Shown here piece after piece: positions 1 through 64,000 of a DNA stretch of 64,000 nucleotides. Made by a program: the position numbers and the translations under genes. This DNA comes from a virus, in IMG/VR virus record IMGVR_UViG_3300025889_000085, positions 34,370-98,369 of that record. The stretch is one strand, 5' to 3'. The notes below the pieces were generated by a model. The model had not been told where the DNA came from. It made no database searches and was given only the letters and a program-made list of their open reading frames with translations. How positions within the stretch are numbered: position 1 is the first letter of the stretch; each line of letters begins with the position of its first letter.

Positions 1-703
1 CTTTTTTCTTTTGCCACAGTACTTGCCTGCGCTCTAAACTTTCAATTTGATTGTTGATGCGCTCGTTGGCATCTGACACTGCTTTAATTCTTGCTTCTTC
101 ATGTTGAATGGCATCTTTAGTAGAACGATTTAGCTCTTTCAATGCTTCAGCTTTTTCACTCAGCATGGTAATACCCAGAAGCTGCTCAATGATAGCACGT
201 TGGTCATTGGCCCGCATACTGAGAAAAGGCTCTGTATAAGTGTTTAAGGCTACAACGTGCTTGAACATGTCATGACTCATGTTGAGCAAGCGTTCGATTT
301 CCTGTTGTGTTTCTCTGCTGTCACCTTGACTGTTGTCGTCTCTACTTTCCTGCTCTTCGTCGTTGACATAGAACTTGAGCACATTGGGTTTGCGTCCACG
401 CTCAATCCTGTAACTCTGTCCTTCGCAGTCAAAGTCGATGGTGATCAACATGGCCTTGCCGTTGGTCTTGTTGATTAGATTATCTTTTTTGATGTTAGTC
501 AGTGCCTGTCCAAACAGTGCATAACTAAGTGCATTGATGATTGTAGTCTTGCCTGTACCGTTACGTGCGCCACTATCATCGCCACCCAAGTCTAAGTTTT
601 CACCTAACACCAAAGTCAAGTCTTGGCGATCAAAGTCAATGCCCTGTGTGGCATTGCCCACGCTCATAAAGTTTTTAACTGACAGTGTTTTTATTTTGAA
701 CAT
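1..703 (-). CDS. gp46: Recombination endonuclease ATPase subunit (T4 gp46/SbcC/Rad50-like), N-terminal part; runs off the left edge
   Basis: Not in the ORF track. Manual translation from ATG at 703 gives MFKIKTLSVKNFMSVGN...GARNGTGKTTIINALSYALFG (SMC/Rad50 Walker A) followed by coiled coil; lies downstream of gp47. Confidence 0.93.
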   Translation of the reverse strand, partial: MFKIKTLSVKNFMSVGNATQGIDFDRQDLTLVLGENLDLGGDDSGARNGTGKTTIINALSYALFGQALTNIKKDNLINKTNGKAMLITIDFDCEGQSYRIERGRKPNVLKFYVNDEEQESRDDNSQGDSRETQQEIERLLNMSHDMFKHVVALNTYTEPFLSMRANDQRAIIEQLLGITMLSEKAEALKELNRSTKDAIQHEEARIKAVSDANERINNQIESLERRQVLWQKKK

Positions 704-1769
704 TATCGCTTATTTCTTTATAAATTGGTTTGAATACTTGATCGATGTAGTCTAAAATTATTTGCCTATTATACAACAGTCTACTTTCTAATTCAAGATT
801 TATTTGTTTCAAATAGTCTAGCGGCCACTTAGAAACAATCTCCGCTTGTTTCATAACTGCCAAGAATCTTTCACTGGGATCTTCAATGGAGTCATAACTT
901 TCATCCCAGTAATCGTCAAAAGTTTTTATTCCAAACGACTGCAGATATCGAATAGTTCCTACCGCACCCAATATGATAAAAGGAGTTGTACACAATATTG
1001 GTCTCAATATTTTTTCACTTATGTAAACAGATGGGTAATCAAAAACTGATTCGGACACTAAATCTACTGCGAATTCTTTGTAAAAATCAGATCCGTTTGG
1101 TGGTATATTTGGATTTATGTAACTTTTTGGTACAGGAATTTGATTTAAAAATAAAATTTCTTTGTTTTGCGTTAACGTTGTCCAATCTTCACTAACTGAA
1201 ATCGCATTATTGTAAACATAATCCAAATTGTCATCGATATTGCTCTGATTTTGATTTGTAGGTATTTCACTTAGCATTTTAGTGTTTGGATTGTTAATTG
1301 AATACTGAATCTCCGAACAATTATTTTTAATGATGTAGGCTATAAGTTTTTCTCTATGTGCTCTTAATAAGCCCACCATACACAACATAGGATATATTAT
1401 ATTTTTCCTATATCTTATAATATCTTTAACATTGTTGTAACTATTATAGTTTAGAATAAGATTAAAAACTTCCGGTTGATCATTATTGTCAAAGTAAGGA
1501 ATTAATTGTTTTTTAAGGTTACTACTGTTACAAATAAATCTAAAAACGAAACCAGGAAATCCCATAGATTTAATCGCTAATAATAGATTGTATATTGTAA
1601 AACTCAAAGGAGAATTTAAAAAATAAAAGTCAGTGTCGTTATGTAAAACTACAATTCTTTCATTTGGCTTAAATTCTTCCTTAAAAAGTGTTTTTAACTT
1701 ACCATGTAATGAAGGTGCGTCTTGCCGATAATGGATCAAGTCAATAACATCAATTACGCTAATAGTCAT
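675..1769 (-). CDS. AT-rich putative glycosyltransferase-like protein (GT10/fucosyltransferase-like C-terminal motif)
   Basis: C-terminal VSESVFDYPSVYISEKILRPI...PFII.G...GIKTFDDYWDESYD.IED..ERF; same block as 39557..40633. Confidence 0.5.
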   Translation of the reverse strand: MTISVIDVIDLIHYRQDAPSLHGKLKTLFKEEFKPNERIVVLHNDTDFYFLNSPLSFTIYNLLLAIKSMGFPGFVFRFICNSSNLKKQLIPYFDNNDQPEVFNLILNYNSYNNVKDIIRYRKNIIYPMLCMVGLLRAHREKLIAYIIKNNCSEIQYSINNPNTKMLSEIPTNQNQSNIDDNLDYVYNNAISVSEDWTTLTQNKEILFLNQIPVPKSYINPNIPPNGSDFYKEFAVDLVSESVFDYPSVYISEKILRPILCTTPFIILGAVGTIRYLQSFGIKTFDDYWDESYDSIEDPSERFLAVMKQAEIVSKWPLDYLKQINLELESRLLYNRQIILDYIDQVFKPIYKEISDNVQNKNTVS

Positions 1770-2481
1770 GCAAGTTCCTCCAATGATTGTATATGTTTTC
1801 TAAATTTTCATATGGAATTATTTGCAAAGTATTTGCAATTTTTTGTAGGTTATCTATGATACTTTTATATTCTAGTAATTCACTTAGCGGGATCACAATA
1901 TCGTTTTTTCCAACAGGAGGATTTTTAAAAAGATGAGTGAAGTTGTCTTCAATAATATTGTTCCTTATGAATCTATATAGACTGTTTGTTTTTACTTTGT
2001 ACAGATTTTGGCTTTCAAAGCCAGCAATTTTATAACTGTCTCTATGTTCTTGTTGAGTAATTTCATAGCCATCATCTATTTTACGTGCAGAGTATCGTTT
2101 GCGCCATTTGCTTTTATAGAACCATTTTAAACTTGGCTGATCTAGCATAATAGTAATTATTTGATAATGCTGCATCCAATTTGGGATATTAAATTTATGT
2201 GTATGTAATGGTATCCACAAGTCGGCAAAATTTATTGGAAGATTTGATAAATCGTCCCCTCTTGTATATGTTGCACTGTAATATTGATTTATTGAATAGC
2301 AGTTTTTTGGTTCATTATCTAACCAAGAATCAAAATCGCTGGTAAAACTACTTTTAAACCATTCTGAATCAGATTGCTCAGTGTTATTCCAAGATTGTAT
2401 ATCGGGGTGAAATCCTAGAAGAGCACAAAGCATTTTACCTGCACCTCCTGGCGGATAACGCACAACAAGAAATTTTGCCAC
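1759..2481 (-). CDS. AT-rich hypothetical protein with N-terminal P-loop/sulfotransferase-like motif
   Basis: 240-aa ORF (GTG start) overlapping both neighbours; beta-strand followed by YPPGGAGK. Confidence 0.45.
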   Translation of the reverse strand: MAKFLVVRYPPGGAGKMLCALLGFHPDIQSWNNTEQSDSEWFKSSFTSDFDSWLDNEPKNCYSINQYYSATYTRGDDLSNLPINFADLWIPLHTHKFNIPNWMQHYQIITIMLDQPSLKWFYKSKWRKRYSARKIDDGYEITQQEHRDSYKIAGFESQNLYKVKTNSLYRFIRNNIIEDNFTHLFKNPPVGKNDIVIPLSELLEYKSIIDNLQKIANTLQIIPYENLENIYNHWRNLHDY

Positions 2482-3497
2482 TAAAGATTCCTATAAATGT
2501 CCAGTAACAGATTATTATCGTAGTGATCGCTGGCAATAGCAGTTAGTTGATTAGTTACAATCTGATCTACACTTTCGAACTGCACATTACCCTGTATTTC
2601 ATACTCTGATAAGTCTGTATTCTTTTGCGGCAGCAGTGTAATCTCACGCAGGTTATACTGCCCAATAAAAGTTTCTTTGATAAAATTGGCTTCTTCGTAA
2701 CTGATATCAATGTCCAAGTTCACACGCACATGCATACCTGGCGCCAGTATGTCGTCGGCATGATCCAGTATTGCTGCCAAGCCTAACACACGGTATCTGG
2801 GTTGATCGGGCCAAGCATGATACTCAGGCTCTTTGCCCCATTCAATAACACACAGTCCTCTGTCATCATCACCAGCGTCTGCATAGTTGTGTGGAAAGCA
2901 GTTGCCAATATAAGTGATGTTGCCGTGGTTTTGTCTTTTGTGAAAGTGCCCTGTGTAAACTTGTTCACAGGCCCGAAACTGTTCACGTTTGACTTCACCG
3001 TGATCGGGCATCTGCACCATGGCGTTCATGTAAAAGTGAGGAAGTTCAAAGTGTCCAAATACATATTTGGTCTTTAGTTTTGGCACACGTTTGTAGTCAT
3101 CACCTACCAACCAAGGTGCAATAGTTACATCACCTTCCGAGAACCAATCATTACAGATTCTAACATTGGGCAAATGTCTAGCCCACTCTACACTCTGTAT
3201 GTCACGTTTGTCCCTATAGTACAAATCGTGGTTACCAGGGATAAAGTAGACCTGATCAAAGTTTGCGTTTAAATGCTCTAAGGCCTGCAGACTGTAGTTC
3301 AGTGTAACAATATTAATACTGGCACGGTTGTTGTGCCAGTCCCCCAGGAATAAAGCAGTTTCGCAGCCTTGGTCTCGTGCAGTCTGAGTAGCCCATTTGA
3401 CAAAGTTCAAACAGTCTTCGTTATGCAGTTGACTGTTTGACTTTAAGCCAAAGTGTATGTCCGTGAACACGGCTGCTTTTTTGAATAGATTAGCCAT
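2481..3497 (-). CDS. gp47: Recombination endonuclease nuclease subunit (T4 gp47/SbcD/Mre11-like metallophosphoesterase)
   Basis: Motifs DIHFG, LGDW, GNHD, GHFE, GHFH; sits between gp55-like and gp46-like genes. Confidence 0.93.
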   Translation of the reverse strand: MANLFKKAAVFTDIHFGLKSNSQLHNEDCLNFVKWATQTARDQGCETALFLGDWHNNRASINIVTLNYSLQALEHLNANFDQVYFIPGNHDLYYRDKRDIQSVEWARHLPNVRICNDWFSEGDVTIAPWLVGDDYKRVPKLKTKYVFGHFELPHFYMNAMVQMPDHGEVKREQFRACEQVYTGHFHKRQNHGNITYIGNCFPHNYADAGDDDRGLCVIEWGKEPEYHAWPDQPRYRVLGLAAILDHADDILAPGMHVRVNLDIDISYEEANFIKETFIGQYNLREITLLPQKNTDLSEYEIQGNVQFESVDQIVTNQLTAIASDHYDNNLLLDIYRNL

Positions 3498-3503
3498 CTA
3501 TCT

Positions 3504-3532
3504 ATTATAACTTCGTTTTTGGTCTACTGCAA
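3504..3532 (-). promoter_or_regulatory. sigma70-type promoter of gp47, probably giving a leaderless mRNA
   Basis: TTGCAG-17 bp-TATAAT-6 nt-ATG; no Shine-Dalgarno. Confidence 0.65.
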
Positions 3533-3544
3533 CTGGAAAAATTG

Positions 3545-4423
3545 TCATTCGTCGTAATATCCGCCACCACCACCAGTCATCATGCCCTGTCGTGTATAAC
3601 TGGGGTTTAGGTTGTTCATTTCTAAAATGTCATCTCTGATATTTTGGTTACGTTTTTCAATGTTGAGCACACGAGTAAACGAGTTAGTAATTGCCGCAGT
3701 ATAGTAAGCAAATGGGTTCTGACTCTTGCTTTCATCAAACTGTAAGCCAATTTGGCTTAACTGTAGCAGTGCCTGGCTACGCATTTCGTCGTTGTAAGTG
3801 TAGCCGCGCCAATTTGATCGAGTAGCATAACGCTCGCACAGTTTCATAAACATGTGTGCCAATTTGTTGGTCATTTGTCCATGCTCACGTGAAAATTCTC
3901 CCGACTCTAAATCGCCCCGCCAGTGACTTTTGCCTACCAGTACAGGTTCACCCTCGGCATCGACACGATAGTGATAAAACGGTGGAAAGTTTACTTTGAC
4001 ATACTTGTTATGTTTAGGATCTTCCTCGTCATACTCGGTGTGTGCTGGTTCGTCCTCATCGTCAACTAAGTCTTTAGCCTGTTGACGTGCTTTGTTAGTT
4101 TTGACTTCATCTAAGGGGATATGCTCCCAAGTCATTACACGAAACACACAGTCAGTTTGTGGGATTTTGGTATACTTAATTTCAAAATCTTCTAACTTTT
4201 GCTTTTGTCCTGTTTCTTTTACAGCCTGCTCATGTGCCAGTTTGGTCAAGCGTTCCGCCCTTGCACGGCGTGCAGCCACAATGTTTTTCTTATTGATTTT
4301 TTTGACACTGTCTACGATCATGTCAAAATTAGCAGCGTCTTGGTCCAAATAACTGCAATAGGTAGTTTTACTTTTGTGTATTTCTTTAAGAATATCTTTA
4401 TTATTAAGGTAATTGTGTTTAAT
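3545..4423 (-). CDS. gp55: Late-transcription sigma factor, T4 gp55-like; probable ATT start at 4423 (track starts at TTG 4348)
   Basis: NWRGYTYNDEM...QFDESKSQNPFAYYTAAITNSF motif; the frame stays open upstream as IKHNYLNNKDILKEIHKSK, preceded by AAGGAG; gp55-gp47-gp46 synteny. Confidence 0.82.
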   Translation of the reverse strand: MKHNYLNNKDILKEIHKSKTTYCSYLDQDAANFDMIVDSVKKINKKNIVAARRARAERLTKLAHEQAVKETGQKQKLEDFEIKYTKIPQTDCVFRVMTWEHIPLDEVKTNKARQQAKDLVDDEDEPAHTEYDEEDPKHNKYVKVNFPPFYHYRVDAEGEPVLVGKSHWRGDLESGEFSREHGQMTNKLAHMFMKLCERYATRSNWRGYTYNDEMRSQALLQLSQIGLQFDESKSQNPFAYYTAAITNSFTRVLNIEKRNQNIRDDILEMNNLNPSYTRQGMMTGGGGGYYDE

Positions 4424-4448
4424 AACCGTTCTCCTTTATACTGTTATA

Positions 4449-4477
4449 ATAGTAACATAGTTTTACTGGGTTGTCAA
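4449..4477 (-). promoter_or_regulatory. sigma70-type promoter for the gp55-like gene
   Basis: TTGACA-17 bp-TACTAT upstream of the AAGGAG ribosome-binding site. Confidence 0.6.
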
Positions 4478-4509
4478 TTCTTGAATGCAAAATTGGCATA
4501 ATTTTTGGC

Positions 4510-4517
4510 GATAAATA
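4510..4517 (+). promoter_or_regulatory. T4-like late promoter (GATAAATA)
   Basis: TAAATA core just upstream of the first structural gene; the motif recurs before many structural genes. Confidence 0.65.
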
Positions 4518-4535
4518 TTTTAAATCGGAATAATT

Positions 4536-5447
4536 ATGGCAAATTTACAGCAAGGTCCTAGTAGTAACTCAGACAACACAGATCCATCTGGAGTTAGTCA
4601 AACTGCTGGGGTAGCACCACAACAACAGTTTGCATCAGGCGGAGATGCAAGTGCATTTCGTTTAAGTACCCTTGCAGAAGGCATTGTAAAAGGTGGAGCC
4701 TTTGCTTTGGAAGCCATAGCTGGTAGTGTATTTAACTTTAATTCTACTGGTGCGAACCCTAGTTCAATTGGTCCTGACGATGACTGGCGTGTGCGTATTA
4801 GTATGCAACCACAGACTGCTGCATTGTTTTATAATAATCCAGGTAATCCTATATTGTACCCGTTGAGTCAAACCAATGGTGTAGTTTTTCCTTATACTCC
4901 ACAAGTAGATATTTCACACCAGGCTGATTACACAGCGCAACCATTAACACATAGCAATTATCAAAGTTACTTTTATGACAAAAGTTCAGTACAACGTATA
5001 AACATTACTGCTGATTTTACTGTACAAAATATTCAAGAAGGACAGTATCTTGCTGCAGTTATGCAATTCTTAAAAAGCACAACAAAAATGTTTTTTGGAA
5101 ATAGTCAACTAGCAGGTACACCACCTCCAATGGTGTTTTTAGACGGATATGGTCCAGCAATTTTACCACACGTTCCTTGTGTAGTGACAGATTTTAGTTA
5201 TACTATGCCTGGTGATGTAGACTATATAAAAATACCAGTTGGCGCCAGTTTGCAAAGCACCGCCGGCAATCCCATACAAAATAGTAATTATGCAGTACCA
5301 GCAAGACTGCCCACTGCTTGTACATTACGTATCGGACTACAGCCAATTTACAGCAAAAATAACGTGGCAAGAAACTTTACACTAGAGCGTTATGCTGCTG
5401 GAGGCCTGATACAAGATTCACGTGGCGCTAGGGGAGGATTTATTTAA
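4536..5447 (+). CDS. Baseplate/tail-tube initiator-like structural protein (gp48/gp54 or CIS tube-initiator type)
   Basis: FPYTP...THSNY...GTPPPMVFLDGYG...VPCVVTDFSY; first gene of the baseplate cluster, before the gp53-like gene. Confidence 0.6.
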   Translation: MANLQQGPSSNSDNTDPSGVSQTAGVAPQQQFASGGDASAFRLSTLAEGIVKGGAFALEAIAGSVFNFNSTGANPSSIGPDDDWRVRISMQPQTAALFYNNPGNPILYPLSQTNGVVFPYTPQVDISHQADYTAQPLTHSNYQSYFYDKSSVQRINITADFTVQNIQEGQYLAAVMQFLKSTTKMFFGNSQLAGTPPPMVFLDGYGPAILPHVPCVVTDFSYTMPGDVDYIKIPVGASLQSTAGNPIQNSNYAVPARLPTACTLRIGLQPIYSKNNVARNFTLERYAAGGLIQDSRGARGGFI

Positions 5448-5761
5448 TGGCACGGTCTAGTTCTAAGGTTGAATACAACTCAACAAGTCCTTATTACAAT
5501 ACACCGGTTATTGGAGGATACCTGGATTTAGCAAACATTCCTAGCATTCCTAAACTGCAAGGTGATGTTATTGTTACTGTAAACAAGACTTATCAGTATC
5601 GGCCGGACCTATTAGCATATGACTTATACGGTGATCCTGGATTATGGTGGGTGTTTGCTGTAAGAAACCCAAATGTAATAAACGATCCCATTTTTGACAT
5701 GCGTATTGGTAAACGTATTGCAGTACCTAAAAAAGAAACATTACAAGGTATCATTACATAA
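5447..5761 (+). CDS. gp53: Baseplate wedge protein, gp53/LysM-like
   Basis: YRPDLLAYDLYGDPGLWWVFAVRN motif. Confidence 0.8.
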   Translation: MARSSSKVEYNSTSPYYNTPVIGGYLDLANIPSIPKLQGDVIVTVNKTYQYRPDLLAYDLYGDPGLWWVFAVRNPNVINDPIFDMRIGKRIAVPKKETLQGIIT

Positions 5762-8604
5762 TGGCTAACCTTTTTGATTTTAGTGCCGAGTTCGAAGGCG
5801 TCGATCAGGCAATTCAAGAACAAACAGGCGCAGTATATAATGAACCAGATCCATTTGTAATACCGTCAAGTCGAAACACGACATCTGTAGTGGAATCGTT
5901 TGGTGCAGAGAATTTCGTACCTACAGGTAGTCTTAGTCCTTACTTGGTAGATGAAGCAGCCCAAGCACAAGTTGATGAATCGTTTATTCAAGAAGCAGAA
6001 GGTTTAAATGCACAACAATCTGCTTTTTCTCCTAGTCTGGTATCCCCTACCACAAAAGAACCTGTTTATACAGTAGAAGTAAGAGGTACTGCACCAGCAC
6101 AACAACCACTTGTAAATCCCTTGCACGATTTTGAAAGTTATACCTACAATTTAAGTTTACATGCAATCACAATTGAAAATTTCAATAATTTAACAGACAG
6201 CCCACGTGGATATATTCCAACCGATGTTTTAATTGCAGGCGCTGGGCGTTACAGTGATAACTTTAAACGCAATCGCTTTTTTGAAGAAGACTTTTATTTT
6301 GAAAATCTAAGATTAGAGTCTATTGTTAACACAAAAAAGACAAATAGATTTAGTAATGTTGTTAATATAGAGTTTACAATCATTGAACCCGGTGGGTTTA
6401 CTCTTATTCAAAGGTTAATTAGTGCTTGCGAACTTCCTCGCAGTCAAGGAGGAGTAGGAGGCCAAAATTATCTTAAACAGCCTTTCATATTACAAATTGA
6501 TTTTTATGGACAAGTCGATGGTAATATAGGTGCTGGTATTATACCTAATCAAACAAAATTAATTCCAATTAAGTTAGTTTCAATGAACACTAAAATTGGT
6601 ACAAAGGGCACACAATATGATTTCGAAGCAGTCCCTTATAACCATAATGCTTTTGACCCAACAAAAATAAACTTGCCAGCAAATTTCACCGTTAAAGCAG
6701 CAAAAGTTTATGATATATTTGGTGATGGTGAAGTCACAACAGAATCCACAGCAGAATCGCAAGCACTACAAGACCAAATTGAAGCCAGAAATAATTATAG
6801 TGAAACGTATGGAGCTGCATTGACAGAAGATAATGAAGGGGCAGCAGCAGTTCTCGCAAACCAAGGAATCTACCAAACTAAGGTTACGCAAACACTTGGC
6901 AAAACAGGAATAGCGGCTGGATTTAACAGTTATTACAAGACGTTAGAAGAAAAAAATAATTTAAAATACGATAGAATTAAATTTAGTTTAGATCCTGAAA
7001 TTGGAGACTCGTTAATTTATACATCAGGACCAACTAGTATTTCTAATGCTGCAGAAACTGGTAGCACTGAAACTGCCGCTCAACAAGCAGGCGGAGCAAA
7101 TAAAGGAACTATTGCTTTTAATGCCGGACAGTTAACTATACCTGCGGGCACAAATATTCAAAGTGTGATAGAATGGGCAATTACTAATAGCGAATATATG
7201 AGCAAACAGATAATAGGAGTACAAGGCGCGGGTGATCCCAGCAAAGGTGTTGTAAATCAAAGTGCTGAAATACTTAAATTGGTAAAAATCGTACCAAGAG
7301 TTAAAATCAGAGAATACGATCCTACTAGAGCAAATTACAGTTATGACATAACTTATATAATTAGAAAATTCCTAGTTAATAGTAGGACACCAAACGCACC
7401 GCAAGGCAGAGTGCAAGGGTGGGTTAAAGAATACAACTACATTTATACCGGAGGTGTTAGTCCTTATACCGGTGATGTAGCAGTTAATAGAGACGTAATT
7501 AATCTTGATTTAGATTTTAACATGTTGTTTTATACAGCAATTACTGGATTTAGAGAAAAAAACAAACTGTTTACAACCGGCGCAACTCAAGCCAATGGTG
7601 CAGATGATTTACAGACAATATTGAATGAAAATGCCAGTGGGTTCGAAGGCGATCCGGGAAATACTCCTAGTACACAAACAACTAACCCAGCAAAGGCATT
7701 AGAAGATCTTGTTGAACGTGCAGAAGTTGTATACCAGTCTGGTAGTAAAAGAAATCAAACTAGAACAGGTGCCGGCCAAGCTGGCGTTCAAGCGAGTGCA
7801 GATATATTAAACAATCAACTTTCTGATGCTAGAGGTGATATGATCAACGTGTCACTTACTATCACAGGCGATCCCCATTGGATTAAACAAGACGACATTC
7901 TTTATAATCAAAATTTAGTTGGACAAACTAGTAGACTTACTCCTAATAACAGTCTTTACACTGACAGCGGTGAACTTTATGTTTACTTAAACTTTATGAG
8001 TCCCGTAGACTATGATGAATCAACCGGACTTGCTATACCTTTTGGATCTTCATATAATTACAGCCTTTTTTCTGGTGTCTACAAAGTTATAACTGTTACG
8101 TCGACGTTTAGAGGAGGAGAATTTCGACAAATATTAGAGTTGATTAGACTTCCCATTAGCGACCAGAATAGACTTAAAGAAGCACAGAGTGCATATAGAC
8201 AGGCCTATGGTTTTGAAATTGGTACAGGACAAGGCGTAGCATTTCAAACAAGTCAACTTGCAGGTCAACGAATTTTTGGTACTATACTAAGTGGAGCACT
8301 TTTAAATGGAGGTGCTGGATTAGAAAGCCTTGCTGCTGCTGCAACCAAAAAAGTATTTGGCGAAGTACAAAACATTGTAGCAAAAGAAATTGGTAGATTA
8401 ACTTCGGATATTTTCGATAGCAGCATTGCTGATAACGCAGCTGATGCTCTTTCTTCGATTAATTTTGATGACATCGGAGGCGTCAACGCTACATTCCAAG
8501 ACCTTGGAACTGATCTTGTTAATAGTTTAGATTTCCTAGATGTTGAAGTAGGCGACCCTACGCAATTTACCAGTGATGTAGATTTCCTAGGCGACTGGTT
8601 GTGA
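5761..8604 (+). CDS. Baseplate hub-like structural protein (gp27/gpD-like)
   Basis: 947 aa between gp53-like and gp5-like genes; LTITGDP and SGVYKVITVTSTFRGGEFRQILELIR hub-type C-terminal motif. Confidence 0.6.
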   Translation: MANLFDFSAEFEGVDQAIQEQTGAVYNEPDPFVIPSSRNTTSVVESFGAENFVPTGSLSPYLVDEAAQAQVDESFIQEAEGLNAQQSAFSPSLVSPTTKEPVYTVEVRGTAPAQQPLVNPLHDFESYTYNLSLHAITIENFNNLTDSPRGYIPTDVLIAGAGRYSDNFKRNRFFEEDFYFENLRLESIVNTKKTNRFSNVVNIEFTIIEPGGFTLIQRLISACELPRSQGGVGGQNYLKQPFILQIDFYGQVDGNIGAGIIPNQTKLIPIKLVSMNTKIGTKGTQYDFEAVPYNHNAFDPTKINLPANFTVKAAKVYDIFGDGEVTTESTAESQALQDQIEARNNYSETYGAALTEDNEGAAAVLANQGIYQTKVTQTLGKTGIAAGFNSYYKTLEEKNNLKYDRIKFSLDPEIGDSLIYTSGPTSISNAAETGSTETAAQQAGGANKGTIAFNAGQLTIPAGTNIQSVIEWAITNSEYMSKQIIGVQGAGDPSKGVVNQSAEILKLVKIVPRVKIREYDPTRANYSYDITYIIRKFLVNSRTPNAPQGRVQGWVKEYNYIYTGGVSPYTGDVAVNRDVINLDLDFNMLFYTAITGFREKNKLFTTGATQANGADDLQTILNENASGFEGDPGNTPSTQTTNPAKALEDLVERAEVVYQSGSKRNQTRTGAGQAGVQASADILNNQLSDARGDMINVSLTITGDPHWIKQDDILYNQNLVGQTSRLTPNNSLYTDSGELYVYLNFMSPVDYDESTGLAIPFGSSYNYSLFSGVYKVITVTSTFRGGEFRQILELIRLPISDQNRLKEAQSAYRQAYGFEIGTGQGVAFQTSQLAGQRIFGTILSGALLNGGAGLESLAAAATKKVFGEVQNIVAKEIGRLTSDIFDSSIADNAADALSSINFDDIGGVNATFQDLGTDLVNSLDFLDVEVGDPTQFTSDVDFLGDWL

Positions 8605-8619
8605 AGATAATTAACTAAT

Positions 8620-10776
8620 ATGGCGCAACTACCTTATCAGAATAATAAGAAAAAACCAGAATGGAGTGAAAGTTCAAGCAGTATTTTCACTCCAACTATC
8701 GGTATCTACAAAGGTCTGGTTAAAAAACTAGACAACGGAACACGTAGTGGGCGCCTGTATGTATATGTTGAAGATCTAAGCACTGCCACTAGCAACGATC
8801 CCAGCGGTTGGATTCTAGTAGATTATGCTAGTCCATTTATGGGCAGAACATTAGGTCCTGCACAAAAAGGCGCAGTGACCAATACTACAAATACTTTCTT
8901 TACAACACAACAGAGTTATGGTTTCTTTATGACTCCACCGGACATTGGAAATTATGTGCTTTGTTGTTTTCCGGGCGGCAATAACCAAAGTGGTTATTGG
9001 TTTGCTTGTGTAAGTAACAGTCTTAGTAAACAAATGATACCCAGTATCGGTGGCCTGCCTTTAAGCAGAATTGATCCTGCCAGCGTCCCTCCAAATTTTT
9101 CAAGTTATCTCAGGCCAGGCCAAATCTATCCTGTAGGAGAATTTAATGAAAACACGCAACAAGTGTTTACATCTAACTGGGCTACTGCTACTCTTAAACC
9201 TCTACATATTCCACAGTTTACCAGACTACTAACACAGGGCCTAGATACAGACGCAAACGGAAGAGGAGTAATTAGCAGTAGTATACAACGTGACCCAGTA
9301 AGCGGAGTTTTTGGTTTTAGTACTCCTGGCAGACCTACAAACGATCCTGCAAGTGATCCAGATTTAAATGTAAAATTAGCATCGGGTGAAATAGATCCTG
9401 TAAACTTTGTTGCAAGTAATAGAGTGGGTGGTCACAGTCTCACAATGGATGACGGTGATTTATACGGCAACAATAACGTTGTAAAACTAAGAACTAGTGC
9501 TGGCCACCAAATATTCATGAATGACACAGATGGATTCATGTATATTGCCAACAGTAATGGTACTGCCTGGGTTGAACTTACTAAAGAAGGAGATGTTCTA
9601 GTTTACGGGCAGCGTGATATCAGTATTCGTAGCCGAGGTAACTTAATGATGCACAGTGACCGTAGCATTATGATGAATGCTCGCGGCGCCATAGACTTAA
9701 AAAGTCAAGCACTGAGAGTAGAAAACACAGCAACAATTATAAACTCAGAACAGGCAATTCAAAATTACGCTCAACAAATTTCGATAAATGGAACCAGCGG
9801 AGTAAGCGTTTATGGTAGCAAAGCCAGTATTACAGGTCTGGGTGGCTTGAGTCTGACAGGATTTCCTATTAGTATGAATAGTGGGACACCAGGCCAGCCA
9901 CCACAAGCACCTAAAACGTTAAATCAATATCAACTACCAGATACTAGTTTTGTCCAAGGCCAAGGATGGGCAGCAGTTGATGGAGTGCTTCCATCAATTG
10001 CATACAGAGTTCCTACACATGAACCTTATGTTAGAGGAAATGTTGCAGCACTAATCCAACAACAAGAAGAAATATTTTCTGGAGGTACTGCTACTGTAGA
10101 CGGAAATCAGGAAAATCAGATTAAATCGGTGAGTAGAGCAAACCTTAAACCCGGTATAGATGCTGCAAATATTTTAGGAATATCACAAGGTTCAGCAGCA
10201 CCCACGGCAAATTATATTACTCAGCCTTCTACATTGTCATTGGGCGATTTAAATAGCACTCAACTGAGAGCATATTCTGCGCAGGTAGGATATAATGCCA
10301 GCGGATCAGCATACGATGCTTACGACAGTCAAGGTCGCTTAGGGAAATATCAGATATCCCCTCAAGAATTAGTTAACCAAGGCTTTTTAAAACCCGATAC
10401 TCCAAGAACCTTGGACGGAGTTAATAACCCTAATAACTGGACAGGTAAATTCGGTACAACAAGTGCTAATACTTTTTTCCAAAATACGCCATTACAGGAT
10501 GCTGTAATGTACCAATATACTCAAAGCAACTATTCTAAATTACAAAATATAGGCTTGATTGATTCCAGCAGTTCCTCAGATGAGATTGCTGGATTATTAA
10601 GTGCTTCTCATTTTAGCAACCCAGAAACTGTTTCAGTATGGGCAACTAAAAATCAAGATTTATCAAACACAATTGCTAAAAATTACAATAATGGAAGATA
10701 TAGTCAGACACAGGTTACTGTTTTAGAAGCCAGCGACCGAAGCAAACAAATTGCTTCGACCACTCCAACAGCGTAA
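8620..10776 (+). CDS. gp5: Baseplate central spike (gp5/VgrG-like) with C-terminal lysozyme-like domain
   Basis: OB-fold region (GRLYVY...PPDIGNYVLCCF), beta-helix repeats (LRTSAGHQIFMND, GTAWVELTKEG), C-terminal GKYQ motif. Confidence 0.75.
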   Translation: MAQLPYQNNKKKPEWSESSSSIFTPTIGIYKGLVKKLDNGTRSGRLYVYVEDLSTATSNDPSGWILVDYASPFMGRTLGPAQKGAVTNTTNTFFTTQQSYGFFMTPPDIGNYVLCCFPGGNNQSGYWFACVSNSLSKQMIPSIGGLPLSRIDPASVPPNFSSYLRPGQIYPVGEFNENTQQVFTSNWATATLKPLHIPQFTRLLTQGLDTDANGRGVISSSIQRDPVSGVFGFSTPGRPTNDPASDPDLNVKLASGEIDPVNFVASNRVGGHSLTMDDGDLYGNNNVVKLRTSAGHQIFMNDTDGFMYIANSNGTAWVELTKEGDVLVYGQRDISIRSRGNLMMHSDRSIMMNARGAIDLKSQALRVENTATIINSEQAIQNYAQQISINGTSGVSVYGSKASITGLGGLSLTGFPISMNSGTPGQPPQAPKTLNQYQLPDTSFVQGQGWAAVDGVLPSIAYRVPTHEPYVRGNVAALIQQQEEIFSGGTATVDGNQENQIKSVSRANLKPGIDAANILGISQGSAAPTANYITQPSTLSLGDLNSTQLRAYSAQVGYNASGSAYDAYDSQGRLGKYQISPQELVNQGFLKPDTPRTLDGVNNPNNWTGKFGTTSANTFFQNTPLQDAVMYQYTQSNYSKLQNIGLIDSSSSSDEIAGLLSASHFSNPETVSVWATKNQDLSNTIAKNYNNGRYSQTQVTVLEASDRSKQIASTTPTA

Positions 10777-10783
10777 TAATCTC

Positions 10784-10791
10784 GATAAATA
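10784..10791 (+). promoter_or_regulatory. Late promoter (GATAAATA)
   Basis: Same motif, 5 nt before the gp25 ATG. Confidence 0.55.
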
Positions 10792-10796
10792 TTCAT

Positions 10797-11177
10797 ATGC
10801 CTATTCTATACAAAGGATTTAGTACAGTTGGTCGAAAAAAACATTTTCGCTTGACAGACTTTGAACTTGTAAAACAGGACCTTACAAACTATTTTAATAT
10901 TCGTAAGGGTGAAAAACTGTCTAATCCTGATTTTGGAACTGTAATTTGGGACACTATCTTCGAACCATTAAATGAAGATACAAAAGCCGTAATAATGCAG
11001 GATATAAAACGTATTATCGGATATGATCCCAGAGTAGCAGCACAGAATGTCATTGTTACTGAATATGATAGAGGCATTCAAATTGAAATAGAATTAATTT
11101 ATGTGCAGACAAATCAAGTCAGCACTTTACAACTGCAATTTGACGAACAAAGCAGAACTGCTTATCAGTTCCAATAA
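10797..11177 (+). CDS. gp25: Baseplate wedge subunit gp25-like
   Basis: DLTNYFNIRKGEKLSNPDFGT...FEP...YDPRV motif. Confidence 0.88.
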   Translation: MPILYKGFSTVGRKKHFRLTDFELVKQDLTNYFNIRKGEKLSNPDFGTVIWDTIFEPLNEDTKAVIMQDIKRIIGYDPRVAAQNVIVTEYDRGIQIEIELIYVQTNQVSTLQLQFDEQSRTAYQFQ

Positions 11178-11197
11178 AACCCCGGTTTTTCCAACCA

Positions 11198-11205
11198 GAT
11201 AAATA
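11198..11205 (+). promoter_or_regulatory. Late promoter (GATAAATA)
   Basis: Motif upstream of the gp6-like gene. Confidence 0.6.
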
Positions 11206-11222
11206 TCTAAAACGGAACAAGT

Positions 11223-14200
11223 ATGGCCACTACCACGAGACAAAGCAGTTTATTAGTCAATCAAGATTGGACTAAGTTGTATGAAAGTTTCAGAGCAGCA
11301 GACTTTCAAGCCTATGATTTTCAGACCTTACGCAAAGCCATGCTGGACTACTTGCGTTTGTATTACCCAGAAGATTTCAACGATTATACAGAAAGCAGTG
11401 AATATATTGCCCTTGTTGATCTTATTGCTTTTATGGGCCAAAGTCTTGCATTCCGCACAGATTTAAATGCCCGTGAAAACTTCATTGACACTGCTGAACG
11501 CAGAGATAGCATTTTAAAACTAGCCCGCCTTATTAGTTACGTTCCAAAACGTAATCAAACTGCCACAGGATATTTAAAGTTTGATAGCATCCAAACTACA
11601 GAATCTCTATTTGATAGTAGCGGCCTGGATATTAGTAATTCGGTAATTGCTTGGAATGACAGCACAAATCCTAATTGGTACGAACAATTTGTTACGATTT
11701 TAAACGCTGCTATGCCCACAAGTCAAAGTGTAGGTGAACCATCTAATAGTGCCACAATTGGTGGAATATTAACAGACGAATATAATGTAAACGTGCCAAC
11801 CAATACTCTTCCTGTTTTTAAATTTAATGCAACAGTAGAAAATGCAAATTTAGGATTTGAAATTGTTAGTGCAACTAGTGCAAATCGAAGTTACGTATAT
11901 GAAGCAAGTCCCGCACTAGGTCAGCCTTTTAATATTCTTTACAGAAATGATAGTTTAGGTAACGCCAGTAACAATACTGGTTTCTTTTTTTACTTCAAAC
12001 AAGGCAATTTACAAAATCTAGATTTTAATTTTAACGAAAGTATTCCAAACAATTTAGTTAATATTAATACTAACAACGTTAACAACACAGATGTTTGGTT
12101 ATACCAACTTAACAATCTAGGTGGGATACGTGCCGAATGGAGCAAGGTACCTAGTGTAAATGGGTTTAACATCATTTACAATAATAACGCAGCAAAAACT
12201 AGTTTCCAAGTTACTACACGAGTAAATGATCAAATTGATTTAGTTTTTGGTGATGGAACATTTAGTGCTATCCCAACTGGAAGATTTAGAACATATTTTA
12301 GAACCAGCAGTGGATTAGAATATAAAATTACACCCAACAATTTAAGAAGTATCAATATATCTATTCCATACGTAAGCCGCAAAGGTAGATTAGAAACATT
12401 AACTGTTGTTGCAAGTTTAAAATATACTGTAGCAAATGCAGTTGCAAGAGAAAGCAACACAGAGATTAAAACAAAAGCACCACAACAGTATTATACACAA
12501 AATCGTATGGTAACTGGGGAAGATTATAACATTTTTCCTTACACAAATTACAGCACCATAAGCAAAGTAAAAGCAGTAAACCGTAGTAGCAGTGGTGTTA
12601 GTAGGTATTTGGATGTGTTAGATAGCACAGGCAGGTATAGTAGCACAAATATTTTTGCTGATGATGGTGTGTTATACCGAGAAGAAAGTACAAACAGTTT
12701 TGATTTTACCTGGAGTACAACTTCCGATATTAATCGAATTATTCAAAATAATATTCTACCTATTATCAGAGGAAAACCTTTATTACACTTTTATTATGAC
12801 AAATTTTTAAGGTTCGGCCTTACTAGTTATTATTGGAAACGCAGCACAGTAGGATCGGGATCCAGTACAGGATATTTTGTAACTGCATCTGGTGGCTCAA
12901 TTGCTGCTCAGGTAGGTGCAGGAACAACAGGCAATCCTTCATATGTAACTGAAAATAGCATTGTAATTTTTAGTCCAGGTGCAGGAAATTATTTTAATGC
13001 AGAAAACTATATTACTCCTATACCTGCTTCGGGCGTAATTCCTCAAAACGGCCGTACCGAACTTTATGTTACTATTACACGCCTAATAGGAAATGGCACA
13101 CAAGGTAATTTAAGTGATGGATCTGGACCTATTGCGTTAAGTCAAAATGTTCCAAATAACGCACAGGCGATCACAGTTATTCCTGCGTTTAGCAATAGTT
13201 TTAGCGCCTCATTGATAGCCAGACTAATTCAACTGATTTCTTCATATAGCGAATTTGGAATTAGGTACGATCAAGAATTGCAAGCATACGCAATTGTTTC
13301 TGCACAAGATATAGACGCCGCCAGCGAATTTAGCCAAACAAACCAAGGTAGTGAACTAGGTATTAACAATGACAGTAGTTGGATAATGAACTTTACATTG
13401 AACGCTACGACTTATAGTGTACAAACCCGTCAACTTAGTTATATCTTTCAAAGTGTAAGTGAAACTAAATTTTATTTTGATGATAGTTTTAAAATATTTG
13501 ACTCAACTACAGGATTAACTGTGAATGACAATGTCAATGTACTAAAAGTTAACGGAAACCCTGATACAGGAGCACCTTATACCAATAACTATCCATGGTA
13601 TATCTATGGACAGATTGCAGAAAGTGATGGCTATGTTGACAATAGTAAAGCATTAATTACTTTTTCAGACTTTGATGATGATGGAGTCCCAGACGATCCC
13701 GATATTTTTAATACTATTGTTCAGCCCGACACAGACCCATTGGAAAAATTTATCTACTTACAAAAAGTTTACGGATACGAAAGTTTTGTTACTTACAATA
13801 TATTAGATAAATCCTTGGTAGATTCGGGGTACGCAACTGAAGATGATATTTTACCTAATGTTAACAATTATCCTTTGGGACAAATTTTCTATGCAACAAC
13901 TGAAGAAAACTTTTACGTATTGGGCGGCACAAATACAAATAGAACACTGACTTTATCTAACGATTATTTGGCACGAACTGGAAGACAAGGTTTGTATTTT
14001 CAATATAGACACAACGCACCAGCAACAAGAAGGCTTGATCCAAGCCCAAATAATTTAATTGATCTTTACATCTTAACTAAAGAATACGAAAATCAATATA
14101 GAACTTGGGCTTTGGATACAACAGGAACCGCCACTGAACCTGATGAACCAGATAGTGAGACATTACGATTATCTTTTCAAGACTTAGAAAATTATAAATC

Positions 14201-14633
14201 TGTCAGCGATGCAATCATTTATAATAATGCTCAATTTAAACCATTGTTTGGATCTAAGGCAAGACCAGAACTGCAAGCAACCTTTAAAGTAATTAAAAAT
14301 CCTAACCTTAATCTTAGCGACAGTGAGATAAAAAGTCAGGTACTAACAAGTATTAATAATTATTTTGCTGTAAACAACTGGGACTTTGGTGAAACTTTCT
14401 ATTTCACTGAGTTAGCAACATATATTCAACAAGGACTTGCTCCTGCTATTAACAGTATAATCATTGTACCAAATAGTGATAGTCAGACTTACGGAAGTTT
14501 GCAACAAATTAGTAGCCAAGCAAATGAAATTTTAATTAGTGTTGCTACTGCACAGAATATAGAAATAATCACTAGTATTACTGCTGCTCAACTCAACCTC
14601 GAAAATCAAGCGGTAAATACTATTATTAATTAA
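11223..14633 (+). CDS. gp6: Baseplate wedge subunit gp6-like (baseplate J family)
   Basis: DFQTLRKAMLDYL..YYPEDFNDY, ENFIDTAERRDSILKLA, FGDG, QNRMVTGEDY. Confidence 0.88.
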   Translation: MATTTRQSSLLVNQDWTKLYESFRAADFQAYDFQTLRKAMLDYLRLYYPEDFNDYTESSEYIALVDLIAFMGQSLAFRTDLNARENFIDTAERRDSILKLARLISYVPKRNQTATGYLKFDSIQTTESLFDSSGLDISNSVIAWNDSTNPNWYEQFVTILNAAMPTSQSVGEPSNSATIGGILTDEYNVNVPTNTLPVFKFNATVENANLGFEIVSATSANRSYVYEASPALGQPFNILYRNDSLGNASNNTGFFFYFKQGNLQNLDFNFNESIPNNLVNINTNNVNNTDVWLYQLNNLGGIRAEWSKVPSVNGFNIIYNNNAAKTSFQVTTRVNDQIDLVFGDGTFSAIPTGRFRTYFRTSSGLEYKITPNNLRSINISIPYVSRKGRLETLTVVASLKYTVANAVARESNTEIKTKAPQQYYTQNRMVTGEDYNIFPYTNYSTISKVKAVNRSSSGVSRYLDVLDSTGRYSSTNIFADDGVLYREESTNSFDFTWSTTSDINRIIQNNILPIIRGKPLLHFYYDKFLRFGLTSYYWKRSTVGSGSSTGYFVTASGGSIAAQVGAGTTGNPSYVTENSIVIFSPGAGNYFNAENYITPIPASGVIPQNGRTELYVTITRLIGNGTQGNLSDGSGPIALSQNVPNNAQAITVIPAFSNSFSASLIARLIQLISSYSEFGIRYDQELQAYAIVSAQDIDAASEFSQTNQGSELGINNDSSWIMNFTLNATTYSVQTRQLSYIFQSVSETKFYFDDSFKIFDSTTGLTVNDNVNVLKVNGNPDTGAPYTNNYPWYIYGQIAESDGYVDNSKALITFSDFDDDGVPDDPDIFNTIVQPDTDPLEKFIYLQKVYGYESFVTYNILDKSLVDSGYATEDDILPNVNNYPLGQIFYATTEENFYVLGGTNTNRTLTLSNDYLARTGRQGLYFQYRHNAPATRRLDPSPNNLIDLYILTKEYENQYRTWALDTTGTATEPDEPDSETLRLSFQDLENYKSVSDAIIYNNAQFKPLFGSKARPELQATFKVIKNPNLNLSDSEIKSQVLTSINNYFAVNNWDFGETFYFTELATYIQQGLAPAINSIIIVPNSDSQTYGSLQQISSQANEILISVATAQNIEIITSITAAQLNLENQAVNTIIN

Positions 14634-14641
14634 AAACTGGC

Positions 14642-17600
14642 ATGGCAATAACTAAAACTTTACCTTTCCTTCCTAGTGTTTTCCAAACCGAGACTAACGA
14701 TAAGTTTTTAAGCACTACCCTTGATCAGTTAGTGACGGAGCCAAATCTCGTTCCTATTAATGGATATGTTGGCAGAAAGTTTACACCAGGTTGGTCTGGA
14801 ATAGAATCTTACGTAAGAGAACCAAGTGGGGTTAGAGCAGATTATCAACTTGAACCAACCACAGTTGTTAAAAATGCTGCAGATGCAGACTCTGTTGAAT
14901 TTTATAACACTTATCCAGAATTGCTGCAAAAAATTCAAGAACTTGGGGGCAACGTTGCAGATCAAGATAGGTTATTTACTAGTCAATTTTATACATATGA
15001 TCCTAAAATAGACTATGATAAGTTTGTAAATTATAGTCAATATTATTGGTTACCTGCCGGCCCTGATTCTGTAACTGTAAGTGCTACTAATATTGCAACT
15101 TCAAGGACATATTACGTTTATCCTGAAGACAACATTAATGTTTACCGATTTAGCAGCGAAAGCAATGTTGGCAATCCTGATATTATTGTTGTAAGAGAAG
15201 GAACGTATCAGTTTGTTGTAAATCAGCCCGGCAAAAAATTCTACATTCAAACAGAACCTGGTTTAAGCGGAAGACAAACAAATAATAATAATTTAAGTTC
15301 TAGAGAGATCGAAGGTGTTACTAACAACGGTGATGATGTTGGTACAATTACCTTTAATGTTCCTATAAGTACTGCCCAAGACAATTTCTTAAATGCAACA
15401 AATGTTGCAGATGTCGGGTTTGTAACAAATTTAAAATATAGCCAAATTGACCAACAACTGTTAAGCACAGTTGCTGCATTGGGTGGTATAGATGGTGTAA
15501 CTGCGAACACATTACTCGATGGCCAAAGTTTAGTTTTTGGTACTTATTACAGCGACAGTGCAGATTGGGATAGCGGTAGCGGTCCTGTTAGTGCAGGACT
15601 ACGCTATGGAGTTTGGGATATTACTTTAACACCAAGTGGCGGAGATTACTTAATTAGTTTAAGTTCAGGAACTGCCATACCAACAGGTAATAAAGTTACA
15701 ATTTTAAGTGGTCTAAATTATGGTAATACAGAATGGTACAAAAATACATCAGGTTATCTGAGTCAAGTTCCTGTTATTACTGCACCATTTGACACGTTGT
15801 ATTATCAAGACAGTGAGGATGCAGAACAATATGGTCGTATTCAGATCCTTAGTGCAGTAACAAAAACAATAGATGTTAATACAGATATTATTGGTAGAAA
15901 AAATTATATTAGTCCAAATAAAATTACTTTTACTAACGGACTTAAAATTAAATTCGATAATACCGTAACACCTGAAGTTTACAGAAACAACGAATACTAT
16001 GTAGAAGGAGTTGGCGATTCAATAACTCTTACTCCGGTAGAATGGTTAAGTGTTTTTTATAGTTCTAGCCAAGAAAATTTTAGCCCAGTTGTTCGTTTTG
16101 TAGGTACTACAACTTATGCAAATTTAAATCAATCGAGAACACAACTAAGCATCGAAAGTAATGTTGATCCTTATACTGCAAATATTTCAACAGATTATGC
16201 CAGTTCAGGAGAAAACCGAAACAACATTTTCTCCAGCAACTTAAGTTTTCAATTTCCTTACAGAGGTGGGTTTAATACTGTTGGAGATAACGCTGACAAT
16301 TTATTTCGAACAGGGACAATAGGTATGTCTTTGGTAGGAATACCATTTTATGGTCCAACCAATGAAGCATATATAGAAGGTAAAAATGCAACTTCGTGGC
16401 ACTACAATTCCCCATATGTTAAAATTAATGGACAAGATACCTATGGTGGTTATCCTGATTCAAATGGCATTTACCACTACAACGACAGCACGTTCATTAC
16501 TGCAAATGCTTGGGGAAATGTTGCTGGCCTGGGTAGCAATCTGTATGTGGAAACTGACGGGCATAGCACACTATTAGGGTATGCTATAGACGGATATCCC
16601 ATATACGGACCTTACGGGTATTCCAATCCTATGGATAAAGATAGCGGCGCAGTATTAATGGTAAGCAGTTATCAAGCAGATGATGGTGCTTCTTATAGGC
16701 CTTTATCTAAACTGGTTACTGTTACTGCTAACAACACTTCTGGGTCTAATATAACACTAAATTCGACTTTTGAACTTGAGCCCGGCATGAGGCTTACATT
16801 TAGTTCTAATGCTAGTATAACAACCCCAGACGAGTACTGGATTGTTGCTGCCGGCCAACAATCCAGCGTCGGCCTTCCAAATAATAATTTAGGATTAAAT
16901 CAGATCCAATTAAACAAAGACCTAATAATTTATGCAAATACAGACATACAATTTGGCTTTCCTTCTGGTTCATTCATTGAGGATTATACGTACCAAGAAG
17001 GATTGGGTTCATTAGATAGGTTTAATGGTAGATATTGTGTAACGCCCGACTATCCCAACGGGACCTATGCATACTTCTCGACTCAAGACACAACGGGTGT
17101 ACCCACATACCCTTATTTTGTCGGACAAAATTTCTATGGTAGTTTGGATATTAGTGATATCAATCAATTGACTGAACCAGACTATATTACCATTGATAGA
17201 TCGAGTAGGGACCAAAATCCGTGGAGTAGACGCAACCGTTGGTTTCATAAAGAAGTTCTTGCACAAACAGCAAGTTATAACGGAACTTCATTGATTAGTT
17301 TAGACACTTATCAAAGAGCACAAAGACCTATTGTTGAGTTTATTCCTAATTTACAGTTAACTAACTTTGGCAATCTTGCACTAATACCTGTTGATATTTT
17401 TGATACCACGATTACACAACCATTCAGTGCAGTAGAAGGGGTCACTGGTATTTTCTTAGACGGTGTCAGGATCGTCGATGGTATGCGTATTATTTTTGCC
17501 AACGACATTGATCCGTTAACACGAAACAGGATTTATGTTGTACGCTATGTTGACCAAGACGGTATTCCTTCAACTGCTCCTATTTTAACACTAAAACTAA

Positions 17601-20600
17601 TCGTAGCCTATGACGGCATCCCTGATCCAGGCGAAACTGTTAGTGTTCTGAATGGTGTTAGTAACGGTGGTAAAAGTTATTGGTTTAACGGTGGCCAGTG
17701 GGTAGAAGGTCAGGTAAAGACTGGACTTAACGTTGCGCCTTTATTCGACATTTTTGACGAAGATGGTAATAGTTTCACTGATAGGGACATTTATCCGTCA
17801 GTGAATACTGCAACAACATTTGACGGAACAAAACTATTCAGTTATCGAGAAGGAACTGGTACAGATGACAGTGTTCTTGGGTTTCCTTTAAGTTACAGAT
17901 CACTTAACAATCAAGGTGATATAGAATTTGTAAACAACTTTGATGTTGATACTTTTGGTTACACCACAGATGGTGTCACAGAAGTAATAAAAAATATTAG
18001 TTTAGGTTATATTCATCGGAACAATGTTGATGGTACAACTACTAAATTAACATGTTGGAATACAGTAGTAGAAAACACTAAACAATATCAAATTTTTAGT
18101 TATGAATTTGATGGAATAAACAACGATTTTAGTTTTGATATTGCGCCAAGTCAAAACACTGCTATTCCTAACCTACAAGTTTTAGTAAACTTTAAAAATC
18201 TGCAACAAACACAATATCAGGTAGAAGTAAGGCCAAATAATCAAAGATCAATTTCTATCAATAATAATCTTTTAAAATCTGGAGATAAGATAGATATTAA
18301 AGTTTACAGTACCCAAGTGTCTTCGCTTGGTTATTTTCAAGTACCTGATAATTTAAATTTCAATGTACAGAACGAAGTAGTTTCTTACCCTACGTTAGGA
18401 CAAATTAGAAACCATGTAGGAAAACTTGTAAGAAGTAGCACACAATTTATAGGCGGGTATCCGGGCACTAGCAACCTTCAAGATTTGAACTTGACAGCAT
18501 ATCCTGGGGAAATACTACAACAAAGTAGTCCTATTAGTTATGCCAGTATGTTCTTAGTTGACAAAGACTTCAATTTTGTCAATAGCATTTATAATGCACA
18601 ACAAGAGTATACCAGATTTAAGAATAAGTTTTTAAGTATTGCGACCAGCACCAATCAAATTGACTATAACGATCCTGTTTCTGGTGTAAACTACATTCTG
18701 AAAGAAATTAACAAAGTAAAAAATGATACTTTTCCTTGGTTTTATAGTGATATGGTACCATATGGCGACAATGTTAATGTAATATCCTATACTGTTTTTG
18801 ATCAATTACAAACCAACTATGAAATTACAACAACATTTAGCCTAAGTACACTGAGTAACCAGGCTATACTTGTTTACTTAAATGGTGTTCAGTTACTCAA
18901 TGGGTATGATTATACTTTCTTAGCATCAGGTCCTGGCATTGCTTTAAGTTCTAATCTTTCAAGAAGTGTCGGAGATACATTAAAAATATATGAATATAGA
19001 AATACAGACGGAAACTATATTCCAGAAACACCAACTAAATTAGGCCTTTATCCAAAGTTTAAACCTGAACTAGTGGCAGATAGTACTTATAGAACACCTA
19101 TCTATGTAATAGTTGGCCACGACGGCAGCAGAACCCCAGCATTTAATGATTTTAGAGATACCTATCTATTAGAATTAGAAAAAAGAATCTATAATAATAT
19201 TAAACAGGAATACAACGAAGATCAACTAAGCATCTACAACAGCATGCCTGGCAAGTTTAGAACTAATGATTATAGTTTAACAACTTACAATAGAATCATT
19301 AGTCGCAGTTTCCTGTATTGGGCAGGACAAAATAAAGTAGACTATAGCACAAACACAACTTACAACTCGGAAGATCCATTTACTTGGAACTATAGGACGG
19401 CTAAAGACAGCGACGGAGTATTTTTGCCAGGCAGTTGGCGTGCTTGTTACGAGTATTTTTACGATACTGTCAGGCCACACACAAATCCGTGGGAAATGTT
19501 GGGATTCAGCGAACGTCCTGATTGGTGGGTATCTACTTACGGTCCTGCACCTTATACCAGTGGCAACACAATACTATGGACAGACTTAAAGAACGGATAC
19601 ATTGCTGGTGGCAGTAGACAAGGATACGATACAACGTTTGCAAGATCCACATTACTAAGCATTATACCGGTAGATGCCCAAGGAAATCTGCGTAGTCCTA
19701 TTGAAATACTTACTAACAATTATGATATTTCCAATATGGATGAAAATTGGAGTGTAGGCAATTGGGGTCCTGGTGAGTATGCTTGGAGGACTAGTAGTGA
19801 TTGGCCTTATGCTCAGCAGATAGTTATGGCATTGACCAAGCCTGCCCAGTATTTCGCATTAGGGATTCAGAAAAACAAATATGTTTACAGTTCAGTAATC
19901 AATCAGTACACTGTAACTGACACAAATTATAGACTGACACCATCAGATGTAGATATAAACGGAGACCAAGATGCCGATGGCAGTATTATCCGTTCTGCCG
20001 GATATTTAAATTGGATAAACGATTATCAAGTCAGTAATGGAGTATTGACAAAAACAAAACTTAATAGGTACTTGCACGATTATAAAATAAATCTTGCTTA
20101 CAGAATGGCTAGTTTTAGTGATAAGAAACTGCTAAAAGTTTTAGCGGATCAGAACAGTCCTAGTAGCGTGAATAGTTCAGTTATTATTCCAGATGAAGAT
20201 TACGAATTAATTTTAGGTAAATCTACTCCTTTAAGTAAAATAAAATACAGTGCAGTAGTAATTAAGAAAGTAGCCACTGGATTTGAAATTAACGGATATG
20301 ATAGATCAAATCCAGTGTTTAACATTGTTGCCCCAAATATTGATAACGAATCGGATGTTATAACTGTTCTTGACCGGCAAGTCCAATATTTTACTAAGTT
20401 TAGAAATTATCGATTGACGATCCCTTACGGTACAGTTTTAACAACTATTCAAGACGTTGCTAATTTTATAGCAGGATATGAAAGATTCTTACTATTGCAA
20501 GGATTCTCATTTGACTACTTTGATGAAGATCTGGGACAAATAAGAAATTGGCAATTAAGTACAAAAGAATTTATATTTTGGACTCAACAAGGCTGGCCTG

Positions 20601-23600
20601 TAAATTCTGTAATAGTTTTAAGTCCATTTGCAGAAAGAGCAAAGATCAGAACTAGGAACGCTTTTGTAGAAGCCATAGAAAATAGTTACTATGGTACCAA
20701 AGTAATGGATCAGAACTTTCGTATTCTTGATAATGACACATATACCGTTAGAAGAGATCCACAACAGTTTTATTTAGAAATTGATGACATTAATAATAAC
20801 AACTCTAGACTAATCGGTTATATCGAGTGTAATCTTATCCAAATTGAAAATGTATTGATTTTTAACAATACAACTCAATTTAATGACATTATTTACAATC
20901 CTCAGTCCGGAGAGCGTCAGTATAAACTAAAACTTATTGGACAAAAAACAGGCGAGTGGACAGGAAGTCTTTATGCGCCAGGATACATTTACAATGAGCC
21001 AGGCGTACCCGAATGGAGACAAAATAAAGACTACCTTAAAGGTGACCTCGTTGAATACAAAACCTTTTATTATGCTGCAAAAGAAAATGTGCCCGGATCA
21101 GTAGAATTTAATTTTACTGATTGGAATCCAGTTGATAAAGATGCAATAAAAACAGGTCTTTTAAAGAACTTTAGTTTCAACGCTGGTCAGTTCACTGATT
21201 TTTATGACACTAACAAAGTTAACATCGAGTCAGAAGATGACCAATTGGGTTTCGGATTGATTGGCTTTAGAAGTAGGTCTTATCTAAGCAATTTTGGTGT
21301 TAACGACGCAAGTCAGGTTAAGTTATACCAAGGCTACATTAAGCAAAAAGGAACAAGGAATGCTATTAATTCATTGGCACAAGTAAGTCAGGATCCTTAT
21401 ACACCTACAGTAGGTGTTGATGTAAACGAACAATGGGCATTCAGAGTCGGTAGTTATGGTGCTTTAGAAACTAATCAAGAAGTTGAAATAGTTTTGGATG
21501 AAAGTTATTTCCTAAGCAATCCAACAAGTTTGACCGTAAATCCCAATAACTCGATTACCTACAGTAGTATTTACACACGGCCCGATGACTTATATAGGAC
21601 AACAACTATACCTTTTTCTAGTCCGTTTTTATTAACAAGAACAGACAATACACCTAGAACTGATGACATACTGACTGCTGGATTTCCTAACATAGAAGAT
21701 GTAGACTATACATTATTCAACTTAAATGACCTTAGCACTCTCAACGCTAATATTAACCAGATTGGATCAGGAACAACTATTTGGGCCGCAGTAGACTTTA
21801 ACAAGGACTGGAATGTTTATTATGTTACCAGTATCCATGCTTCTGTAATTGAAATTGGAAATGCACTCAATGGCCGAGTAAGTTGTTTAACAAGTGGATT
21901 TCATAATTTAAGTAAAAATGATGTAATAGTGTTACAAAATGCTGAACAATTTTCAGGATTTTATAAAGTTTTAGAAGTAAATGGATTGAACTCATTTACT
22001 ATTGAAACAGATTTAGATCTTAACGGGTTTAGCGGAGCAAGTGTAGATGCACCAGCCTATAAGTTGCAATCTTTAAGATATGACTATGCAACACAAATTA
22101 ATTCTTGGACTCCAATAGACGGTTGGGCCGTTAATAGTAAAATCTGGATTAACAAGAATACAATAGATAGCGAATGGGGTGTCTACAATAAGACTGAGCC
22201 GTGGAGTGCCAACGTTAGTTTACCACAAAGCCAGTATTTTACAAATGGCTTGTTTGGTTCTAGTTTAAAAATTAGTACAGATAATAATTTTGTAATTGTT
22301 GGACAACCGGGATATAATGGAAATATCGGATCTGCTGTAAACTATAAAAAATCTGGAAGCGGGTCACTAAGTCTTGACAGAACTATTACAGGATCTTCTA
22401 GTAACTTGCGGAGTTTTGGATTTAGTTTAGAAAGCCAAAACAATGTTGTTGCAGTCGGCGCACCAGATTCTGGAACAAACGGAGAAGGTTATACTTACAT
22501 TTACACTAGAGATTTTACAGGAGCATTGGCCTTAAATCAGATACTAAGTGCAAGTAATGTAGACACAAGAAAATTTGGTTACAGTGTTGCAATGAGTTCT
22601 GACTACCAATGGCTCTATGTGGGCGCCCCAGACACTGATCAGGTAATTGTTTACGGCTGGGATTCTTCAGTTGAAGAAGAAGTTGATACATTAACTGGAG
22701 ACGGTAGTACTAGTTTTACGCTGACTTTTGATCCTGCAGGCACCGAACTAGTTACAGTTAGTAACACGACAACAGAGTTTGTTCCTTATAGAGATTTTAC
22801 AGTAAGTACCTTTGGGATTACATTCACTGCTAATACATCGGTCGATACATATGTTGTTAGACAACTCGGCCCTGGCTATAGAGAAATTACTACAATAAGC
22901 GGAACTGCAAACACTAGTTTTGGTTTTAGTGTCGCTACGAGCACAGAAGGAGCACAGGTTGTTGTAGGTGCCCCCACTTCTAATGTAACTGTTGGTAATA
23001 CAAGTCTTCAAAGCGCAGGAACAATTAGTGTTTACGATAGATCTATCGAAAAGTTTGTTGCTATTTCTGGCCAAACAGATTTTGGAGGTGTGCGTAATCC
23101 AGTAAGCATTACCAAAGTATATATAGGAAGTGAACTACAAGTTAATGGTATTGATTACATTTTTTCAGGAGCAATCTGTCAGTTTGTAGTTGCGCCTGGC
23201 GCCGGCAAAATTATTACAATTGAAACAGACGAATTTAATCAAGTTGAAGAAACCGCAGCCGACTCACCACTAGCGGAAAACCAGTTTGGCTATAGTGTTG
23301 ATTTATGTTCTTATAATTGTAGCATTTATGCAGGAGCACCTTATTATAGCAGTAATGAAGCAGCAGGAAAATTTCAAACTGGTGCAGTTTATCGTTTATT
23401 GAATCAAGGACGGATTTACGGTAATATAACTGGCGAGGTACAAAATCCAACAGTAACATCTGCTGACAGCATTAGACTAAATGATTATGAAGTAATTTTT
23501 ACTGGTTCATCGCTCACACAAGTAGTATCTGATATTAATAATAAACAAGTTCCTGGAGTTACTGCTTCTAACGCCAATGGATACCTTAGTATTGTAAGTA

Positions 23601-26600
23601 GCGGAACAATTTCTACTGACAAACTTCGTGTATTACCGGGCACCGGATCTGCACTAACTGATTTAGGATTAGATGTATTCCCGCAAACTGAAATTATTTT
23701 AAACCCAACAAACTTTGCATTTGACCAGTTCGGCCAACGTGTGCTAATAGATAATACCAGCGAAAGACTTGCTATCGGTAGTACAGAAGCGATTACTATT
23801 GCAGACACCACATTTGATCTTGCAACTTTTGAAACAATTTTTGATGCCAATGGCACAAGATTTAAGGATGAAGTGGATTCTGGCGCCGTGTGGATCTTTA
23901 ATTTACTAAGTGATAGTAGAGAAAATATTGACAATCCAAGCCAATTTGCTTACGTTCAACAATTAAAACCAAGTAATATAACATCCCCTGATTTTAATAT
24001 TACTGAAGGCATGAAATTTGGAAGTGCTTTTGATTTACAAAATCAAAAAATCTACGTTGGTGCAAAGAATGAAAGCACATTCGAAACGAACGCAGGCGCA
24101 GTGGCATTATTTGTTAATCCAGATAATTTGTACGGTTGGGATCTGTATAGGTACGAAGAAGCAAAAATTGATACTACAGCCCTTATTAAGAGTTACACAT
24201 ACAGTGCTGAAAATCAGTTAATTATAGATAATTTAGATTTTATTGACCCAGTTAAAGGAAAGATTCTTGGTGTAGCTGAGCAAGATATTACATACAAAGT
24301 TGACTACGATCCAGCAGTTTATAATAATGGAACATTAGATACTGTTAGCATTGACCCTGAATTTTATTGGACAGATAAACGTGTTGGACAAGTTTGGTGG
24401 GATCTGAGCACAGTACGTTTTCTTGATTACGAGCAAGGCTCGGTACTATACAGGACAACAAACTGGGGCAGAGTTTTTCCTGGAAGTAGTATTGATGTCT
24501 ACGAATGGGTAGAGAGTGATTATCCACCGAGTCGTTATGTAGAAACAGGTGGCGACGGCGAGCCTAAGTATCCAGACAACAGTGCTTACACAACAATTTC
24601 ATACGTTGATCCGCAATCTAACACAACTCTAGTTAGGTATTATTACTGGGTTAAAAATAAAACAAATGTAACTGCAAACTTATTTGGTAGGACAATACCT
24701 ACAACTTCTATTGCAGGATACATTAGTGATCCAAAATCTAGTCTTATTCCTTACTACGCAGCAATAAGACCGGATTCTGTGTCTCTTTACAATGTCCAAA
24801 ACAAGACTGTAGGTAGAGACACAATTTTTCATTTAAGTTATAAGACAGCAGACAATACTGCCATAATTCACAGCGAATATGCGCTGGTATCTGAAACTGG
24901 CGGAAATGAGAATTTAATTCCTAATTCTATATATAACAAATTAGTTGACAGTCTTGCAGGATTAGATAAATTTGGAAACCCAGTTCCTGATCCTGCACTT
25001 GGTGTACAAGAACGCTACGGTATTGATATTAGACCAAGGCAGAGCATGTACATTGAAAGAGAATCTGCAGTAAAAACTTTTGTTACTTTTGTTAACAGTG
25101 TGTTTGCCAAGTACTTAATGAGTGAAGGTTATAATTTATCTTTACTTAATGGCAGTGTATTAACAGCAGGCGGTAACGGCGAAACTATTCCCGATTCTAA
25201 TTCTGGGGCCTACAATTTAACTGTAGATACTTACGACGAGCTAACTTATATTAACATCATTATTCAACCAGTTGGCTATAAAGTTCTTGTTTTAAATGAT
25301 AGGACAGTTAGTAACCTTTGGACAATATATACAAAACAGTCCGACAACACGTGGTTGTTAACTGACGTTCAGAGTTATAGAACAAGCGATTATTGGCAGT
25401 ATATAGATTGGTATGCTCCTGGATTTACAGCAAAAACTGTTCCAAATTATACAATCAATACTTTTGCAGATTTATCGACTTTAACACAATTGCGTTCTAA
25501 AGATATTGTAAAAGTTCTAAACAATGGACAGAACCAATGGGTCTTATTGCAAATATTCCCTAACGTTGTAACTACAGTCGGTGTTGAAAATGGTACTATA
25601 AAGTTTTTAGACAGCTTGTGGGACTTACCTAACAACGCTATGAGTTATGACAACGACTTATTTGACGGCGCAAGGTATGACCAAAACCCAAGTTTAGAGA
25701 TAAGGCAATTAATACAAGCAGTCAAACAAGATTTATTTGTAAATGAACTGGGCCCAGACTTCTTAGAATTATTCTTTGCTTTAATTTATAAAGCCTTACA
25801 AGAACAAAAGAGTTTGGATTGGGTCTTTAAGACTAGCCTAGTTGATATTGTACAAAAAATAGACGGTTTAAACCAACCACAAATCTATTTTAAAGATGAC
25901 ACCGATTTTTACTTAGATTATATTGAGGAAGTAAAACCCTATCATACAAAAGTCAGGGAATTCATTGTAGACTATCAAGGCAACGATAATTGGACCGGTT
26001 ATACCACAGACTTTGATGTACCATCATACTACGACCCAGTATTTCAGCAATACAGAAGTCCTACAAGCGACTATGCACAAGATATAAATGCAAGAAACAA
26101 TTTGTTGCAGTACAAAGATTGGAGAGACAACTATCAATACTACATTGAAGAAATTACTGTAGCAAATGGGGGATCAGGATATACAAGTACTCCTAACGTA
26201 ACAGTAACAGGCAGTAATATAGGAAATGATGCAGTAGCAAGGGCATTGATCACTAATGGAGCAGTTACACGCATTGAGGTATTATACCCAGGCTCTAATT
26301 ATGTCTTACAACCCAATATTACAATTTCAGGAGGCAGCGGATCTGGCGCCACAGCATACGCTATAGTAAAAAATGATGTTACTAGAAAACTAAAAACTAC
26401 TTTAGCGTATGATAGAATTACATACGGTTCTGAAGTATTAGTATGGACTGCTAATACATCTTATAGTGCCGGCAACATTATTACCTATTCAAACGTTGCC
26501 TATCAAGCCACGACATCATTTACTTCAGGATCCACATTTAGCGGTACAAACTTAGAACTCTATGATGGAAATAGATTTAGAACTGCCAATGACAGGATTC

Positions 26601-28063
26601 AAAGTTATTACGTAGCCGAAACCGGCCAACCTGGAAAAGATTTTGGACTATTACAGACAGGTATAGACTATCCTGGAGTCGGCGTCGAAGGCCCATTATT
26701 TACTGATGCGGGCGGCTTCGATATTGGAAACTTTGATTCGAGTGCTTTTGATGCTCTGCAAATTGATGCAGACGGTACTTATATTATAAGTGAAACCATA
26801 CTAGATACTACGATTACAAGTGATTATACCGACACTAGTTTAGGAACTAAACCAGAAGATATTCTAGTAGACGGTGGTCCTTACATCAGTGAACAAGTTT
26901 TAGAATGGCAGGCCAATACTTATTATCCCCGAGGTACAGTAATTAAGAATGACGGTGCTTACTACATATCTAATGTAGGAATAACAACAGGTAGTTCTTT
27001 TAGTATAGACAACTTAATGTTATACCCATTAAATCCATACAGTGCATTTGGTTCTCATGCTCCAGAGGAATTAATACCTGGGCGTGTATTTGATACCTTA
27101 GACCTAACAGTATATACACTAGCAGTGGGCGGCACAACTTCCGGGTATCAAACCTGGGTTAATGCAACTGCTTACAGTGTGGCAAACATACAAGTTGTGG
27201 ATGGTGGCCTGGGATATGACAGCAATGTCGCTAACATTTCAGTAATTGTAGAAGGTAGCGGCGGAGCAACAGCCACTGTGGGTAGTGTTGACGCTAATGG
27301 TGCAATTACTTCAATTTCCATTATAACTCCAGGATCAGTTTATAAGTCACAACCGAATGTGACAATTACCGGCGCAAATACTAGTCCGGCACGTGCATTT
27401 GCAAGACTAAGTCAAAGCGATTACACAACATTTGAGTTTAGGATGTTTAAAGATATGAATGACAATTATTCATATTATCGTCTTGATTGTGATGCAACTG
27501 TAACGCTGACCAATGCCTTAACTATTACCAGTAATACAATAAGTGTAAGTGACAGTAGCAAACTAGCAAATCCTGTACCATACGGAGCAAATCCTGGCGT
27601 GATTATAGTTAACGGTGAACGCATAACTTACTATCAAAAAGACGACAGTACAAATACTTTGAGCCAAATTCGCCGCGGAACATGGGGTACAGGAGCAAAT
27701 GCCCATGCAAATGGCAGTGTTGTTACAGATATTAGCATAAGAGAACAAATTCCCTATACTGAGCACAGTTTTGTCTCTAACCTGTCAGGTAATGTGTTAA
27801 CTACAGCCGGAATTGGATACGAATTAATTCCAAGTATCACATACATGCAAAGTACGCTTATATATGCTCGCGGCCAAGGCCCAGAAGACATTGCTACAGA
27901 AGACCCATTTAGCGGCAATACTCCTGCGAACTTACTGATAACAGAAGTAAGTGAAGACGTTATAACAACTTCAGGCGGCGGCGCTCCAACAGCAACCAGT
28001 GAACAGGGTATGTACGTGGGACGTAATGCACAGACTGTGTTCATCCTGGAAGGCGCATGCTAA
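14642..28063 (+). CDS. Giant (4473 aa) baseplate wedge/adhesin protein in the gp7 position, with YHYH-like, FG-GAP beta-propeller-like and CBM-like modules
   Basis: Directly follows gp6; GYAIDGYPIYGPYG and DRFNGRYCVTPDYPNGTYAYF (YHYH-like); repeated FGYSV...VGAP; W-x-x-N-x-x-Y-x-x-G repeats; YIEEVKPYHTK; GGSGY/GGLGY repeats. Confidence 0.7.
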   Translation: MAITKTLPFLPSVFQTETNDKFLSTTLDQLVTEPNLVPINGYVGRKFTPGWSGIESYVREPSGVRADYQLEPTTVVKNAADADSVEFYNTYPELLQKIQELGGNVADQDRLFTSQFYTYDPKIDYDKFVNYSQYYWLPAGPDSVTVSATNIATSRTYYVYPEDNINVYRFSSESNVGNPDIIVVREGTYQFVVNQPGKKFYIQTEPGLSGRQTNNNNLSSREIEGVTNNGDDVGTITFNVPISTAQDNFLNATNVADVGFVTNLKYSQIDQQLLSTVAALGGIDGVTANTLLDGQSLVFGTYYSDSADWDSGSGPVSAGLRYGVWDITLTPSGGDYLISLSSGTAIPTGNKVTILSGLNYGNTEWYKNTSGYLSQVPVITAPFDTLYYQDSEDAEQYGRIQILSAVTKTIDVNTDIIGRKNYISPNKITFTNGLKIKFDNTVTPEVYRNNEYYVEGVGDSITLTPVEWLSVFYSSSQENFSPVVRFVGTTTYANLNQSRTQLSIESNVDPYTANISTDYASSGENRNNIFSSNLSFQFPYRGGFNTVGDNADNLFRTGTIGMSLVGIPFYGPTNEAYIEGKNATSWHYNSPYVKINGQDTYGGYPDSNGIYHYNDSTFITANAWGNVAGLGSNLYVETDGHSTLLGYAIDGYPIYGPYGYSNPMDKDSGAVLMVSSYQADDGASYRPLSKLVTVTANNTSGSNITLNSTFELEPGMRLTFSSNASITTPDEYWIVAAGQQSSVGLPNNNLGLNQIQLNKDLIIYANTDIQFGFPSGSFIEDYTYQEGLGSLDRFNGRYCVTPDYPNGTYAYFSTQDTTGVPTYPYFVGQNFYGSLDISDINQLTEPDYITIDRSSRDQNPWSRRNRWFHKEVLAQTASYNGTSLISLDTYQRAQRPIVEFIPNLQLTNFGNLALIPVDIFDTTITQPFSAVEGVTGIFLDGVRIVDGMRIIFANDIDPLTRNRIYVVRYVDQDGIPSTAPILTLKLIVAYDGIPDPGETVSVLNGVSNGGKSYWFNGGQWVEGQVKTGLNVAPLFDIFDEDGNSFTDRDIYPSVNTATTFDGTKLFSYREGTGTDDSVLGFPLSYRSLNNQGDIEFVNNFDVDTFGYTTDGVTEVIKNISLGYIHRNNVDGTTTKLTCWNTVVENTKQYQIFSYEFDGINNDFSFDIAPSQNTAIPNLQVLVNFKNLQQTQYQVEVRPNNQRSISINNNLLKSGDKIDIKVYSTQVSSLGYFQVPDNLNFNVQNEVVSYPTLGQIRNHVGKLVRSSTQFIGGYPGTSNLQDLNLTAYPGEILQQSSPISYASMFLVDKDFNFVNSIYNAQQEYTRFKNKFLSIATSTNQIDYNDPVSGVNYILKEINKVKNDTFPWFYSDMVPYGDNVNVISYTVFDQLQTNYEITTTFSLSTLSNQAILVYLNGVQLLNGYDYTFLASGPGIALSSNLSRSVGDTLKIYEYRNTDGNYIPETPTKLGLYPKFKPELVADSTYRTPIYVIVGHDGSRTPAFNDFRDTYLLELEKRIYNNIKQEYNEDQLSIYNSMPGKFRTNDYSLTTYNRIISRSFLYWAGQNKVDYSTNTTYNSEDPFTWNYRTAKDSDGVFLPGSWRACYEYFYDTVRPHTNPWEMLGFSERPDWWVSTYGPAPYTSGNTILWTDLKNGYIAGGSRQGYDTTFARSTLLSIIPVDAQGNLRSPIEILTNNYDISNMDENWSVGNWGPGEYAWRTSSDWPYAQQIVMALTKPAQYFALGIQKNKYVYSSVINQYTVTDTNYRLTPSDVDINGDQDADGSIIRSAGYLNWINDYQVSNGVLTKTKLNRYLHDYKINLAYRMASFSDKKLLKVLADQNSPSSVNSSVIIPDEDYELILGKSTPLSKIKYSAVVIKKVATGFEINGYDRSNPVFNIVAPNIDNESDVITVLDRQVQYFTKFRNYRLTIPYGTVLTTIQDVANFIAGYERFLLLQGFSFDYFDEDLGQIRNWQLSTKEFIFWTQQGWPVNSVIVLSPFAERAKIRTRNAFVEAIENSYYGTKVMDQNFRILDNDTYTVRRDPQQFYLEIDDINNNNSRLIGYIECNLIQIENVLIFNNTTQFNDIIYNPQSGERQYKLKLIGQKTGEWTGSLYAPGYIYNEPGVPEWRQNKDYLKGDLVEYKTFYYAAKENVPGSVEFNFTDWNPVDKDAIKTGLLKNFSFNAGQFTDFYDTNKVNIESEDDQLGFGLIGFRSRSYLSNFGVNDASQVKLYQGYIKQKGTRNAINSLAQVSQDPYTPTVGVDVNEQWAFRVGSYGALETNQEVEIVLDESYFLSNPTSLTVNPNNSITYSSIYTRPDDLYRTTTIPFSSPFLLTRTDNTPRTDDILTAGFPNIEDVDYTLFNLNDLSTLNANINQIGSGTTIWAAVDFNKDWNVYYVTSIHASVIEIGNALNGRVSCLTSGFHNLSKNDVIVLQNAEQFSGFYKVLEVNGLNSFTIETDLDLNGFSGASVDAPAYKLQSLRYDYATQINSWTPIDGWAVNSKIWINKNTIDSEWGVYNKTEPWSANVSLPQSQYFTNGLFGSSLKISTDNNFVIVGQPGYNGNIGSAVNYKKSGSGSLSLDRTITGSSSNLRSFGFSLESQNNVVAVGAPDSGTNGEGYTYIYTRDFTGALALNQILSASNVDTRKFGYSVAMSSDYQWLYVGAPDTDQVIVYGWDSSVEEEVDTLTGDGSTSFTLTFDPAGTELVTVSNTTTEFVPYRDFTVSTFGITFTANTSVDTYVVRQLGPGYREITTISGTANTSFGFSVATSTEGAQVVVGAPTSNVTVGNTSLQSAGTISVYDRSIEKFVAISGQTDFGGVRNPVSITKVYIGSELQVNGIDYIFSGAICQFVVAPGAGKIITIETDEFNQVEETAADSPLAENQFGYSVDLCSYNCSIYAGAPYYSSNEAAGKFQTGAVYRLLNQGRIYGNITGEVQNPTVTSADSIRLNDYEVIFTGSSLTQVVSDINNKQVPGVTASNANGYLSIVSSGTISTDKLRVLPGTGSALTDLGLDVFPQTEIILNPTNFAFDQFGQRVLIDNTSERLAIGSTEAITIADTTFDLATFETIFDANGTRFKDEVDSGAVWIFNLLSDSRENIDNPSQFAYVQQLKPSNITSPDFNITEGMKFGSAFDLQNQKIYVGAKNESTFETNAGAVALFVNPDNLYGWDLYRYEEAKIDTTALIKSYTYSAENQLIIDNLDFIDPVKGKILGVAEQDITYKVDYDPAVYNNGTLDTVSIDPEFYWTDKRVGQVWWDLSTVRFLDYEQGSVLYRTTNWGRVFPGSSIDVYEWVESDYPPSRYVETGGDGEPKYPDNSAYTTISYVDPQSNTTLVRYYYWVKNKTNVTANLFGRTIPTTSIAGYISDPKSSLIPYYAAIRPDSVSLYNVQNKTVGRDTIFHLSYKTADNTAIIHSEYALVSETGGNENLIPNSIYNKLVDSLAGLDKFGNPVPDPALGVQERYGIDIRPRQSMYIERESAVKTFVTFVNSVFAKYLMSEGYNLSLLNGSVLTAGGNGETIPDSNSGAYNLTVDTYDELTYINIIIQPVGYKVLVLNDRTVSNLWTIYTKQSDNTWLLTDVQSYRTSDYWQYIDWYAPGFTAKTVPNYTINTFADLSTLTQLRSKDIVKVLNNGQNQWVLLQIFPNVVTTVGVENGTIKFLDSLWDLPNNAMSYDNDLFDGARYDQNPSLEIRQLIQAVKQDLFVNELGPDFLELFFALIYKALQEQKSLDWVFKTSLVDIVQKIDGLNQPQIYFKDDTDFYLDYIEEVKPYHTKVREFIVDYQGNDNWTGYTTDFDVPSYYDPVFQQYRSPTSDYAQDINARNNLLQYKDWRDNYQYYIEEITVANGGSGYTSTPNVTVTGSNIGNDAVARALITNGAVTRIEVLYPGSNYVLQPNITISGGSGSGATAYAIVKNDVTRKLKTTLAYDRITYGSEVLVWTANTSYSAGNIITYSNVAYQATTSFTSGSTFSGTNLELYDGNRFRTANDRIQSYYVAETGQPGKDFGLLQTGIDYPGVGVEGPLFTDAGGFDIGNFDSSAFDALQIDADGTYIISETILDTTITSDYTDTSLGTKPEDILVDGGPYISEQVLEWQANTYYPRGTVIKNDGAYYISNVGITTGSSFSIDNLMLYPLNPYSAFGSHAPEELIPGRVFDTLDLTVYTLAVGGTTSGYQTWVNATAYSVANIQVVDGGLGYDSNVANISVIVEGSGGATATVGSVDANGAITSISIITPGSVYKSQPNVTITGANTSPARAFARLSQSDYTTFEFRMFKDMNDNYSYYRLDCDATVTLTNALTITSNTISVSDSSKLANPVPYGANPGVIIVNGERITYYQKDDSTNTLSQIRRGTWGTGANAHANGSVVTDISIREQIPYTEHSFVSNLSGNVLTTAGIGYELIPSITYMQSTLIYARGQGPEDIATEDPFSGNTPANLLITEVSEDVITTSGGGAPTATSEQGMYVGRNAQTVFILEGAC

Positions 28064-28070
28064 AAAACAC

Positions 28071-28078
28071 TATAAATA
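28071..28078 (+). promoter_or_regulatory. Late promoter, exact T4 consensus TATAAATA
   Basis: Exact match upstream of the tail-fibre gene. Confidence 0.7.
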
Positions 28079-28096
28079 TATGAACGGTATACAAAA

Positions 28097-29884
28097 ATGG
28101 CAGTAAAAATTTCAGAATTACCTAGTTTAGGATCAGCAAGTTTAAACACGTATGAAAGCGTAGTTCCTGTTGTAGCGAATACAGGGTCAGAAAATGTCAC
28201 CTATAACACTACAATGGCCAATGTTAAAATTTTTGTTGAACAAGGCGATTTTGACGCAACTGGCAACATCAGTTTCCTTAATGGTAATATCATCGACGGA
28301 GCATTGACGCTAACTGGGGGTATAACTTCTGGAGGAGATATATCTGCCGGTAATGCTTCGCTTACCTCTGTTACCACTACAGGAGCAAGCCAAATTGGCT
28401 CCAACTTAGTTGTTCTTGGAAACCTAGTAGTTTCGGGCAACGTAGATTATGTGGGTGTAAACAATGTTATTACCAGCGATAACATCTTAGAGTTACACGT
28501 TGCCAATACTGCCAACATCAGTGAGCCTTGGACTTTTGATGATGGCAAGGACATCGGCATTCGCTTTCACTGGTATAGCTCACAGAATGAAAACGCTGCA
28601 CTAGTTTTTAGTCATGACGAACGTTATTTAGAATGGTATGACAGCGGTTCACTTGGTACAGATACTTTTACTGGTAACAGTTATGGTACATTTAAAGCAG
28701 GCGGTATTATCTTAGCTAACGTTACTCCTACAACCGGTAACGGAACAGGCACACTACAAAGCCATGGAGGTGCTTCTGTTACAGGTAACCTGTGGGTAGG
28801 TGGTTGGGGAAATATTGTTGGAAGAATTGATACTCAAGGTAATATCACTACAACTGGAAATATAAATGCATCCAGCGGTGATCTTAGACTGAACGGCGCA
28901 AATGTTATTAGTGGCGCTGCAACATTTACTGGAAATATCGATACTACAGGCAACCTAACATTCTTTAATGGTAATATTGTAAACGGTAAAATGATTCTTA
29001 CAAATATTACAGGCGGCGTTTACACAACAGGAAATATCTTTACAGATGCTAGAATGTCAACTGGCAATCTGGGAGTAAATTCGTATATTACCGTTGGAAC
29101 AACAGCAGTGGTAGGTGCTAATGCAACTGTAAATCAACTTACAGTAAATAGCACAGCAACCGTTGGTAGTACGCTAGGAGTAACTGGCAATATCAGAACT
29201 GGTGCTGGTGCTACTGTTGTTGGTAGTGCAACAGTTGGTACTACTTTCTATGTTGGCGGTGCAGCGTTATTTAATTCAACAATACAAGGCGCCAGCATAC
29301 AAAACACTCCAATTGGAACAGTAACTCACGCATCCGGTAAGTTTACTACTTTAACAACTACAAGTGATAACCTACTAGGGGGTGACTTACAGGTTACTGG
29401 TAATATAACACCGACTGCAAATGCAACTTACGATATAGGAAATGTTACTTACAGATGGGCTAATATTTGGGCATCAGGAACTGTAACTGCCAATGCAACA
29501 TATGCATTATACGCTGACTTGGCTGAGATGTATGTACCGGATCAATATTACGATCCAGGTACAGTAGTTGTGTTTGGTGGCGAGCAAGAAATTACAGTTA
29601 CTGACCAGCAAGGTGATACTAGAGTTGCAGGCGCTATTTCTACACAGCCTGCTTATGTTATGAACGAAGCGCAAGAAAACGGCGTGCCGCTTGCTCTCCG
29701 AGGCAAAGTTCCAGTCAAAGTAGTAGGTTCAGTGAACAAAGGCGATTTATTAATTACTAGCAACAGTGCAGGTTACGCCACTGCTGCTAAATGGTACAAG
29801 CCAGATTCCAATGCAGTTTTTGCTAAGAGTTTAGAGCGGGATGATAGCGAAGGACCAAGAGTAATATGGGCAGTTATACTATGA
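28097..29884 (+). CDS. Tail fibre/spike protein with C-terminal intramolecular-chaperone-like domain
   Basis: G/T/N/V-rich beta repeats; C-terminal YADLAEMY...GTVVVFGG...ALRGKVPVKVVG.VNKGDLL. Confidence 0.75.
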   Translation: MAVKISELPSLGSASLNTYESVVPVVANTGSENVTYNTTMANVKIFVEQGDFDATGNISFLNGNIIDGALTLTGGITSGGDISAGNASLTSVTTTGASQIGSNLVVLGNLVVSGNVDYVGVNNVITSDNILELHVANTANISEPWTFDDGKDIGIRFHWYSSQNENAALVFSHDERYLEWYDSGSLGTDTFTGNSYGTFKAGGIILANVTPTTGNGTGTLQSHGGASVTGNLWVGGWGNIVGRIDTQGNITTTGNINASSGDLRLNGANVISGAATFTGNIDTTGNLTFFNGNIVNGKMILTNITGGVYTTGNIFTDARMSTGNLGVNSYITVGTTAVVGANATVNQLTVNSTATVGSTLGVTGNIRTGAGATVVGSATVGTTFYVGGAALFNSTIQGASIQNTPIGTVTHASGKFTTLTTTSDNLLGGDLQVTGNITPTANATYDIGNVTYRWANIWASGTVTANATYALYADLAEMYVPDQYYDPGTVVVFGGEQEITVTDQQGDTRVAGAISTQPAYVMNEAQENGVPLALRGKVPVKVVGSVNKGDLLITSNSAGYATAAKWYKPDSNAVFAKSLERDDSEGPRVIWAVIL

Positions 29885-30045
29885 TAAATAACAATACAGA
29901 TTCTACTGAGTTTATATCTGACGAGCCGGAACCCAAAAGAGTCAGCGAAGAACGCCCAAATGAATCAACAGGAATCTATGTTCGTGGTTTTTTAAAAATT
30001 ACAGACCCCGAAACTGGCAAAGTAATTGTAGAAACAGGAAGTTAA
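29881..30045 (+). CDS. Small (54 aa) protein absent from the ORF track
   Basis: MINNNTDSTEFISDEPEPKRVSEERPNESTGIYVRGFLKITDPETGKVIVETGS*; ATGA and TAATG overlaps with both neighbours. Confidence 0.7.
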   Translation: MINNNTDSTEFISDEPEPKRVSEERPNESTGIYVRGFLKITDPETGKVIVETGS

Positions 30046-30650
30046 TGGATCATAAAATGTTAGATAACGCAAAAGCAATGGTACAAGGACACGTTAAAAT
30101 TTGGGATCCATTAACCCAGGAAATTTTTATTGACAAACCAAATGCCATTCACTATGAAAATATGAGCGAAGCACTGGCAACCGCTGTGGCTAATAAAGGC
30201 ACACAATATATTCAAAATATGGTGTTTGGTAATGGAGCCACAGTAGTAGATACAACAGGTGTGATTACTTACTTGCCGCCCAATACATACGGTCAAGGTG
30301 CAACACTTTATAATGAAACTTACAGCAAAATTGTAGACAATACTAGCGCATTAAACTTAGATCCCAATAGGAATTATATTGAAATTAGACACACACCAGG
30401 TCTAATTTATACAGATATCTTTGTAAGTTGTTTGTTGGATTATGCTGAGCCTGCAGGACAACAAGCGTTTGATAATAGTGCCACTATGCAGGGAACATAT
30501 GTTTTTGATGAATTAGGTTTAGAAAGTGCAGATGGTAAACTATTAACTCACGTTATCTTCCACCCTGTTCAAAAAGCACTTAATAGGCTGATTCAAATTG
30601 ATTACACAGTTAGAATACAAACACTAACAAACCTAAGTTCTAACTTATAA
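30045..30650 (+). CDS. Virion structural protein (tail-fibre attachment/collar-like)
   Basis: MVFGNG, VFDELGL, LLTHVIFHPVQKALNRLIQIDYTVRI; between two fibre genes. Confidence 0.6.
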   Translation: MDHKMLDNAKAMVQGHVKIWDPLTQEIFIDKPNAIHYENMSEALATAVANKGTQYIQNMVFGNGATVVDTTGVITYLPPNTYGQGATLYNETYSKIVDNTSALNLDPNRNYIEIRHTPGLIYTDIFVSCLLDYAEPAGQQAFDNSATMQGTYVFDELGLESADGKLLTHVIFHPVQKALNRLIQIDYTVRIQTLTNLSSNL

Positions 30651-30655
30651 TAGGA

Positions 30656-30663
30656 AATAAATA
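30656..30663 (+). promoter_or_regulatory. Late promoter (AATAAATA)
   Basis: TAAATA core upstream of the second fibre gene. Confidence 0.55.
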
Positions 30664-30683
30664 TTAAGAACGGTACGTAAAAA

Positions 30684-32156
30684 ATGGCATATACAATTAG
30701 ATTAACAAACGGTTCTACTTTAACCACAATTGCTGATGGTACAGTTAATACTACCAGCAGCGATTTGACTTTGGTAGGAAAAAACTATGCAGGTTATGGA
30801 GCCTTTCTAAATGAAAACTATGTCCATTTACTAGAAAATTTTAGTAGAGGTACTGCCCCAACAACCCCACTAGCAGGACAAATATGGTGGGATACCGCCG
30901 GAAACCTTAAAGTATACACCGGAACTGCATGGAAAACTTTGAGCAGTATTACAAGCACCTCAGTAGAACCAACTTCTGCATCTACTGGCAACAGTTGGTG
31001 GGATACAACAAACGAACAATTATATATTTGGAATGGTACAAGTTGGACATTGGTCGGCCCTGCATTTAGTAGTAACACTGGTACCAGTGGTACAATTGTA
31101 GGTACAATTACAGATACTGGTAACGTCAATCACGTTGCTGTAAACGTTTACGTTGCTAGTGATTTAGTAACTATTATAAGCAAGGACTCGACTCCTTATA
31201 CTCCACAAACAACAATTACAGGTTTTACAACTATTAAACCTGGTTTTAACTTAGTATCTAATACAGTTATTCCAAATATTGCATACTATGGAACTGCAGA
31301 CAATGCAAATAATTTAGGATTTGTAGCAGCAAGCAACTATGCACGGACGGATATAGCAGAAACTTTTGACAGTACAGTTACTATTGCTGACAACAACGGT
31401 TTAACAGTCGGACAATTCAATAATTACACTGCCAGTGTTTCTAGTAATGTAGTTCAATTGACTAACAACATTAATAATGCTAACGTAGCAATACGTGCAA
31501 ATGTAGGAGGTTTATTAACTTCGGCAGTCCTTGTAGTTGGTGCATCGGGAAGAGTAGTTTTCAGTAATGCAATCTCGGTTACTGGAAACGCTACAGTAAG
31601 TAATTATTTGTTAGCAACTCAAGGCGAAAATGCTACCAGTAACGTTACAGGTGCTATCCGTGTAACAGGTGGTATTGGACTAACAGGAAACATTTATACT
31701 AGCGGCAATATTACCGCAGTTGGCAACGTAACTGGTAGTTACTTTGTTGGTACTGCAATTACTGCACAATACGCTGACTTGGCAGAACGTTTTGAAGCAG
31801 ACCGAGATTATCCTCCAGGAACGGTGGTAATGATTGGTGGCGAAAAAGAAATTACGCAATGTGATACTGTAAACTGCGAAAATGTATTAGGTGTTATTAG
31901 TACTGAACCTGCTTACTTGATGAATAGTTTAAATGGCACAGAACAGGTTAAAATTGCACCACCAGTTGCTATGGTAGGTCGTGTGCCTGTGCGTACAGTT
32001 GGCAGAGTGCAAAAAGGTGACCGTTTAGTAAGCGCAGGAAATGGCTGTGCTCGATCTGCAAATGCTGACCACGGTGCTGTTATCGGCAGAGCACTTGAAA
32101 ACAAAGATATGGATGACGAGGCATTGCTTGAAGCCATCGTCAAGGTAAATATATAA
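30684..32156 (+). CDS. Tail fibre protein with C-terminal chaperone-like domain
   Basis: LTLVGKNYAGYG..LNEN..HLLENF, GQIWWD and GNSWWD repeats; C-terminal YADLAERF...PVAMVGRVPVR..G.V.KGDRL. Confidence 0.75.
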   Translation: MAYTIRLTNGSTLTTIADGTVNTTSSDLTLVGKNYAGYGAFLNENYVHLLENFSRGTAPTTPLAGQIWWDTAGNLKVYTGTAWKTLSSITSTSVEPTSASTGNSWWDTTNEQLYIWNGTSWTLVGPAFSSNTGTSGTIVGTITDTGNVNHVAVNVYVASDLVTIISKDSTPYTPQTTITGFTTIKPGFNLVSNTVIPNIAYYGTADNANNLGFVAASNYARTDIAETFDSTVTIADNNGLTVGQFNNYTASVSSNVVQLTNNINNANVAIRANVGGLLTSAVLVVGASGRVVFSNAISVTGNATVSNYLLATQGENATSNVTGAIRVTGGIGLTGNIYTSGNITAVGNVTGSYFVGTAITAQYADLAERFEADRDYPPGTVVMIGGEKEITQCDTVNCENVLGVISTEPAYLMNSLNGTEQVKIAPPVAMVGRVPVRTVGRVQKGDRLVSAGNGCARSANADHGAVIGRALENKDMDDEALLEAIVKVNI

Positions 32157-32168
32157 AAGGATTAGAAC

Positions 32169-33110
32169 ATGACATACAGTTCAGGTGGTTTAGTTGAAGC
32201 AAGTGATTATAATGCATTTGCGGGCGGCGCAGCAGCCAATGTATCAGGTCAACTAAACACCTTATGGTCAACAGGTTATGGTAATGCAGGTTATGGTCAA
32301 ACTACAGTTGCAAACGTTACTGCCGTATCTGATCAAATTACAGCTGGCCAATGGACTACCTTAGTAGGTTCACTAAATGCAGTTCGCAAACATCAAAGCG
32401 GCGTCGGTTTTAGTAATCTTAGTACGTATATAACCGGCGAAGTAATTAATGCCACCAACGATGTAAGTACAAACTTAACCACCGCTTATACAAATAGATT
32501 AACAAGTGCTGCTGCAGGACCAACTCTTAACCAACCTGACCAAGCTGCAAGCATTAACACCAGTAGTACTAGTGCAGTCGATTTTAACTTTGGTAGAACT
32601 GCAACATTTGGCAGTTCGGATCAGGCCAGATACTTTTTTAATGCAGGCGGAACTATTGCAATCCAGGTTACCAGTACAACCAACACCGGTGGTACAACTC
32701 GTGGCGCTGCTCTATTAGACGTTATTGATAACTGCACAGGTAAAACTATGAGTGCAATTACATTTAATGCTATTACTACCCCTGCTCCGTTTACAGAAAA
32801 CACAGACTTGACTACTTATGGCTATTATGGCCAGACTTCGGCAAACTTAGAAGTGTATAAAAATACCGGCAGCGACAGTGGCAGTGCTTACAATGCACAG
32901 TTTGCCAGAGTGCTAACTAAGGTAACAGGAACTGCAGGCTCAAACGGCGGTGTAGGTGAAGTAATTACATTCAGCATCGAAAGTCAAAGTCCAGCACAAA
33001 GTCCAGCGTTCGACGACAATATCGACGTAACAGTTAACCATAGACTACAAGTTGTATATCCAAGTACAACATACCTAGCCAATACTTGGGGCAGTGTAAC
33101 ATTTGGTTAA
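32169..33110 (+). CDS. Virion structural protein (fibre-associated)
   Basis: T/S/A/G/N-rich, ARYFFNAGG motif; preceded by GGTAAATA; last gene of the late operon. Confidence 0.55.
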   Translation: MTYSSGGLVEASDYNAFAGGAAANVSGQLNTLWSTGYGNAGYGQTTVANVTAVSDQITAGQWTTLVGSLNAVRKHQSGVGFSNLSTYITGEVINATNDVSTNLTTAYTNRLTSAAAGPTLNQPDQAASINTSSTSAVDFNFGRTATFGSSDQARYFFNAGGTIAIQVTSTTNTGGTTRGAALLDVIDNCTGKTMSAITFNAITTPAPFTENTDLTTYGYYGQTSANLEVYKNTGSDSGSAYNAQFARVLTKVTGTAGSNGGVGEVITFSIESQSPAQSPAFDDNIDVTVNHRLQVVYPSTTYLANTWGSVTFG

Positions 33111-33125
33111 TTAGTTCAAATTAAT

Positions 33126-33154
33126 TTGACAGCCCAAGGTACAGAGTATATAAT
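33126..33154 (+). promoter_or_regulatory. Perfect-consensus sigma70 promoter heading the modification island
   Basis: TTGACA (33126-33131)-17 bp-TATAAT (33149-33154). Confidence 0.8.
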
Positions 33155-33176
33155 ACTGTACCTTTTATTATTTTTG
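33136..33176 (+). terminator. Hairpin with T-rich tail; possible intrinsic terminator of the structural operon, overlapping the promoter
   Basis: AAGGTACAG (33136-33144) / CTGTACCTT (33156-33164) perfect 9-bp inverted repeat followed by TTATTATTTTT. Confidence 0.5.
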
Positions 33177-33178
33177 CA

Positions 33179-33496
33179 ATGGAAAATTCTATTAACACGC
33201 TGGTAGATCAAGTTAGACAGTCTACTAACTATCAAATCAACAAAAAAATTCTTAGAGAAAAAATTAAAACGGATCTGTTACTGCCTTATAACAACGGCAT
33301 GTTTATAGTCACACAAGAACTGTTGGCATTTTTGGCTACCTGGCCCGATGACGTATTGTACCTCGAAGACACTTATCAAAATCCTGTAGAAGTCAATCGC
33401 AAAGAGTTACTAGAATCTGCTAGACAGCACTATCAAACTGTAATGAATACTTGGCATCAACAACATGCAGAACTCAAACAAGTCAGAAAAATCTAG
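33179..33496 (+). CDS. Hypothetical protein (possibly fibre-assembly/chaperone-like)
   Basis: 105-aa ORF, first gene after the promoter, overlaps the next gene. Confidence 0.5.
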   Translation: MENSINTLVDQVRQSTNYQINKKILREKIKTDLLLPYNNGMFIVTQELLAFLATWPDDVLYLEDTYQNPVEVNRKELLESARQHYQTVMNTWHQQHAELKQVRKI

Positions 33497-34286
33497 AGGC
33501 GTAGTTATTTTTGCATTCAATTCTGTCAGGGTTGATTATGTAAAAATTGCAGGACGTTCTGCCAGATTGATAAAACATTTCTTACAAATACCAGTTACTG
33601 TAATTACTGATAGTGACGTAGCAGACAATGTCTTTGATCGAGTTATTAAAATCGAAAACAAAGATTCTAACTTTAGATATACTAGCGATGGCAAAACTAC
33701 TGAATGGCGAAATTTTGGCAGGCACCTGGCCTATGAACTAACACCTTATGATGAAACTATTTTAATAGATGGAGATTATTTTATATTAGACAGTAATTTG
33801 AATAAATTCTGGTCTATAGACTTTGAATATAAAATAGTGACTACCAGCAACAGTCCTGACCAAACCATGAGCAATGCTATGGGACACAGGGGATTTAATC
33901 TGCTATGGGCAACGGTTGTCATGTTTCGTAAAACTAAATTTACTAAAACATTTTTCGATCTAATCGGCAGAGTGCAGAAAAACTATGCCTATTATTATAA
34001 ACTGTTTAATTTAACAGGTCCTTATAGAAATGATTTTGCTTTTGCAATAGCAGATTTAGTTATCAATGGTTATACAAAAGATCCTAGAAACTATTTTCAC
34101 AATGCTATGTTAACGATAGAGCAACCTATTCGAAATATTGAAGTAAGGAATAGTCTTTTGGTCGTCAGAGAATCGCAACGAGCACACGTTATTTCACAAC
34201 AAAATATTCACATCATGGACAAAGATTTTTTGATGAGCGACAATTGCCATAATTTTGTAGAAAGCATAGTCAGTGAGCCAGCATAA
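33465..34286 (+). CDS. Glycosyltransferase, GT-A fold (GT8-like)
   Basis: GVVIFA..., LTPYDETILIDGD (DxD), RNDFAF, HIMDK. Confidence 0.7.
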   Translation: MQNSNKSEKSRGVVIFAFNSVRVDYVKIAGRSARLIKHFLQIPVTVITDSDVADNVFDRVIKIENKDSNFRYTSDGKTTEWRNFGRHLAYELTPYDETILIDGDYFILDSNLNKFWSIDFEYKIVTTSNSPDQTMSNAMGHRGFNLLWATVVMFRKTKFTKTFFDLIGRVQKNYAYYYKLFNLTGPYRNDFAFAIADLVINGYTKDPRNYFHNAMLTIEQPIRNIEVRNSLLVVRESQRAHVISQQNIHIMDKDFLMSDNCHNFVESIVSEPA

Positions 34287-35130
34287 AGACAGTCAAGGTT
34301 TTGTAACCTTTGCACAAAATACTGACCAAGTTAACTATCTACAATTGGCTTATGTACAGTGCATGAGCATAAAACTTACGCAGAAAATTAACAAGTATGC
34401 GGTTATTGTTGACAAAAAAACAGAAAATCAAATTGAACGACATCATCGCGAAATGTTTGATTACATTATTGTTCTAGACAATGATACCACTACCGATGTT
34501 GCTAGATTTAACAACGAATGGCAGGTTTTTAACCTAACACCATTTAAGGAAACTGTAAAACTAGAAAGTGATTTGCTGTTTACAAGATCGATTGATCATT
34601 GGTGGAACACATTTAGGCTGCGGGATATAGTACTCAGCGTGAGCTGCAAAAATTATCAAGGCCTAAATTCTAATGTCAGGTTTTATAGAAAATTATTTGA
34701 CGACAACGGGTTGCCAGACGTCTACAATGGTCTGATGTATTTTAGATATACCAAAACTGCACATGATTTTTTTAACAGGGCTAAAGAAATTTTTCAAGAA
34801 TATACGGCTATTTCGGATCATGCTTTGGTTAATTGCAGAGAAGTACACCCCAGTACCGATGTTGTTTATGCTATTGCTGCTAGTATAATTGGAGAGGAAC
34901 ATTGTACATTACCAGCAGCAGACTTTATTAATTTTGTACATATGAAACCCCAAATTAATAACAACAGGCATGAGCGATGGCAAAAGGATTTCATAACAGA
35001 ATTAGACCAAGGCATGATAAGAGTAAATATGTATAACCAATATGATCCTTTTCACTATTATGATAAATCATATGTTACTGAGGAAATAATCAATGAGTAT
35101 AGAACAAGATGCGGCAAAATTTTGGGCTGA
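34273..35130 (+). CDS. Glycosyltransferase, GT-A fold (GT8-like), paralog of the preceding gene
   Basis: GFVTFAQN, LTPFKETVKLESD (ExD), YNGLMYF, FVHMKP. Confidence 0.65.
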   Translation: MSQHKDSQGFVTFAQNTDQVNYLQLAYVQCMSIKLTQKINKYAVIVDKKTENQIERHHREMFDYIIVLDNDTTTDVARFNNEWQVFNLTPFKETVKLESDLLFTRSIDHWWNTFRLRDIVLSVSCKNYQGLNSNVRFYRKLFDDNGLPDVYNGLMYFRYTKTAHDFFNRAKEIFQEYTAISDHALVNCREVHPSTDVVYAIAASIIGEEHCTLPAADFINFVHMKPQINNNRHERWQKDFITELDQGMIRVNMYNQYDPFHYYDKSYVTEEIINEYRTRCGKILG

Positions 35131-35485
35131 AGTAGAACAATTAGAAAAAAACAATCAAAGTACTGAGCCAGTATACGAATATAGAATTTACTATGAAGAA
35201 GATGGAACAGTTGTTTCTGGTCAACCTGTCAGGCTTGACCGAGCAGACGGGAATCCTTTACCAATTGGTCCTTATATAACAGTTTCCCTTGAAGAATATA
35301 GAAATCTAGGCAACAAAATAGTTAAAGATGGTGCGCTATATCAACCACCAAGAGCTAACCACGTTCAAGCACTTTTAGAAAAAGCAGACAGTGGTCAATA
35401 TGTAGTTAAAAACAATGCCGCACTAGCCATCAATGAAAATGAAACTTATCAAGACGTAGAACAGTATGGAAAAAAATCTGATTGA
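35093..35485 (+). CDS. Hypothetical protein
   Basis: 130-aa ORF overlapping the upstream GT; EYRIYYEEDG. Confidence 0.55.
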   Translation: MSIEQDAAKFWAEVEQLEKNNQSTEPVYEYRIYYEEDGTVVSGQPVRLDRADGNPLPIGPYITVSLEEYRNLGNKIVKDGALYQPPRANHVQALLEKADSGQYVVKNNAALAINENETYQDVEQYGKKSD

Positions 35486-35525
35486 TATTGCAGAAAAGTT
35501 ACTTAAATTTCAGGTTAACCTATAA

Positions 35526-36194
35526 ATGAAGATATGGGTTTTTGGTCATAGTTTTAGCTTACCTTACAAAGTGGAATTTGGATGGCCTGATCATTTAAAA
35601 AAGTATTTTAATTGTGAGGTTGTAAACTTAGCAAAGGCTGCTATTGACAATTTATATATCTATAATTCATATTTAGAAGTCCAAAAGCAGATAGCAAAAG
35701 ATGATGTAGTTATTATAGGATGGAGTCATCCCTCCCGTAAACTGTTTATTTTAGATAACAACAACATCCATCAGACTAGTATAATAGATAAAAGTTTTTA
35801 CTTCAAATCTAAAACAAAAGAATTTATACGCAGTACTGGTGGAAGTGCTGATAGTGCTGAAAAGTTTTCATTGATGAATCCTATAGACGGTACATTAAGT
35901 TATTATAATGATTGGTTTAATAAATATTTTTCTAAACCAGAACAATCATTGAATTTTCAAGCATATTATGATAGCGTTTTGCTTACTAACACAAGTAGAT
36001 ACATTCCGTTTTTCTTTAGTAAAAATAGTATAAGTGATATTGACATACGGAATTATACTGAATTGTGTATGTTAGACTATATTATAGATAACAAATTAGA
36101 ATTAAGTAAAACAGACGTTCATGCAAATGAACAAGGTCATTCCGAATGGGCCAATATATTAATAAAAATTATAGAAACAAATAATGTTAGTTGA
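35526..36194 (+). CDS. SGNH/GDSL-hydrolase-like protein (AT-rich insert)
   Basis: VFGHSFS (GDS-like block I), GWP, IIGWS, DVHANEQGH (block V). Confidence 0.6.
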   Translation: MKIWVFGHSFSLPYKVEFGWPDHLKKYFNCEVVNLAKAAIDNLYIYNSYLEVQKQIAKDDVVIIGWSHPSRKLFILDNNNIHQTSIIDKSFYFKSKTKEFIRSTGGSADSAEKFSLMNPIDGTLSYYNDWFNKYFSKPEQSLNFQAYYDSVLLTNTSRYIPFFFSKNSISDIDIRNYTELCMLDYIIDNKLELSKTDVHANEQGHSEWANILIKIIETNNVS

Positions 36195-37101
36195 TATCGC
36201 AGACTTAGACTGCATCTATTTAAGTTACGATGAACCCAAGAAAGAAGAGTTTTGGATTAAGATCCAAAACATGGTGCCTTGGGCAAAACGAGTGGACGGA
36301 GTACACGGTAGTGATGCAGCACACAAAGCCGCTGCTCGTGCAAGCGAAACAGAAAGGTTTGTGCTAATAGATGGAGATAACATCCCTGATCCAAATTTTT
36401 TTAATTTACAATTGCGATTAACAGAACGCAATCAGGATCATGTATTTCGTTGGAAAGCACGTAATGAAATAAATGGCTTACAGTATGGCAACGGGGGAAT
36501 TAGTTGTTGGACTAAGCAGTTTGTAGAGTTGATGCAAACACACGAACACAGTGATGGCAGTGATGATACTTGTGTAGAATTCTGTTTTGACCCTAAGTAT
36601 CAAGCAATGCACGACTGCTATAGCACAACCTACCCTAACGGTAGTCCCTATCAAGCATGGCGTGCAGGATTTAGAGAAGGCGTAAAAATGTGTTTAGACC
36701 GAGGCGCAAAACCTACACTGCAAGAATTTGAACAACGTGTGCATCAACGTAACTACGATCATCTTTGCATCTGGCAAACTGTAGGCAGAGATGTGGAAAA
36801 CGGTTGGTGGGCAATATATGGTGCAAGACTAGGCACATATCTTACAATGTGTAAAGAATGGGATTACAGACAAGTTCAAGATTTTAACTATTTGAAAAAG
36901 TTATGGGGAAGTTTTGGTAAAGACACAGATGATGCCAGCGTGAGACTGGCAGACATACTAAAACAAAAACTAGGCTTACCCATTGCAGAACTTGATGCAG
37001 ACCAAAGCCGTTTTTTTAAGCATCATTATCGACAGAGTCAACATAATTTAGGAACAACTGTAACTGAAATGGACATAATCCGTAAACAGGAAGGTTGGTA
37101 A
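36184..37101 (+). CDS. Glycosyltransferase-like protein (GT-A fold)
   Basis: IYLSYDEP, RVDGVHGSDAAHKAAA, FVLIDGDN (DxD), NGLQYGNGG, AWRAGFREG. Confidence 0.65.
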   Translation: MLVDIADLDCIYLSYDEPKKEEFWIKIQNMVPWAKRVDGVHGSDAAHKAAARASETERFVLIDGDNIPDPNFFNLQLRLTERNQDHVFRWKARNEINGLQYGNGGISCWTKQFVELMQTHEHSDGSDDTCVEFCFDPKYQAMHDCYSTTYPNGSPYQAWRAGFREGVKMCLDRGAKPTLQEFEQRVHQRNYDHLCIWQTVGRDVENGWWAIYGARLGTYLTMCKEWDYRQVQDFNYLKKLWGSFGKDTDDASVRLADILKQKLGLPIAELDADQSRFFKHHYRQSQHNLGTTVTEMDIIRKQEGW

Positions 37102-38186
37102 TGACTTGGCAATGTGGTGCTATTGATAGTGGTGTTACTATTTTTCCTGATGCAAAAATACGGCCTTGTTGTTTGGTTTCTGCTGATTATAGTAAGCCTA
37201 TTAGTGAAATAACTAACCCTAATAGATTCCAAGACATCAAAAATGAAGACAAGCCTGAAGCTTGTCGCGCTTGTTGGAGCAAAGAAATTAATGGCTGGGA
37301 AAGTATCAGACCGTATTACGATTCAGGCATAGGTGCTACTAAGCAAATTAAATTCTTAGATATCCGTAATACAAATCAATGTAACATAAAATGTAGGTAC
37401 TGTGGCCCTCATTTTAGTAACCAATGGGCTAAAGAATTATCAATATTTCCTGCAATCAAACAGACAGAAATAACTCATCTATTAGATACAATATTAACAG
37501 AAGATTTAATTGACTTGTATTTTACTGGTGGGGAACCATTTATATCTGCTGACCATTTTAATGTTATAACTAAATTAATCGACATGGGTTATAGTAAAAA
37601 CATTGTATTGCGTTATAATACAAATTTAACCGTGTTGGGATATAAAAATAATGACTTTTTTAAGTTATGGAAAAATTTTAAAAAAGTTCATATAACTGTT
37701 AGCATTGATGCAATTGGTACAGAACTCGAACATATTCGATCTGGTGCATCGTGGACTACTATAAACAATAATTTGGAAACAATACAAAATAAAAATTTAA
37801 AAAATTTAACTGTGACATTATCTCCTGTTGTGAGTTTATTAAATATTTGGTTTCTGCCAGACTTGCTTAAATTTACTATTGCAAAAAACCTTCAAGTTGA
37901 TTTAATACCGTTATACGGGCCGGATTATTTAGACATTTCTGCAATACCTAAAGATTTAAAACCGTTGGCTAAAGAAAAACTGAACAAAATAAAAGACCAT
38001 ATTAAAAATTCAAAATATAACGAATTAATTTACAAATTAGACAATGTTGATAATGAATTTTTATTCACTACAACACTAAGACATATTTTATTATTAGACA
38101 AGTTACGCAATGAAAATCTTTTTGATTTATTGCCTTTTAAACAATATGCAATCGATAATACACTAAGAAATAACGAATATGAATAA
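37095..38186 (+). CDS. Radical SAM protein with N-terminal Twitch/SPASM-like domain (AT-rich; start may be ATG 37101)
   Basis: CNIKCRYC, FTGGEP, YNTN, SIDA; N-terminal C...RPCC...CRAC. Confidence 0.88.
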   Translation: MVMTWQCGAIDSGVTIFPDAKIRPCCLVSADYSKPISEITNPNRFQDIKNEDKPEACRACWSKEINGWESIRPYYDSGIGATKQIKFLDIRNTNQCNIKCRYCGPHFSNQWAKELSIFPAIKQTEITHLLDTILTEDLIDLYFTGGEPFISADHFNVITKLIDMGYSKNIVLRYNTNLTVLGYKNNDFFKLWKNFKKVHITVSIDAIGTELEHIRSGASWTTINNNLETIQNKNLKNLTVTLSPVVSLLNIWFLPDLLKFTIAKNLQVDLIPLYGPDYLDISAIPKDLKPLAKEKLNKIKDHIKNSKYNELIYKLDNVDNEFLFTTTLRHILLLDKLRNENLFDLLPFKQYAIDNTLRNNEYE

Positions 38187-39567
38187 GAGCGTATTTTTAA
38201 CAGGAGCAGAAAATATGCGGGACTTGTTAGGGCCCAGTCTTTGTTTGGCTAAATGGAAACAAGTTAGTCTGCATTTACCTACAGGCCTAAACAACAGTTG
38301 CTATCATCCTCCACTACACCAAATTGACGCAGCACAAGTTCAACACAATCCCAGCGCACTGCACAATACCGAACATAAAAAACAGCAACGTCAGATCATG
38401 CTTCGAGAAGAACGTCCAAGCGAGTGCAGTTACTGCTGGACACAGGAAGACTTGGGCAATTTAAGCGACAGGCACTATCGCAGCGGCGAGCCTTGGGCCG
38501 CAAAAGATTACCACAGTATCTTAGAGTCAACAGGCCATGAGGATGTTCTCCCTTCCTACGTTGAAGTAAATTTTAATCACGCTTGTAATCTTAAGTGCAG
38601 TTATTGCAGTCCTCAGTTTAGTAGTACATGGGATGAGGAAATTCAACGGCATGGTGCTTTTCCAACAGTGCCTTTGCACAATGCACCTGAACACTTTACG
38701 GGACGCAATAGACCTATACCAGCAAGGGAACAAAATCCCTATGTAGATGCATTTTGGCAGTGGTGGCCCGAACTGTATCCTGAACTGGAACATTTTAGAA
38801 TGACTGGTGGCGAACCTTTAATGGATCGAAACACTTATCGTGTGTTTGACTATGTGCTGGCCAATCCCAGTCCTCGCTTACACATAAACGTGACCAGCAA
38901 CTTTAGTGTTGAAGATAATTTGTTTGAAAAATATTTGGATTATGTTAAACAGTTGACTACAAACGAGCCAAGGTATTTGGAGCACTTCATGCAATACGTT
39001 AGTCTTGACTGTATGTTTGAACGTGCAGAATATGGCAGACATGGCATGAACTTTGAACGAGTTTGGGAAAACGTAAATAGATTTCTCAATGAAGTTCCTA
39101 CACGTAGCAGTTTGACATTCATCATTACTATGAATACCCTGAACATAACAGGGTTTCATGAAATTATGAATGCCATATACGGGTTGAGAATGATCTACAA
39201 CAAAGACTATCAGCGTGTTTGGTTTGATACTCCTATACTGCGTCAGCCTGCTTGGCAAAACATACAGATTTTGCCAGAGTTATATGTGGACTACTTGGAA
39301 GAACCTTGGGCATTTATGATGAAAAACATAAATGAAAATAAGGAAAATAAACTACATGGATTCAAAGATTATGAACTTCACAGACTGCAACGAGTAATCG
39401 ATTATATGCGGGAAGGTTGCAAATTAGATCCTGAATATGTTAAAATGCAACAGGCAAACTTTTATCGATTCTTCTCAGAACATGATCGTCGCAGAGGTAC
39501 AGACTTTTTGACAACTTTTCCAGAGATGACGGAATTTTGGACAACTTGTAAACATTATGCAAAATGA
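38179..39567 (+). CDS. Radical SAM protein with N-terminal Twitch-like domain (CxH variant)
   Basis: CNLKCSYC, MTGGEP; N-terminal CLAKW...SCYH...CSYC. Confidence 0.9.
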   Translation: MNKSVFLTGAENMRDLLGPSLCLAKWKQVSLHLPTGLNNSCYHPPLHQIDAAQVQHNPSALHNTEHKKQQRQIMLREERPSECSYCWTQEDLGNLSDRHYRSGEPWAAKDYHSILESTGHEDVLPSYVEVNFNHACNLKCSYCSPQFSSTWDEEIQRHGAFPTVPLHNAPEHFTGRNRPIPAREQNPYVDAFWQWWPELYPELEHFRMTGGEPLMDRNTYRVFDYVLANPSPRLHINVTSNFSVEDNLFEKYLDYVKQLTTNEPRYLEHFMQYVSLDCMFERAEYGRHGMNFERVWENVNRFLNEVPTRSSLTFIITMNTLNITGFHEIMNAIYGLRMIYNKDYQRVWFDTPILRQPAWQNIQILPELYVDYLEEPWAFMMKNINENKENKLHGFKDYELHRLQRVIDYMREGCKLDPEYVKMQQANFYRFFSEHDRRRGTDFLTTFPEMTEFWTTCKHYAK

Positions 39568-40633
39568 ATCTATCTTTTTGAAAGTATTTTTGTCAAAACA
39601 TAATTTAGATTTTTTTATGACTTTTGAAAATGAACTAAATTTATCAAATTTTTATATTAATAGGTTGAACTCGGCGGTAAATTACTGGGAGCCATTGCAA
39701 GTTACAGATTTTTTAGTTGTTGATCCAGAATCTATACAGAAAAATAAAATTTTAAAAAAAATAATCGAGAGTCATACAAATAATGGTGGCTATATCATTT
39801 ATTTTGAACCTGCAGAAGGAACAACGCTGTTTAAAAGACATTTACAGATATTTAAAGAAAACGTCTTGAAGAATTTTGTAATAGTTTCTTGTGCTTCTTT
39901 TAATAGTCAAAATTTTAAAGATTTTTTACTTTTAAATCATTTGTTTTATTCTTATACTACATATGATTGGAATTTATCTTGCTGCTCACAGTATTCGGAG
40001 GAGGTAATTAATGCAAGAAATAAAAAGTATTCTTTTAATCTTCTCAATATGAAATATCGTTATCATAGAAGTTATATAGTAGATAAATTAAAAGAAAATA
40101 AGAGTTTAGACAATGCAGTATGGTCACAAGTGTATAAGGGCATGTATTTGGCCGACGAAATGAATGATGCCTTTCATAAAGCGCAAACTCGTCAAAGCGA
40201 CGGCAGCGACAAAGTAAAAATAAATCCTTTACTTTACTTACAAAGTTATTTTTCGGTTGTAACTGAAACTAATTATGAACATCAAGAGCAGTTTTTTACT
40301 GAAAAAATCACAAAGCCATTGCTAATGGGCCACCCATTTGTAGTTGTCGCTAATAAAAATTTTTATAAATTTTTGCACAATGAGGGTTTCAAAACCTTCA
40401 ATAATCTAATTGACGAATCATTTGATAGTATAGACAATCACCAAGACAGATTTAACAGAATTGCAGAAGTCATTAAAGAACTAGTAAACTCTGATTTGAA
40501 TCAGTTTTTAACAGAAACCGAAGCAATTGTTAGATATAACAAAGACTTGTTATTAGAAAAAGCCGAAAATTATTTTAAAAATCTAAACAAAGATGTAGTA
40601 AATTTTTTAAATCGGGTAAAGGCATATCATTAA
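39557..40633 (+). CDS. AT-rich putative glycosyltransferase-like protein (GT10-like C-terminal motif)
   Basis: SVVTETN...FFTEKITKPLL.GHPF...GFKTF..LIDESFDSI; paralog of 675..1769. Confidence 0.5.
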   Translation: MQNESIFLKVFLSKHNLDFFMTFENELNLSNFYINRLNSAVNYWEPLQVTDFLVVDPESIQKNKILKKIIESHTNNGGYIIYFEPAEGTTLFKRHLQIFKENVLKNFVIVSCASFNSQNFKDFLLLNHLFYSYTTYDWNLSCCSQYSEEVINARNKKYSFNLLNMKYRYHRSYIVDKLKENKSLDNAVWSQVYKGMYLADEMNDAFHKAQTRQSDGSDKVKINPLLYLQSYFSVVTETNYEHQEQFFTEKITKPLLMGHPFVVVANKNFYKFLHNEGFKTFNNLIDESFDSIDNHQDRFNRIAEVIKELVNSDLNQFLTETEAIVRYNKDLLLEKAENYFKNLNKDVVNFLNRVKAYH

Positions 40634-41971
40634 ATGAAAGAAACTGATTTAGAATACAAACAGAGAGTTATAGATATAAAGTCTACAAGTTTCTGTGCGG
40701 CCAAATGGTATAACGCTACCATATGGTTGGGTTCAGGCATGACTACCAGTTGTCATCATCCACTTCCACATAAAGTGGGAATAGCAGAAGTAGAACAAAA
40801 TCCCAAAGCATTACATAATACCGAACGTAAAAAAATGGAACGTGAAATGATGCAGCAGGGAGAACGTCCGGATGGCTGCGAGTATTGCTGGAAAATAGAA
40901 GACATGGGCAGAGATGCTGTCAGCGACCGTGTGTATAAAACAAAGATATATACAGAAGAGGAACTCGATGCGGCTTTTAGAACACCCTTTAGTCAAGACG
41001 TTGATCTCAAGACTTTGGAGATTGCCTTCGACAGGACTTGCCAGTTTGCTTGTAGTTACTGTAATCCTGCTTTCAGTAGTACTTGGGTTAATGATATTAA
41101 AAAACATGGCGGGTACACCAATCTCATCTCGGATGGTAGGAATCATTTTACTCATACTCATGATAGTAGCCAACTATACCGCTTTGGTGATACTAATCCG
41201 TATGTGGAAGCCTTCTACCAATGGTGGGAGTCAGACCTACATAGAACGCTGGAAGAACTTAGAATAACAGGCGGTGAACCTTTAATGTCGGGCGAAACTT
41301 GGCGTTTGCTGGATTGGTTTAAAAACAACAGAGGTAAGAGTCAGACACGTCTTGCTATAAACAGTAACCTCGGCGCACAGGTAGATTTAGATAGGCTACT
41401 TGACAGCATTGATGGATTAGAAGTTGATTTGTATACCAGCAATGAATCAATGGGCGTACAAGCAGAGTACATCCGTGACGGTTTAGACTTTGCAGCATGG
41501 CAGGACAACATGCACAAGTTAGCCAAAAGCAAAAAGTTAAGAGGCTTACATGTAATGTGTACCATTAACGCATTGTGTCTTGACTCACTGCCAGATTTCC
41601 TAACTTGGATAATGGAAACAAAAAGCCGTTACGGCAGAGACTATCCAAACTTTACACTAAACATTTTACGGTTCCCCAGTTTTCAAAGTGCATTGGTGTT
41701 GCCCGACGATATTAGAATGCGGTATAAAGAACAACTGGAACGCTGGTTAAACATTTATCAGTATCATGTCTTTATGCACGAGCACGAACGCAATCATGTG
41801 CAACGACTAATAGATTATTTAGACATAGTTAAGACTCCGCATAGAGAAGCATTTGAAATGCCCAAACTACACAACGATTTTAAACAGTTTTATTCACAGT
41901 ATGACGTGCGTAGAAACAAAGACTTAATCACCGCATTTCCTGCGTTGAAAACTTGGTATAATACATTATGA
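40634..41971 (+). CDS. Radical SAM protein with N-terminal Twitch-like domain (CxH variant), paralog of 38179..39567
   Basis: CQFACSYC, ITGGEP; CAAKW...SCHH...CEYC. Confidence 0.9.
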   Translation: MKETDLEYKQRVIDIKSTSFCAAKWYNATIWLGSGMTTSCHHPLPHKVGIAEVEQNPKALHNTERKKMEREMMQQGERPDGCEYCWKIEDMGRDAVSDRVYKTKIYTEEELDAAFRTPFSQDVDLKTLEIAFDRTCQFACSYCNPAFSSTWVNDIKKHGGYTNLISDGRNHFTHTHDSSQLYRFGDTNPYVEAFYQWWESDLHRTLEELRITGGEPLMSGETWRLLDWFKNNRGKSQTRLAINSNLGAQVDLDRLLDSIDGLEVDLYTSNESMGVQAEYIRDGLDFAAWQDNMHKLAKSKKLRGLHVMCTINALCLDSLPDFLTWIMETKSRYGRDYPNFTLNILRFPSFQSALVLPDDIRMRYKEQLERWLNIYQYHVFMHEHERNHVQRLIDYLDIVKTPHREAFEMPKLHNDFKQFYSQYDVRRNKDLITAFPALKTWYNTL

Positions 41972-43275
41972 AAAAAATTCAACCCAATTACAATGACCGC
42001 GCACCTTATCACATTAGGAAAGAAGATTTAACTGAAAAACAATGGGACAGACTTGTAAAAAGTGAAACATTTTGTATGCTACCATGGATGCACATGCATG
42101 CCTATCCAGATGGTAGAACTTACCCTTGTTGTTTTGCTGAATATTGGGCGCCAGTTGGAGATTTACGCAAACATACTATGGAAGAAGTATGGAATCAAGA
42201 ACCTTATCGACAAATACGGATCAATATGTTGAACGATAAGACCTGTAAAGAATGTAAAAAATGTTATGAAAATGAACGCAATGGTGCATTTAGTATGCGT
42301 AACGATGCAAATAGAAATTACGGTCATTTAATTAGTGAAGTAGATCGAACAGGAGTTGATGGTAGTCATCCTGAATTCAAGATTAGATACTGGGATGTAC
42401 GTTTTAGTAATTTGTGTAATTTTCGTTGCCGTAGTTGTGGGCCGATCTTTAGTAGTAATTGGTGGAACGATCACGTAAAACTTTACAACAGAATTCCAGA
42501 TGTACTTGGAAGAGATATGGCTCGGGTTGAGTATACAACTGGCAACGAGGATGATATGATTGCTCAGATGGAGCCTCATGTACCCTATCTTGAACAAGTT
42601 TATTTTGCTGGTGGCGAACCTTTAATAATGAAAGAACATTATTACATCTTAGATAGATTGATGGAGTTAGGAAAAACTGACACAAGAATAATTTATAATA
42701 CAAATTTCAGTGAGTTAAGATATAAAGACAAGCATGTGTTTGACTACTGGAAGCATTTTAAAAACGTAAGTGTTGGAGCCAGTTTAGATGGCATGGGCAA
42801 ACAGGCAGAGCTTCTAAGAAAAGGAACAGTTTGGGAAGAGGTAGAGAAAAATAGGTTACAGATGAGGAATGAAGTGCCGCACGTAGACTTTTTTGCTAGT
42901 GCAACTATTACCGTAATGAATGTTTTACATGTACTAAAATTTCATCGTGCATGGGTTGAAAAAGGATTAATTAGAGCACAAGATTTTAATGTCAATAATT
43001 GTCTGAGTCCAGACTGGTACAGGGTAGATATTTTCCCAACTTGGTTCAAAGAAGAAGTTATCTATCCTGCTTATGAAGAACATCTTGCTTGGCTAGAACC
43101 ATTAGACGAGTATAAACGGGCCACAACAGGTTACCAGAGTATTTTAAATATGATGAAAGCAAATGATGCTAGCGATACTTGGGATAGATTTTTGTTAGAA
43201 ACCGAGAAATTAGACAAAATTAGAAACGAAAGTTTTTGGGATACATTCCCAGAGTTTGAGAAATTACGCCCATGA
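41968..43275 (+). CDS. Radical SAM protein with N-terminal Twitch/SPASM-like domain
   Basis: CNFRCRSC, FAGGEP, YNTN, ASLDG; CMLPW...YPCC...CKKC. Confidence 0.9.
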   Translation: MKKIQPNYNDRAPYHIRKEDLTEKQWDRLVKSETFCMLPWMHMHAYPDGRTYPCCFAEYWAPVGDLRKHTMEEVWNQEPYRQIRINMLNDKTCKECKKCYENERNGAFSMRNDANRNYGHLISEVDRTGVDGSHPEFKIRYWDVRFSNLCNFRCRSCGPIFSSNWWNDHVKLYNRIPDVLGRDMARVEYTTGNEDDMIAQMEPHVPYLEQVYFAGGEPLIMKEHYYILDRLMELGKTDTRIIYNTNFSELRYKDKHVFDYWKHFKNVSVGASLDGMGKQAELLRKGTVWEEVEKNRLQMRNEVPHVDFFASATITVMNVLHVLKFHRAWVEKGLIRAQDFNVNNCLSPDWYRVDIFPTWFKEEVIYPAYEEHLAWLEPLDEYKRATTGYQSILNMMKANDASDTWDRFLLETEKLDKIRNESFWDTFPEFEKLRP

Positions 43276-43700
43276 GTAGATTTTATACATATGAAGTGTT
43301 ATTACGTAGAGACGGTGGCTTAAATAAAACAGTCTACATACACGATTGTCTGAGTGACCAAGAGGCCCGAGAAACTGCGGAAGCAATGTACGGTATGGAA
43401 GTGTTGCGTGTATTGTGGAAGGGTCGCACAGACGACTGGGAAAATAGAAATAACTCAAGTGTTGGTTCTGTTTCCAATAACAATAATAATAAGGAAACAT
43501 CTACTATGACATTTACAGAAATGGTAGGAGCAATATTAGTACTTGCATTAATGTTCTTCATACTTTTAATTTATGAGATGCTGTTAGCAACATGGGCGTT
43601 CATAGTTGCTTATTGGCCTTGGATCCTTGGAGTTGGTATATTTGTGTTTATAATCTGGGCATGGTTGTTACCAGATGAAGAGGAAGATGAAGAAACTTGA
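43272..43700 (+). CDS. Small membrane protein
   Basis: Soluble N-terminus, Asn-rich linker, long hydrophobic C-terminal stretch (about 2 TM), acidic tail. Confidence 0.6.
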   Translation: MSRFYTYEVLLRRDGGLNKTVYIHDCLSDQEARETAEAMYGMEVLRVLWKGRTDDWENRNNSSVGSVSNNNNNKETSTMTFTEMVGAILVLALMFFILLIYEMLLATWAFIVAYWPWILGVGIFVFIIWAWLLPDEEEDEET

Positions 43701-45444
43701 TATATTAATTGTTAGTGTACCGGTACTTGATTTACAATATCCTCCAAGTAGTCCTGCAATTATAAAAGCATGTGCAAAAGCAGCAGGGTATTCTGCACGA
43801 ACCTTAGACTTAAACTTACTTTTAAAAAAATTAAGCAGCGACGAACAAGAATTTTATACAACGCAATATCAATTTGAAAATGTAAGCAAAGACATTGATG
43901 AAAATTATCAAGATATCGTAGACTTATTTTTTACTTCTAGCAAAGATAAAATAAGAAAATGGATTGATATTAGTATAGAAGAAATTGCTAAATTAAATCC
44001 AACTTGGTTGGGGATAAGTGTTTTTAGTTATAAAAGTCACAAGTCCGCCCTGGTATTGTGTGAGCAAGTTAAAAAAAGATTGCCTAAAATAAAGATTGTT
44101 TTAGGAGGAAGAGGTGCGTCCAGCTACCCCTTGGGTCCAAATCACTTTGCATTTATCTCAAAAAGTAAAAAATACTTTGGATCATATAAATCTGCAGTGT
44201 TTGGAGAAGCCCTTTTACACTACAATCTCATTGATAGTTTAATACAAGGAGATGGGGAGCAAGCAATAATAGACTTGTTGTCTGGATCTCAATTTGAAAG
44301 TCATCATGGGGACATAAACAAGATTAATTTAGAAACATTACCTTTTGTGGATTTCGACGACTATAAACTCGATGATTACAATTATGTCAACGAGCCCACG
44401 ATACCTATTACTGGTAGCAAAGGTTGTGTAAGAAAATGTACGTTTTGTGATATTCCGGTACTTTGGCCAAAGTTTAAATATCGTTCAGGAGAACATATTG
44501 CACAGGAAATGATTCACTTGTATAAAAAGCACAATGTCCAAAAGTTTTATATGAGCGACAGCCTTGTAAACGGCAGTATGAAAGCATTTAAAGACTTTAT
44601 TAAAACTTTGGCTGACTATAACTTAAAAAATCAAGAAGCAAGATTAAAATGGGTCGGGCAATATATTACAAGACCGATTAGTAAAGAATTAAATGAAGAA
44701 TATTATGCTTTATTAAAGGCTAGCGGAGGAGAAGGTCTTACAATCGGGGTGGAGAGTGGCAGCGATGCAGTACGAGCGCACATGAAAAAACAGTTCAAAA
44801 CTGTTGACATAGACGCAGAATTAGAGCAATTTGATAAACATGGCATTGTTTGTGTGCTTTTGTTCTTTAGTTGTTATCCAACTGAGACGTATCAAGATTT
44901 TATAGACACTGTTAAAATGTTTATACGATATCAAAAATATTGTGCAAGCGGCACAGTTTACAAAATTACACTGGGAATACCATATACCCATCATCAGCAT
45001 ACTCCATTGTGGAATATGCAAGAGGACATAGGTTTATCGATAAAAAAAGGCAGTGACATACTTTGGTCTTTAAATACTAATTCAACGTTGACTTTCAAAG
45101 AAAGAATTAGACGTAGATTAATACTGCAAGAAGTAGCAACAGTACTAAGATTACCAATGAGTCGAAATACCCCAGAATTAAACCAACTAATTGATGCAAT
45201 GAAACTGCATAAGCAGGACATTGAAGAATATTTTGGCAAAGAAGAAAAAATTGTCACTTACGCTGACAATTATAATTTGTTGGGCGACGAAGTTTTGATG
45301 CCTCCTGATATACAAACTATGATAGCAGAACACCTTAACGCTACAAACTATTTAGAAAAAATTCTTGCTACTCATAAAAATACCAACGATGATATACAGT
45401 TTGATAATTCTGCATATCTAGAATTAAGAGAACTAATACTATGA
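43687..45444 (+). CDS. B12-binding-domain (class B methyltransferase-like) radical SAM protein
   Basis: N-terminal PP.SPA...LDLN...LGISVFSY...IVLGG...GDGE; SKGCVRKCTFC; IGVESGS; start MKKLDIL at 43687 preferred over 43675. Confidence 0.85.
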   Translation: MKKLDILIVSVPVLDLQYPPSSPAIIKACAKAAGYSARTLDLNLLLKKLSSDEQEFYTTQYQFENVSKDIDENYQDIVDLFFTSSKDKIRKWIDISIEEIAKLNPTWLGISVFSYKSHKSALVLCEQVKKRLPKIKIVLGGRGASSYPLGPNHFAFISKSKKYFGSYKSAVFGEALLHYNLIDSLIQGDGEQAIIDLLSGSQFESHHGDINKINLETLPFVDFDDYKLDDYNYVNEPTIPITGSKGCVRKCTFCDIPVLWPKFKYRSGEHIAQEMIHLYKKHNVQKFYMSDSLVNGSMKAFKDFIKTLADYNLKNQEARLKWVGQYITRPISKELNEEYYALLKASGGEGLTIGVESGSDAVRAHMKKQFKTVDIDAELEQFDKHGIVCVLLFFSCYPTETYQDFIDTVKMFIRYQKYCASGTVYKITLGIPYTHHQHTPLWNMQEDIGLSIKKGSDILWSLNTNSTLTFKERIRRRLILQEVATVLRLPMSRNTPELNQLIDAMKLHKQDIEEYFGKEEKIVTYADNYNLLGDEVLMPPDIQTMIAEHLNATNYLEKILATHKNTNDDIQFDNSAYLELRELIL

Positions 45445-46655
45445 ACTTGCCTGATTCCATATGTATGTTACCGTGGACTAGTTTAGAAGCAACACCTCAA
45501 GGTACTTCTAGACCATGCTGTTTGTTCGACGAAGAGATAGTAGACAAGGAAGGTAACAAATTTTGGTTAAAAGATGCAAGTCTGCAGGAAATTTATAAAT
45601 CAGAATATCTTCAAAATCTACGACAAGATTTTTTAAACGGAGGAAAACCTAAGGCCTGTTTCAGATGTTGGGATGCGGAAGCAGCTGGGGCAACTAGTAA
45701 GCGTATGCACACCAGGACAAGGCTAAAAGAGTTGTATGCCAATGTTGATTGGAGTAACTTACAACCCGATCAGTTATGGTTTTTAGATTTAAAATTAGGG
45801 AATATTTGTAATTTAAAATGTCGAATATGTGGAAGTTGGTCAAGTAGTAAGTGGGCAGAGGAAGAAATAAAATACGTAAAAGGTTTAAAAAACCCTAAAG
45901 AACATTTGGCTTATACTTTTCTTCAACAAGGAATGTGGCCTAGAAAGTCTGACTTATTCTGGCAGAATCTAAAAAAACTTTTGCCACAAATAAAATACTT
46001 CGAATTTACGGGAGGCGAACCGTGGCTTATTCAAGAACACTGGGATTTGTTAAAGTATGCCGCAGACAATGGGTATAGTAAAAATATTGATATACATTAC
46101 AACACCAATGCCACACAGGAACTGGGCCCGCACACACAGATATGGAGTGAGTTTGGTCGTGTGGACATTGCGTTTAGTGTAGATAATGTAGGTGAGCGTT
46201 TTGAATATGAACGTTATGGTGCGGACTGGACAAAAGCAAACAAAATTATTGACGATGTTCACTTTGCTAGAAGTGCAGATACACCTAATATTACCACACA
46301 ACTTTGTTTTACTGTTAACATACAAAATGTTTACTACTTAGACGAATTATTAGATTGGGCTGATACAAAACCTTTTGATACTATATATTTTAATCTATTA
46401 ACTAGTCCAAGTCATATGAGTATTCAATATATGACCCCGGAGTCAAAAGAACTTGTATTAAACAAATTAAAAAGCATGTTCTGGGGCAGAGATTTTTATC
46501 AACGTGAAATTGATAATGTGATCAGGTTCATTGAAAACGGTCCAGGCAGTGACGGCACCGAATTCGTGCGTAAAATGACCAAAACCGATCAATATAGAAA
46601 ACAGGACTTTCGACTGCTGTATCCTGAAATGGCAGCAACAATGGGATATGACTAA
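45441..46655 (+). CDS. Radical SAM protein with N-terminal Twitch/SPASM-like domain
   Basis: CNLKCRIC, FTGGEP, YNTN, FSVD; CMLPW...RPCC...CFRC. Confidence 0.9.
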   Translation: MNLPDSICMLPWTSLEATPQGTSRPCCLFDEEIVDKEGNKFWLKDASLQEIYKSEYLQNLRQDFLNGGKPKACFRCWDAEAAGATSKRMHTRTRLKELYANVDWSNLQPDQLWFLDLKLGNICNLKCRICGSWSSSKWAEEEIKYVKGLKNPKEHLAYTFLQQGMWPRKSDLFWQNLKKLLPQIKYFEFTGGEPWLIQEHWDLLKYAADNGYSKNIDIHYNTNATQELGPHTQIWSEFGRVDIAFSVDNVGERFEYERYGADWTKANKIIDDVHFARSADTPNITTQLCFTVNIQNVYYLDELLDWADTKPFDTIYFNLLTSPSHMSIQYMTPESKELVLNKLKSMFWGRDFYQREIDNVIRFIENGPGSDGTEFVRKMTKTDQYRKQDFRLLYPEMAATMGYD

Positions 46656-47943
46656 ACCCGATACACTGTGCCTGGCACCTTGGACGCATACTTATTTGAG
46701 TCCGCAGACTGAACGCAGAATGTGTTGTGCTAGTAGAGAGCCTGCACAAAACTTTCAACAATACATAGATACCGAATCTGGCACTGGCGAATACATTCCT
46801 ATTACACTAGAGGAACACTGGAACGGCGAACATATGCGTAGTGTGCGTCGTCGTATGATGGCAGGAGAAACACTGCCCGAGTGCGAAGTCTGTAACGACA
46901 AGCTGTTAAACACAGACGTTTACCGCAGTTATTTCAACAACCTTTTTGGCAATAAGTACAACGACATACTGGACACAACCGACGAATCAGGTTATACCAC
47001 AATGAAGCCTGTTAGTTGGGACTATAGGTTTAGCAATCTCTGTAACTTCAAGTGTCGTATGTGTGGGGACATGTTAAGCAGTGCTTGGGAAAGTGAGCAA
47101 CGCCAACATAACATGATCGACTACACCAATCCAAAGAATAATTGGATGCGACCTGAAGTCAAGCAGCAGATTGAGCAGTTTCAAGATACCAAAATCGAAC
47201 AAGAATTTAGTCAGGCAGTTGAGGAACACAGAGTAGAAGAAGTTTACTGGGTGGGTGGAGAGCCTTTGATGTATGAACAGCACTGGCGTTATATGCAGAG
47301 AATAATAGAGTTAGGGGATGGTGACAAACTATATGCCAGATATAATACTAATCTTAGCCGGCGCCGCTACCGGAATGTTGATCTGTTTAGTGATATTCTT
47401 CCTAGGATTCGCGATTGGCAGATCTGCGCGAGCATCGACGGAACTGGAGTCATTGGAGAATATATTAGAACAGGTCTTAACTATAACCAATGGCTTGAAA
47501 ACTTTCGTGCAGGAGTTGAAATCCAACGTCACAAAAGGCAAATGAGATTAGACTTCACATTAACACTGCCAGGCCTGTTTGAAATAGTAAATATTCAACA
47601 ACTGGCAGACAAGTTAGGTGTTGATGTGCTGTCAAAAGTTGTGTTTAGTTTTAGTCCCGACATAGTGATGTCGCCGTTAGCACTGCCCAAGGACATATTA
47701 CATCCTTGGATAGACGAACTAGTACCCCAAGTTAGAGGCGCCTTGCGGGACACATTAATCCAACTTAAAACTAGACCAACTTTTCAAGAGCAATGGCCTG
47801 ATGAATATCGTGAGGGTATTAGTCGTGGCAAGCACCGCATACTAAGGTTAGAGCAAATAAGAGATCAAAAAACAACGTTTACTGACATTATCAGTCTACG
47901 TCCTGAAGCGCTCAAATGGTGGATGACAATTGAAGACTGTTAA
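46648..47943 (+). CDS. Radical SAM protein with N-terminal Twitch/SPASM-like domain
   Basis: CNFKCRMC, WVGGEP, YNTN, ASIDG; CLAPW...RMCC...CEVC. Confidence 0.9.
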   Translation: MTKPDTLCLAPWTHTYLSPQTERRMCCASREPAQNFQQYIDTESGTGEYIPITLEEHWNGEHMRSVRRRMMAGETLPECEVCNDKLLNTDVYRSYFNNLFGNKYNDILDTTDESGYTTMKPVSWDYRFSNLCNFKCRMCGDMLSSAWESEQRQHNMIDYTNPKNNWMRPEVKQQIEQFQDTKIEQEFSQAVEEHRVEEVYWVGGEPLMYEQHWRYMQRIIELGDGDKLYARYNTNLSRRRYRNVDLFSDILPRIRDWQICASIDGTGVIGEYIRTGLNYNQWLENFRAGVEIQRHKRQMRLDFTLTLPGLFEIVNIQQLADKLGVDVLSKVVFSFSPDIVMSPLALPKDILHPWIDELVPQVRGALRDTLIQLKTRPTFQEQWPDEYREGISRGKHRILRLEQIRDQKTTFTDIISLRPEALKWWMTIEDC

Positions 47944-49009
47944 AGTAGTATTACGCAATCCGTTAAATTATCAAGATCAAGTTGACTACACTATAGAAGT
48001 GTTCGACAATGCATTAGCACAAGATTGGATTCCAGCATTAAAAGAATTGCTACATAAAAATCTTTTATTAGAAAAAAATTTTTGTTTTATGGGTTTTCCT
48101 AAAACTGCAAGGACCTTGGATTATCTTTGTAACGAGTTAAATCAACATTGTAAAACTATTAATAAGCACTTTCCATCTTATCAAATTGAAGAGTTTTTTA
48201 CGCCAGATAATGTTGTTGGATACGATTATGCCGAAAACGGTATAAATCATGACATGATGAATCGGTTACACAATCATTTCGAAGTATTGCAAGGAACTGT
48301 CTGGAATTTAAGTGATTATTATAAACGTGCAGACTATGAAACAAAATATGCAATTAGACAGTTAAACAATATTTGTCACGAAATGGAAACATTGATTTTA
48401 AGCCAGCGAAAATTCAATACCGTTCCTTATTGGGTCAGGCCTAGTCAAATTACTACATGGTTACAAGCACCCAGGTACGATCTTAAAGACATACATAGAG
48501 AATTGTTTTTAGTGAATGGTTATGATAGAGTGTTAGGCGGAGTATACATGCACTGGACACAGATAGGTAAAACACTGTTTGAAGTTTTCAGAGATGAGCA
48601 TGCACCTGAACTTACAGATACTGTTTGTGAAGCAATCACCGAGTTAAAGTATTATAGCGGTGAGTTTGATGTTGAATGGGGTAACAATGTAGTTTATGGA
48701 GGCGAACAATTGTGGCACAATCAAGAACAAGACAACTTTAAAAAATGGTTAACAGATAATAACCGAGATCCTGATGACCCAAAACTAAGTTTAGGATATT
48801 TGCCTATCGCACAAGTAAATTTAAAACAAAGTTTTGGATCTACAGATTATAACGATATATGGGATATACTCGGTAATCATTTAGACATTTATAAAATCGT
48901 CGTTAATGACGTAGAACAAACATTTGATTACTGTTGGTCAGATCTTAGTTATAATCAAATGCAAATAGATATGATGAAACCAGGTTATGATTATAGTAGC
49001 AGGCGGTGA
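47930..49009 (+). CDS. Hypothetical protein with His/Glu helical motifs
   Basis: 359 aa, overlaps both neighbours; LHNHFE, LNNICHEME, YMHWTQIGKT. Confidence 0.6.
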   Translation: MKTVKVVLRNPLNYQDQVDYTIEVFDNALAQDWIPALKELLHKNLLLEKNFCFMGFPKTARTLDYLCNELNQHCKTINKHFPSYQIEEFFTPDNVVGYDYAENGINHDMMNRLHNHFEVLQGTVWNLSDYYKRADYETKYAIRQLNNICHEMETLILSQRKFNTVPYWVRPSQITTWLQAPRYDLKDIHRELFLVNGYDRVLGGVYMHWTQIGKTLFEVFRDEHAPELTDTVCEAITELKYYSGEFDVEWGNNVVYGGEQLWHNQEQDNFKKWLTDNNRDPDDPKLSLGYLPIAQVNLKQSFGSTDYNDIWDILGNHLDIYKIVVNDVEQTFDYCWSDLSYNQMQIDMMKPGYDYSSRR

Positions 49010-49754
49010 TAGTTTCATATGGGGCAGCGAACTAGCAGATAGTCCGCACGGTGGCCCAGACGGATACAGTAAAAATACTTTTACAGCATTGTTATCTCAC
49101 GGACATCAATATATTTGTGCAGCCTATCCTGGTAATGGAAATGATTCTATTTCAAGACAGGTAATAAATTTTTTGCAAGTACAAGGCAATAGCAAAATTT
49201 TTGTTATTGTTTCTTGGACTTTTCCAGGCCGTTATGAATTTAATTTCGGTTTTGATAGTAAAATACCAAATTGGCAAGTTATAAATCATTGGACCATTGG
49301 AAATAAGTTTTATTCAAAAAATAATGAACACAAAAAATTAATATCTGACCATGTAAACAAGGCCAAACTTAACAATGTGTATGATTTTGCTGTAAATTAT
49401 TTTCAATATGTTGCTTCCTCAGAATATTGGGAGACTTATGCTACCATTAAAGAAATATTATTTTTACAAAGTTTTCTACAAAGCAAAAAAATACCTTACT
49501 TGTTTACCTGTGCCGACGCATCTTTTTTAAATAACTCAACAATTTTGTCAAACGATCTGACCATTAACGCATATTATGAAAATATCGATTTTAGTAAATG
49601 GTTTTTCTTCCCTGGTAATAAAGGCTTTTACGAGTGGGCAACTCACAATAAATACCCTATAGGAGATACTCATCCTTTAGAAGCAGCTCACAGAGATGCT
49701 GCTGGATTAATGAAAGACAAATTCTATGAAATGGTTAAAAAACATCTGGAATAA
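48987..49754 (+). CDS. SGNH/GDSL-hydrolase-like protein
   Basis: GGDSFIWG, PGNGN, VSWT, DTHPLEAAH. Confidence 0.7.
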   Translation: MIIVAGGDSFIWGSELADSPHGGPDGYSKNTFTALLSHGHQYICAAYPGNGNDSISRQVINFLQVQGNSKIFVIVSWTFPGRYEFNFGFDSKIPNWQVINHWTIGNKFYSKNNEHKKLISDHVNKAKLNNVYDFAVNYFQYVASSEYWETYATIKEILFLQSFLQSKKIPYLFTCADASFLNNSTILSNDLTINAYYENIDFSKWFFFPGNKGFYEWATHNKYPIGDTHPLEAAHRDAAGLMKDKFYEMVKKHLE

Positions 49755-49827
49755 AATTCGATTAGAAATACGGTATCGTAAAAAATTAAAAGAATTAAAG
49801 AAACGAGATCCTTTCATTTACAAATAA
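49726..49827 (+). CDS. 33-aa basic peptide, SxtK/DUF5989-like ends; absent from the ORF track
   Basis: MKWLKNIWNKIRLEIRYRKKLKELKKRDPFIYK*; overlaps the upstream gene and fills the gap to 49832. Confidence 0.6.
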   Translation: MKWLKNIWNKIRLEIRYRKKLKELKKRDPFIYK

Positions 49828-49831
49828 TTAC

Positions 49832-50569
49832 ATGATAAGAAATATTCTTACATTTGGGGATAGTTTTACCTACGGCGAAGAACTGTCCGATAACAAAAGT
49901 GCCTGGCCTTATATTGTAGCAAGAAGATGTGATGCTACTGTGCAAAATTTTGCGACACCTGGAGGCAGCAATGATCAGATAGTAAGAAAATTTATAAGAG
50001 TATTATCTTCCGATAAAATACCGTTACACAATTCTGTCCAGTTGAGTAAACAATTAATTATTATCGGTTGGAGTATTCCTGGAAGAACAGAATTCCATGA
50101 CCAAGAAGGCTTTTTTGATGTATGGCCTGCTAGGTCAGGCAGGATTTGGATGGATCCTGTTTATAGTCATAGACATCAGTTAACAAAGTATGTTTCTCTT
50201 TACCACAATGACTCGTCATTCTATGAAAAATTTTTACAACAAATTATTATAGTTCAAACTCTTGCAAAGAATTATGGTTTAAAATGTCTTATGCTTAATA
50301 TAATGCAAAATGACTATTATAAAACAAAAACAGATTTTTTAACTGATCCAGATAATGGTGGTAATTCTGATATTGCATATGCAACTTTTGATGATTATGA
50401 TAAAAAGATAGATAAAAAATTTTTTATTGATTGGGGAGTCGGTGGAATGATGGAATGGGTCCCAGAAAACAGTCCCAAAGGCCCTAACGGACACTTTTTA
50501 GAACCTGGACACATAATTGTGGCAGCACACGTACATGAAGCTATTAGGAATCTCGGCTGGGTTTCATGA
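49832..50569 (+). CDS. SGNH/GDSL-hydrolase-like protein
   Basis: FGDSFTYG, AWP, PGGSN, IIGWS, GHFLEPGH. Confidence 0.7.
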   Translation: MIRNILTFGDSFTYGEELSDNKSAWPYIVARRCDATVQNFATPGGSNDQIVRKFIRVLSSDKIPLHNSVQLSKQLIIIGWSIPGRTEFHDQEGFFDVWPARSGRIWMDPVYSHRHQLTKYVSLYHNDSSFYEKFLQQIIIVQTLAKNYGLKCLMLNIMQNDYYKTKTDFLTDPDNGGNSDIAYATFDDYDKKIDKKFFIDWGVGGMMEWVPENSPKGPNGHFLEPGHIIVAAHVHEAIRNLGWVS

Positions 50570-52025
50570 CAGTGGCGTTACTGTGATTGATGACGGTGAA
50601 ATTAAGTTTGCCGCACACAGTGAACGCTATAGTAAATCGAAGCACGATGAACATATCAATGATCAAATTCTATGTGAAGCACTCGGTTATGGGCAACCAG
50701 ACTGTTTGGCATATTATGAACGTCCATGGCTTAAAAAGATTAGACAAATCTACAGTGGACAATACGATTTAGCATTTGACACCACAACATTAACAGTTGG
50801 TGGATATTTAAACAAGCATAGTAGTATACGCGGCTTACAGAAAATAAAGACACATACTTACAATCATCATCTTAGCCATGCGGCTGCAGGATTTCAAACA
50901 TCACCTTATAACAAGGCAACCGTTGTAGTTATTGATGCTATAGGTGAATGGGACACTATCAGCATTTGGGCAGCAGAATACGATCGAAAAGGTCAAGCAC
51001 AGTATCGCAAACTTTGGCGTCAACGTTACCCACATAGCATAGGTATGTTTTACAGTGCCATGACCAAACACGTGGGTCTAAAACCCATGGACGAAGAATA
51101 CATCATGATGGGCATGGCAGCATACGGTAGAGTACATTGGGATAACTTTATGAAAGCAAGATATGTTGCCAATGAGTCTACAGCCGAATTTAAAGAAAAT
51201 CTGCACATAGGTGTAAATAGTGAGGAATGGATTAGAACTGAAGATTTCGATATCGCTGCAGGCGCACAGAGTTTGACAGAAAACTTAATTTATAATATAA
51301 TGCGTAAGGCAAGAGATTTTGGATTCAGCAGTAATCTTGTTTACATGGGTGGGGTGGCACTTAACTGCCTTGCAAATAGAAACTTAGGAGCGTACTTTGA
51401 AAACATTTGGATTATGCCTAATCCTGGCGATGCTGGTAGTAGCCTTGGCGCCGCTGCTTTGGCCTATGGTCATCGTGTTAGCTGGACTAATGCTTTTCTT
51501 GGCCACAATATCGCTGGGGATTATCCTACCGTTCGTGCCCTTGATGCTCTTACTACAGATAAAATAGTAGGCATTGCATCTGGCAGAGCAGAATTTGGAC
51601 CCAGAGCACTGGGTAATCGTAGTCTGCTTGCTGATCCCAGAGGACCTGATATCAAAGATAAGGTCAACGAAATAAAGCGCCGCCAAAAGTTTCGTCCATT
51701 TGCTCCAGTTATTTTGGAAGAACAAGCACAAGAATATTTCCATATGCCGCCGGGTTTTTCGAACAGTAGATATATGCAGGCTACTGCTTACTGTAGACAT
51801 CCTGAACAATTTCCTGCTATAATACACCATGACGGTTCAAGCCGTGTCCAAACTGTGCCTGCTGATGGTACGGGTATTAGAGAGTTATTAGAAAAATGGT
51901 TTGTGTTAACGGGTTGTCCGATGTTATTGAATACCAGTTTAAACATCAGAGGCGAGCCCATGGTCAACGACAGAGCAGATGCAGACAGGTTTGAACGACT
52001 ATACGGAATTCGAGTTTTATCATGA
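50535..52025 (+). CDS. O-carbamoyltransferase (NodU/CmcH/TobZ family)
   Basis: GISAGFHDS, HHLSHAA, DAIGE, GGVALNC, PGDAG, EFGPRALGNRS, FRPFAP, DGSSRVQTV, LLNTSLN; start MKLLG at 50535. Confidence 0.93.
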   Translation: MKLLGISAGFHDSGVTVIDDGEIKFAAHSERYSKSKHDEHINDQILCEALGYGQPDCLAYYERPWLKKIRQIYSGQYDLAFDTTTLTVGGYLNKHSSIRGLQKIKTHTYNHHLSHAAAGFQTSPYNKATVVVIDAIGEWDTISIWAAEYDRKGQAQYRKLWRQRYPHSIGMFYSAMTKHVGLKPMDEEYIMMGMAAYGRVHWDNFMKARYVANESTAEFKENLHIGVNSEEWIRTEDFDIAAGAQSLTENLIYNIMRKARDFGFSSNLVYMGGVALNCLANRNLGAYFENIWIMPNPGDAGSSLGAAALAYGHRVSWTNAFLGHNIAGDYPTVRALDALTTDKIVGIASGRAEFGPRALGNRSLLADPRGPDIKDKVNEIKRRQKFRPFAPVILEEQAQEYFHMPPGFSNSRYMQATAYCRHPEQFPAIIHHDGSSRVQTVPADGTGIRELLEKWFVLTGCPMLLNTSLNIRGEPMVNDRADADRFERLYGIRVLS

Positions 52026-52459
52026 AAGAAAAACATAAACAGGCCTTTATGCGAACAGCAGAAGTATTTGCAGAATGTAGTACTGCTGTTCGTGCTAAAG
52101 TAGGTGCAATCATTGTCAAGGACGACAGGATTATCAGTATTGGTTACAATGGTATGCCGTCAGGTTGGGATAACACCTGCGAAAACTTTGTAGGCTATGA
52201 CAAAGGCGGCGAAGAAAGACTAAACACCAAGCCAGAGGTACTACATGCAGAAACAAACGCAATCGCTAAGTTGGCAAAAAGCACGGAAAGTGGTGATGGT
52301 GCTGTATTGTTTATTACTCATAGCCCGTGTTTGGACTGTGCAAAACTTGTTTATCAAAGTGGAATTCACAGTGTTTACTATCGCAGTCATTATCGTGATA
52401 CTGCTGGAATTGAATTCCTTAAGAAATCTGGAGTCCGAGTAGAACAGTTAGATGTTTGA
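52022..52459 (+). CDS. dCMP deaminase
   Basis: KVGAIIV, GYNG, HAETNAI, SPCLDC. Confidence 0.92.
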   Translation: MKEKHKQAFMRTAEVFAECSTAVRAKVGAIIVKDDRIISIGYNGMPSGWDNTCENFVGYDKGGEERLNTKPEVLHAETNAIAKLAKSTESGDGAVLFITHSPCLDCAKLVYQSGIHSVYYRSHYRDTAGIEFLKKSGVRVEQLDV

Positions 52460-54275
52460 CGTATTTTATCAAGACCGTAAACCCAATCTTTTTGCATTTG
52501 AACAGCCTGCTGCAAGTTTAGAACAAGCGGCTGAACTGAGTCGTACTGAATACTTTTGGTACATACACGGCAATAACGATTATACAGGCTTTGACTTCGA
52601 ATGGCAACCTCCACCATGGGAACGTGATCATGTACATGTATTTGCCAGTCAATGGCAACGTAATGCGGATGTTTACTTTGCTCGCAAGTGGACTGCTGGT
52701 AATCGAGAATGGCACTTCAGACAGGAACAGTCAGTTCGGCGTTTAGTGGACATGACCAAATGGTCTGTGCCCGAGTTGTGTGATACCGCAGATTTTGATT
52801 TTAGTTGGCATCCTGACACCATTGAACCCGACTACGAATATAGATTTCCCACACAACACCAACGTGAAGGCGGACCTATATACAACGGCACTGCTGGTAT
52901 AAAATATTCAAATAGCCAAAAGGTCCGTGCAAATGCTACACAGATATTTTACATGGATTTTCTTGATCCTGGCAGCGCAGAACGATACCAAAAACTGCAA
53001 GTACTGTATCCTGACATTAAACGAACTAGATATGTGGATAATCATTTAACAGTTTTCAAACGTATCGTCAACTTAGCCACAACAGAGTTTGTTTGGATTA
53101 CCAGCAGCATTTGTGATTACACAGATTTTGACTTTACTTGGCATCCAGAAGAAAGTCAACGTGAAATGATTCACTGCTTTTACAGCGAAAGCCAAAAACG
53201 TGGTGATACATTTTTGATACATGTGCAAAGTTTTAAAAATCAAATGTATGATTTGGAGTTATTAGATTGGTTTAATGTAATCAATTATGTCGACACATTT
53301 CGTGTGCCCAGAGTAGAAATGCCTGTACATTATTATCAAGGTGATAATTTAGTTTCGGAAGTAAAGAACTATCAATTCACTGCACCATACGCTCTGTTTA
53401 CCAATCAACCAAATCTTTATACTCATTGGCATCCTTGCCTTTGGACCGAAAAAGATCGTATTGCAACAGCATTTAGCACTAGCAAGGCGGTGTGTGCCAT
53501 ACCCCGTGATGTAAAGGCACATTTACGCACACAAATCTACGATTATCCCCACGTAGAGGACCGAGACGTACACTTTTTCGCTGAAGAACCGTTGGATATT
53601 ATCTATATCAGTAATGGCGAACCCGACGAACAATTTTATTTTGATTGGCTACAGGCCTGTGTCAATCCCAGTAGGCGTTACGTTGTAAAATGGGTTCGAG
53701 GTGTGAATGGTAGAACACAGGCCTATCAGGCTGCTGCCCGAATGAGCGAAACTCCCTGGTTCTTTGCAATATTTGCCAAATTAAAAGCAGATCGAGATTT
53801 CGATTGGCGCTGGCAACCGGATTATTGGCAACAGCCCAAGCACTATATTTTCCATGCACGTAATCCTATAAACGGTTTGGAGTATGGGCATCAAGCCATA
53901 ATTGCTTATAACAAAAAATTAGTTTTGGCTAATAATGATCCAGGGTTAGATTTTACACTAACACAAGAACACGAAGTGGTTCCTATACTAAGTGGCGAAG
54001 CCATGTTTAACCAAAGTGCTTGGATGACATGGCGTACTGCTTTCCGTGAAGTATTAAAACTACAGCAGTTTCAAGAGCAAACACCTACTGTAGAAAACAA
54101 ACATAGACTAAACACTTGGTTGACCAAAGCCACTGGCCAGTACAGTGAATACTGCTTAAAAGGCGCACAAGATGCAGTCGATTATTATCGTGAAGTCAGT
54201 GGTGACTACGATAAACTAAAACTCAGTTACGATTGGCAGTGGTTACAAGAACGCTTTAACGCAGGTAACCCTTAA
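52452..54275 (+). CDS. Multi-repeat glycosyltransferase-like protein; C-terminal unit paralogous to 36184..37101
   Basis: Repeated FDFxWxP units; C-terminal IYISNGEP...GVNGR...NPINGLEYGH...WRTAFRE; FAK in place of DGD. Confidence 0.55.
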   Translation: MFDVFYQDRKPNLFAFEQPAASLEQAAELSRTEYFWYIHGNNDYTGFDFEWQPPPWERDHVHVFASQWQRNADVYFARKWTAGNREWHFRQEQSVRRLVDMTKWSVPELCDTADFDFSWHPDTIEPDYEYRFPTQHQREGGPIYNGTAGIKYSNSQKVRANATQIFYMDFLDPGSAERYQKLQVLYPDIKRTRYVDNHLTVFKRIVNLATTEFVWITSSICDYTDFDFTWHPEESQREMIHCFYSESQKRGDTFLIHVQSFKNQMYDLELLDWFNVINYVDTFRVPRVEMPVHYYQGDNLVSEVKNYQFTAPYALFTNQPNLYTHWHPCLWTEKDRIATAFSTSKAVCAIPRDVKAHLRTQIYDYPHVEDRDVHFFAEEPLDIIYISNGEPDEQFYFDWLQACVNPSRRYVVKWVRGVNGRTQAYQAAARMSETPWFFAIFAKLKADRDFDWRWQPDYWQQPKHYIFHARNPINGLEYGHQAIIAYNKKLVLANNDPGLDFTLTQEHEVVPILSGEAMFNQSAWMTWRTAFREVLKLQQFQEQTPTVENKHRLNTWLTKATGQYSEYCLKGAQDAVDYYREVSGDYDKLKLSYDWQWLQERFNAGNP

Positions 54276-55362
54276 CTGTACTAACTACACGTTCTACTTC
54301 CGTATCTTCCATTTCTGGATAGATAGGTAAACTCAAACATTCAACACAGAACGCACTGGCTTCCCTGTATAACTCTGCTACGTAGTTAATATAGGGATAG
54401 CCCACAGGATATTCGTATAAAGGACGTTCGTAGTGTACCTTTACTTCAATGCCTCTGGTAGTCATGTGTTTAAGTAAGCCACTACGGTCCACAGTTTTAA
54501 TTACATACTTGTGCCAAGCATGTTCTGCACCTTCAGTTACTCGAGGTGTGTCTACAATGTCCCGAAGTTCTTGTGTATAGTAATTGGCTATCTGTTGGCG
54601 TCTTCGCTGCCACTGATCAAAATGCTCTAACTTAACCAACATTTGAGCGCAGTCTACTTCTGACATTTTACTGTTAGTGCCAGTTATGTCATGACTGTTG
54701 GTTTTGCCGTTGTCTCTGTAGTCACGTATGGTTTTGGCATCTGCCAAATTGTCCACTAACACCATGCCACCTGATCCATAGTTGGGCAAGTTCTTTGTAG
54801 GATCAAAACTTAAAATGCTTACGTCTCCAAGACAGCCACTGGGCATGCCCCGATAACTTGCACCAAAACTCTGTGCAGCATCCTCGATAATTTTTATGTC
54901 TTTATTAAAAAATCTACAGATGTTGTAGAATCTGTCGTAGTCAACAACGTTGCCAAATATGTTTACGTACATTACTGCCTGTATGCCGGCAGCATCTATG
55001 GCATAGTCCATACTTTCCAAATTTATCAGTGCTTGATCATCTGTGTCGCATAACACAGGTGTGTTGCCGTTTAATAACACAGCGTTTATTGTAGCAATAA
55101 AACTAATTGTAGGAATAATAATCTTTACAGGTTCTTGAAACAACAGTTGTTGTGCAAATACTAAAGCCTGTGTGCCGCTGCCTACTGCTACTGCATAACG
55201 TCTATGGCAACGTTTTGCTATTTCCTGTTCAAACTTTTGAGTATAGTCACCGTCCAGCATTTGTCCACTGGTGTAGACCTGATCTGTTACTGCTAACAGT
55301 TCTTCACGTAGGTTTTGATATTGACGTGCTACGCCGGTAAAAGGGATAATTTGTGTTGCCAA
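54256..55362 (-). CDS. DegT/DnrJ/EryC1/StrS PLP-dependent sugar aminotransferase
   Basis: SGTQAL, FIATIN, IEDAAQSFG, SFDPTKNL, GSGGM, LSLPIYP. Confidence 0.93.
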   Translation of the reverse strand: MATQIIPFTGVARQYQNLREELLAVTDQVYTSGQMLDGDYTQKFEQEIAKRCHRRYAVAVGSGTQALVFAQQLLFQEPVKIIIPTISFIATINAVLLNGNTPVLCDTDDQALINLESMDYAIDAAGIQAVMYVNIFGNVVDYDRFYNICRFFNKDIKIIEDAAQSFGASYRGMPSGCLGDVSILSFDPTKNLPNYGSGGMVLVDNLADAKTIRDYRDNGKTNSHDITGTNSKMSEVDCAQMLVKLEHFDQWQRRRQQIANYYTQELRDIVDTPRVTEGAEHAWHKYVIKTVDRSGLLKHMTTRGIEVKVHYERPLYEYPVGYPYINYVAELYREASAFCVECLSLPIYPEMEDTEVERVVSTVKGYLR

Positions 55363-56327
55363 AATTTACTTCCTACTAACCAAGCGTGATATCGTTCAAA
55401 ACCTTGTTCTACATCTACTGTGGGGAAATAGCCTAAGTCTGCCTGTGCTCGTTCAATACTAAGTCTACCACGTTTGGGAAAGTTTAAGTCTCTATCTTGA
55501 ACTTCGTAACTGCCACGACCTACAATATCTATACAAAGTTGGGCAGCACCCTCTAACGTTAGCGCAATGGGATTACTGCGTGTGATGTTATAGATGTTGC
55601 CATTGGCTTTGGATTCTAATGCCGCCAATGCAATTCCTTTGGCAGTGTCGTCGACGTGTGTAAAGTCTAATACTTCCTGTGCGCCTTGTACTTGTAAGGT
55701 CTTGCCCTGTAATGCACTTAGCATGAACTTGCTGACTACTCTGTCGTCGACATCCAATTCACCATAGACTGCACTGGGACGAACAATAACATAGTCCATG
55801 CCTATGCGGCGTGCATAGTCTGCTACAATTTGTTCGCCCGCTAATTTCATAATAGCGTACTGACCTTGTGGCGTACACTGTGCAGTTTCTGTGACAAAGT
55901 CTTGTTCAAAATCTCCATAGACCATACTGGAACTAATGTAGACAAACTTCTTTACACAATGATTTTTGCACTCTTCCAATAAGTTAATTAAACCAGTGAT
56001 CATTACTTCACTGCCTACCACAGGATTTTGTAGTACTACACGCTGTCTAGGAAAACTGGCAAGGTGTACTACCATCTTAGGGTGGAATGCCAACATCATA
56101 TCTGAAATGCCTTTGCGATTTCTAATATCAATGTTGTGTGTGTTACATCTTACTTTGCGTTTGCGTTCACGCTTTAAGTATTCAAGTTCATCTTTAGGAA
56201 TAAAATTGTAATTGGTAAAACTGTCTATACCAAAACATGTATGTCCTTCTTGTTCTAGATATTTTACAACATTATGTCCAATGAATCCACTGGCACCAGT
56301 TACTAATACGTTCAATTGTTGCCCCAC
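55329..56327 (-). CDS. NAD-dependent NDP-sugar epimerase/dehydratase (extended SDR)
   Basis: VLVTGASGFIG, SSSMVYG, YAIMK, RPSAVYG, DFTHVDD. Confidence 0.92.
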   Translation of the reverse strand: MGQQLNVLVTGASGFIGHNVVKYLEQEGHTCFGIDSFTNYNFIPKDELEYLKRERKRKVRCNTHNIDIRNRKGISDMMLAFHPKMVVHLASFPRQRVVLQNPVVGSEVMITGLINLLEECKNHCVKKFVYISSSMVYGDFEQDFVTETAQCTPQGQYAIMKLAGEQIVADYARRIGMDYVIVRPSAVYGELDVDDRVVSKFMLSALQGKTLQVQGAQEVLDFTHVDDTAKGIALAALESKANGNIYNITRSNPIALTLEGAAQLCIDIVGRGSYEVQDRDLNFPKRGRLSIERAQADLGYFPTVDVEQGFERYHAWLVGSKFWQHKLSLLPA

Positions 56328-56560
56328 TTTAATTGAAAAAACGTAGCGTCTTCGTCTGATAGGATAGCTTCTACTCTACATCGGTAACCATAAGTTAACA
56401 TACAATGTCCTATGTAAAACACAGGTCGTTCTACAGCATGCTCCATAACCCATTGTCCTTGTTCTGTTTCTTTTTCCCAGCGATACAAAGGTTCAGCCAC
56501 ATAAATTTCCGGGTCTTCTACATCGCCCATTGGAAATTCATAGACTTTAAGTTTTATCAT
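56312..56560 (-). CDS. Small hypothetical phage protein (start MIKLKVY)
   Basis: ATGA overlap with the thyA stop; [17 protein letters not shown]. Confidence 0.65.
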
Positions 56561-57456
56561 ACTGCCATGTCTGCTCGAATCGGGGGGTGTGAGGTATAGC
56601 CAATGAGCTCGATATCCTCCATACCGAATGAATCTATCGTCTTGCATTCTGAATTTAGTTTTAGATGTGGAGCAGGTAATGGTTCACGCTCTAATTGTTC
56701 TTTTACTTGCTCTACATGGTTTAGGTATATATGTGCGTCGCCCAGCACGTGAACGAACTCTCCAACCGCTAAATCGCACACTTGTGCAATCATGTGCGTT
56801 AGTAAGGCATAAGACGCAATATTAAAAGGCACGCCTAAAAACATGTCACAACTGCGTTGATACATTTGGCAACTAAGTTTACCATCTGCAACATAGAACT
56901 GACTGAACACGTGGCAAGGAGGTAGTGCCATATCATCTAGTTCTGCTGGATTCCATGCAGTTAAAATATGTCTACGTCCATTAGGATCCTTTTTAATACC
57001 CTCAATCAAGTTTGCTAATTGATCTACTTCACGATACACTAACTTACTGGGACCATCAAATACTTGATCCTTGGCTTGCCAATGACGCCATTGTACTCCA
57101 TAGACTCTGCCTAGGTCTCCTTCAAACTGTGGACCTCGGGGCGGAAACTTTTTGTATTTGTTTGTCCAATACGGAGCTGTGGCATTGGCAGTCCAGATGG
57201 TTGTCTTTTCAGACGCTCTACTACCATGTAGTATCTCTCGTAGACGATTTTCGTCCCCTGAACCTTCAATGAACCACAGCAACTCTGAAACTACGCTCTT
57301 CCAGGCCAGTTTCTTTGTAGTGACAGCAGGAAAACCGTCAGCCAAGTTGTAGCGTTGTTGCATGCCAAACACACTGACAGTACCTGTACCTGTACGGTCT
57401 GTTTTAGTTACGCCATTGTCTAAAACAAACCGGAGTGCATCTAAATAAGTTTTCAT
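56557..57456 (-). CDS. thyA: Thymidylate synthase (dUMP-specific type); start MKTYLDAL
   Basis: [54 protein letters not shown]. Confidence 0.96.
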
Positions 57457-57462
57457 AACTGT

Positions 57463-57492
57463 ATTATACTGACAAGGGCCTGAAAATGTCAA
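57463..57492 (-). promoter_or_regulatory. sigma70 promoter inside the folA 3' end; leaderless thyA mRNA
   Basis: TTGACA-18 bp-TATAAT-6 nt-ATG. Confidence 0.65.
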
Positions 57493-57970
57493 CGTTTTTG
57501 TAAACAGTCCAAGTACATTTTCCGTCTTGACTGGGCCAAGCACCCATTGCTCGCATCATCAAAGTCATCTTACGCATGTCTATTTTGACATCACTTTTGA
57601 ATTGACTTTTGAAATGAGTAACGTGCATTTCGTCAATAATGTCTTTACAGGAGAGGATAATCTCAGGACCACCGATTATCCAAATGTGCTTATTGGGATG
57701 ACGTTTTTGCAGTAACGGAACTTGCTCGACTAAATTACCCTTGACTGTGCCGGCAGTATAAAGTGGACGATTGGTTGCTACATACGTTATTCGATTTTTC
57801 AAAGGCTTAGGCATTTTAGGATCATCGTATGTACGTCTGCCCATTACTACAACATGTCCTTCTGTTTGCTTTTTAAAATACTGCATGTCTTCACTGTGGT
57901 GCGGCCATGGGAGGCTACCTCGGAATCCCATGCCACCCCAGGTGTCGACGGCAAATATTGCTTTAATCAT
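57464..57970 (-). CDS. folA: Dihydrofolate reductase
   Basis: [28 protein letters not shown]; adjacent to thyA. Confidence 0.93.
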
Positions 57971-58296
57971 AAGTTAGAAAGTATTCTATCTGTCTCGGGC
58001 TGGATTGCCTGCTCAACCAGATCTACATCAACATAGAAATCTACATTAGCAATATATTGATCAAGTTCTTCTAATTTTTTACTAACATGGTGCTCGATCT
58101 CATCGGGATCGGCACCTTCAGATAATATATGTTTGATATCAATATTTACTTCAGTGCCATCTTTAAGATGTACTATTAAACGTTCTAATACGTGTACCGG
58201 TACTTCTTTTTTCTCTACGTCCTTGAGAATCTCACGCCATGCTTTTTTATTGTTTAAGTTAAGCCGTTTTGGCTTTGGCTTTTTTCCTTGGGGCAT
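57967..58296 (-). CDS. Hypothetical phage protein (start MPQGKK)
   Basis: GGTGAG ribosome-binding site; overlaps both neighbours. Confidence 0.65.
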   Translation of the reverse strand: MPQGKKPKPKRLNLNNKKAWREILKDVEKKEVPVHVLERLIVHLKDGTEVNIDIKHILSEGADPDEIEHHVSKKLEELDQYIANVDFYVDVDLVEQAIQPETDRILSNL

Positions 58297-58930
58297 TCTT
58301 TGTCTCACCGGAAAGATTAGCAGCCTCTGCCATTAAACGCTCAGACTCTGCAAGTAATTGTTTTGCTTCTGCGGCCATCTTCATTGCCTGTGCTCTACGT
58401 TGCGTAGCAATTTGATCATCGCTTAAGAAGTCTGTGGCATTTGCGGTTCCTTGTACTTGTGCAGGTTGAGCACTTCCAGGAGGAGCACGTAGTTCGCCCA
58501 CGTCCTGGCCTTCATTGGTTCTCCTTCGAGTTACCATTCCTGCATTGGCATCTAAGTCAGCCATTTCTTTAATGGCTTCTTCGCCAAGAGCCATTTTGTC
58601 AAGGATAGCATTTAGTTCATCTAGTCTAACATTTGATGTTGCAGTTGGAGTAACAATAACTTGATTGGTAGGAACTTTTTTGATCATTGCTTCGGAGTGC
58701 AATGTTTGTAATGCATTGTTGCCGTCTCGCAAAGTATACCTAAATAAGTAATCACTGAACTCTTTTGCTTGTTGTCCTGAATCAGATTCCAGTGCTTGCA
58801 TGATGTCATCATGAATATGTACAGGTAATGCATCTGGATATGTGACTAGACACATATGATCCTCTTCTGGTACTTTTCTATATAGAATAACAACTTTGCG
58901 GCTGTTATGTTTACCGACGTGCTTAATCAT
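58259..58930 (-). CDS. Hypothetical phage protein
   Basis: 223 aa, AAGGA ribosome-binding site, basic C-terminal tail. Confidence 0.7.
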   Translation of the reverse strand: MIKHVGKHNSRKVVILYRKVPEEDHMCLVTYPDALPVHIHDDIMQALESDSGQQAKEFSDYLFRYTLRDGNNALQTLHSEAMIKKVPTNQVIVTPTATSNVRLDELNAILDKMALGEEAIKEMADLDANAGMVTRRRTNEGQDVGELRAPPGSAQPAQVQGTANATDFLSDDQIATQRRAQAMKMAAEAKQLLAESERLMAEAANLSGETKNAPRKKAKAKTA

Positions 58931-58941
58931 AAAAATATCCT

Positions 58942-59160
58942 TTATTGATTTTCTTCGGGAGCGGGTTGCTCTGGCTGTTGAGGAGTTACTACTCCACTAG
59001 CCACTAAAAAATTGTATAAGTTTGTGTATGCTTGACCAATAGCAGTAAATTCTTCTACTCTGTAAGCACCACGATTAGATGCTAGTTGAATTGCTTCTAG
59101 TGCAACAACTAGGTCTTGAACTTGTAAAGGGGTTGTTTGTTTTTGGTCTTCTTCTGCCAC
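58942..59160 (-). CDS. Small hypothetical protein, probably late-expressed
   Basis: GTG start, GGAG ribosome-binding site, upstream TAAATA within a hairpin. Confidence 0.65.
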   Translation of the reverse strand: MAEEDQKQTTPLQVQDLVVALEAIQLASNRGAYRVEEFTAIGQAYTNLYNFLVASGVVTPQQPEQPAPEENQ

Positions 59161-59165
59161 AAAAA

Positions 59166-59209
59166 TCTCCGTGTTTGTAAAGATATTTAACCCTTACAGA
59201 CAACGGAGA
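59166..59209 (-). promoter_or_regulatory. RBS-sequestering hairpin with a late promoter in its loop
   Basis: Minus strand TCTCCGTTGTCTGTAA-gggtTAAATAtct-TTACAAACACGGAGA-TTTTT-GTG. Confidence 0.65.
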
Positions 59210-59216
59210 AATTTTT

Positions 59217-59498
59217 TTAAAACTGGTTTTTGTTAAAAGTATCTAGCATTAGTGTAAAATAACTGGCTTCACTGTGACGTTCAAAGGCCGCACACTTGCG
59301 ACTAACCAAAGATCCTGAATCAGTAGTAATGTGCTCACCTAAATAGAAACGACCTTCTAAATTTTCATATATCCAGTTTAGAATGTCTCTATCGTAAGTA
59401 CGAGATTCGAAAAATACTTTTTCAAAATGCGGAGGGCATTCGTCCCACTTACGTAAGTTATGAACATTAAGTGGATTGACTTCACCGTGTTTAAGCAT
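59217..59498 (-). CDS. Hypothetical phage protein
   Basis: 93 aa, overlaps the upstream gene; NPLN, PPHF, WIYENLEGRFY. Confidence 0.65.
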   Translation of the reverse strand: MLKHGEVNPLNVHNLRKWDECPPHFEKVFFESRTYDRDILNWIYENLEGRFYLGEHITTDSGSLVSRKCAAFERHSEASYFTLMLDTFNKNQF

Positions 59499-59790
59499 CG
59501 TCTAACTCATCTGTGGGAGGCAAACCATTGCTGTGAAAGTCACGTGTCTGATCCACATCTTGAAATAATCTTTGTTCTTGTGCTGTCAGTTCGCCAAATT
59601 TTCTTGGATTAGCACATAGGGTGCATTTGGGATCACCGCAGTTCAGTGCATGGTGCTTGGCAAAGCGATGTCCCTCATATTGGTGATCAGGCATTCCGTG
59701 CGACTTAGCAATTTTTTGTTGTTTGTGAATTGCGTTTTCTTCTTTTTGTAAACGTTTACTATGCTTTAGTTTATCTTCTGATTTGCTCAT
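59491..59790 (-). CDS. Small basic protein with possible Zn-binding motif
   Basis: HHALNCGDPKCTLCANPRK. Confidence 0.65.
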   Translation of the reverse strand: MSKSEDKLKHSKRLQKEENAIHKQQKIAKSHGMPDHQYEGHRFAKHHALNCGDPKCTLCANPRKFGELTAQEQRLFQDVDQTRDFHSNGLPPTDELDDA

Positions 59791-59798
59791 ATTGATAT

Positions 59799-60029
59799 TT
59801 AAAGATTTTTATTCAAGTCACTTTTCTTCACACGATTTACTTCTAATGTTACACACATGGTGTTAAACTGTTGTCCTGGTTTAAGCCTGGGCCATAGTGT
59901 GTCACGAAGTTTTTTCTGGCACTGTTGTTCACTTTCATAATAACCTTCGTACTGTACCATTTCACAACTGGAGACCTGATTACTAGCACAGGCCATTATG
60001 ACCGGAATAAAAAACGTTACTAGTTCCAT
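59799..60029 (-). CDS. Small hypothetical protein with hydrophobic N-terminus and four Cys
   Basis: TAATG coupling to the vWA gene. Confidence 0.55.
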   Translation of the reverse strand: MELVTFFIPVIMACASNQVSSCEMVQYEGYYESEQQCQKKLRDTLWPRLKPGQQFNTMCVTLEVNRVKKSDLNKNL

Positions 60030-61324
60030 TATGCACCTGCCAGTTCTTTTGCCTTTTCATAGTGAGCCCAAACACCAAAGGGCGGCTCGCACTCAGTGTT
60101 GCCTTTGATAATGAATACAGTATCACAGTAGTCGGGGTCACCCCACGAACCATATGGATAACCATCAGTAAACATGATAAACTTCTTAGGTTGAATATCA
60201 TTTTCTTTCATGTAAGTCCAGTTACAGTCGTAGTCAGTACCACCACCGCCTTGGGGTTCATATTCCAAGATGCTGTCGAGATTGTCACTGCTAAACTCTT
60301 GATGATTGTACACTTCTGTATCAAATGACCAGATATGAATTTTGTATTCATCATAGGCTTCCATAATGCCTTTGACTTCGCCCAGGAAAGCCTTGATGTC
60401 TTCGTCACCAATACTGCCCGACATGTCCAATGCGATGTGCGCTTCAATTTGGTCACCAGGAATCATACCGGGCATAACTGCATCCATTGCCCAACCACGT
60501 CGGCTGGGACGCATCCAACTAAAGTCATCTTTGACAATACTTTGGATCTGTTGCTGAAGCAGTTCACGCCAGTCAACCACAGGTTGCGTCAAGTCCTTAA
60601 TAAGACGCTTAACACCTGAGGGCAAGTTACCTGCACCTGTAGCCTGAGCAGCCTGTAGTACTGCTTCGCGAACTTCGTCACGAATTTGACGGCGTTCCTC
60701 ATCTGACATTTTAGGACGACCTTTGCCGTTGCCTTCTTTGTCTCCGTCCTTGTCATCGTCCTGATCACCCGAACCTTCCTGCTCGTCGAGGTGCTCGTCA
60801 ATCATTTTGTCAATGAGATCGCTGATGTCAATCTTCTCAGCCTTCTCATACAAATCGTCGTAGACTTCTTCAGCACTCCAACCTTGATACTTTGTATCAT
60901 GCAGGCAAGGAGTAATCTTGTCGCCAATCCGTTGTTCAACCAAGTCTGCGTTTACGCAAAAGTCTGCGGCGCAATTAAAAAGCATAGGGTCACGATCCGG
61001 ACCGCAACGACCCATATGGTCGTAGACATTATGTAACACTTCATGCCCAAACAAGAATTCAAGTTCTTTGGGTTTGAGTTTGTTTACGAATTCGGTATTG
61101 TAGTAAAATTTCCTGCCATTGGTTGCGGCAGTGCCACACCATGAATCAGCATTAACCAATTCCAGTCGAGTAGCCAAGTTACCAAAAAACGGAGCACGAA
61201 GCAACAAGCCAATTCGAGCAGTAGTCAACTTTTCACGCACCGCACGATCCAATGCGGGATCTGTCGTTTCGGTTAGCCTGCCGCTGATGCCGGACTTGGG
61301 ATTGGTTGTAGTATCTTTTGACAT
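60029..61324 (-). CDS. HExxH metallopeptidase-like plus vWA-domain protein (DUF2201-like)
   Basis: TAATNG, HEVLH, acidic linker, DMSGSI (MIDAS), GGGTD, FTDGY. Confidence 0.85.
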   Translation of the reverse strand: MSKDTTTNPKSGISGRLTETTDPALDRAVREKLTTARIGLLLRAPFFGNLATRLELVNADSWCGTAATNGRKFYYNTEFVNKLKPKELEFLFGHEVLHNVYDHMGRCGPDRDPMLFNCAADFCVNADLVEQRIGDKITPCLHDTKYQGWSAEEVYDDLYEKAEKIDISDLIDKMIDEHLDEQEGSGDQDDDKDGDKEGNGKGRPKMSDEERRQIRDEVREAVLQAAQATGAGNLPSGVKRLIKDLTQPVVDWRELLQQQIQSIVKDDFSWMRPSRRGWAMDAVMPGMIPGDQIEAHIALDMSGSIGDEDIKAFLGEVKGIMEAYDEYKIHIWSFDTEVYNHQEFSSDNLDSILEYEPQGGGGTDYDCNWTYMKENDIQPKKFIMFTDGYPYGSWGDPDYCDTVFIIKGNTECEPPFGVWAHYEKAKELAGA

Positions 61325-61345
61325 TTCTGCTCCTTGTTATAGTGT

Positions 61346-61392
61346 ATTATACAATCTTTCTGAATTATTGTCTATTAATACTAAAGTATTAA
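61346..61392 (-). promoter_or_regulatory. Early sigma70-type promoter with a palindrome abutting -35
   Basis: TAGACA-17-TATAAT, AAGGAG; TTAATACT-aa-AGTATTAA at 61375-61392. Confidence 0.7.
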
Positions 61393-61444
61393 AAGGGGAG
61401 GACTTACATGGTAAAGAAAGGAGTAAGACCAATGCCTCCATAAA

Positions 61445-62551
61445 CTATCGATTGCCGGCGCTTGCGGCTACAATGTACTTACCAAACCGCTTGTGGAACT
61501 CATCGAAATTCTTGAGTTTGCCAGGAACAAACGGCAGGTTGTAAGTGGTAAGAGCAGTACGAGCACCCATAACAGTCAACTCCGTTGTGAAATTGTCCAT
61601 CATATAACGGAAGAAGTTATCTGCCATCTCATGCCATTCTGCATTAGGCTTGCCACCAATCTTGTCTGCGGCATCCTTAAGTTCGTAGCACATACTGACT
61701 ACCAAACTGTACATGGCGCTGACTTCTTTTACTTTGAGTTCTTTGACCTTACCAGCCAATACATCTTCAGGCTTGGGTAACTGTCCAGCAATCTTGCGGT
61801 GAGCCATAAACTTAACAGCCACACCCTCACCAACTGCACCTGTTACCAAGTCAGTGAGATCTGCTTCACCAACGTCCTCGTCTTCAAGGATTTCGCTAAC
61901 AAAGGTCCACGAGCGAGGTGTAGCAAAACTACGACTGCTACTACGCGGATCAAAGTCGTAAAGGTCCTGCTTGGCAAAGCCAATGTAACCGACCACGTCT
62001 TTGTGGATGCGGTTAATGGTAGCCCACGTCTCCCATGCTTGGTGATCTACTCGCATCTCCAAGTGCAGGAAGCGGTTAGCCAACGGAGCAGGCATACGAT
62101 AAGTAACACCCTTGTCCGATTCACGGTTACCAGCCGCAATCACTACCACATTGTCAGGCAGTTTATACTTGCCAATGCGGCGGTTAAGAATCAACTGATA
62201 AGCCGCAGCCTGAATGCTGGGAGCCGCTGAGTTCATCTCGTCCAAGAACAAAACAACCACAGGATACTGACTGGCCAACTCTTCGTCGGGCAAGTCGATG
62301 GGCGGTGCCCAATCCATCAAACCACTGTCTTTATTGTAGTAAGGGATACCACGCAGGTCGGTGGGCTCCATTTGCGCCAAACGCAGGTCAATCATCAGAC
62401 CATTTTGCTCTTCGGCGATACTGGCAACCACTTCACTTTTGCCAATTCCTGGAGGACCCCATAGGAATACAGGGCGCTTCTTCTGGAAGCACTTAGAGAT
62501 GAGCCGTGACGCCTGCTGGGTCGTTACGGTACGGTGTTCACTTACGGTCAT
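61445..62551 (-). CDS. MoxR-like AAA+ ATPase
   Basis: GPPGIGKS (Walker A), LFLDE (Walker B), AAGN, LANRF, TPRSW; adjacent to the vWA partner. Confidence 0.88.
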   Translation of the reverse strand: MTVSEHRTVTTQQASRLISKCFQKKRPVFLWGPPGIGKSEVVASIAEEQNGLMIDLRLAQMEPTDLRGIPYYNKDSGLMDWAPPIDLPDEELASQYPVVVLFLDEMNSAAPSIQAAAYQLILNRRIGKYKLPDNVVVIAAGNRESDKGVTYRMPAPLANRFLHLEMRVDHQAWETWATINRIHKDVVGYIGFAKQDLYDFDPRSSSRSFATPRSWTFVSEILEDEDVGEADLTDLVTGAVGEGVAVKFMAHRKIAGQLPKPEDVLAGKVKELKVKEVSAMYSLVVSMCYELKDAADKIGGKPNAEWHEMADNFFRYMMDNFTTELTVMGARTALTTYNLPFVPGKLKNFDEFHKRFGKYIVAASAGNR

Positions 62552-62576
62552 AAAATACTCCTTTCAACATATCTAT

Positions 62577-62605
62577 ATTATATGACTTTTCGGAATTATT
62601 GTCTG
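62577..62605 (-). promoter_or_regulatory. Early sigma70-type promoter
   Basis: CAGACA-17-TATAAT, AAGGAG; spacer closely resembles that of the 61346 promoter. Confidence 0.65.
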
Positions 62606-62621
62606 TAGTTTTTTTACAACA

Positions 62622-62990
62622 CTACCAAGAACTATTGTAAAAAACCTTCAAACCCAGGAAGATTTCTGCCCGGGCATTTCGGACGAACTCTAATACTGAT
62701 TGCTTATAGTAATCGTCACTGTCCTCGCCAAAAAAGAAGCCTTTAGTTTGCGGTAGTTGGTCATGGATCACTGCTCGTTCAAGTTCAGCGAGATCCTCCC
62801 AGGTAAGTTCCAACTCAACGCCGTTGAACATATTATTGCCTTCTGGATTATAGTCAGGATTTCGTTTGATCCAGAGTTGTTCCATCCAACCCTGAAGGTT
62901 GGGGTGTTTACGCCAGTAGGCAATTTCACGACTGTCACCATAACTGCCTTTTTTCTTAGCACGGCAGTAAGCATATTGATCCAACCCCAT
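62622..62990 (-). CDS. Hypothetical phage protein (start MGLDQY)
   Basis: MGLDQY...YWRKH...GFFFG...YNSSW; TAATG coupling, GGAGG ribosome-binding site. Confidence 0.7.
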   Translation of the reverse strand: MGLDQYAYCRAKKKGSYGDSREIAYWRKHPNLQGWMEQLWIKRNPDYNPEGNNMFNGVELELTWEDLAELERAVIHDQLPQTKGFFFGEDSDDYYKQSVLEFVRNARAEIFLGLKVFYNSSW

Positions 62991-63268
62991 TATACAGCCT
63001 CCAACATATTGGCAGGAACACGCCATAGGCCATAGCCTGGACTACGAACAGTGACATACTTACGAGCAATCTTGGTGACATCACCAACATAAGTCTGACC
63101 ATTGCGGCCGCTAGTGAACTTAACCTTGGTGCCTATAACCAGGCTTCCACGATTCTCTTTTACCAACTGATTACGAGCAAATTTAATAGCCATCGAAATA
63201 CTGTTCAACTGCTCGTTGGTAAAGTTACCAGCAATGATAGAGTGATTGATGTCGTTAATTGAAACCAT
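62990..63268 (-). CDS. Small early protein (SH3/KOW-like C-terminus)
   Basis: AAGGAG; GTKVKF...GDVTKIARKYVTV...WRVPANML. Confidence 0.7.
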   Translation of the reverse strand: MVSINDINHSIIAGNFTNEQLNSISMAIKFARNQLVKENRGSLVIGTKVKFTSGRNGQTYVGDVTKIARKYVTVRSPGYGLWRVPANMLEAV

Positions 63269-63279
63269 TTTAGTTCTCC

Positions 63280-63549
63280 TTAAACCAAGTCAACTTGAAC
63301 AGGCGTAATGCTACCATCCACGCCGTTATAATTAAAGCCAAAACCAACAGGCATTTCTTTGTCGCCCCGACGTTTTGCATGACGACGTTCTTGTGCCAAA
63401 TTCATAAGAGCCATCTGGGTTGCTGTCGCATGCATGTCAGTGCAGATATCGGCAGTGCCAGCTACCGTGGTGTAAAAACCAACACCATCGACAATAACAC
63501 GAATACGTTGGCTGTTTTTGAAGCCGCCGATAAAAGTAGGTGTACGCAT
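63280..63549 (-). CDS. Small early hypothetical protein
   Basis: AAGGAG and its own promoter. Confidence 0.7.
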   Translation of the reverse strand: MRTPTFIGGFKNSQRIRVIVDGVGFYTTVAGTADICTDMHATATQMALMNLAQERRHAKRRGDKEMPVGFGFNYNGVDGSITPVQVDLV

Positions 63550-63579
63550 TTCAAACTCCTTTTCTTACACTATGCCTAT

Positions 63580-63639
63580 ATTATAGCAAAATGACGAATT
63601 TCGAGCAAGTACTACTTTAGTAGTAATACTTTAGTACTA
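63580..63639 (-). promoter_or_regulatory. Early promoter with two tandem palindromic sites
   Basis: TTGCTC-17-TATAAT with extended TG; TACTACT-tt-AGTAGTA (63610-63625) and TAATACT-tt-AGTACTA (63624-63639). Confidence 0.7.
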
Positions 63640-63876
63640 CCATTCTTTCTTGCCGCCCAAGTCTTCGTTCCAGTCATAGCCCGCATTGTATTCGGCTATC
63701 TGATCCTTGGTCATAAAACGCTCTTCGATCTCGTCACTTTGATAAGTGGCATCTGTGAAAAAGTGTGGGCGACGTGGACGGCTGTACCAACTATCGGCGC
63801 TACCACGGTCGAATGGGCCACCGTGACGACCATCGTAAAATTTACCCCGATACTCTCGAATTTCTGTGCTTTGCAT
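63637..63876 (-). CDS. Small early hypothetical protein
   Basis: AAGGAG; RHGGPFDRGSADSWY, EYNAGY. Confidence 0.7.
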   Translation of the reverse strand: MQSTEIREYRGKFYDGRHGGPFDRGSADSWYSRPRRPHFFTDATYQSDEIEERFMTKDQIAEYNAGYDWNEDLGGKKEW

Positions 63877-63906
63877 TTATTACTCCTTTTCTTAACTGAT
63901 GCCATA

Positions 63907-63952
63907 ATTGTAGCAAAAAACGGAATATTCTGCAAGTACTACTAAAGTATTA
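63907..63952 (-). promoter_or_regulatory. Early promoter with a palindromic site
   Basis: TTGCAG-17-TACAAT with extended TG; TACTACT-aa-AGTATTA at 63937-63952. Confidence 0.7.
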
Positions 63953-64000
63953 TTTTTTTAGGATGTTATTGATTCTTTTGCGATAGGGTACATTCCTGCG

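Follow-up and report, generated by a model that had tools for sequence, protein, structure and literature searches.

Radical SAM enzymes with SPASM or twitch domains are mostly peptide maturases. Carbamoyltransferases of the TobZ/NodU type, DegT and SDR enzymes are standard tools for tailoring aminoglycosides and nucleoside antibiotics. In phages, the DNA glucosyltransferase genes of T4 are early genes, and radical SAM, PLP and transferase enzymes all take part in known thymidine hypermodification. Among solved structures, the closest relative of the twitch domain described below is BtrN, which oxidises an aminocyclitol alcohol and carries a Cys4 auxiliary cluster (PMC10337720). The enzymes themselves belong to the N-terminal-twitch radical SAM family NF033640 (NCBIfam N_Twi_rSAM, cut-off 170 bits), for which we found no paper and no member with a known substrate.

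Here we analyse a window of 64,000 nucleotides from a 98-kb contig, a fragment of a ~350-kb uncultured T4-like giant phage. A sequence-only reading of the window had proposed that an island of radical SAM and sugar-tailoring enzymes builds a modified glycan.

Layout and conservation of the island

Twenty-one plus-strand ORFs lie tightly packed and in the same orientation between 33179 and 54275. Neighbouring ORFs overlap at 17 of the 20 junctions and the widest gap is 77 bp, so that the earlier description of ~21 kb of mostly overlapping, co-oriented genes holds. The run follows tail-fibre-like genes, as had been noted, and is convergent with two minus-strand genes (54256-55362 and 55329-56327).

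28097-29884, 30045-30650, 30684-32156 and 32169-33110, plus strand: tail-fibre-like genes 5' of the island (PHROG)
33126-33175, plus strand: regulatory spacer with promoter, hairpin and T-run (sequence reading)

Tail-fibre-type PHROGs are matched by ORFs 28097 and 30684, and baseplate genes lie farther 5'.

The genes do co-occur across phage relatives. A syntenic core is present in ~35 viral contigs (L001-L035) at 50-83% identity, and because the gene order is the same in these independent contigs, the arrangement is not due to chance. The core consists of five of the six twitch radical SAMs, the GT-like genes, the 359-aa protein 47930 and the carbamoyltransferase. The B12 radical SAM, the sixth twitch radical SAM and other genes occupy variable slots. 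A second, distant lineage (G005) has the core at 31-66% identity, and in both lineages the same fibre-like genes precede the island. The cultured Ralstonia phage RsoM2USA has a reduced set of island genes.

In the relatives, the slots hold a NodS-like methyltransferase, an APS-kinase-like P-loop protein (18 loci), an LbH acyltransferase, an SDR and extra radical SAMs. Judged by their sequences, these genes recall oligosaccharide-decorating enzymes. The pooled accessory genes of the islands include, in one relative, a tryptophan-halogenase-family gene, which is atypical for glycans.

The spacer before the first gene contains a perfect sigma-70-type promoter (TTGACA at 33126-33131, a 17-nt spacer and TATAAT at 33149-33154). 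It is overlapped by a hairpin with a 7-bp stem (33138-33162), followed by a T-run (33163-33175). No other 12/12 promoter match occurs between 28 and 48 kb, and only three occur in the whole contig. Most of 25 relatives have promoter-like hexamers and a hairpin at the equivalent spot, four of them with perfect promoters. Going by these motifs, the hairpin and T-run likely end the transcript of the fibre operon, and that of the island likely starts at the promoter. With a conserved promoter of its own behind a terminator-like hairpin, the island is not just an extension of the tail-fibre transcript. If T4 early promoters are a guide, the sigma-70-type promoter suggests that the island is expressed earlier than the late structural genes.

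Radical SAM enzymes

The island encodes six N-terminal-twitch radical SAMs and one of the B12 type, exactly as first read:

37095-38186, plus strand: N-terminal-twitch radical SAM no. 1, 363 aa, accessory (NF033640 246 bits)
38179-39567, plus strand: N-terminal-twitch radical SAM no. 2, SC-x-H subtype, core (NF033640 318 bits)
40634-41971, plus strand: N-terminal-twitch radical SAM no. 3, SC-x-H subtype, core (NF033640 298 bits)
41968-43275, plus strand: N-terminal-twitch radical SAM no. 4, CC subtype, core (NF033640 390 bits)
43675-45444, plus strand: B12-binding-type radical SAM, 589 aa, accessory (Radical_SAM 48 bits, B12-binding 28 bits)
45441-46655, plus strand: N-terminal-twitch radical SAM no. 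5, core (NF033640 332 bits)
46648-47943, plus strand: N-terminal-twitch radical SAM no. 6, core (NF033640 291 bits)

All six twitch enzymes exceed the family cut-off (246-390 bits) and keep CX3CX2C and four N-terminal Cys. No. 1 has only paralogue-level matches in relatives (23-31% identity). Orthologs reach 59-79% identity for no. 2, 55-69% for no. 5 and 73-83% for no. 6, and no. 3 has a 51% ortholog in RsoM2USA. No. 4 is nearest to the family consensus, and at E<=1e-10 it has 4750 homologs in metagenomes. Every one of the five core enzymes forms its own conserved orthogroup, whereas identity between paralogues is only 21-33%, which implies five distinct jobs.

The BtrN likeness claimed for the twitch domain is borne out at residue level. 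The twitch region of no. 4 can be aligned with BtrN residues 163-257, the C-terminal twitch domain, and its four invariant Cys coincide with the four Cys of that segment. The best solved match of the domain is BtrN and not a peptide maturase.

The B12-binding domain of 43675 stays under its cut-off of 32.1 bits, and the protein scores 98.6 bits against the PhpK-subfamily model (cut-off 600). A 30% homolog exists in one relative only (L030), in a different slot. Since the enzyme is missing from nearly all relatives, methylation is an accessory feature of this genome, and the methylated product of the sequence-only reading does not carry over to the island as such.

Neighbourhoods of bacterial NF033640 genes are heterogeneous. 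PhyH dioxygenases are commonest (7 of 140), GT2 genes occur five times and a WelO5 halogenase once; some of the genes adjoin GT2, NTP-transferase or GDSL genes, and UbiA and ABC transporters also occur as neighbours. The relatives of our phage also carry further N-twitch copies amid small unknown genes, distant from sugar genes.

Candidate transferases and SGNH-like proteins

33465-34286, plus strand: GT-A/GT8-like candidate glycosyltransferase, core (homology to 34273)
34273-35130, plus strand: GT-A/GT8-like candidate glycosyltransferase, core (weak GT8 match)
35526-36194, plus strand: SGNH-like protein, GHS block I, accessory (motif check)
36184-37101, plus strand: core protein, predicted GT-A/nucleotidyltransferase fold and helical C-terminal domain (AF2, Foldseek, alignment)
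48987-49754, plus strand: SGNH-like protein (paralogue of 49832, GDS)
49832-50569, plus strand: SGNH-like protein (DUF6071 41.5 bits, Lipase_GDSL 23.1 bits)
50517-52025, plus strand: NodU/CmcH/TobZ-type carbamoyltransferase, core (Carbam_trans_C 163 bits, Carbam_trans_N 142 bits)
52452-54275, plus strand: 607-aa protein with 36184-like C-terminal domain (blastp)

About five GT-like genes had been counted, although none of the proteins reaches a Pfam GT model. The count is only partly supported: by 36184, by the C-terminus of 52452 and, weakly, by the pair 33465/34273, but not by 39557, which has no detectable family. The families of 33465 and 34273 are homologous (hhalign probability 97.9) and have invariant D102/D104 and E98/D100; 34273 has a weak GT8/glycogenin match (E 0.03) covering the nucleotide-binding/DxD half. 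The AF2 model of 36184 (pLDDT 81) has a GT-A/nucleotidyltransferase fold over residues 1-153, a fold that is common to nucleotidyltransferases too. Its best Foldseek matches (E 1.3e-3) are HddC, RmlT and PBCV-1 A64R, and it aligns to IspD, GlmU and GT-A enzymes with VIA Z 8.0-9.3 (rmsd ~3-4 A, ~130 aligned). D63-G-D65 is invariant in the alignment. After excluding the radical SAMs, 36184 is the best-conserved gene, with a mean column identity of 74% and a 40% ortholog in RsoM2USA. A homologous domain ends 52452 (~381-548, blastp E 2e-15), whose versions in relatives range from 547 to 1427 aa and have no Pfam match, the long ones included.

The three SGNH-like proteins of the sequence-only reading fare unequally. 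Protein 49832 falls just short of the Lipase_GDSL cut-off (23.6 bits), and it shares a GDS block I and a G-x-ND block with its paralogue 48987 (E 1e-7). Protein 35526 has no Pfam match and GHS only; it is linked through ~9 relatives at 32-44% identity, which cluster with 49832-like proteins. The NodU/TobZ assignment holds, and orthologs of the carbamoyltransferase are 57-67% identical (47% in RsoM2USA).

Remaining genes and the DegT-SDR-ThyA block

33179-33496, plus strand: conserved first gene, 105 aa, no Cys (relatives)
35093-35485, plus strand: small acidic protein, 130 aa (position)
39557-40633, plus strand: 358-aa protein, phage-only family (slot distribution)
43272-43700, plus strand: small membrane protein, 142 aa (hydropathy scan)
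47930-49009, plus strand: core 359-aa protein (AF2 model, homologs)
52022-52459, plus strand: dCMP deaminase (135 bits to 4p9c, annotated deoxycytidylate deaminase)
54256-55362, minus strand: DegT/DnrJ/EryC1-family PLP sugar aminotransferase (Pfam 272 bits)
55329-56327, minus strand: extended-SDR NDP-sugar epimerase/4,6-dehydratase-like enzyme (Epimerase 161 bits, GDP_Man_Dehyd 130 bits)

The first gene is kept in at least 22 relatives at 50-66% identity, and 35093 is conserved in position and fast-evolving in sequence (~30% identity). Neither has a Pfam, PHROG or NCBIfam match. The 39557 family occupies variable slots with up to five copies in some relatives; 25 members and a profile gave no Pfam or PDB match, and none of 88 metagenomic homologs has a Pfam domain. 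Protein 47930 has at least 6749 metagenomic homologs without a Pfam domain or name. Its model is confident (pLDDT 89) and without a clear structural relative: Foldseek gave nothing under E 0.1, and there is a weak resemblance to a cyclophilin-like barrel with a helical insert (VIA-wide Z 7-8.5, ~140 aligned).

A hydropathy scan found no TM segment in any core protein; the chemistry is therefore cytoplasmic. The sole island protein with TM-like segments, 43272, has no homolog among the relatives.

The dCMP deaminase, overlooked in the sequence-only reading, belongs to nucleotide metabolism; although it lies within the run, it is no fixed member of the island. It is missing at the island position in G005 and lies elsewhere in another relative (G001).

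The converging genes are a DegT aminotransferase and an NDP-sugar epimerase-like SDR, in line with the first reading. Their nearest NCBIfam models are PseC for DegT (183 bits, cut-off 423.5) and dTDP-glucose 4,6-dehydratase for the SDR (119 bits, cut-off 365). The pair is conserved near ThyA in five of five relatives. Together with ThyA it forms one travelling block, which lies 17 kb from the island in the second lineage.

Proposed function

To explain this operon, we propose that its enzymes assemble a glycan on virion proteins in the cytoplasm and edit it by radical chemistry, a reading to which we assign a probability of about 0.4. Its firm parts are that the enzymes belong to these families, that they are soluble and conserved as a set, and that the island has a promoter-like element to itself. 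The operon most likely builds a heavily edited sugar structure. A sugar-type substrate is probable, and given such a substrate, virion proteins are somewhat favoured as the acceptor.

In this separate operon of soluble enzymes, a sugar-based structure would be built and then chemically edited. The neighbouring SDR and DegT may turn an NDP-hexose of the host into an NDP-amino-deoxy-sugar by way of a 4-keto intermediate. The BtrN-to-BtrR analogy, in which a radical SAM enzyme supplies the ketone, is then needless, as DegT could receive its keto-sugar from the adjacent 4,6-dehydratase-like SDR. Three or four proteins with a GT-A fold (33465, 34273, 36184 and, through its C-terminal domain, 52452) would glycosylate an acceptor in the cytoplasm; the most plausible one is the phage's own set of fibre or virion proteins, whose genes lie directly 5'. 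The five conserved twitch radical SAMs, and the sixth one here, would each abstract hydrogen from a different sugar C-H. Each would carry a SAM cluster together with an auxiliary cluster of the BtrN type, ligated by Cys throughout, and they are expected to oxidise, epimerise or deoxygenate distinct positions. The carbamoyltransferase may then attach O-carbamoyl groups, and SGNH-like enzymes may add or remove O-acyl groups. Finally, lineage-specific slot enzymes (here the B12-type radical SAM, the extra twitch enzyme and 39557) could make the product differ between related phages.

The virion-protein acceptor is plausible from the position of the island. To call it the most plausible target outright, as the sequence-only reading did, overstates what position can carry for an island with its own promoter.

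Counted against a glycan are the GT-like proteins that match no Pfam GT model, the 36184 fold that nucleotidyltransferases share, an NF033640 family in which no substrate is known, the promoter, the scattered N-twitch copies, the heterogeneous bacterial neighbourhoods, the halogenase, and a DegT/SDR pair that travels with ThyA.

Alternative substrates

Alternatively, the operon could make a diffusible small molecule, aminoglycoside-, cyclitol- or nucleoside-like, that acts during infection and off the virion, for example on competing phages, host defences or neighbouring cells. Such a molecule would bear carbamoyl and acyl groups, to which some relatives would add halogen, methyl or phosphate groups. 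The halogenase in a relative, the PhyH neighbours in bacteria and the scattered twitch copies make such a non-glycan substrate possible. The WelO5, UbiA and ABC transporter neighbours fit as well, as do the solubility of every enzyme, the sigma-70-type promoter, the aminoglycoside-pathway origin of BtrN, and a set that combines carbamoyltransferase, DegT and SDR. However, we found no scaffold-forming enzyme such as a 2-deoxy-scyllo-inosose synthase-like cyclase, and no exporter or self-resistance gene among the core genes. A small molecule also leaves the fixed position behind the fibre genes in two lineages unexplained. The prior for such a pathway in a lytic phage is low; we know of no multi-enzyme secondary-metabolite pathway this large in lytic phages. 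Hence we consider this reading unlikely.

Hypermodified DNA, for example with a complex sugar adduct on a base that evades host restriction and CRISPR, is quite improbable. Precedent exists in the early glucosyltransferases of T4 and in thymidine hypermodification enzymes, and soluble enzymes would suit the task. Nucleotide-metabolism genes adjoin the island, with the deaminase within it and again beside an N-twitch radical SAM in G001, and ThyA is preceded by a promoter similar to that of the island. Yet this deaminase is not a constant island gene, and ThyA, paired with DHFR, has the canonical form and scores 309 bits against solved thymidylate synthases. Five relatives, of which four have a completeness of at least 97%, each have one TS-family gene, and thus no dCMP/dUMP hydroxymethylase. 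The relatives lack TGT/DpdA (control positive in 14 of 14 genomes); a TET/JBP search gave no match, and neither did its control.

The radical SAM array could also target amino-acid residues, either in a peptide or in virion proteins, with RiPP-like chemistry (cross-links, epimerisation or C-methylation), with the transferases decorating secondarily. The giant fibre proteins encoded beside the island and the small ORFs 33179 and 35093 are conceivable substrates; the weaker NCBIfam matches of the twitch enzymes are the peptide maturases PapB, WgkB, CcpM and StsB; the B12 enzyme is weakly similar to RiPP C-methyltransferases; and the relative's halogenase would fit. But the small ORFs lack Cys, Pfam and NCBIfam scans of the island proteins found no RRE/PqqD-like domain, leader peptidase or peptide-export family, and ABC transporters occur only beside bacterial homologs. 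The best solved twitch match is a sugar/cyclitol enzyme, and the remaining conserved core is of sugar type. We give peptide chemistry low odds.

Remodelling of a host envelope glycan (LPS, capsule or a teichoic-acid-like polymer), for instance to block superinfection or aid release, is very unlikely: GT-like, SGNH-like, carbamoyl- and amino-sugar enzymes typify surface-polysaccharide loci, the variable slots are reminiscent of O-antigen diversity and the promoter suggests expression apart from late structural genes, but soluble core proteins count against lipid-linked assembly, the conserved genes include no membrane protein, polyprenyl-phosphate transferase, flippase, polymerase or ligase, the sole TM protein is not conserved, and no integrase was seen in the contig of this phage, a T4-like myovirus of lytic type.

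Comparison with BtrN

The twitch domain of BtrN is C-terminal, whereas in the island enzymes the twitch domain is N-terminal; the Cys positions match.

Phage type and relatives

Genes outside the island place the source contig, judged by sequence, among the T4-like jumbo myoviruses. The contig is 98,369 bp long, with the window at 34370-98369, has no terminal repeat and is 28% complete according to CheckV. Its gp23-type major head protein shares 66-69% identity with its counterparts in Vibrio phage 2.275.O, Pseudomonas phage PA5oct, Sinorhizobium phage Phosso and Xanthomonas phage XbC2. The contig also encodes portal, sheath and baseplate-wedge proteins, an SbcD-like nuclease and a gp55-like late sigma factor:

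window 3545-4348, minus strand: gp55-like sigma factor gene

Near-complete relatives that carry the island measure 338-374 kb. Two giant ORFs lie in the structural region, one of 4473 aa (window 14642-28063, plus strand) and one of 3710 aa outside the window (contig 10459-21591, minus strand). In G005, a relative from a second, more distant lineage, a 3094-aa giant-ORF counterpart (31% identity) lies immediately upstream of the same fibre-like genes. The whole phage cassette also turns up, at 45-68% identity, in contigs that were assigned to bacterial MAGs: L048 (Legionellales), L049 and L050 (Haliscomenobacter sp., 148 and 183 kb) and L046 (Polynucleobacter). These are probably mis-binned phage contigs, and their bins might hint at freshwater hosts.

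A conserved frame with variable slots

The sequence-only reading described a run of overlapping, co-oriented genes behind the tail fibres that meets two oppositely oriented genes. This layout holds. The run has 21 plus-strand ORFs within 33179-54275 (ORFs are named by their start position), and 17 of its 20 junctions overlap. Two minus-strand genes converge on it, a DegT aminotransferase (54256) and an SDR (55329). The co-occurrence that a single system presupposes is also found: about 35 of 41 loci from an IMG/VR scan with one twitch radical SAM enzyme keep the same gene order. A megablast search of 50,697 phage records returned no match for the island.

The core consists of 33179, 33465, 34273, 35093, 36184, 38179, 40634, 41968, 45441, 46648, 47930, at least one SGNH-like gene and the carbamoyltransferase gene 50517, and 52452 usually follows downstream. 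Core proteins of the relatives are 50-83% identical to those of the window. Nearly all relatives lack orthologs of 37095, 39557, 43272 and the putative B12-type enzyme 43675. Among the genes in their slots are those for extra twitch/SPASM radical SAM enzymes, an SDR, 39557-like proteins, an APS-kinase-like P-loop protein (18 loci), a NodS-like methyltransferase, an LbH acyltransferase, an HNH/NUMOD3 homing endonuclease and a tryptophan-halogenase-family enzyme. Such variable slots suggest an arms-race surface.

Two of these accessory genes deserve a remark. The homing endonuclease gene has inserted itself, as a selfish element, into an operon whose genes are otherwise densely packed. The halogenase-family flavoenzyme (E 2e-59) has a probable member at L016:17646-19220; the only 524-aa candidate for this gene occupies the place in L016 from which the carbamoyltransferase is missing.

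G005 (352 kb, 100% complete) has retained this frame: the fibre-like genes stand at one end, the carbamoyltransferase and a 52452-like protein at the other. At L036/L039 and G005:C1:56223-76570, more than ten twitch radical SAM genes stand in a row that ends in the same carbamoyltransferase; the family has 16 matches across the G005 genome.

Promoter-like element and proposed transcription unit

A 68-bp spacer upstream of 33179 contains a perfect TTGACA-17-TATAAT. A hairpin overlaps this sequence, and a T-run comes after it. Perfect sigma-70 matches (TTGACA-N17/18-TATAAT) are found only three times in the whole 98-kb contig (window positions):

33126-33154: in the spacer upstream of 33179
51273-51301, plus strand: within the carbamoyltransferase gene, some 720 bp ahead of the dCMP deaminase gene
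57492-57463, minus strand: where the DHFR gene ends, ahead of ThyA

At the site of the spacer, promoter-like hexamers and a hairpin occur in most relatives. From these consensus matches, we read the spacer as a putative terminator of the fibre operon joined to a putative host-sigma-70 promoter that serves the island. With a terminator in front and a promoter of its own, the island would be a separate transcription unit. T4 early promoters offer an analogy for the timing of sigma-70-type promoters, and by this analogy island expression could precede that of the late genes. In the window, TATAAATA, the late-promoter motif of T4, is depleted (1 occurrence against 7.5 expected) although a gp55-like factor is encoded, and we reject it as the late signal here. 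This clade must have a late promoter other than T4's.

The twitch radical SAM enzymes

All six enzymes that had been called N-terminal-twitch radical SAM proteins belong to a catalogued family. ORFs 37095, 38179, 40634, 41968, 45441 and 46648 match NCBIfam NF033640 (N_Twi_rSAM) over the full length with 246, 318, 298, 390, 332 and 291 bits, where the curated cut-off is 170 bits. Pfam places a SPASM-type segment ahead of the Radical_SAM domain. In all six paralogues the auxiliary-cluster cysteines lie N-terminal to the CX3CX2C motif, and C36, C55, C96 and C99, followed by C150, C154 and C157 of the motif, are invariant (41968 numbering). The six are only 21-33% identical to one another, compared to 50-83% between core proteins of the window and of relatives. 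Hence, the five core twitch enzymes represent ancient orthogroups, each of them maintained separately.

BtrN (PDB 4M7S/4M7T), the dehydrogenase of butirosin synthesis and the archetype of twitch radical SAM enzymes, is the best solved-structure match for the profile of the 41968 group (E 2e-5), and the match is confined to the twitch domain. This N-terminal domain aligns with BtrN residues 163-257, the C-terminus of BtrN, so that its four invariant cysteines coincide with the four of this BtrN stretch. Across the radical SAM core, the segment scores only 1.3 bits against BtrN, with no family-level similarity. BtrN, whose auxiliary cluster is ligated by four Cys, oxidises 2-deoxy-scyllo-inosamine (PMC10337720). 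Like BtrN, the phage enzymes have a SAM cluster and a single auxiliary cluster for which full ligation by Cys is possible. The twitch domain comes first in the phage enzymes and last in BtrN, the phage enzymes are longer (360-460 aa versus about 250-270 aa), and outside the twitch region the similarity is that of radical SAM proteins in general. In their alignments the phage enzymes are BtrN-like in cluster equipment, permuted in domain order and outside BtrN's family. They may work like BtrN, a chemistry that we infer.

The family is abundant in these phages. Relatives of about 350 kb carry 7-13 copies over the cut-off, whereas 14 control genomes carry none. Some of the relatives' copies lie outside the island, among small uncharacterised genes. 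Metagenomic homologs number in the thousands (4750 at E<=1e-10 for paralogue 41968). Bacterial homologs, with 31-47% identity, occur in Bacteroidota, Bdellovibrionota, Elusimicrobiota and others. The neighbours of these homologs (140 neighbours of 49 bacterial loci) are mixed: 7 PhyH dioxygenases, 5 GT2 proteins, 4 ABC transporters and 3 UbiA proteins, besides NTP-transferases, GDSL proteins and one WelO5 halogenase. This sample leans towards tailoring chemistry, though not decisively. Our literature search found no functional study on the substrate or reaction of NF033640, on the family in phages, or on radical SAM enzymes together with a carbamoyltransferase and tail fibres. NF033640 is thus a catalogued family without an assigned reaction.

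The seventh radical SAM enzyme, 43675, had been called B12-type. The radical SAM assignment stands (Radical_SAM, 48 bits), but the B12-binding domain stays below its cut-off (28.0 versus 32.1 bits). Among the class B (B12-dependent) radical SAM methyltransferases (GenK, Fom3, PhpK type), whose cobalamin-binding domain is N-terminal to the radical SAM core, PhpK is the nearest subfamily, with 98.6 bits against a cut-off of 600.

Candidate sugar-modifying enzymes

Three further enzymes are what they had been taken for, at the level of the family. The carbamoyltransferase 50517 is of the NodU/CmcH/TobZ type (Carbam_trans_N 142.4 bits, cut-off 24; Carbam_trans_C 162.9 bits, cut-off 27), but not a NodU equivalog (NF041651, 143.5 bits versus 1000). 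ORF 54256 matches the Pfam DegT/DnrJ/EryC1/StrS family with 272.3 bits over positions 3-359 of 360 and reaches no equivalog (PseC, 183 bits versus 423.5). ORF 55329 is an extended SDR of the NDP-sugar epimerase/dehydratase type (Epimerase 161.4 bits, GDP_Man_Dehyd 129.6 bits); its nearest models are 4,6-dehydratases, with 118.6 bits for dTDP-glucose 4,6-dehydratase against a cut-off of 365.

All five relatives carry both DegT and SDR (55-71% identity; 37% in G005), invariably beside ThyA. In G005, 17 kb separate the DegT/SDR/ThyA block from the island, and one strand encodes both. Therefore, the convergence in the window is one arrangement of two neighbouring conserved blocks. A 111-aa ORF lies between SDR and ThyA (56312-56647, minus strand), and G005 has one at the same position (35% identity). 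From what is known of the families, SDR and DegT could make an NDP-4-amino-4,6-dideoxyhexose without the help of radical SAM enzymes. The proposed analogy to BtrN, which supplies the ketone for the aminotransferase BtrR, is thus unnecessary.

The about five GT-like genes fare unevenly. For 36184, the label needed a structure prediction: the AlphaFold model (pLDDT 81) shows, at its N-terminus, a GT-A/nucleotidyltransferase fold (Foldseek E about 1e-3) and matches GT-A enzymes and nucleotidyltransferases about equally (VIA Z 8.0-9.3, rmsd 3.0-4.5 Å, 125-143 aligned residues). Its D63-G-D65 is invariant. In the ESM Atlas, 36184 meets only viral 'hypothetical' clusters, with a GT2 lead at 0.87. 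ORF 33465 is a homolog of 34273 (hhalign 97.9%), which has a weak match to GT8 (glycogenin; E 0.03). The C-terminus of 52452 is homologous to 36184 and joins the group by this route. ORF 39557 drops out: neither Pfam on 25 family members nor a profile search of 5.8 billion proteins found an annotated relative. We give no weight to what we take to be a GT10-like 'TEK' motif in this family. None of the GT-like proteins has a Pfam GT match, profile-versus-PDB searches gave no usable match for 33465, 36184, 47930 or the 39557 family, and PHROGs and NCBIfam had none for the uncharacterised island ORFs.

Among the three proposed SGNH-like proteins, 49832 alone has matches at the family level (DUF6071 41.5 bits, cut-off 27; Lipase_GDSL 23.1 bits, just under the cut-off of 23.6). 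Of the catalytic blocks (GDS, G, GxND, DxxH), GDS and G-x-ND are present, and block V is a D-x-H or GH variant. ORF 48987 joins as a paralogue of 49832; for 35526, a motif and the relatives provide the only link.

A further puzzle is ORF 47930 (47930-49009, plus strand; 359 aa). Its family has at least 6749 metagenomic homologs and neither Pfam domain nor name. The predicted structure is confident (pLDDT 89) and without a clear structural relative: Foldseek finds no match below E 0.1 and the ESM Atlas nothing. A VIA-wide match is cyclophilin-like, but its Z of 7-8.5 is in the range that the tool calls common, and we therefore assign no function.

What the island may make

We propose that the island encodes cytoplasmic glycan assembly with radical editing on virion proteins. 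First, a cytoplasmic pathway would make NDP-sugars or use existing ones. The GT-A-like proteins would then transfer them, and five or six twitch enzymes would edit defined positions. Finally, carbamoyl and acyl groups would be added, together with lineage-specific extras. A sugar-type substrate is probable. For the full proposal, which remains tentative, we estimate a probability of roughly 0.4. By gene position, virion proteins would be the most plausible acceptor: the position behind the fibre-like genes is fixed in two lineages, and the decoration slots vary.

Alternatively, the product could be a free small molecule, which we consider unlikely. Somewhat more doubtful still is a specific form of this idea, a phage-borne natural-product pathway. 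It would yield a free, heavily tailored, aminoglycoside- or nucleoside-like molecule that is used in infection, for example, against rival phages or host defences. The permuted twitch array and the enzymes that add carbamoyl, acyl and amino groups, in relatives also halogen, methyl and phosphate groups, would suit such a pathway. To our knowledge, no multi-enzyme secondary-metabolite pathway of comparable size has been reported from a lytic phage.

Modification of phage DNA is improbable. A gene that the sequence-only reading overlooked, 52022, could have pointed there: its product is an ordinary dCMP deaminase, which scores 135 bits against 4p9c, a protein annotated as deoxycytidylate deaminase. 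The gene is absent from the island position in G005 and lies elsewhere in the relative G001. We reject it as a pathway member because the enzyme is standard and its position in the island is not fixed. In G001, the ortholog (64%) is one small ORF away from another twitch radical SAM gene (L129:4144-6229; G001:C1 at about 256.1-258.2 kb), a proximity that may be accidental or may point to nucleotide metabolism. ThyA, which adjoins DHFR, is of the canonical type, with 309 bits to solved thymidylate synthases; we reject it as a hydroxymethylase on this ground. Exactly one TS-family gene occurs in each of five relatives, of which four are at least 97% complete; hence, they have no dCMP/dUMP hydroxymethylase. 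TGT/DpdA was not found in the relatives, with a control that was positive in 14 of 14 genomes. A search for TET/JBP was blank, as was its control. With one canonical ThyA, no TGT/DpdA and a deaminase that is not fixed, the known routes to hypermodified bases are not supported.

Equally improbable is a modification of peptide or protein residues, a reaction for which radical SAM arrays might be recruited in RiPP maturation. Pfam and NCBIfam scans of the island proteins found no RRE/PqqD-like element, protease or exporter, and the small island ORFs have no cysteine. By these scans the island does not look like a canonical RiPP maturation cluster, in which a precursor peptide goes with a recognition element, protease or exporter.

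Modification of the host envelope is the least probable reading: a hydropathy scan of the island finds TM-like segments solely in the non-conserved 43272, so the conserved genes include no lipid-linked initiating transferase, flippase or polymerase, which argues for a cytoplasmic acceptor and against assembly of a host-surface polymer.

If the twitch enzymes edit sugars after assembly, glycans would be diversified in a novel way, and the enzymes could supply new biocatalysts for C-H functionalisation. A product located on fibres or capsids would matter for how giant phages adjust their adsorption and escape recognition.

Comparison with known systems

Cultured phages carry reduced or rearranged versions of the set. 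A tblastn search with two twitch enzymes returned only Vibrio phages K566/K567, Ralstonia phage RsoM2USA and one marine SAG contig. RsoM2USA (343.8 kb) has orthologs of 40634 (51%), the carbamoyltransferase (47%), 36184 (40%) and the dCMP deaminase (42%), with the 36184 ortholog about 90 kb from the other members. K566/K567 have four distant, clustered N-twitch genes. All are annotated as 'hypothetical', and the RsoM2USA paper is silent on them (PMC8504454). Being cultured, RsoM2USA makes the question testable at the bench. A marine T4-like environmental viral genome has 12 radical SAM genes plus Fe-S assembly genes (Nishimura et al. 2017, PMC5332604). There, the genes are treated as Fe-S-cluster clients, with no N-terminal twitch architecture, cassette or function given.

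With the tailoring pathways of aminoglycosides, Nod factors and nucleoside antibiotics (BtrN/NeoN, GenK, TobZ/NodU, NodS, DegT), the island has several enzyme classes in common: twitch radical SAM enzymes, a putative B12 radical SAM enzyme, an O-carbamoyltransferase, a PLP sugar aminotransferase and an SDR. The NodS-like methyltransferase and the APS-kinase-like protein of relatives add to this likeness. Unlike these pathways, the island has no scaffold-forming enzyme, reaches no equivalog threshold and is set in a lytic jumbo phage.

Virus-encoded sets for virion glycosylation are known from mycobacteriophages (capsid and tail), chlorovirus PBCV-1 (A64R) and mimivirus (fibril glycans). Like the island, they have soluble, virus-encoded glycosyltransferases beside or among structural genes, in mimivirus also amino-sugar pathways, and the predicted fold of 36184 matches A64R among other GT-A enzymes. 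We know of no phage or giant-virus set with radical SAM enzymes, a carbamoyltransferase or an SGNH set, and of no virus-encoded glycosylation described with five or more radical SAM enzymes. These sets glycosylate virions; for the phages of this clade, a glycan is proposed from the genes. In the island, NF033640 forms an array of five to six old paralogues. We rate the island as probable virus-encoded glycan or sugar tailoring, a known kind of system, centred on the unstudied NF033640 family.
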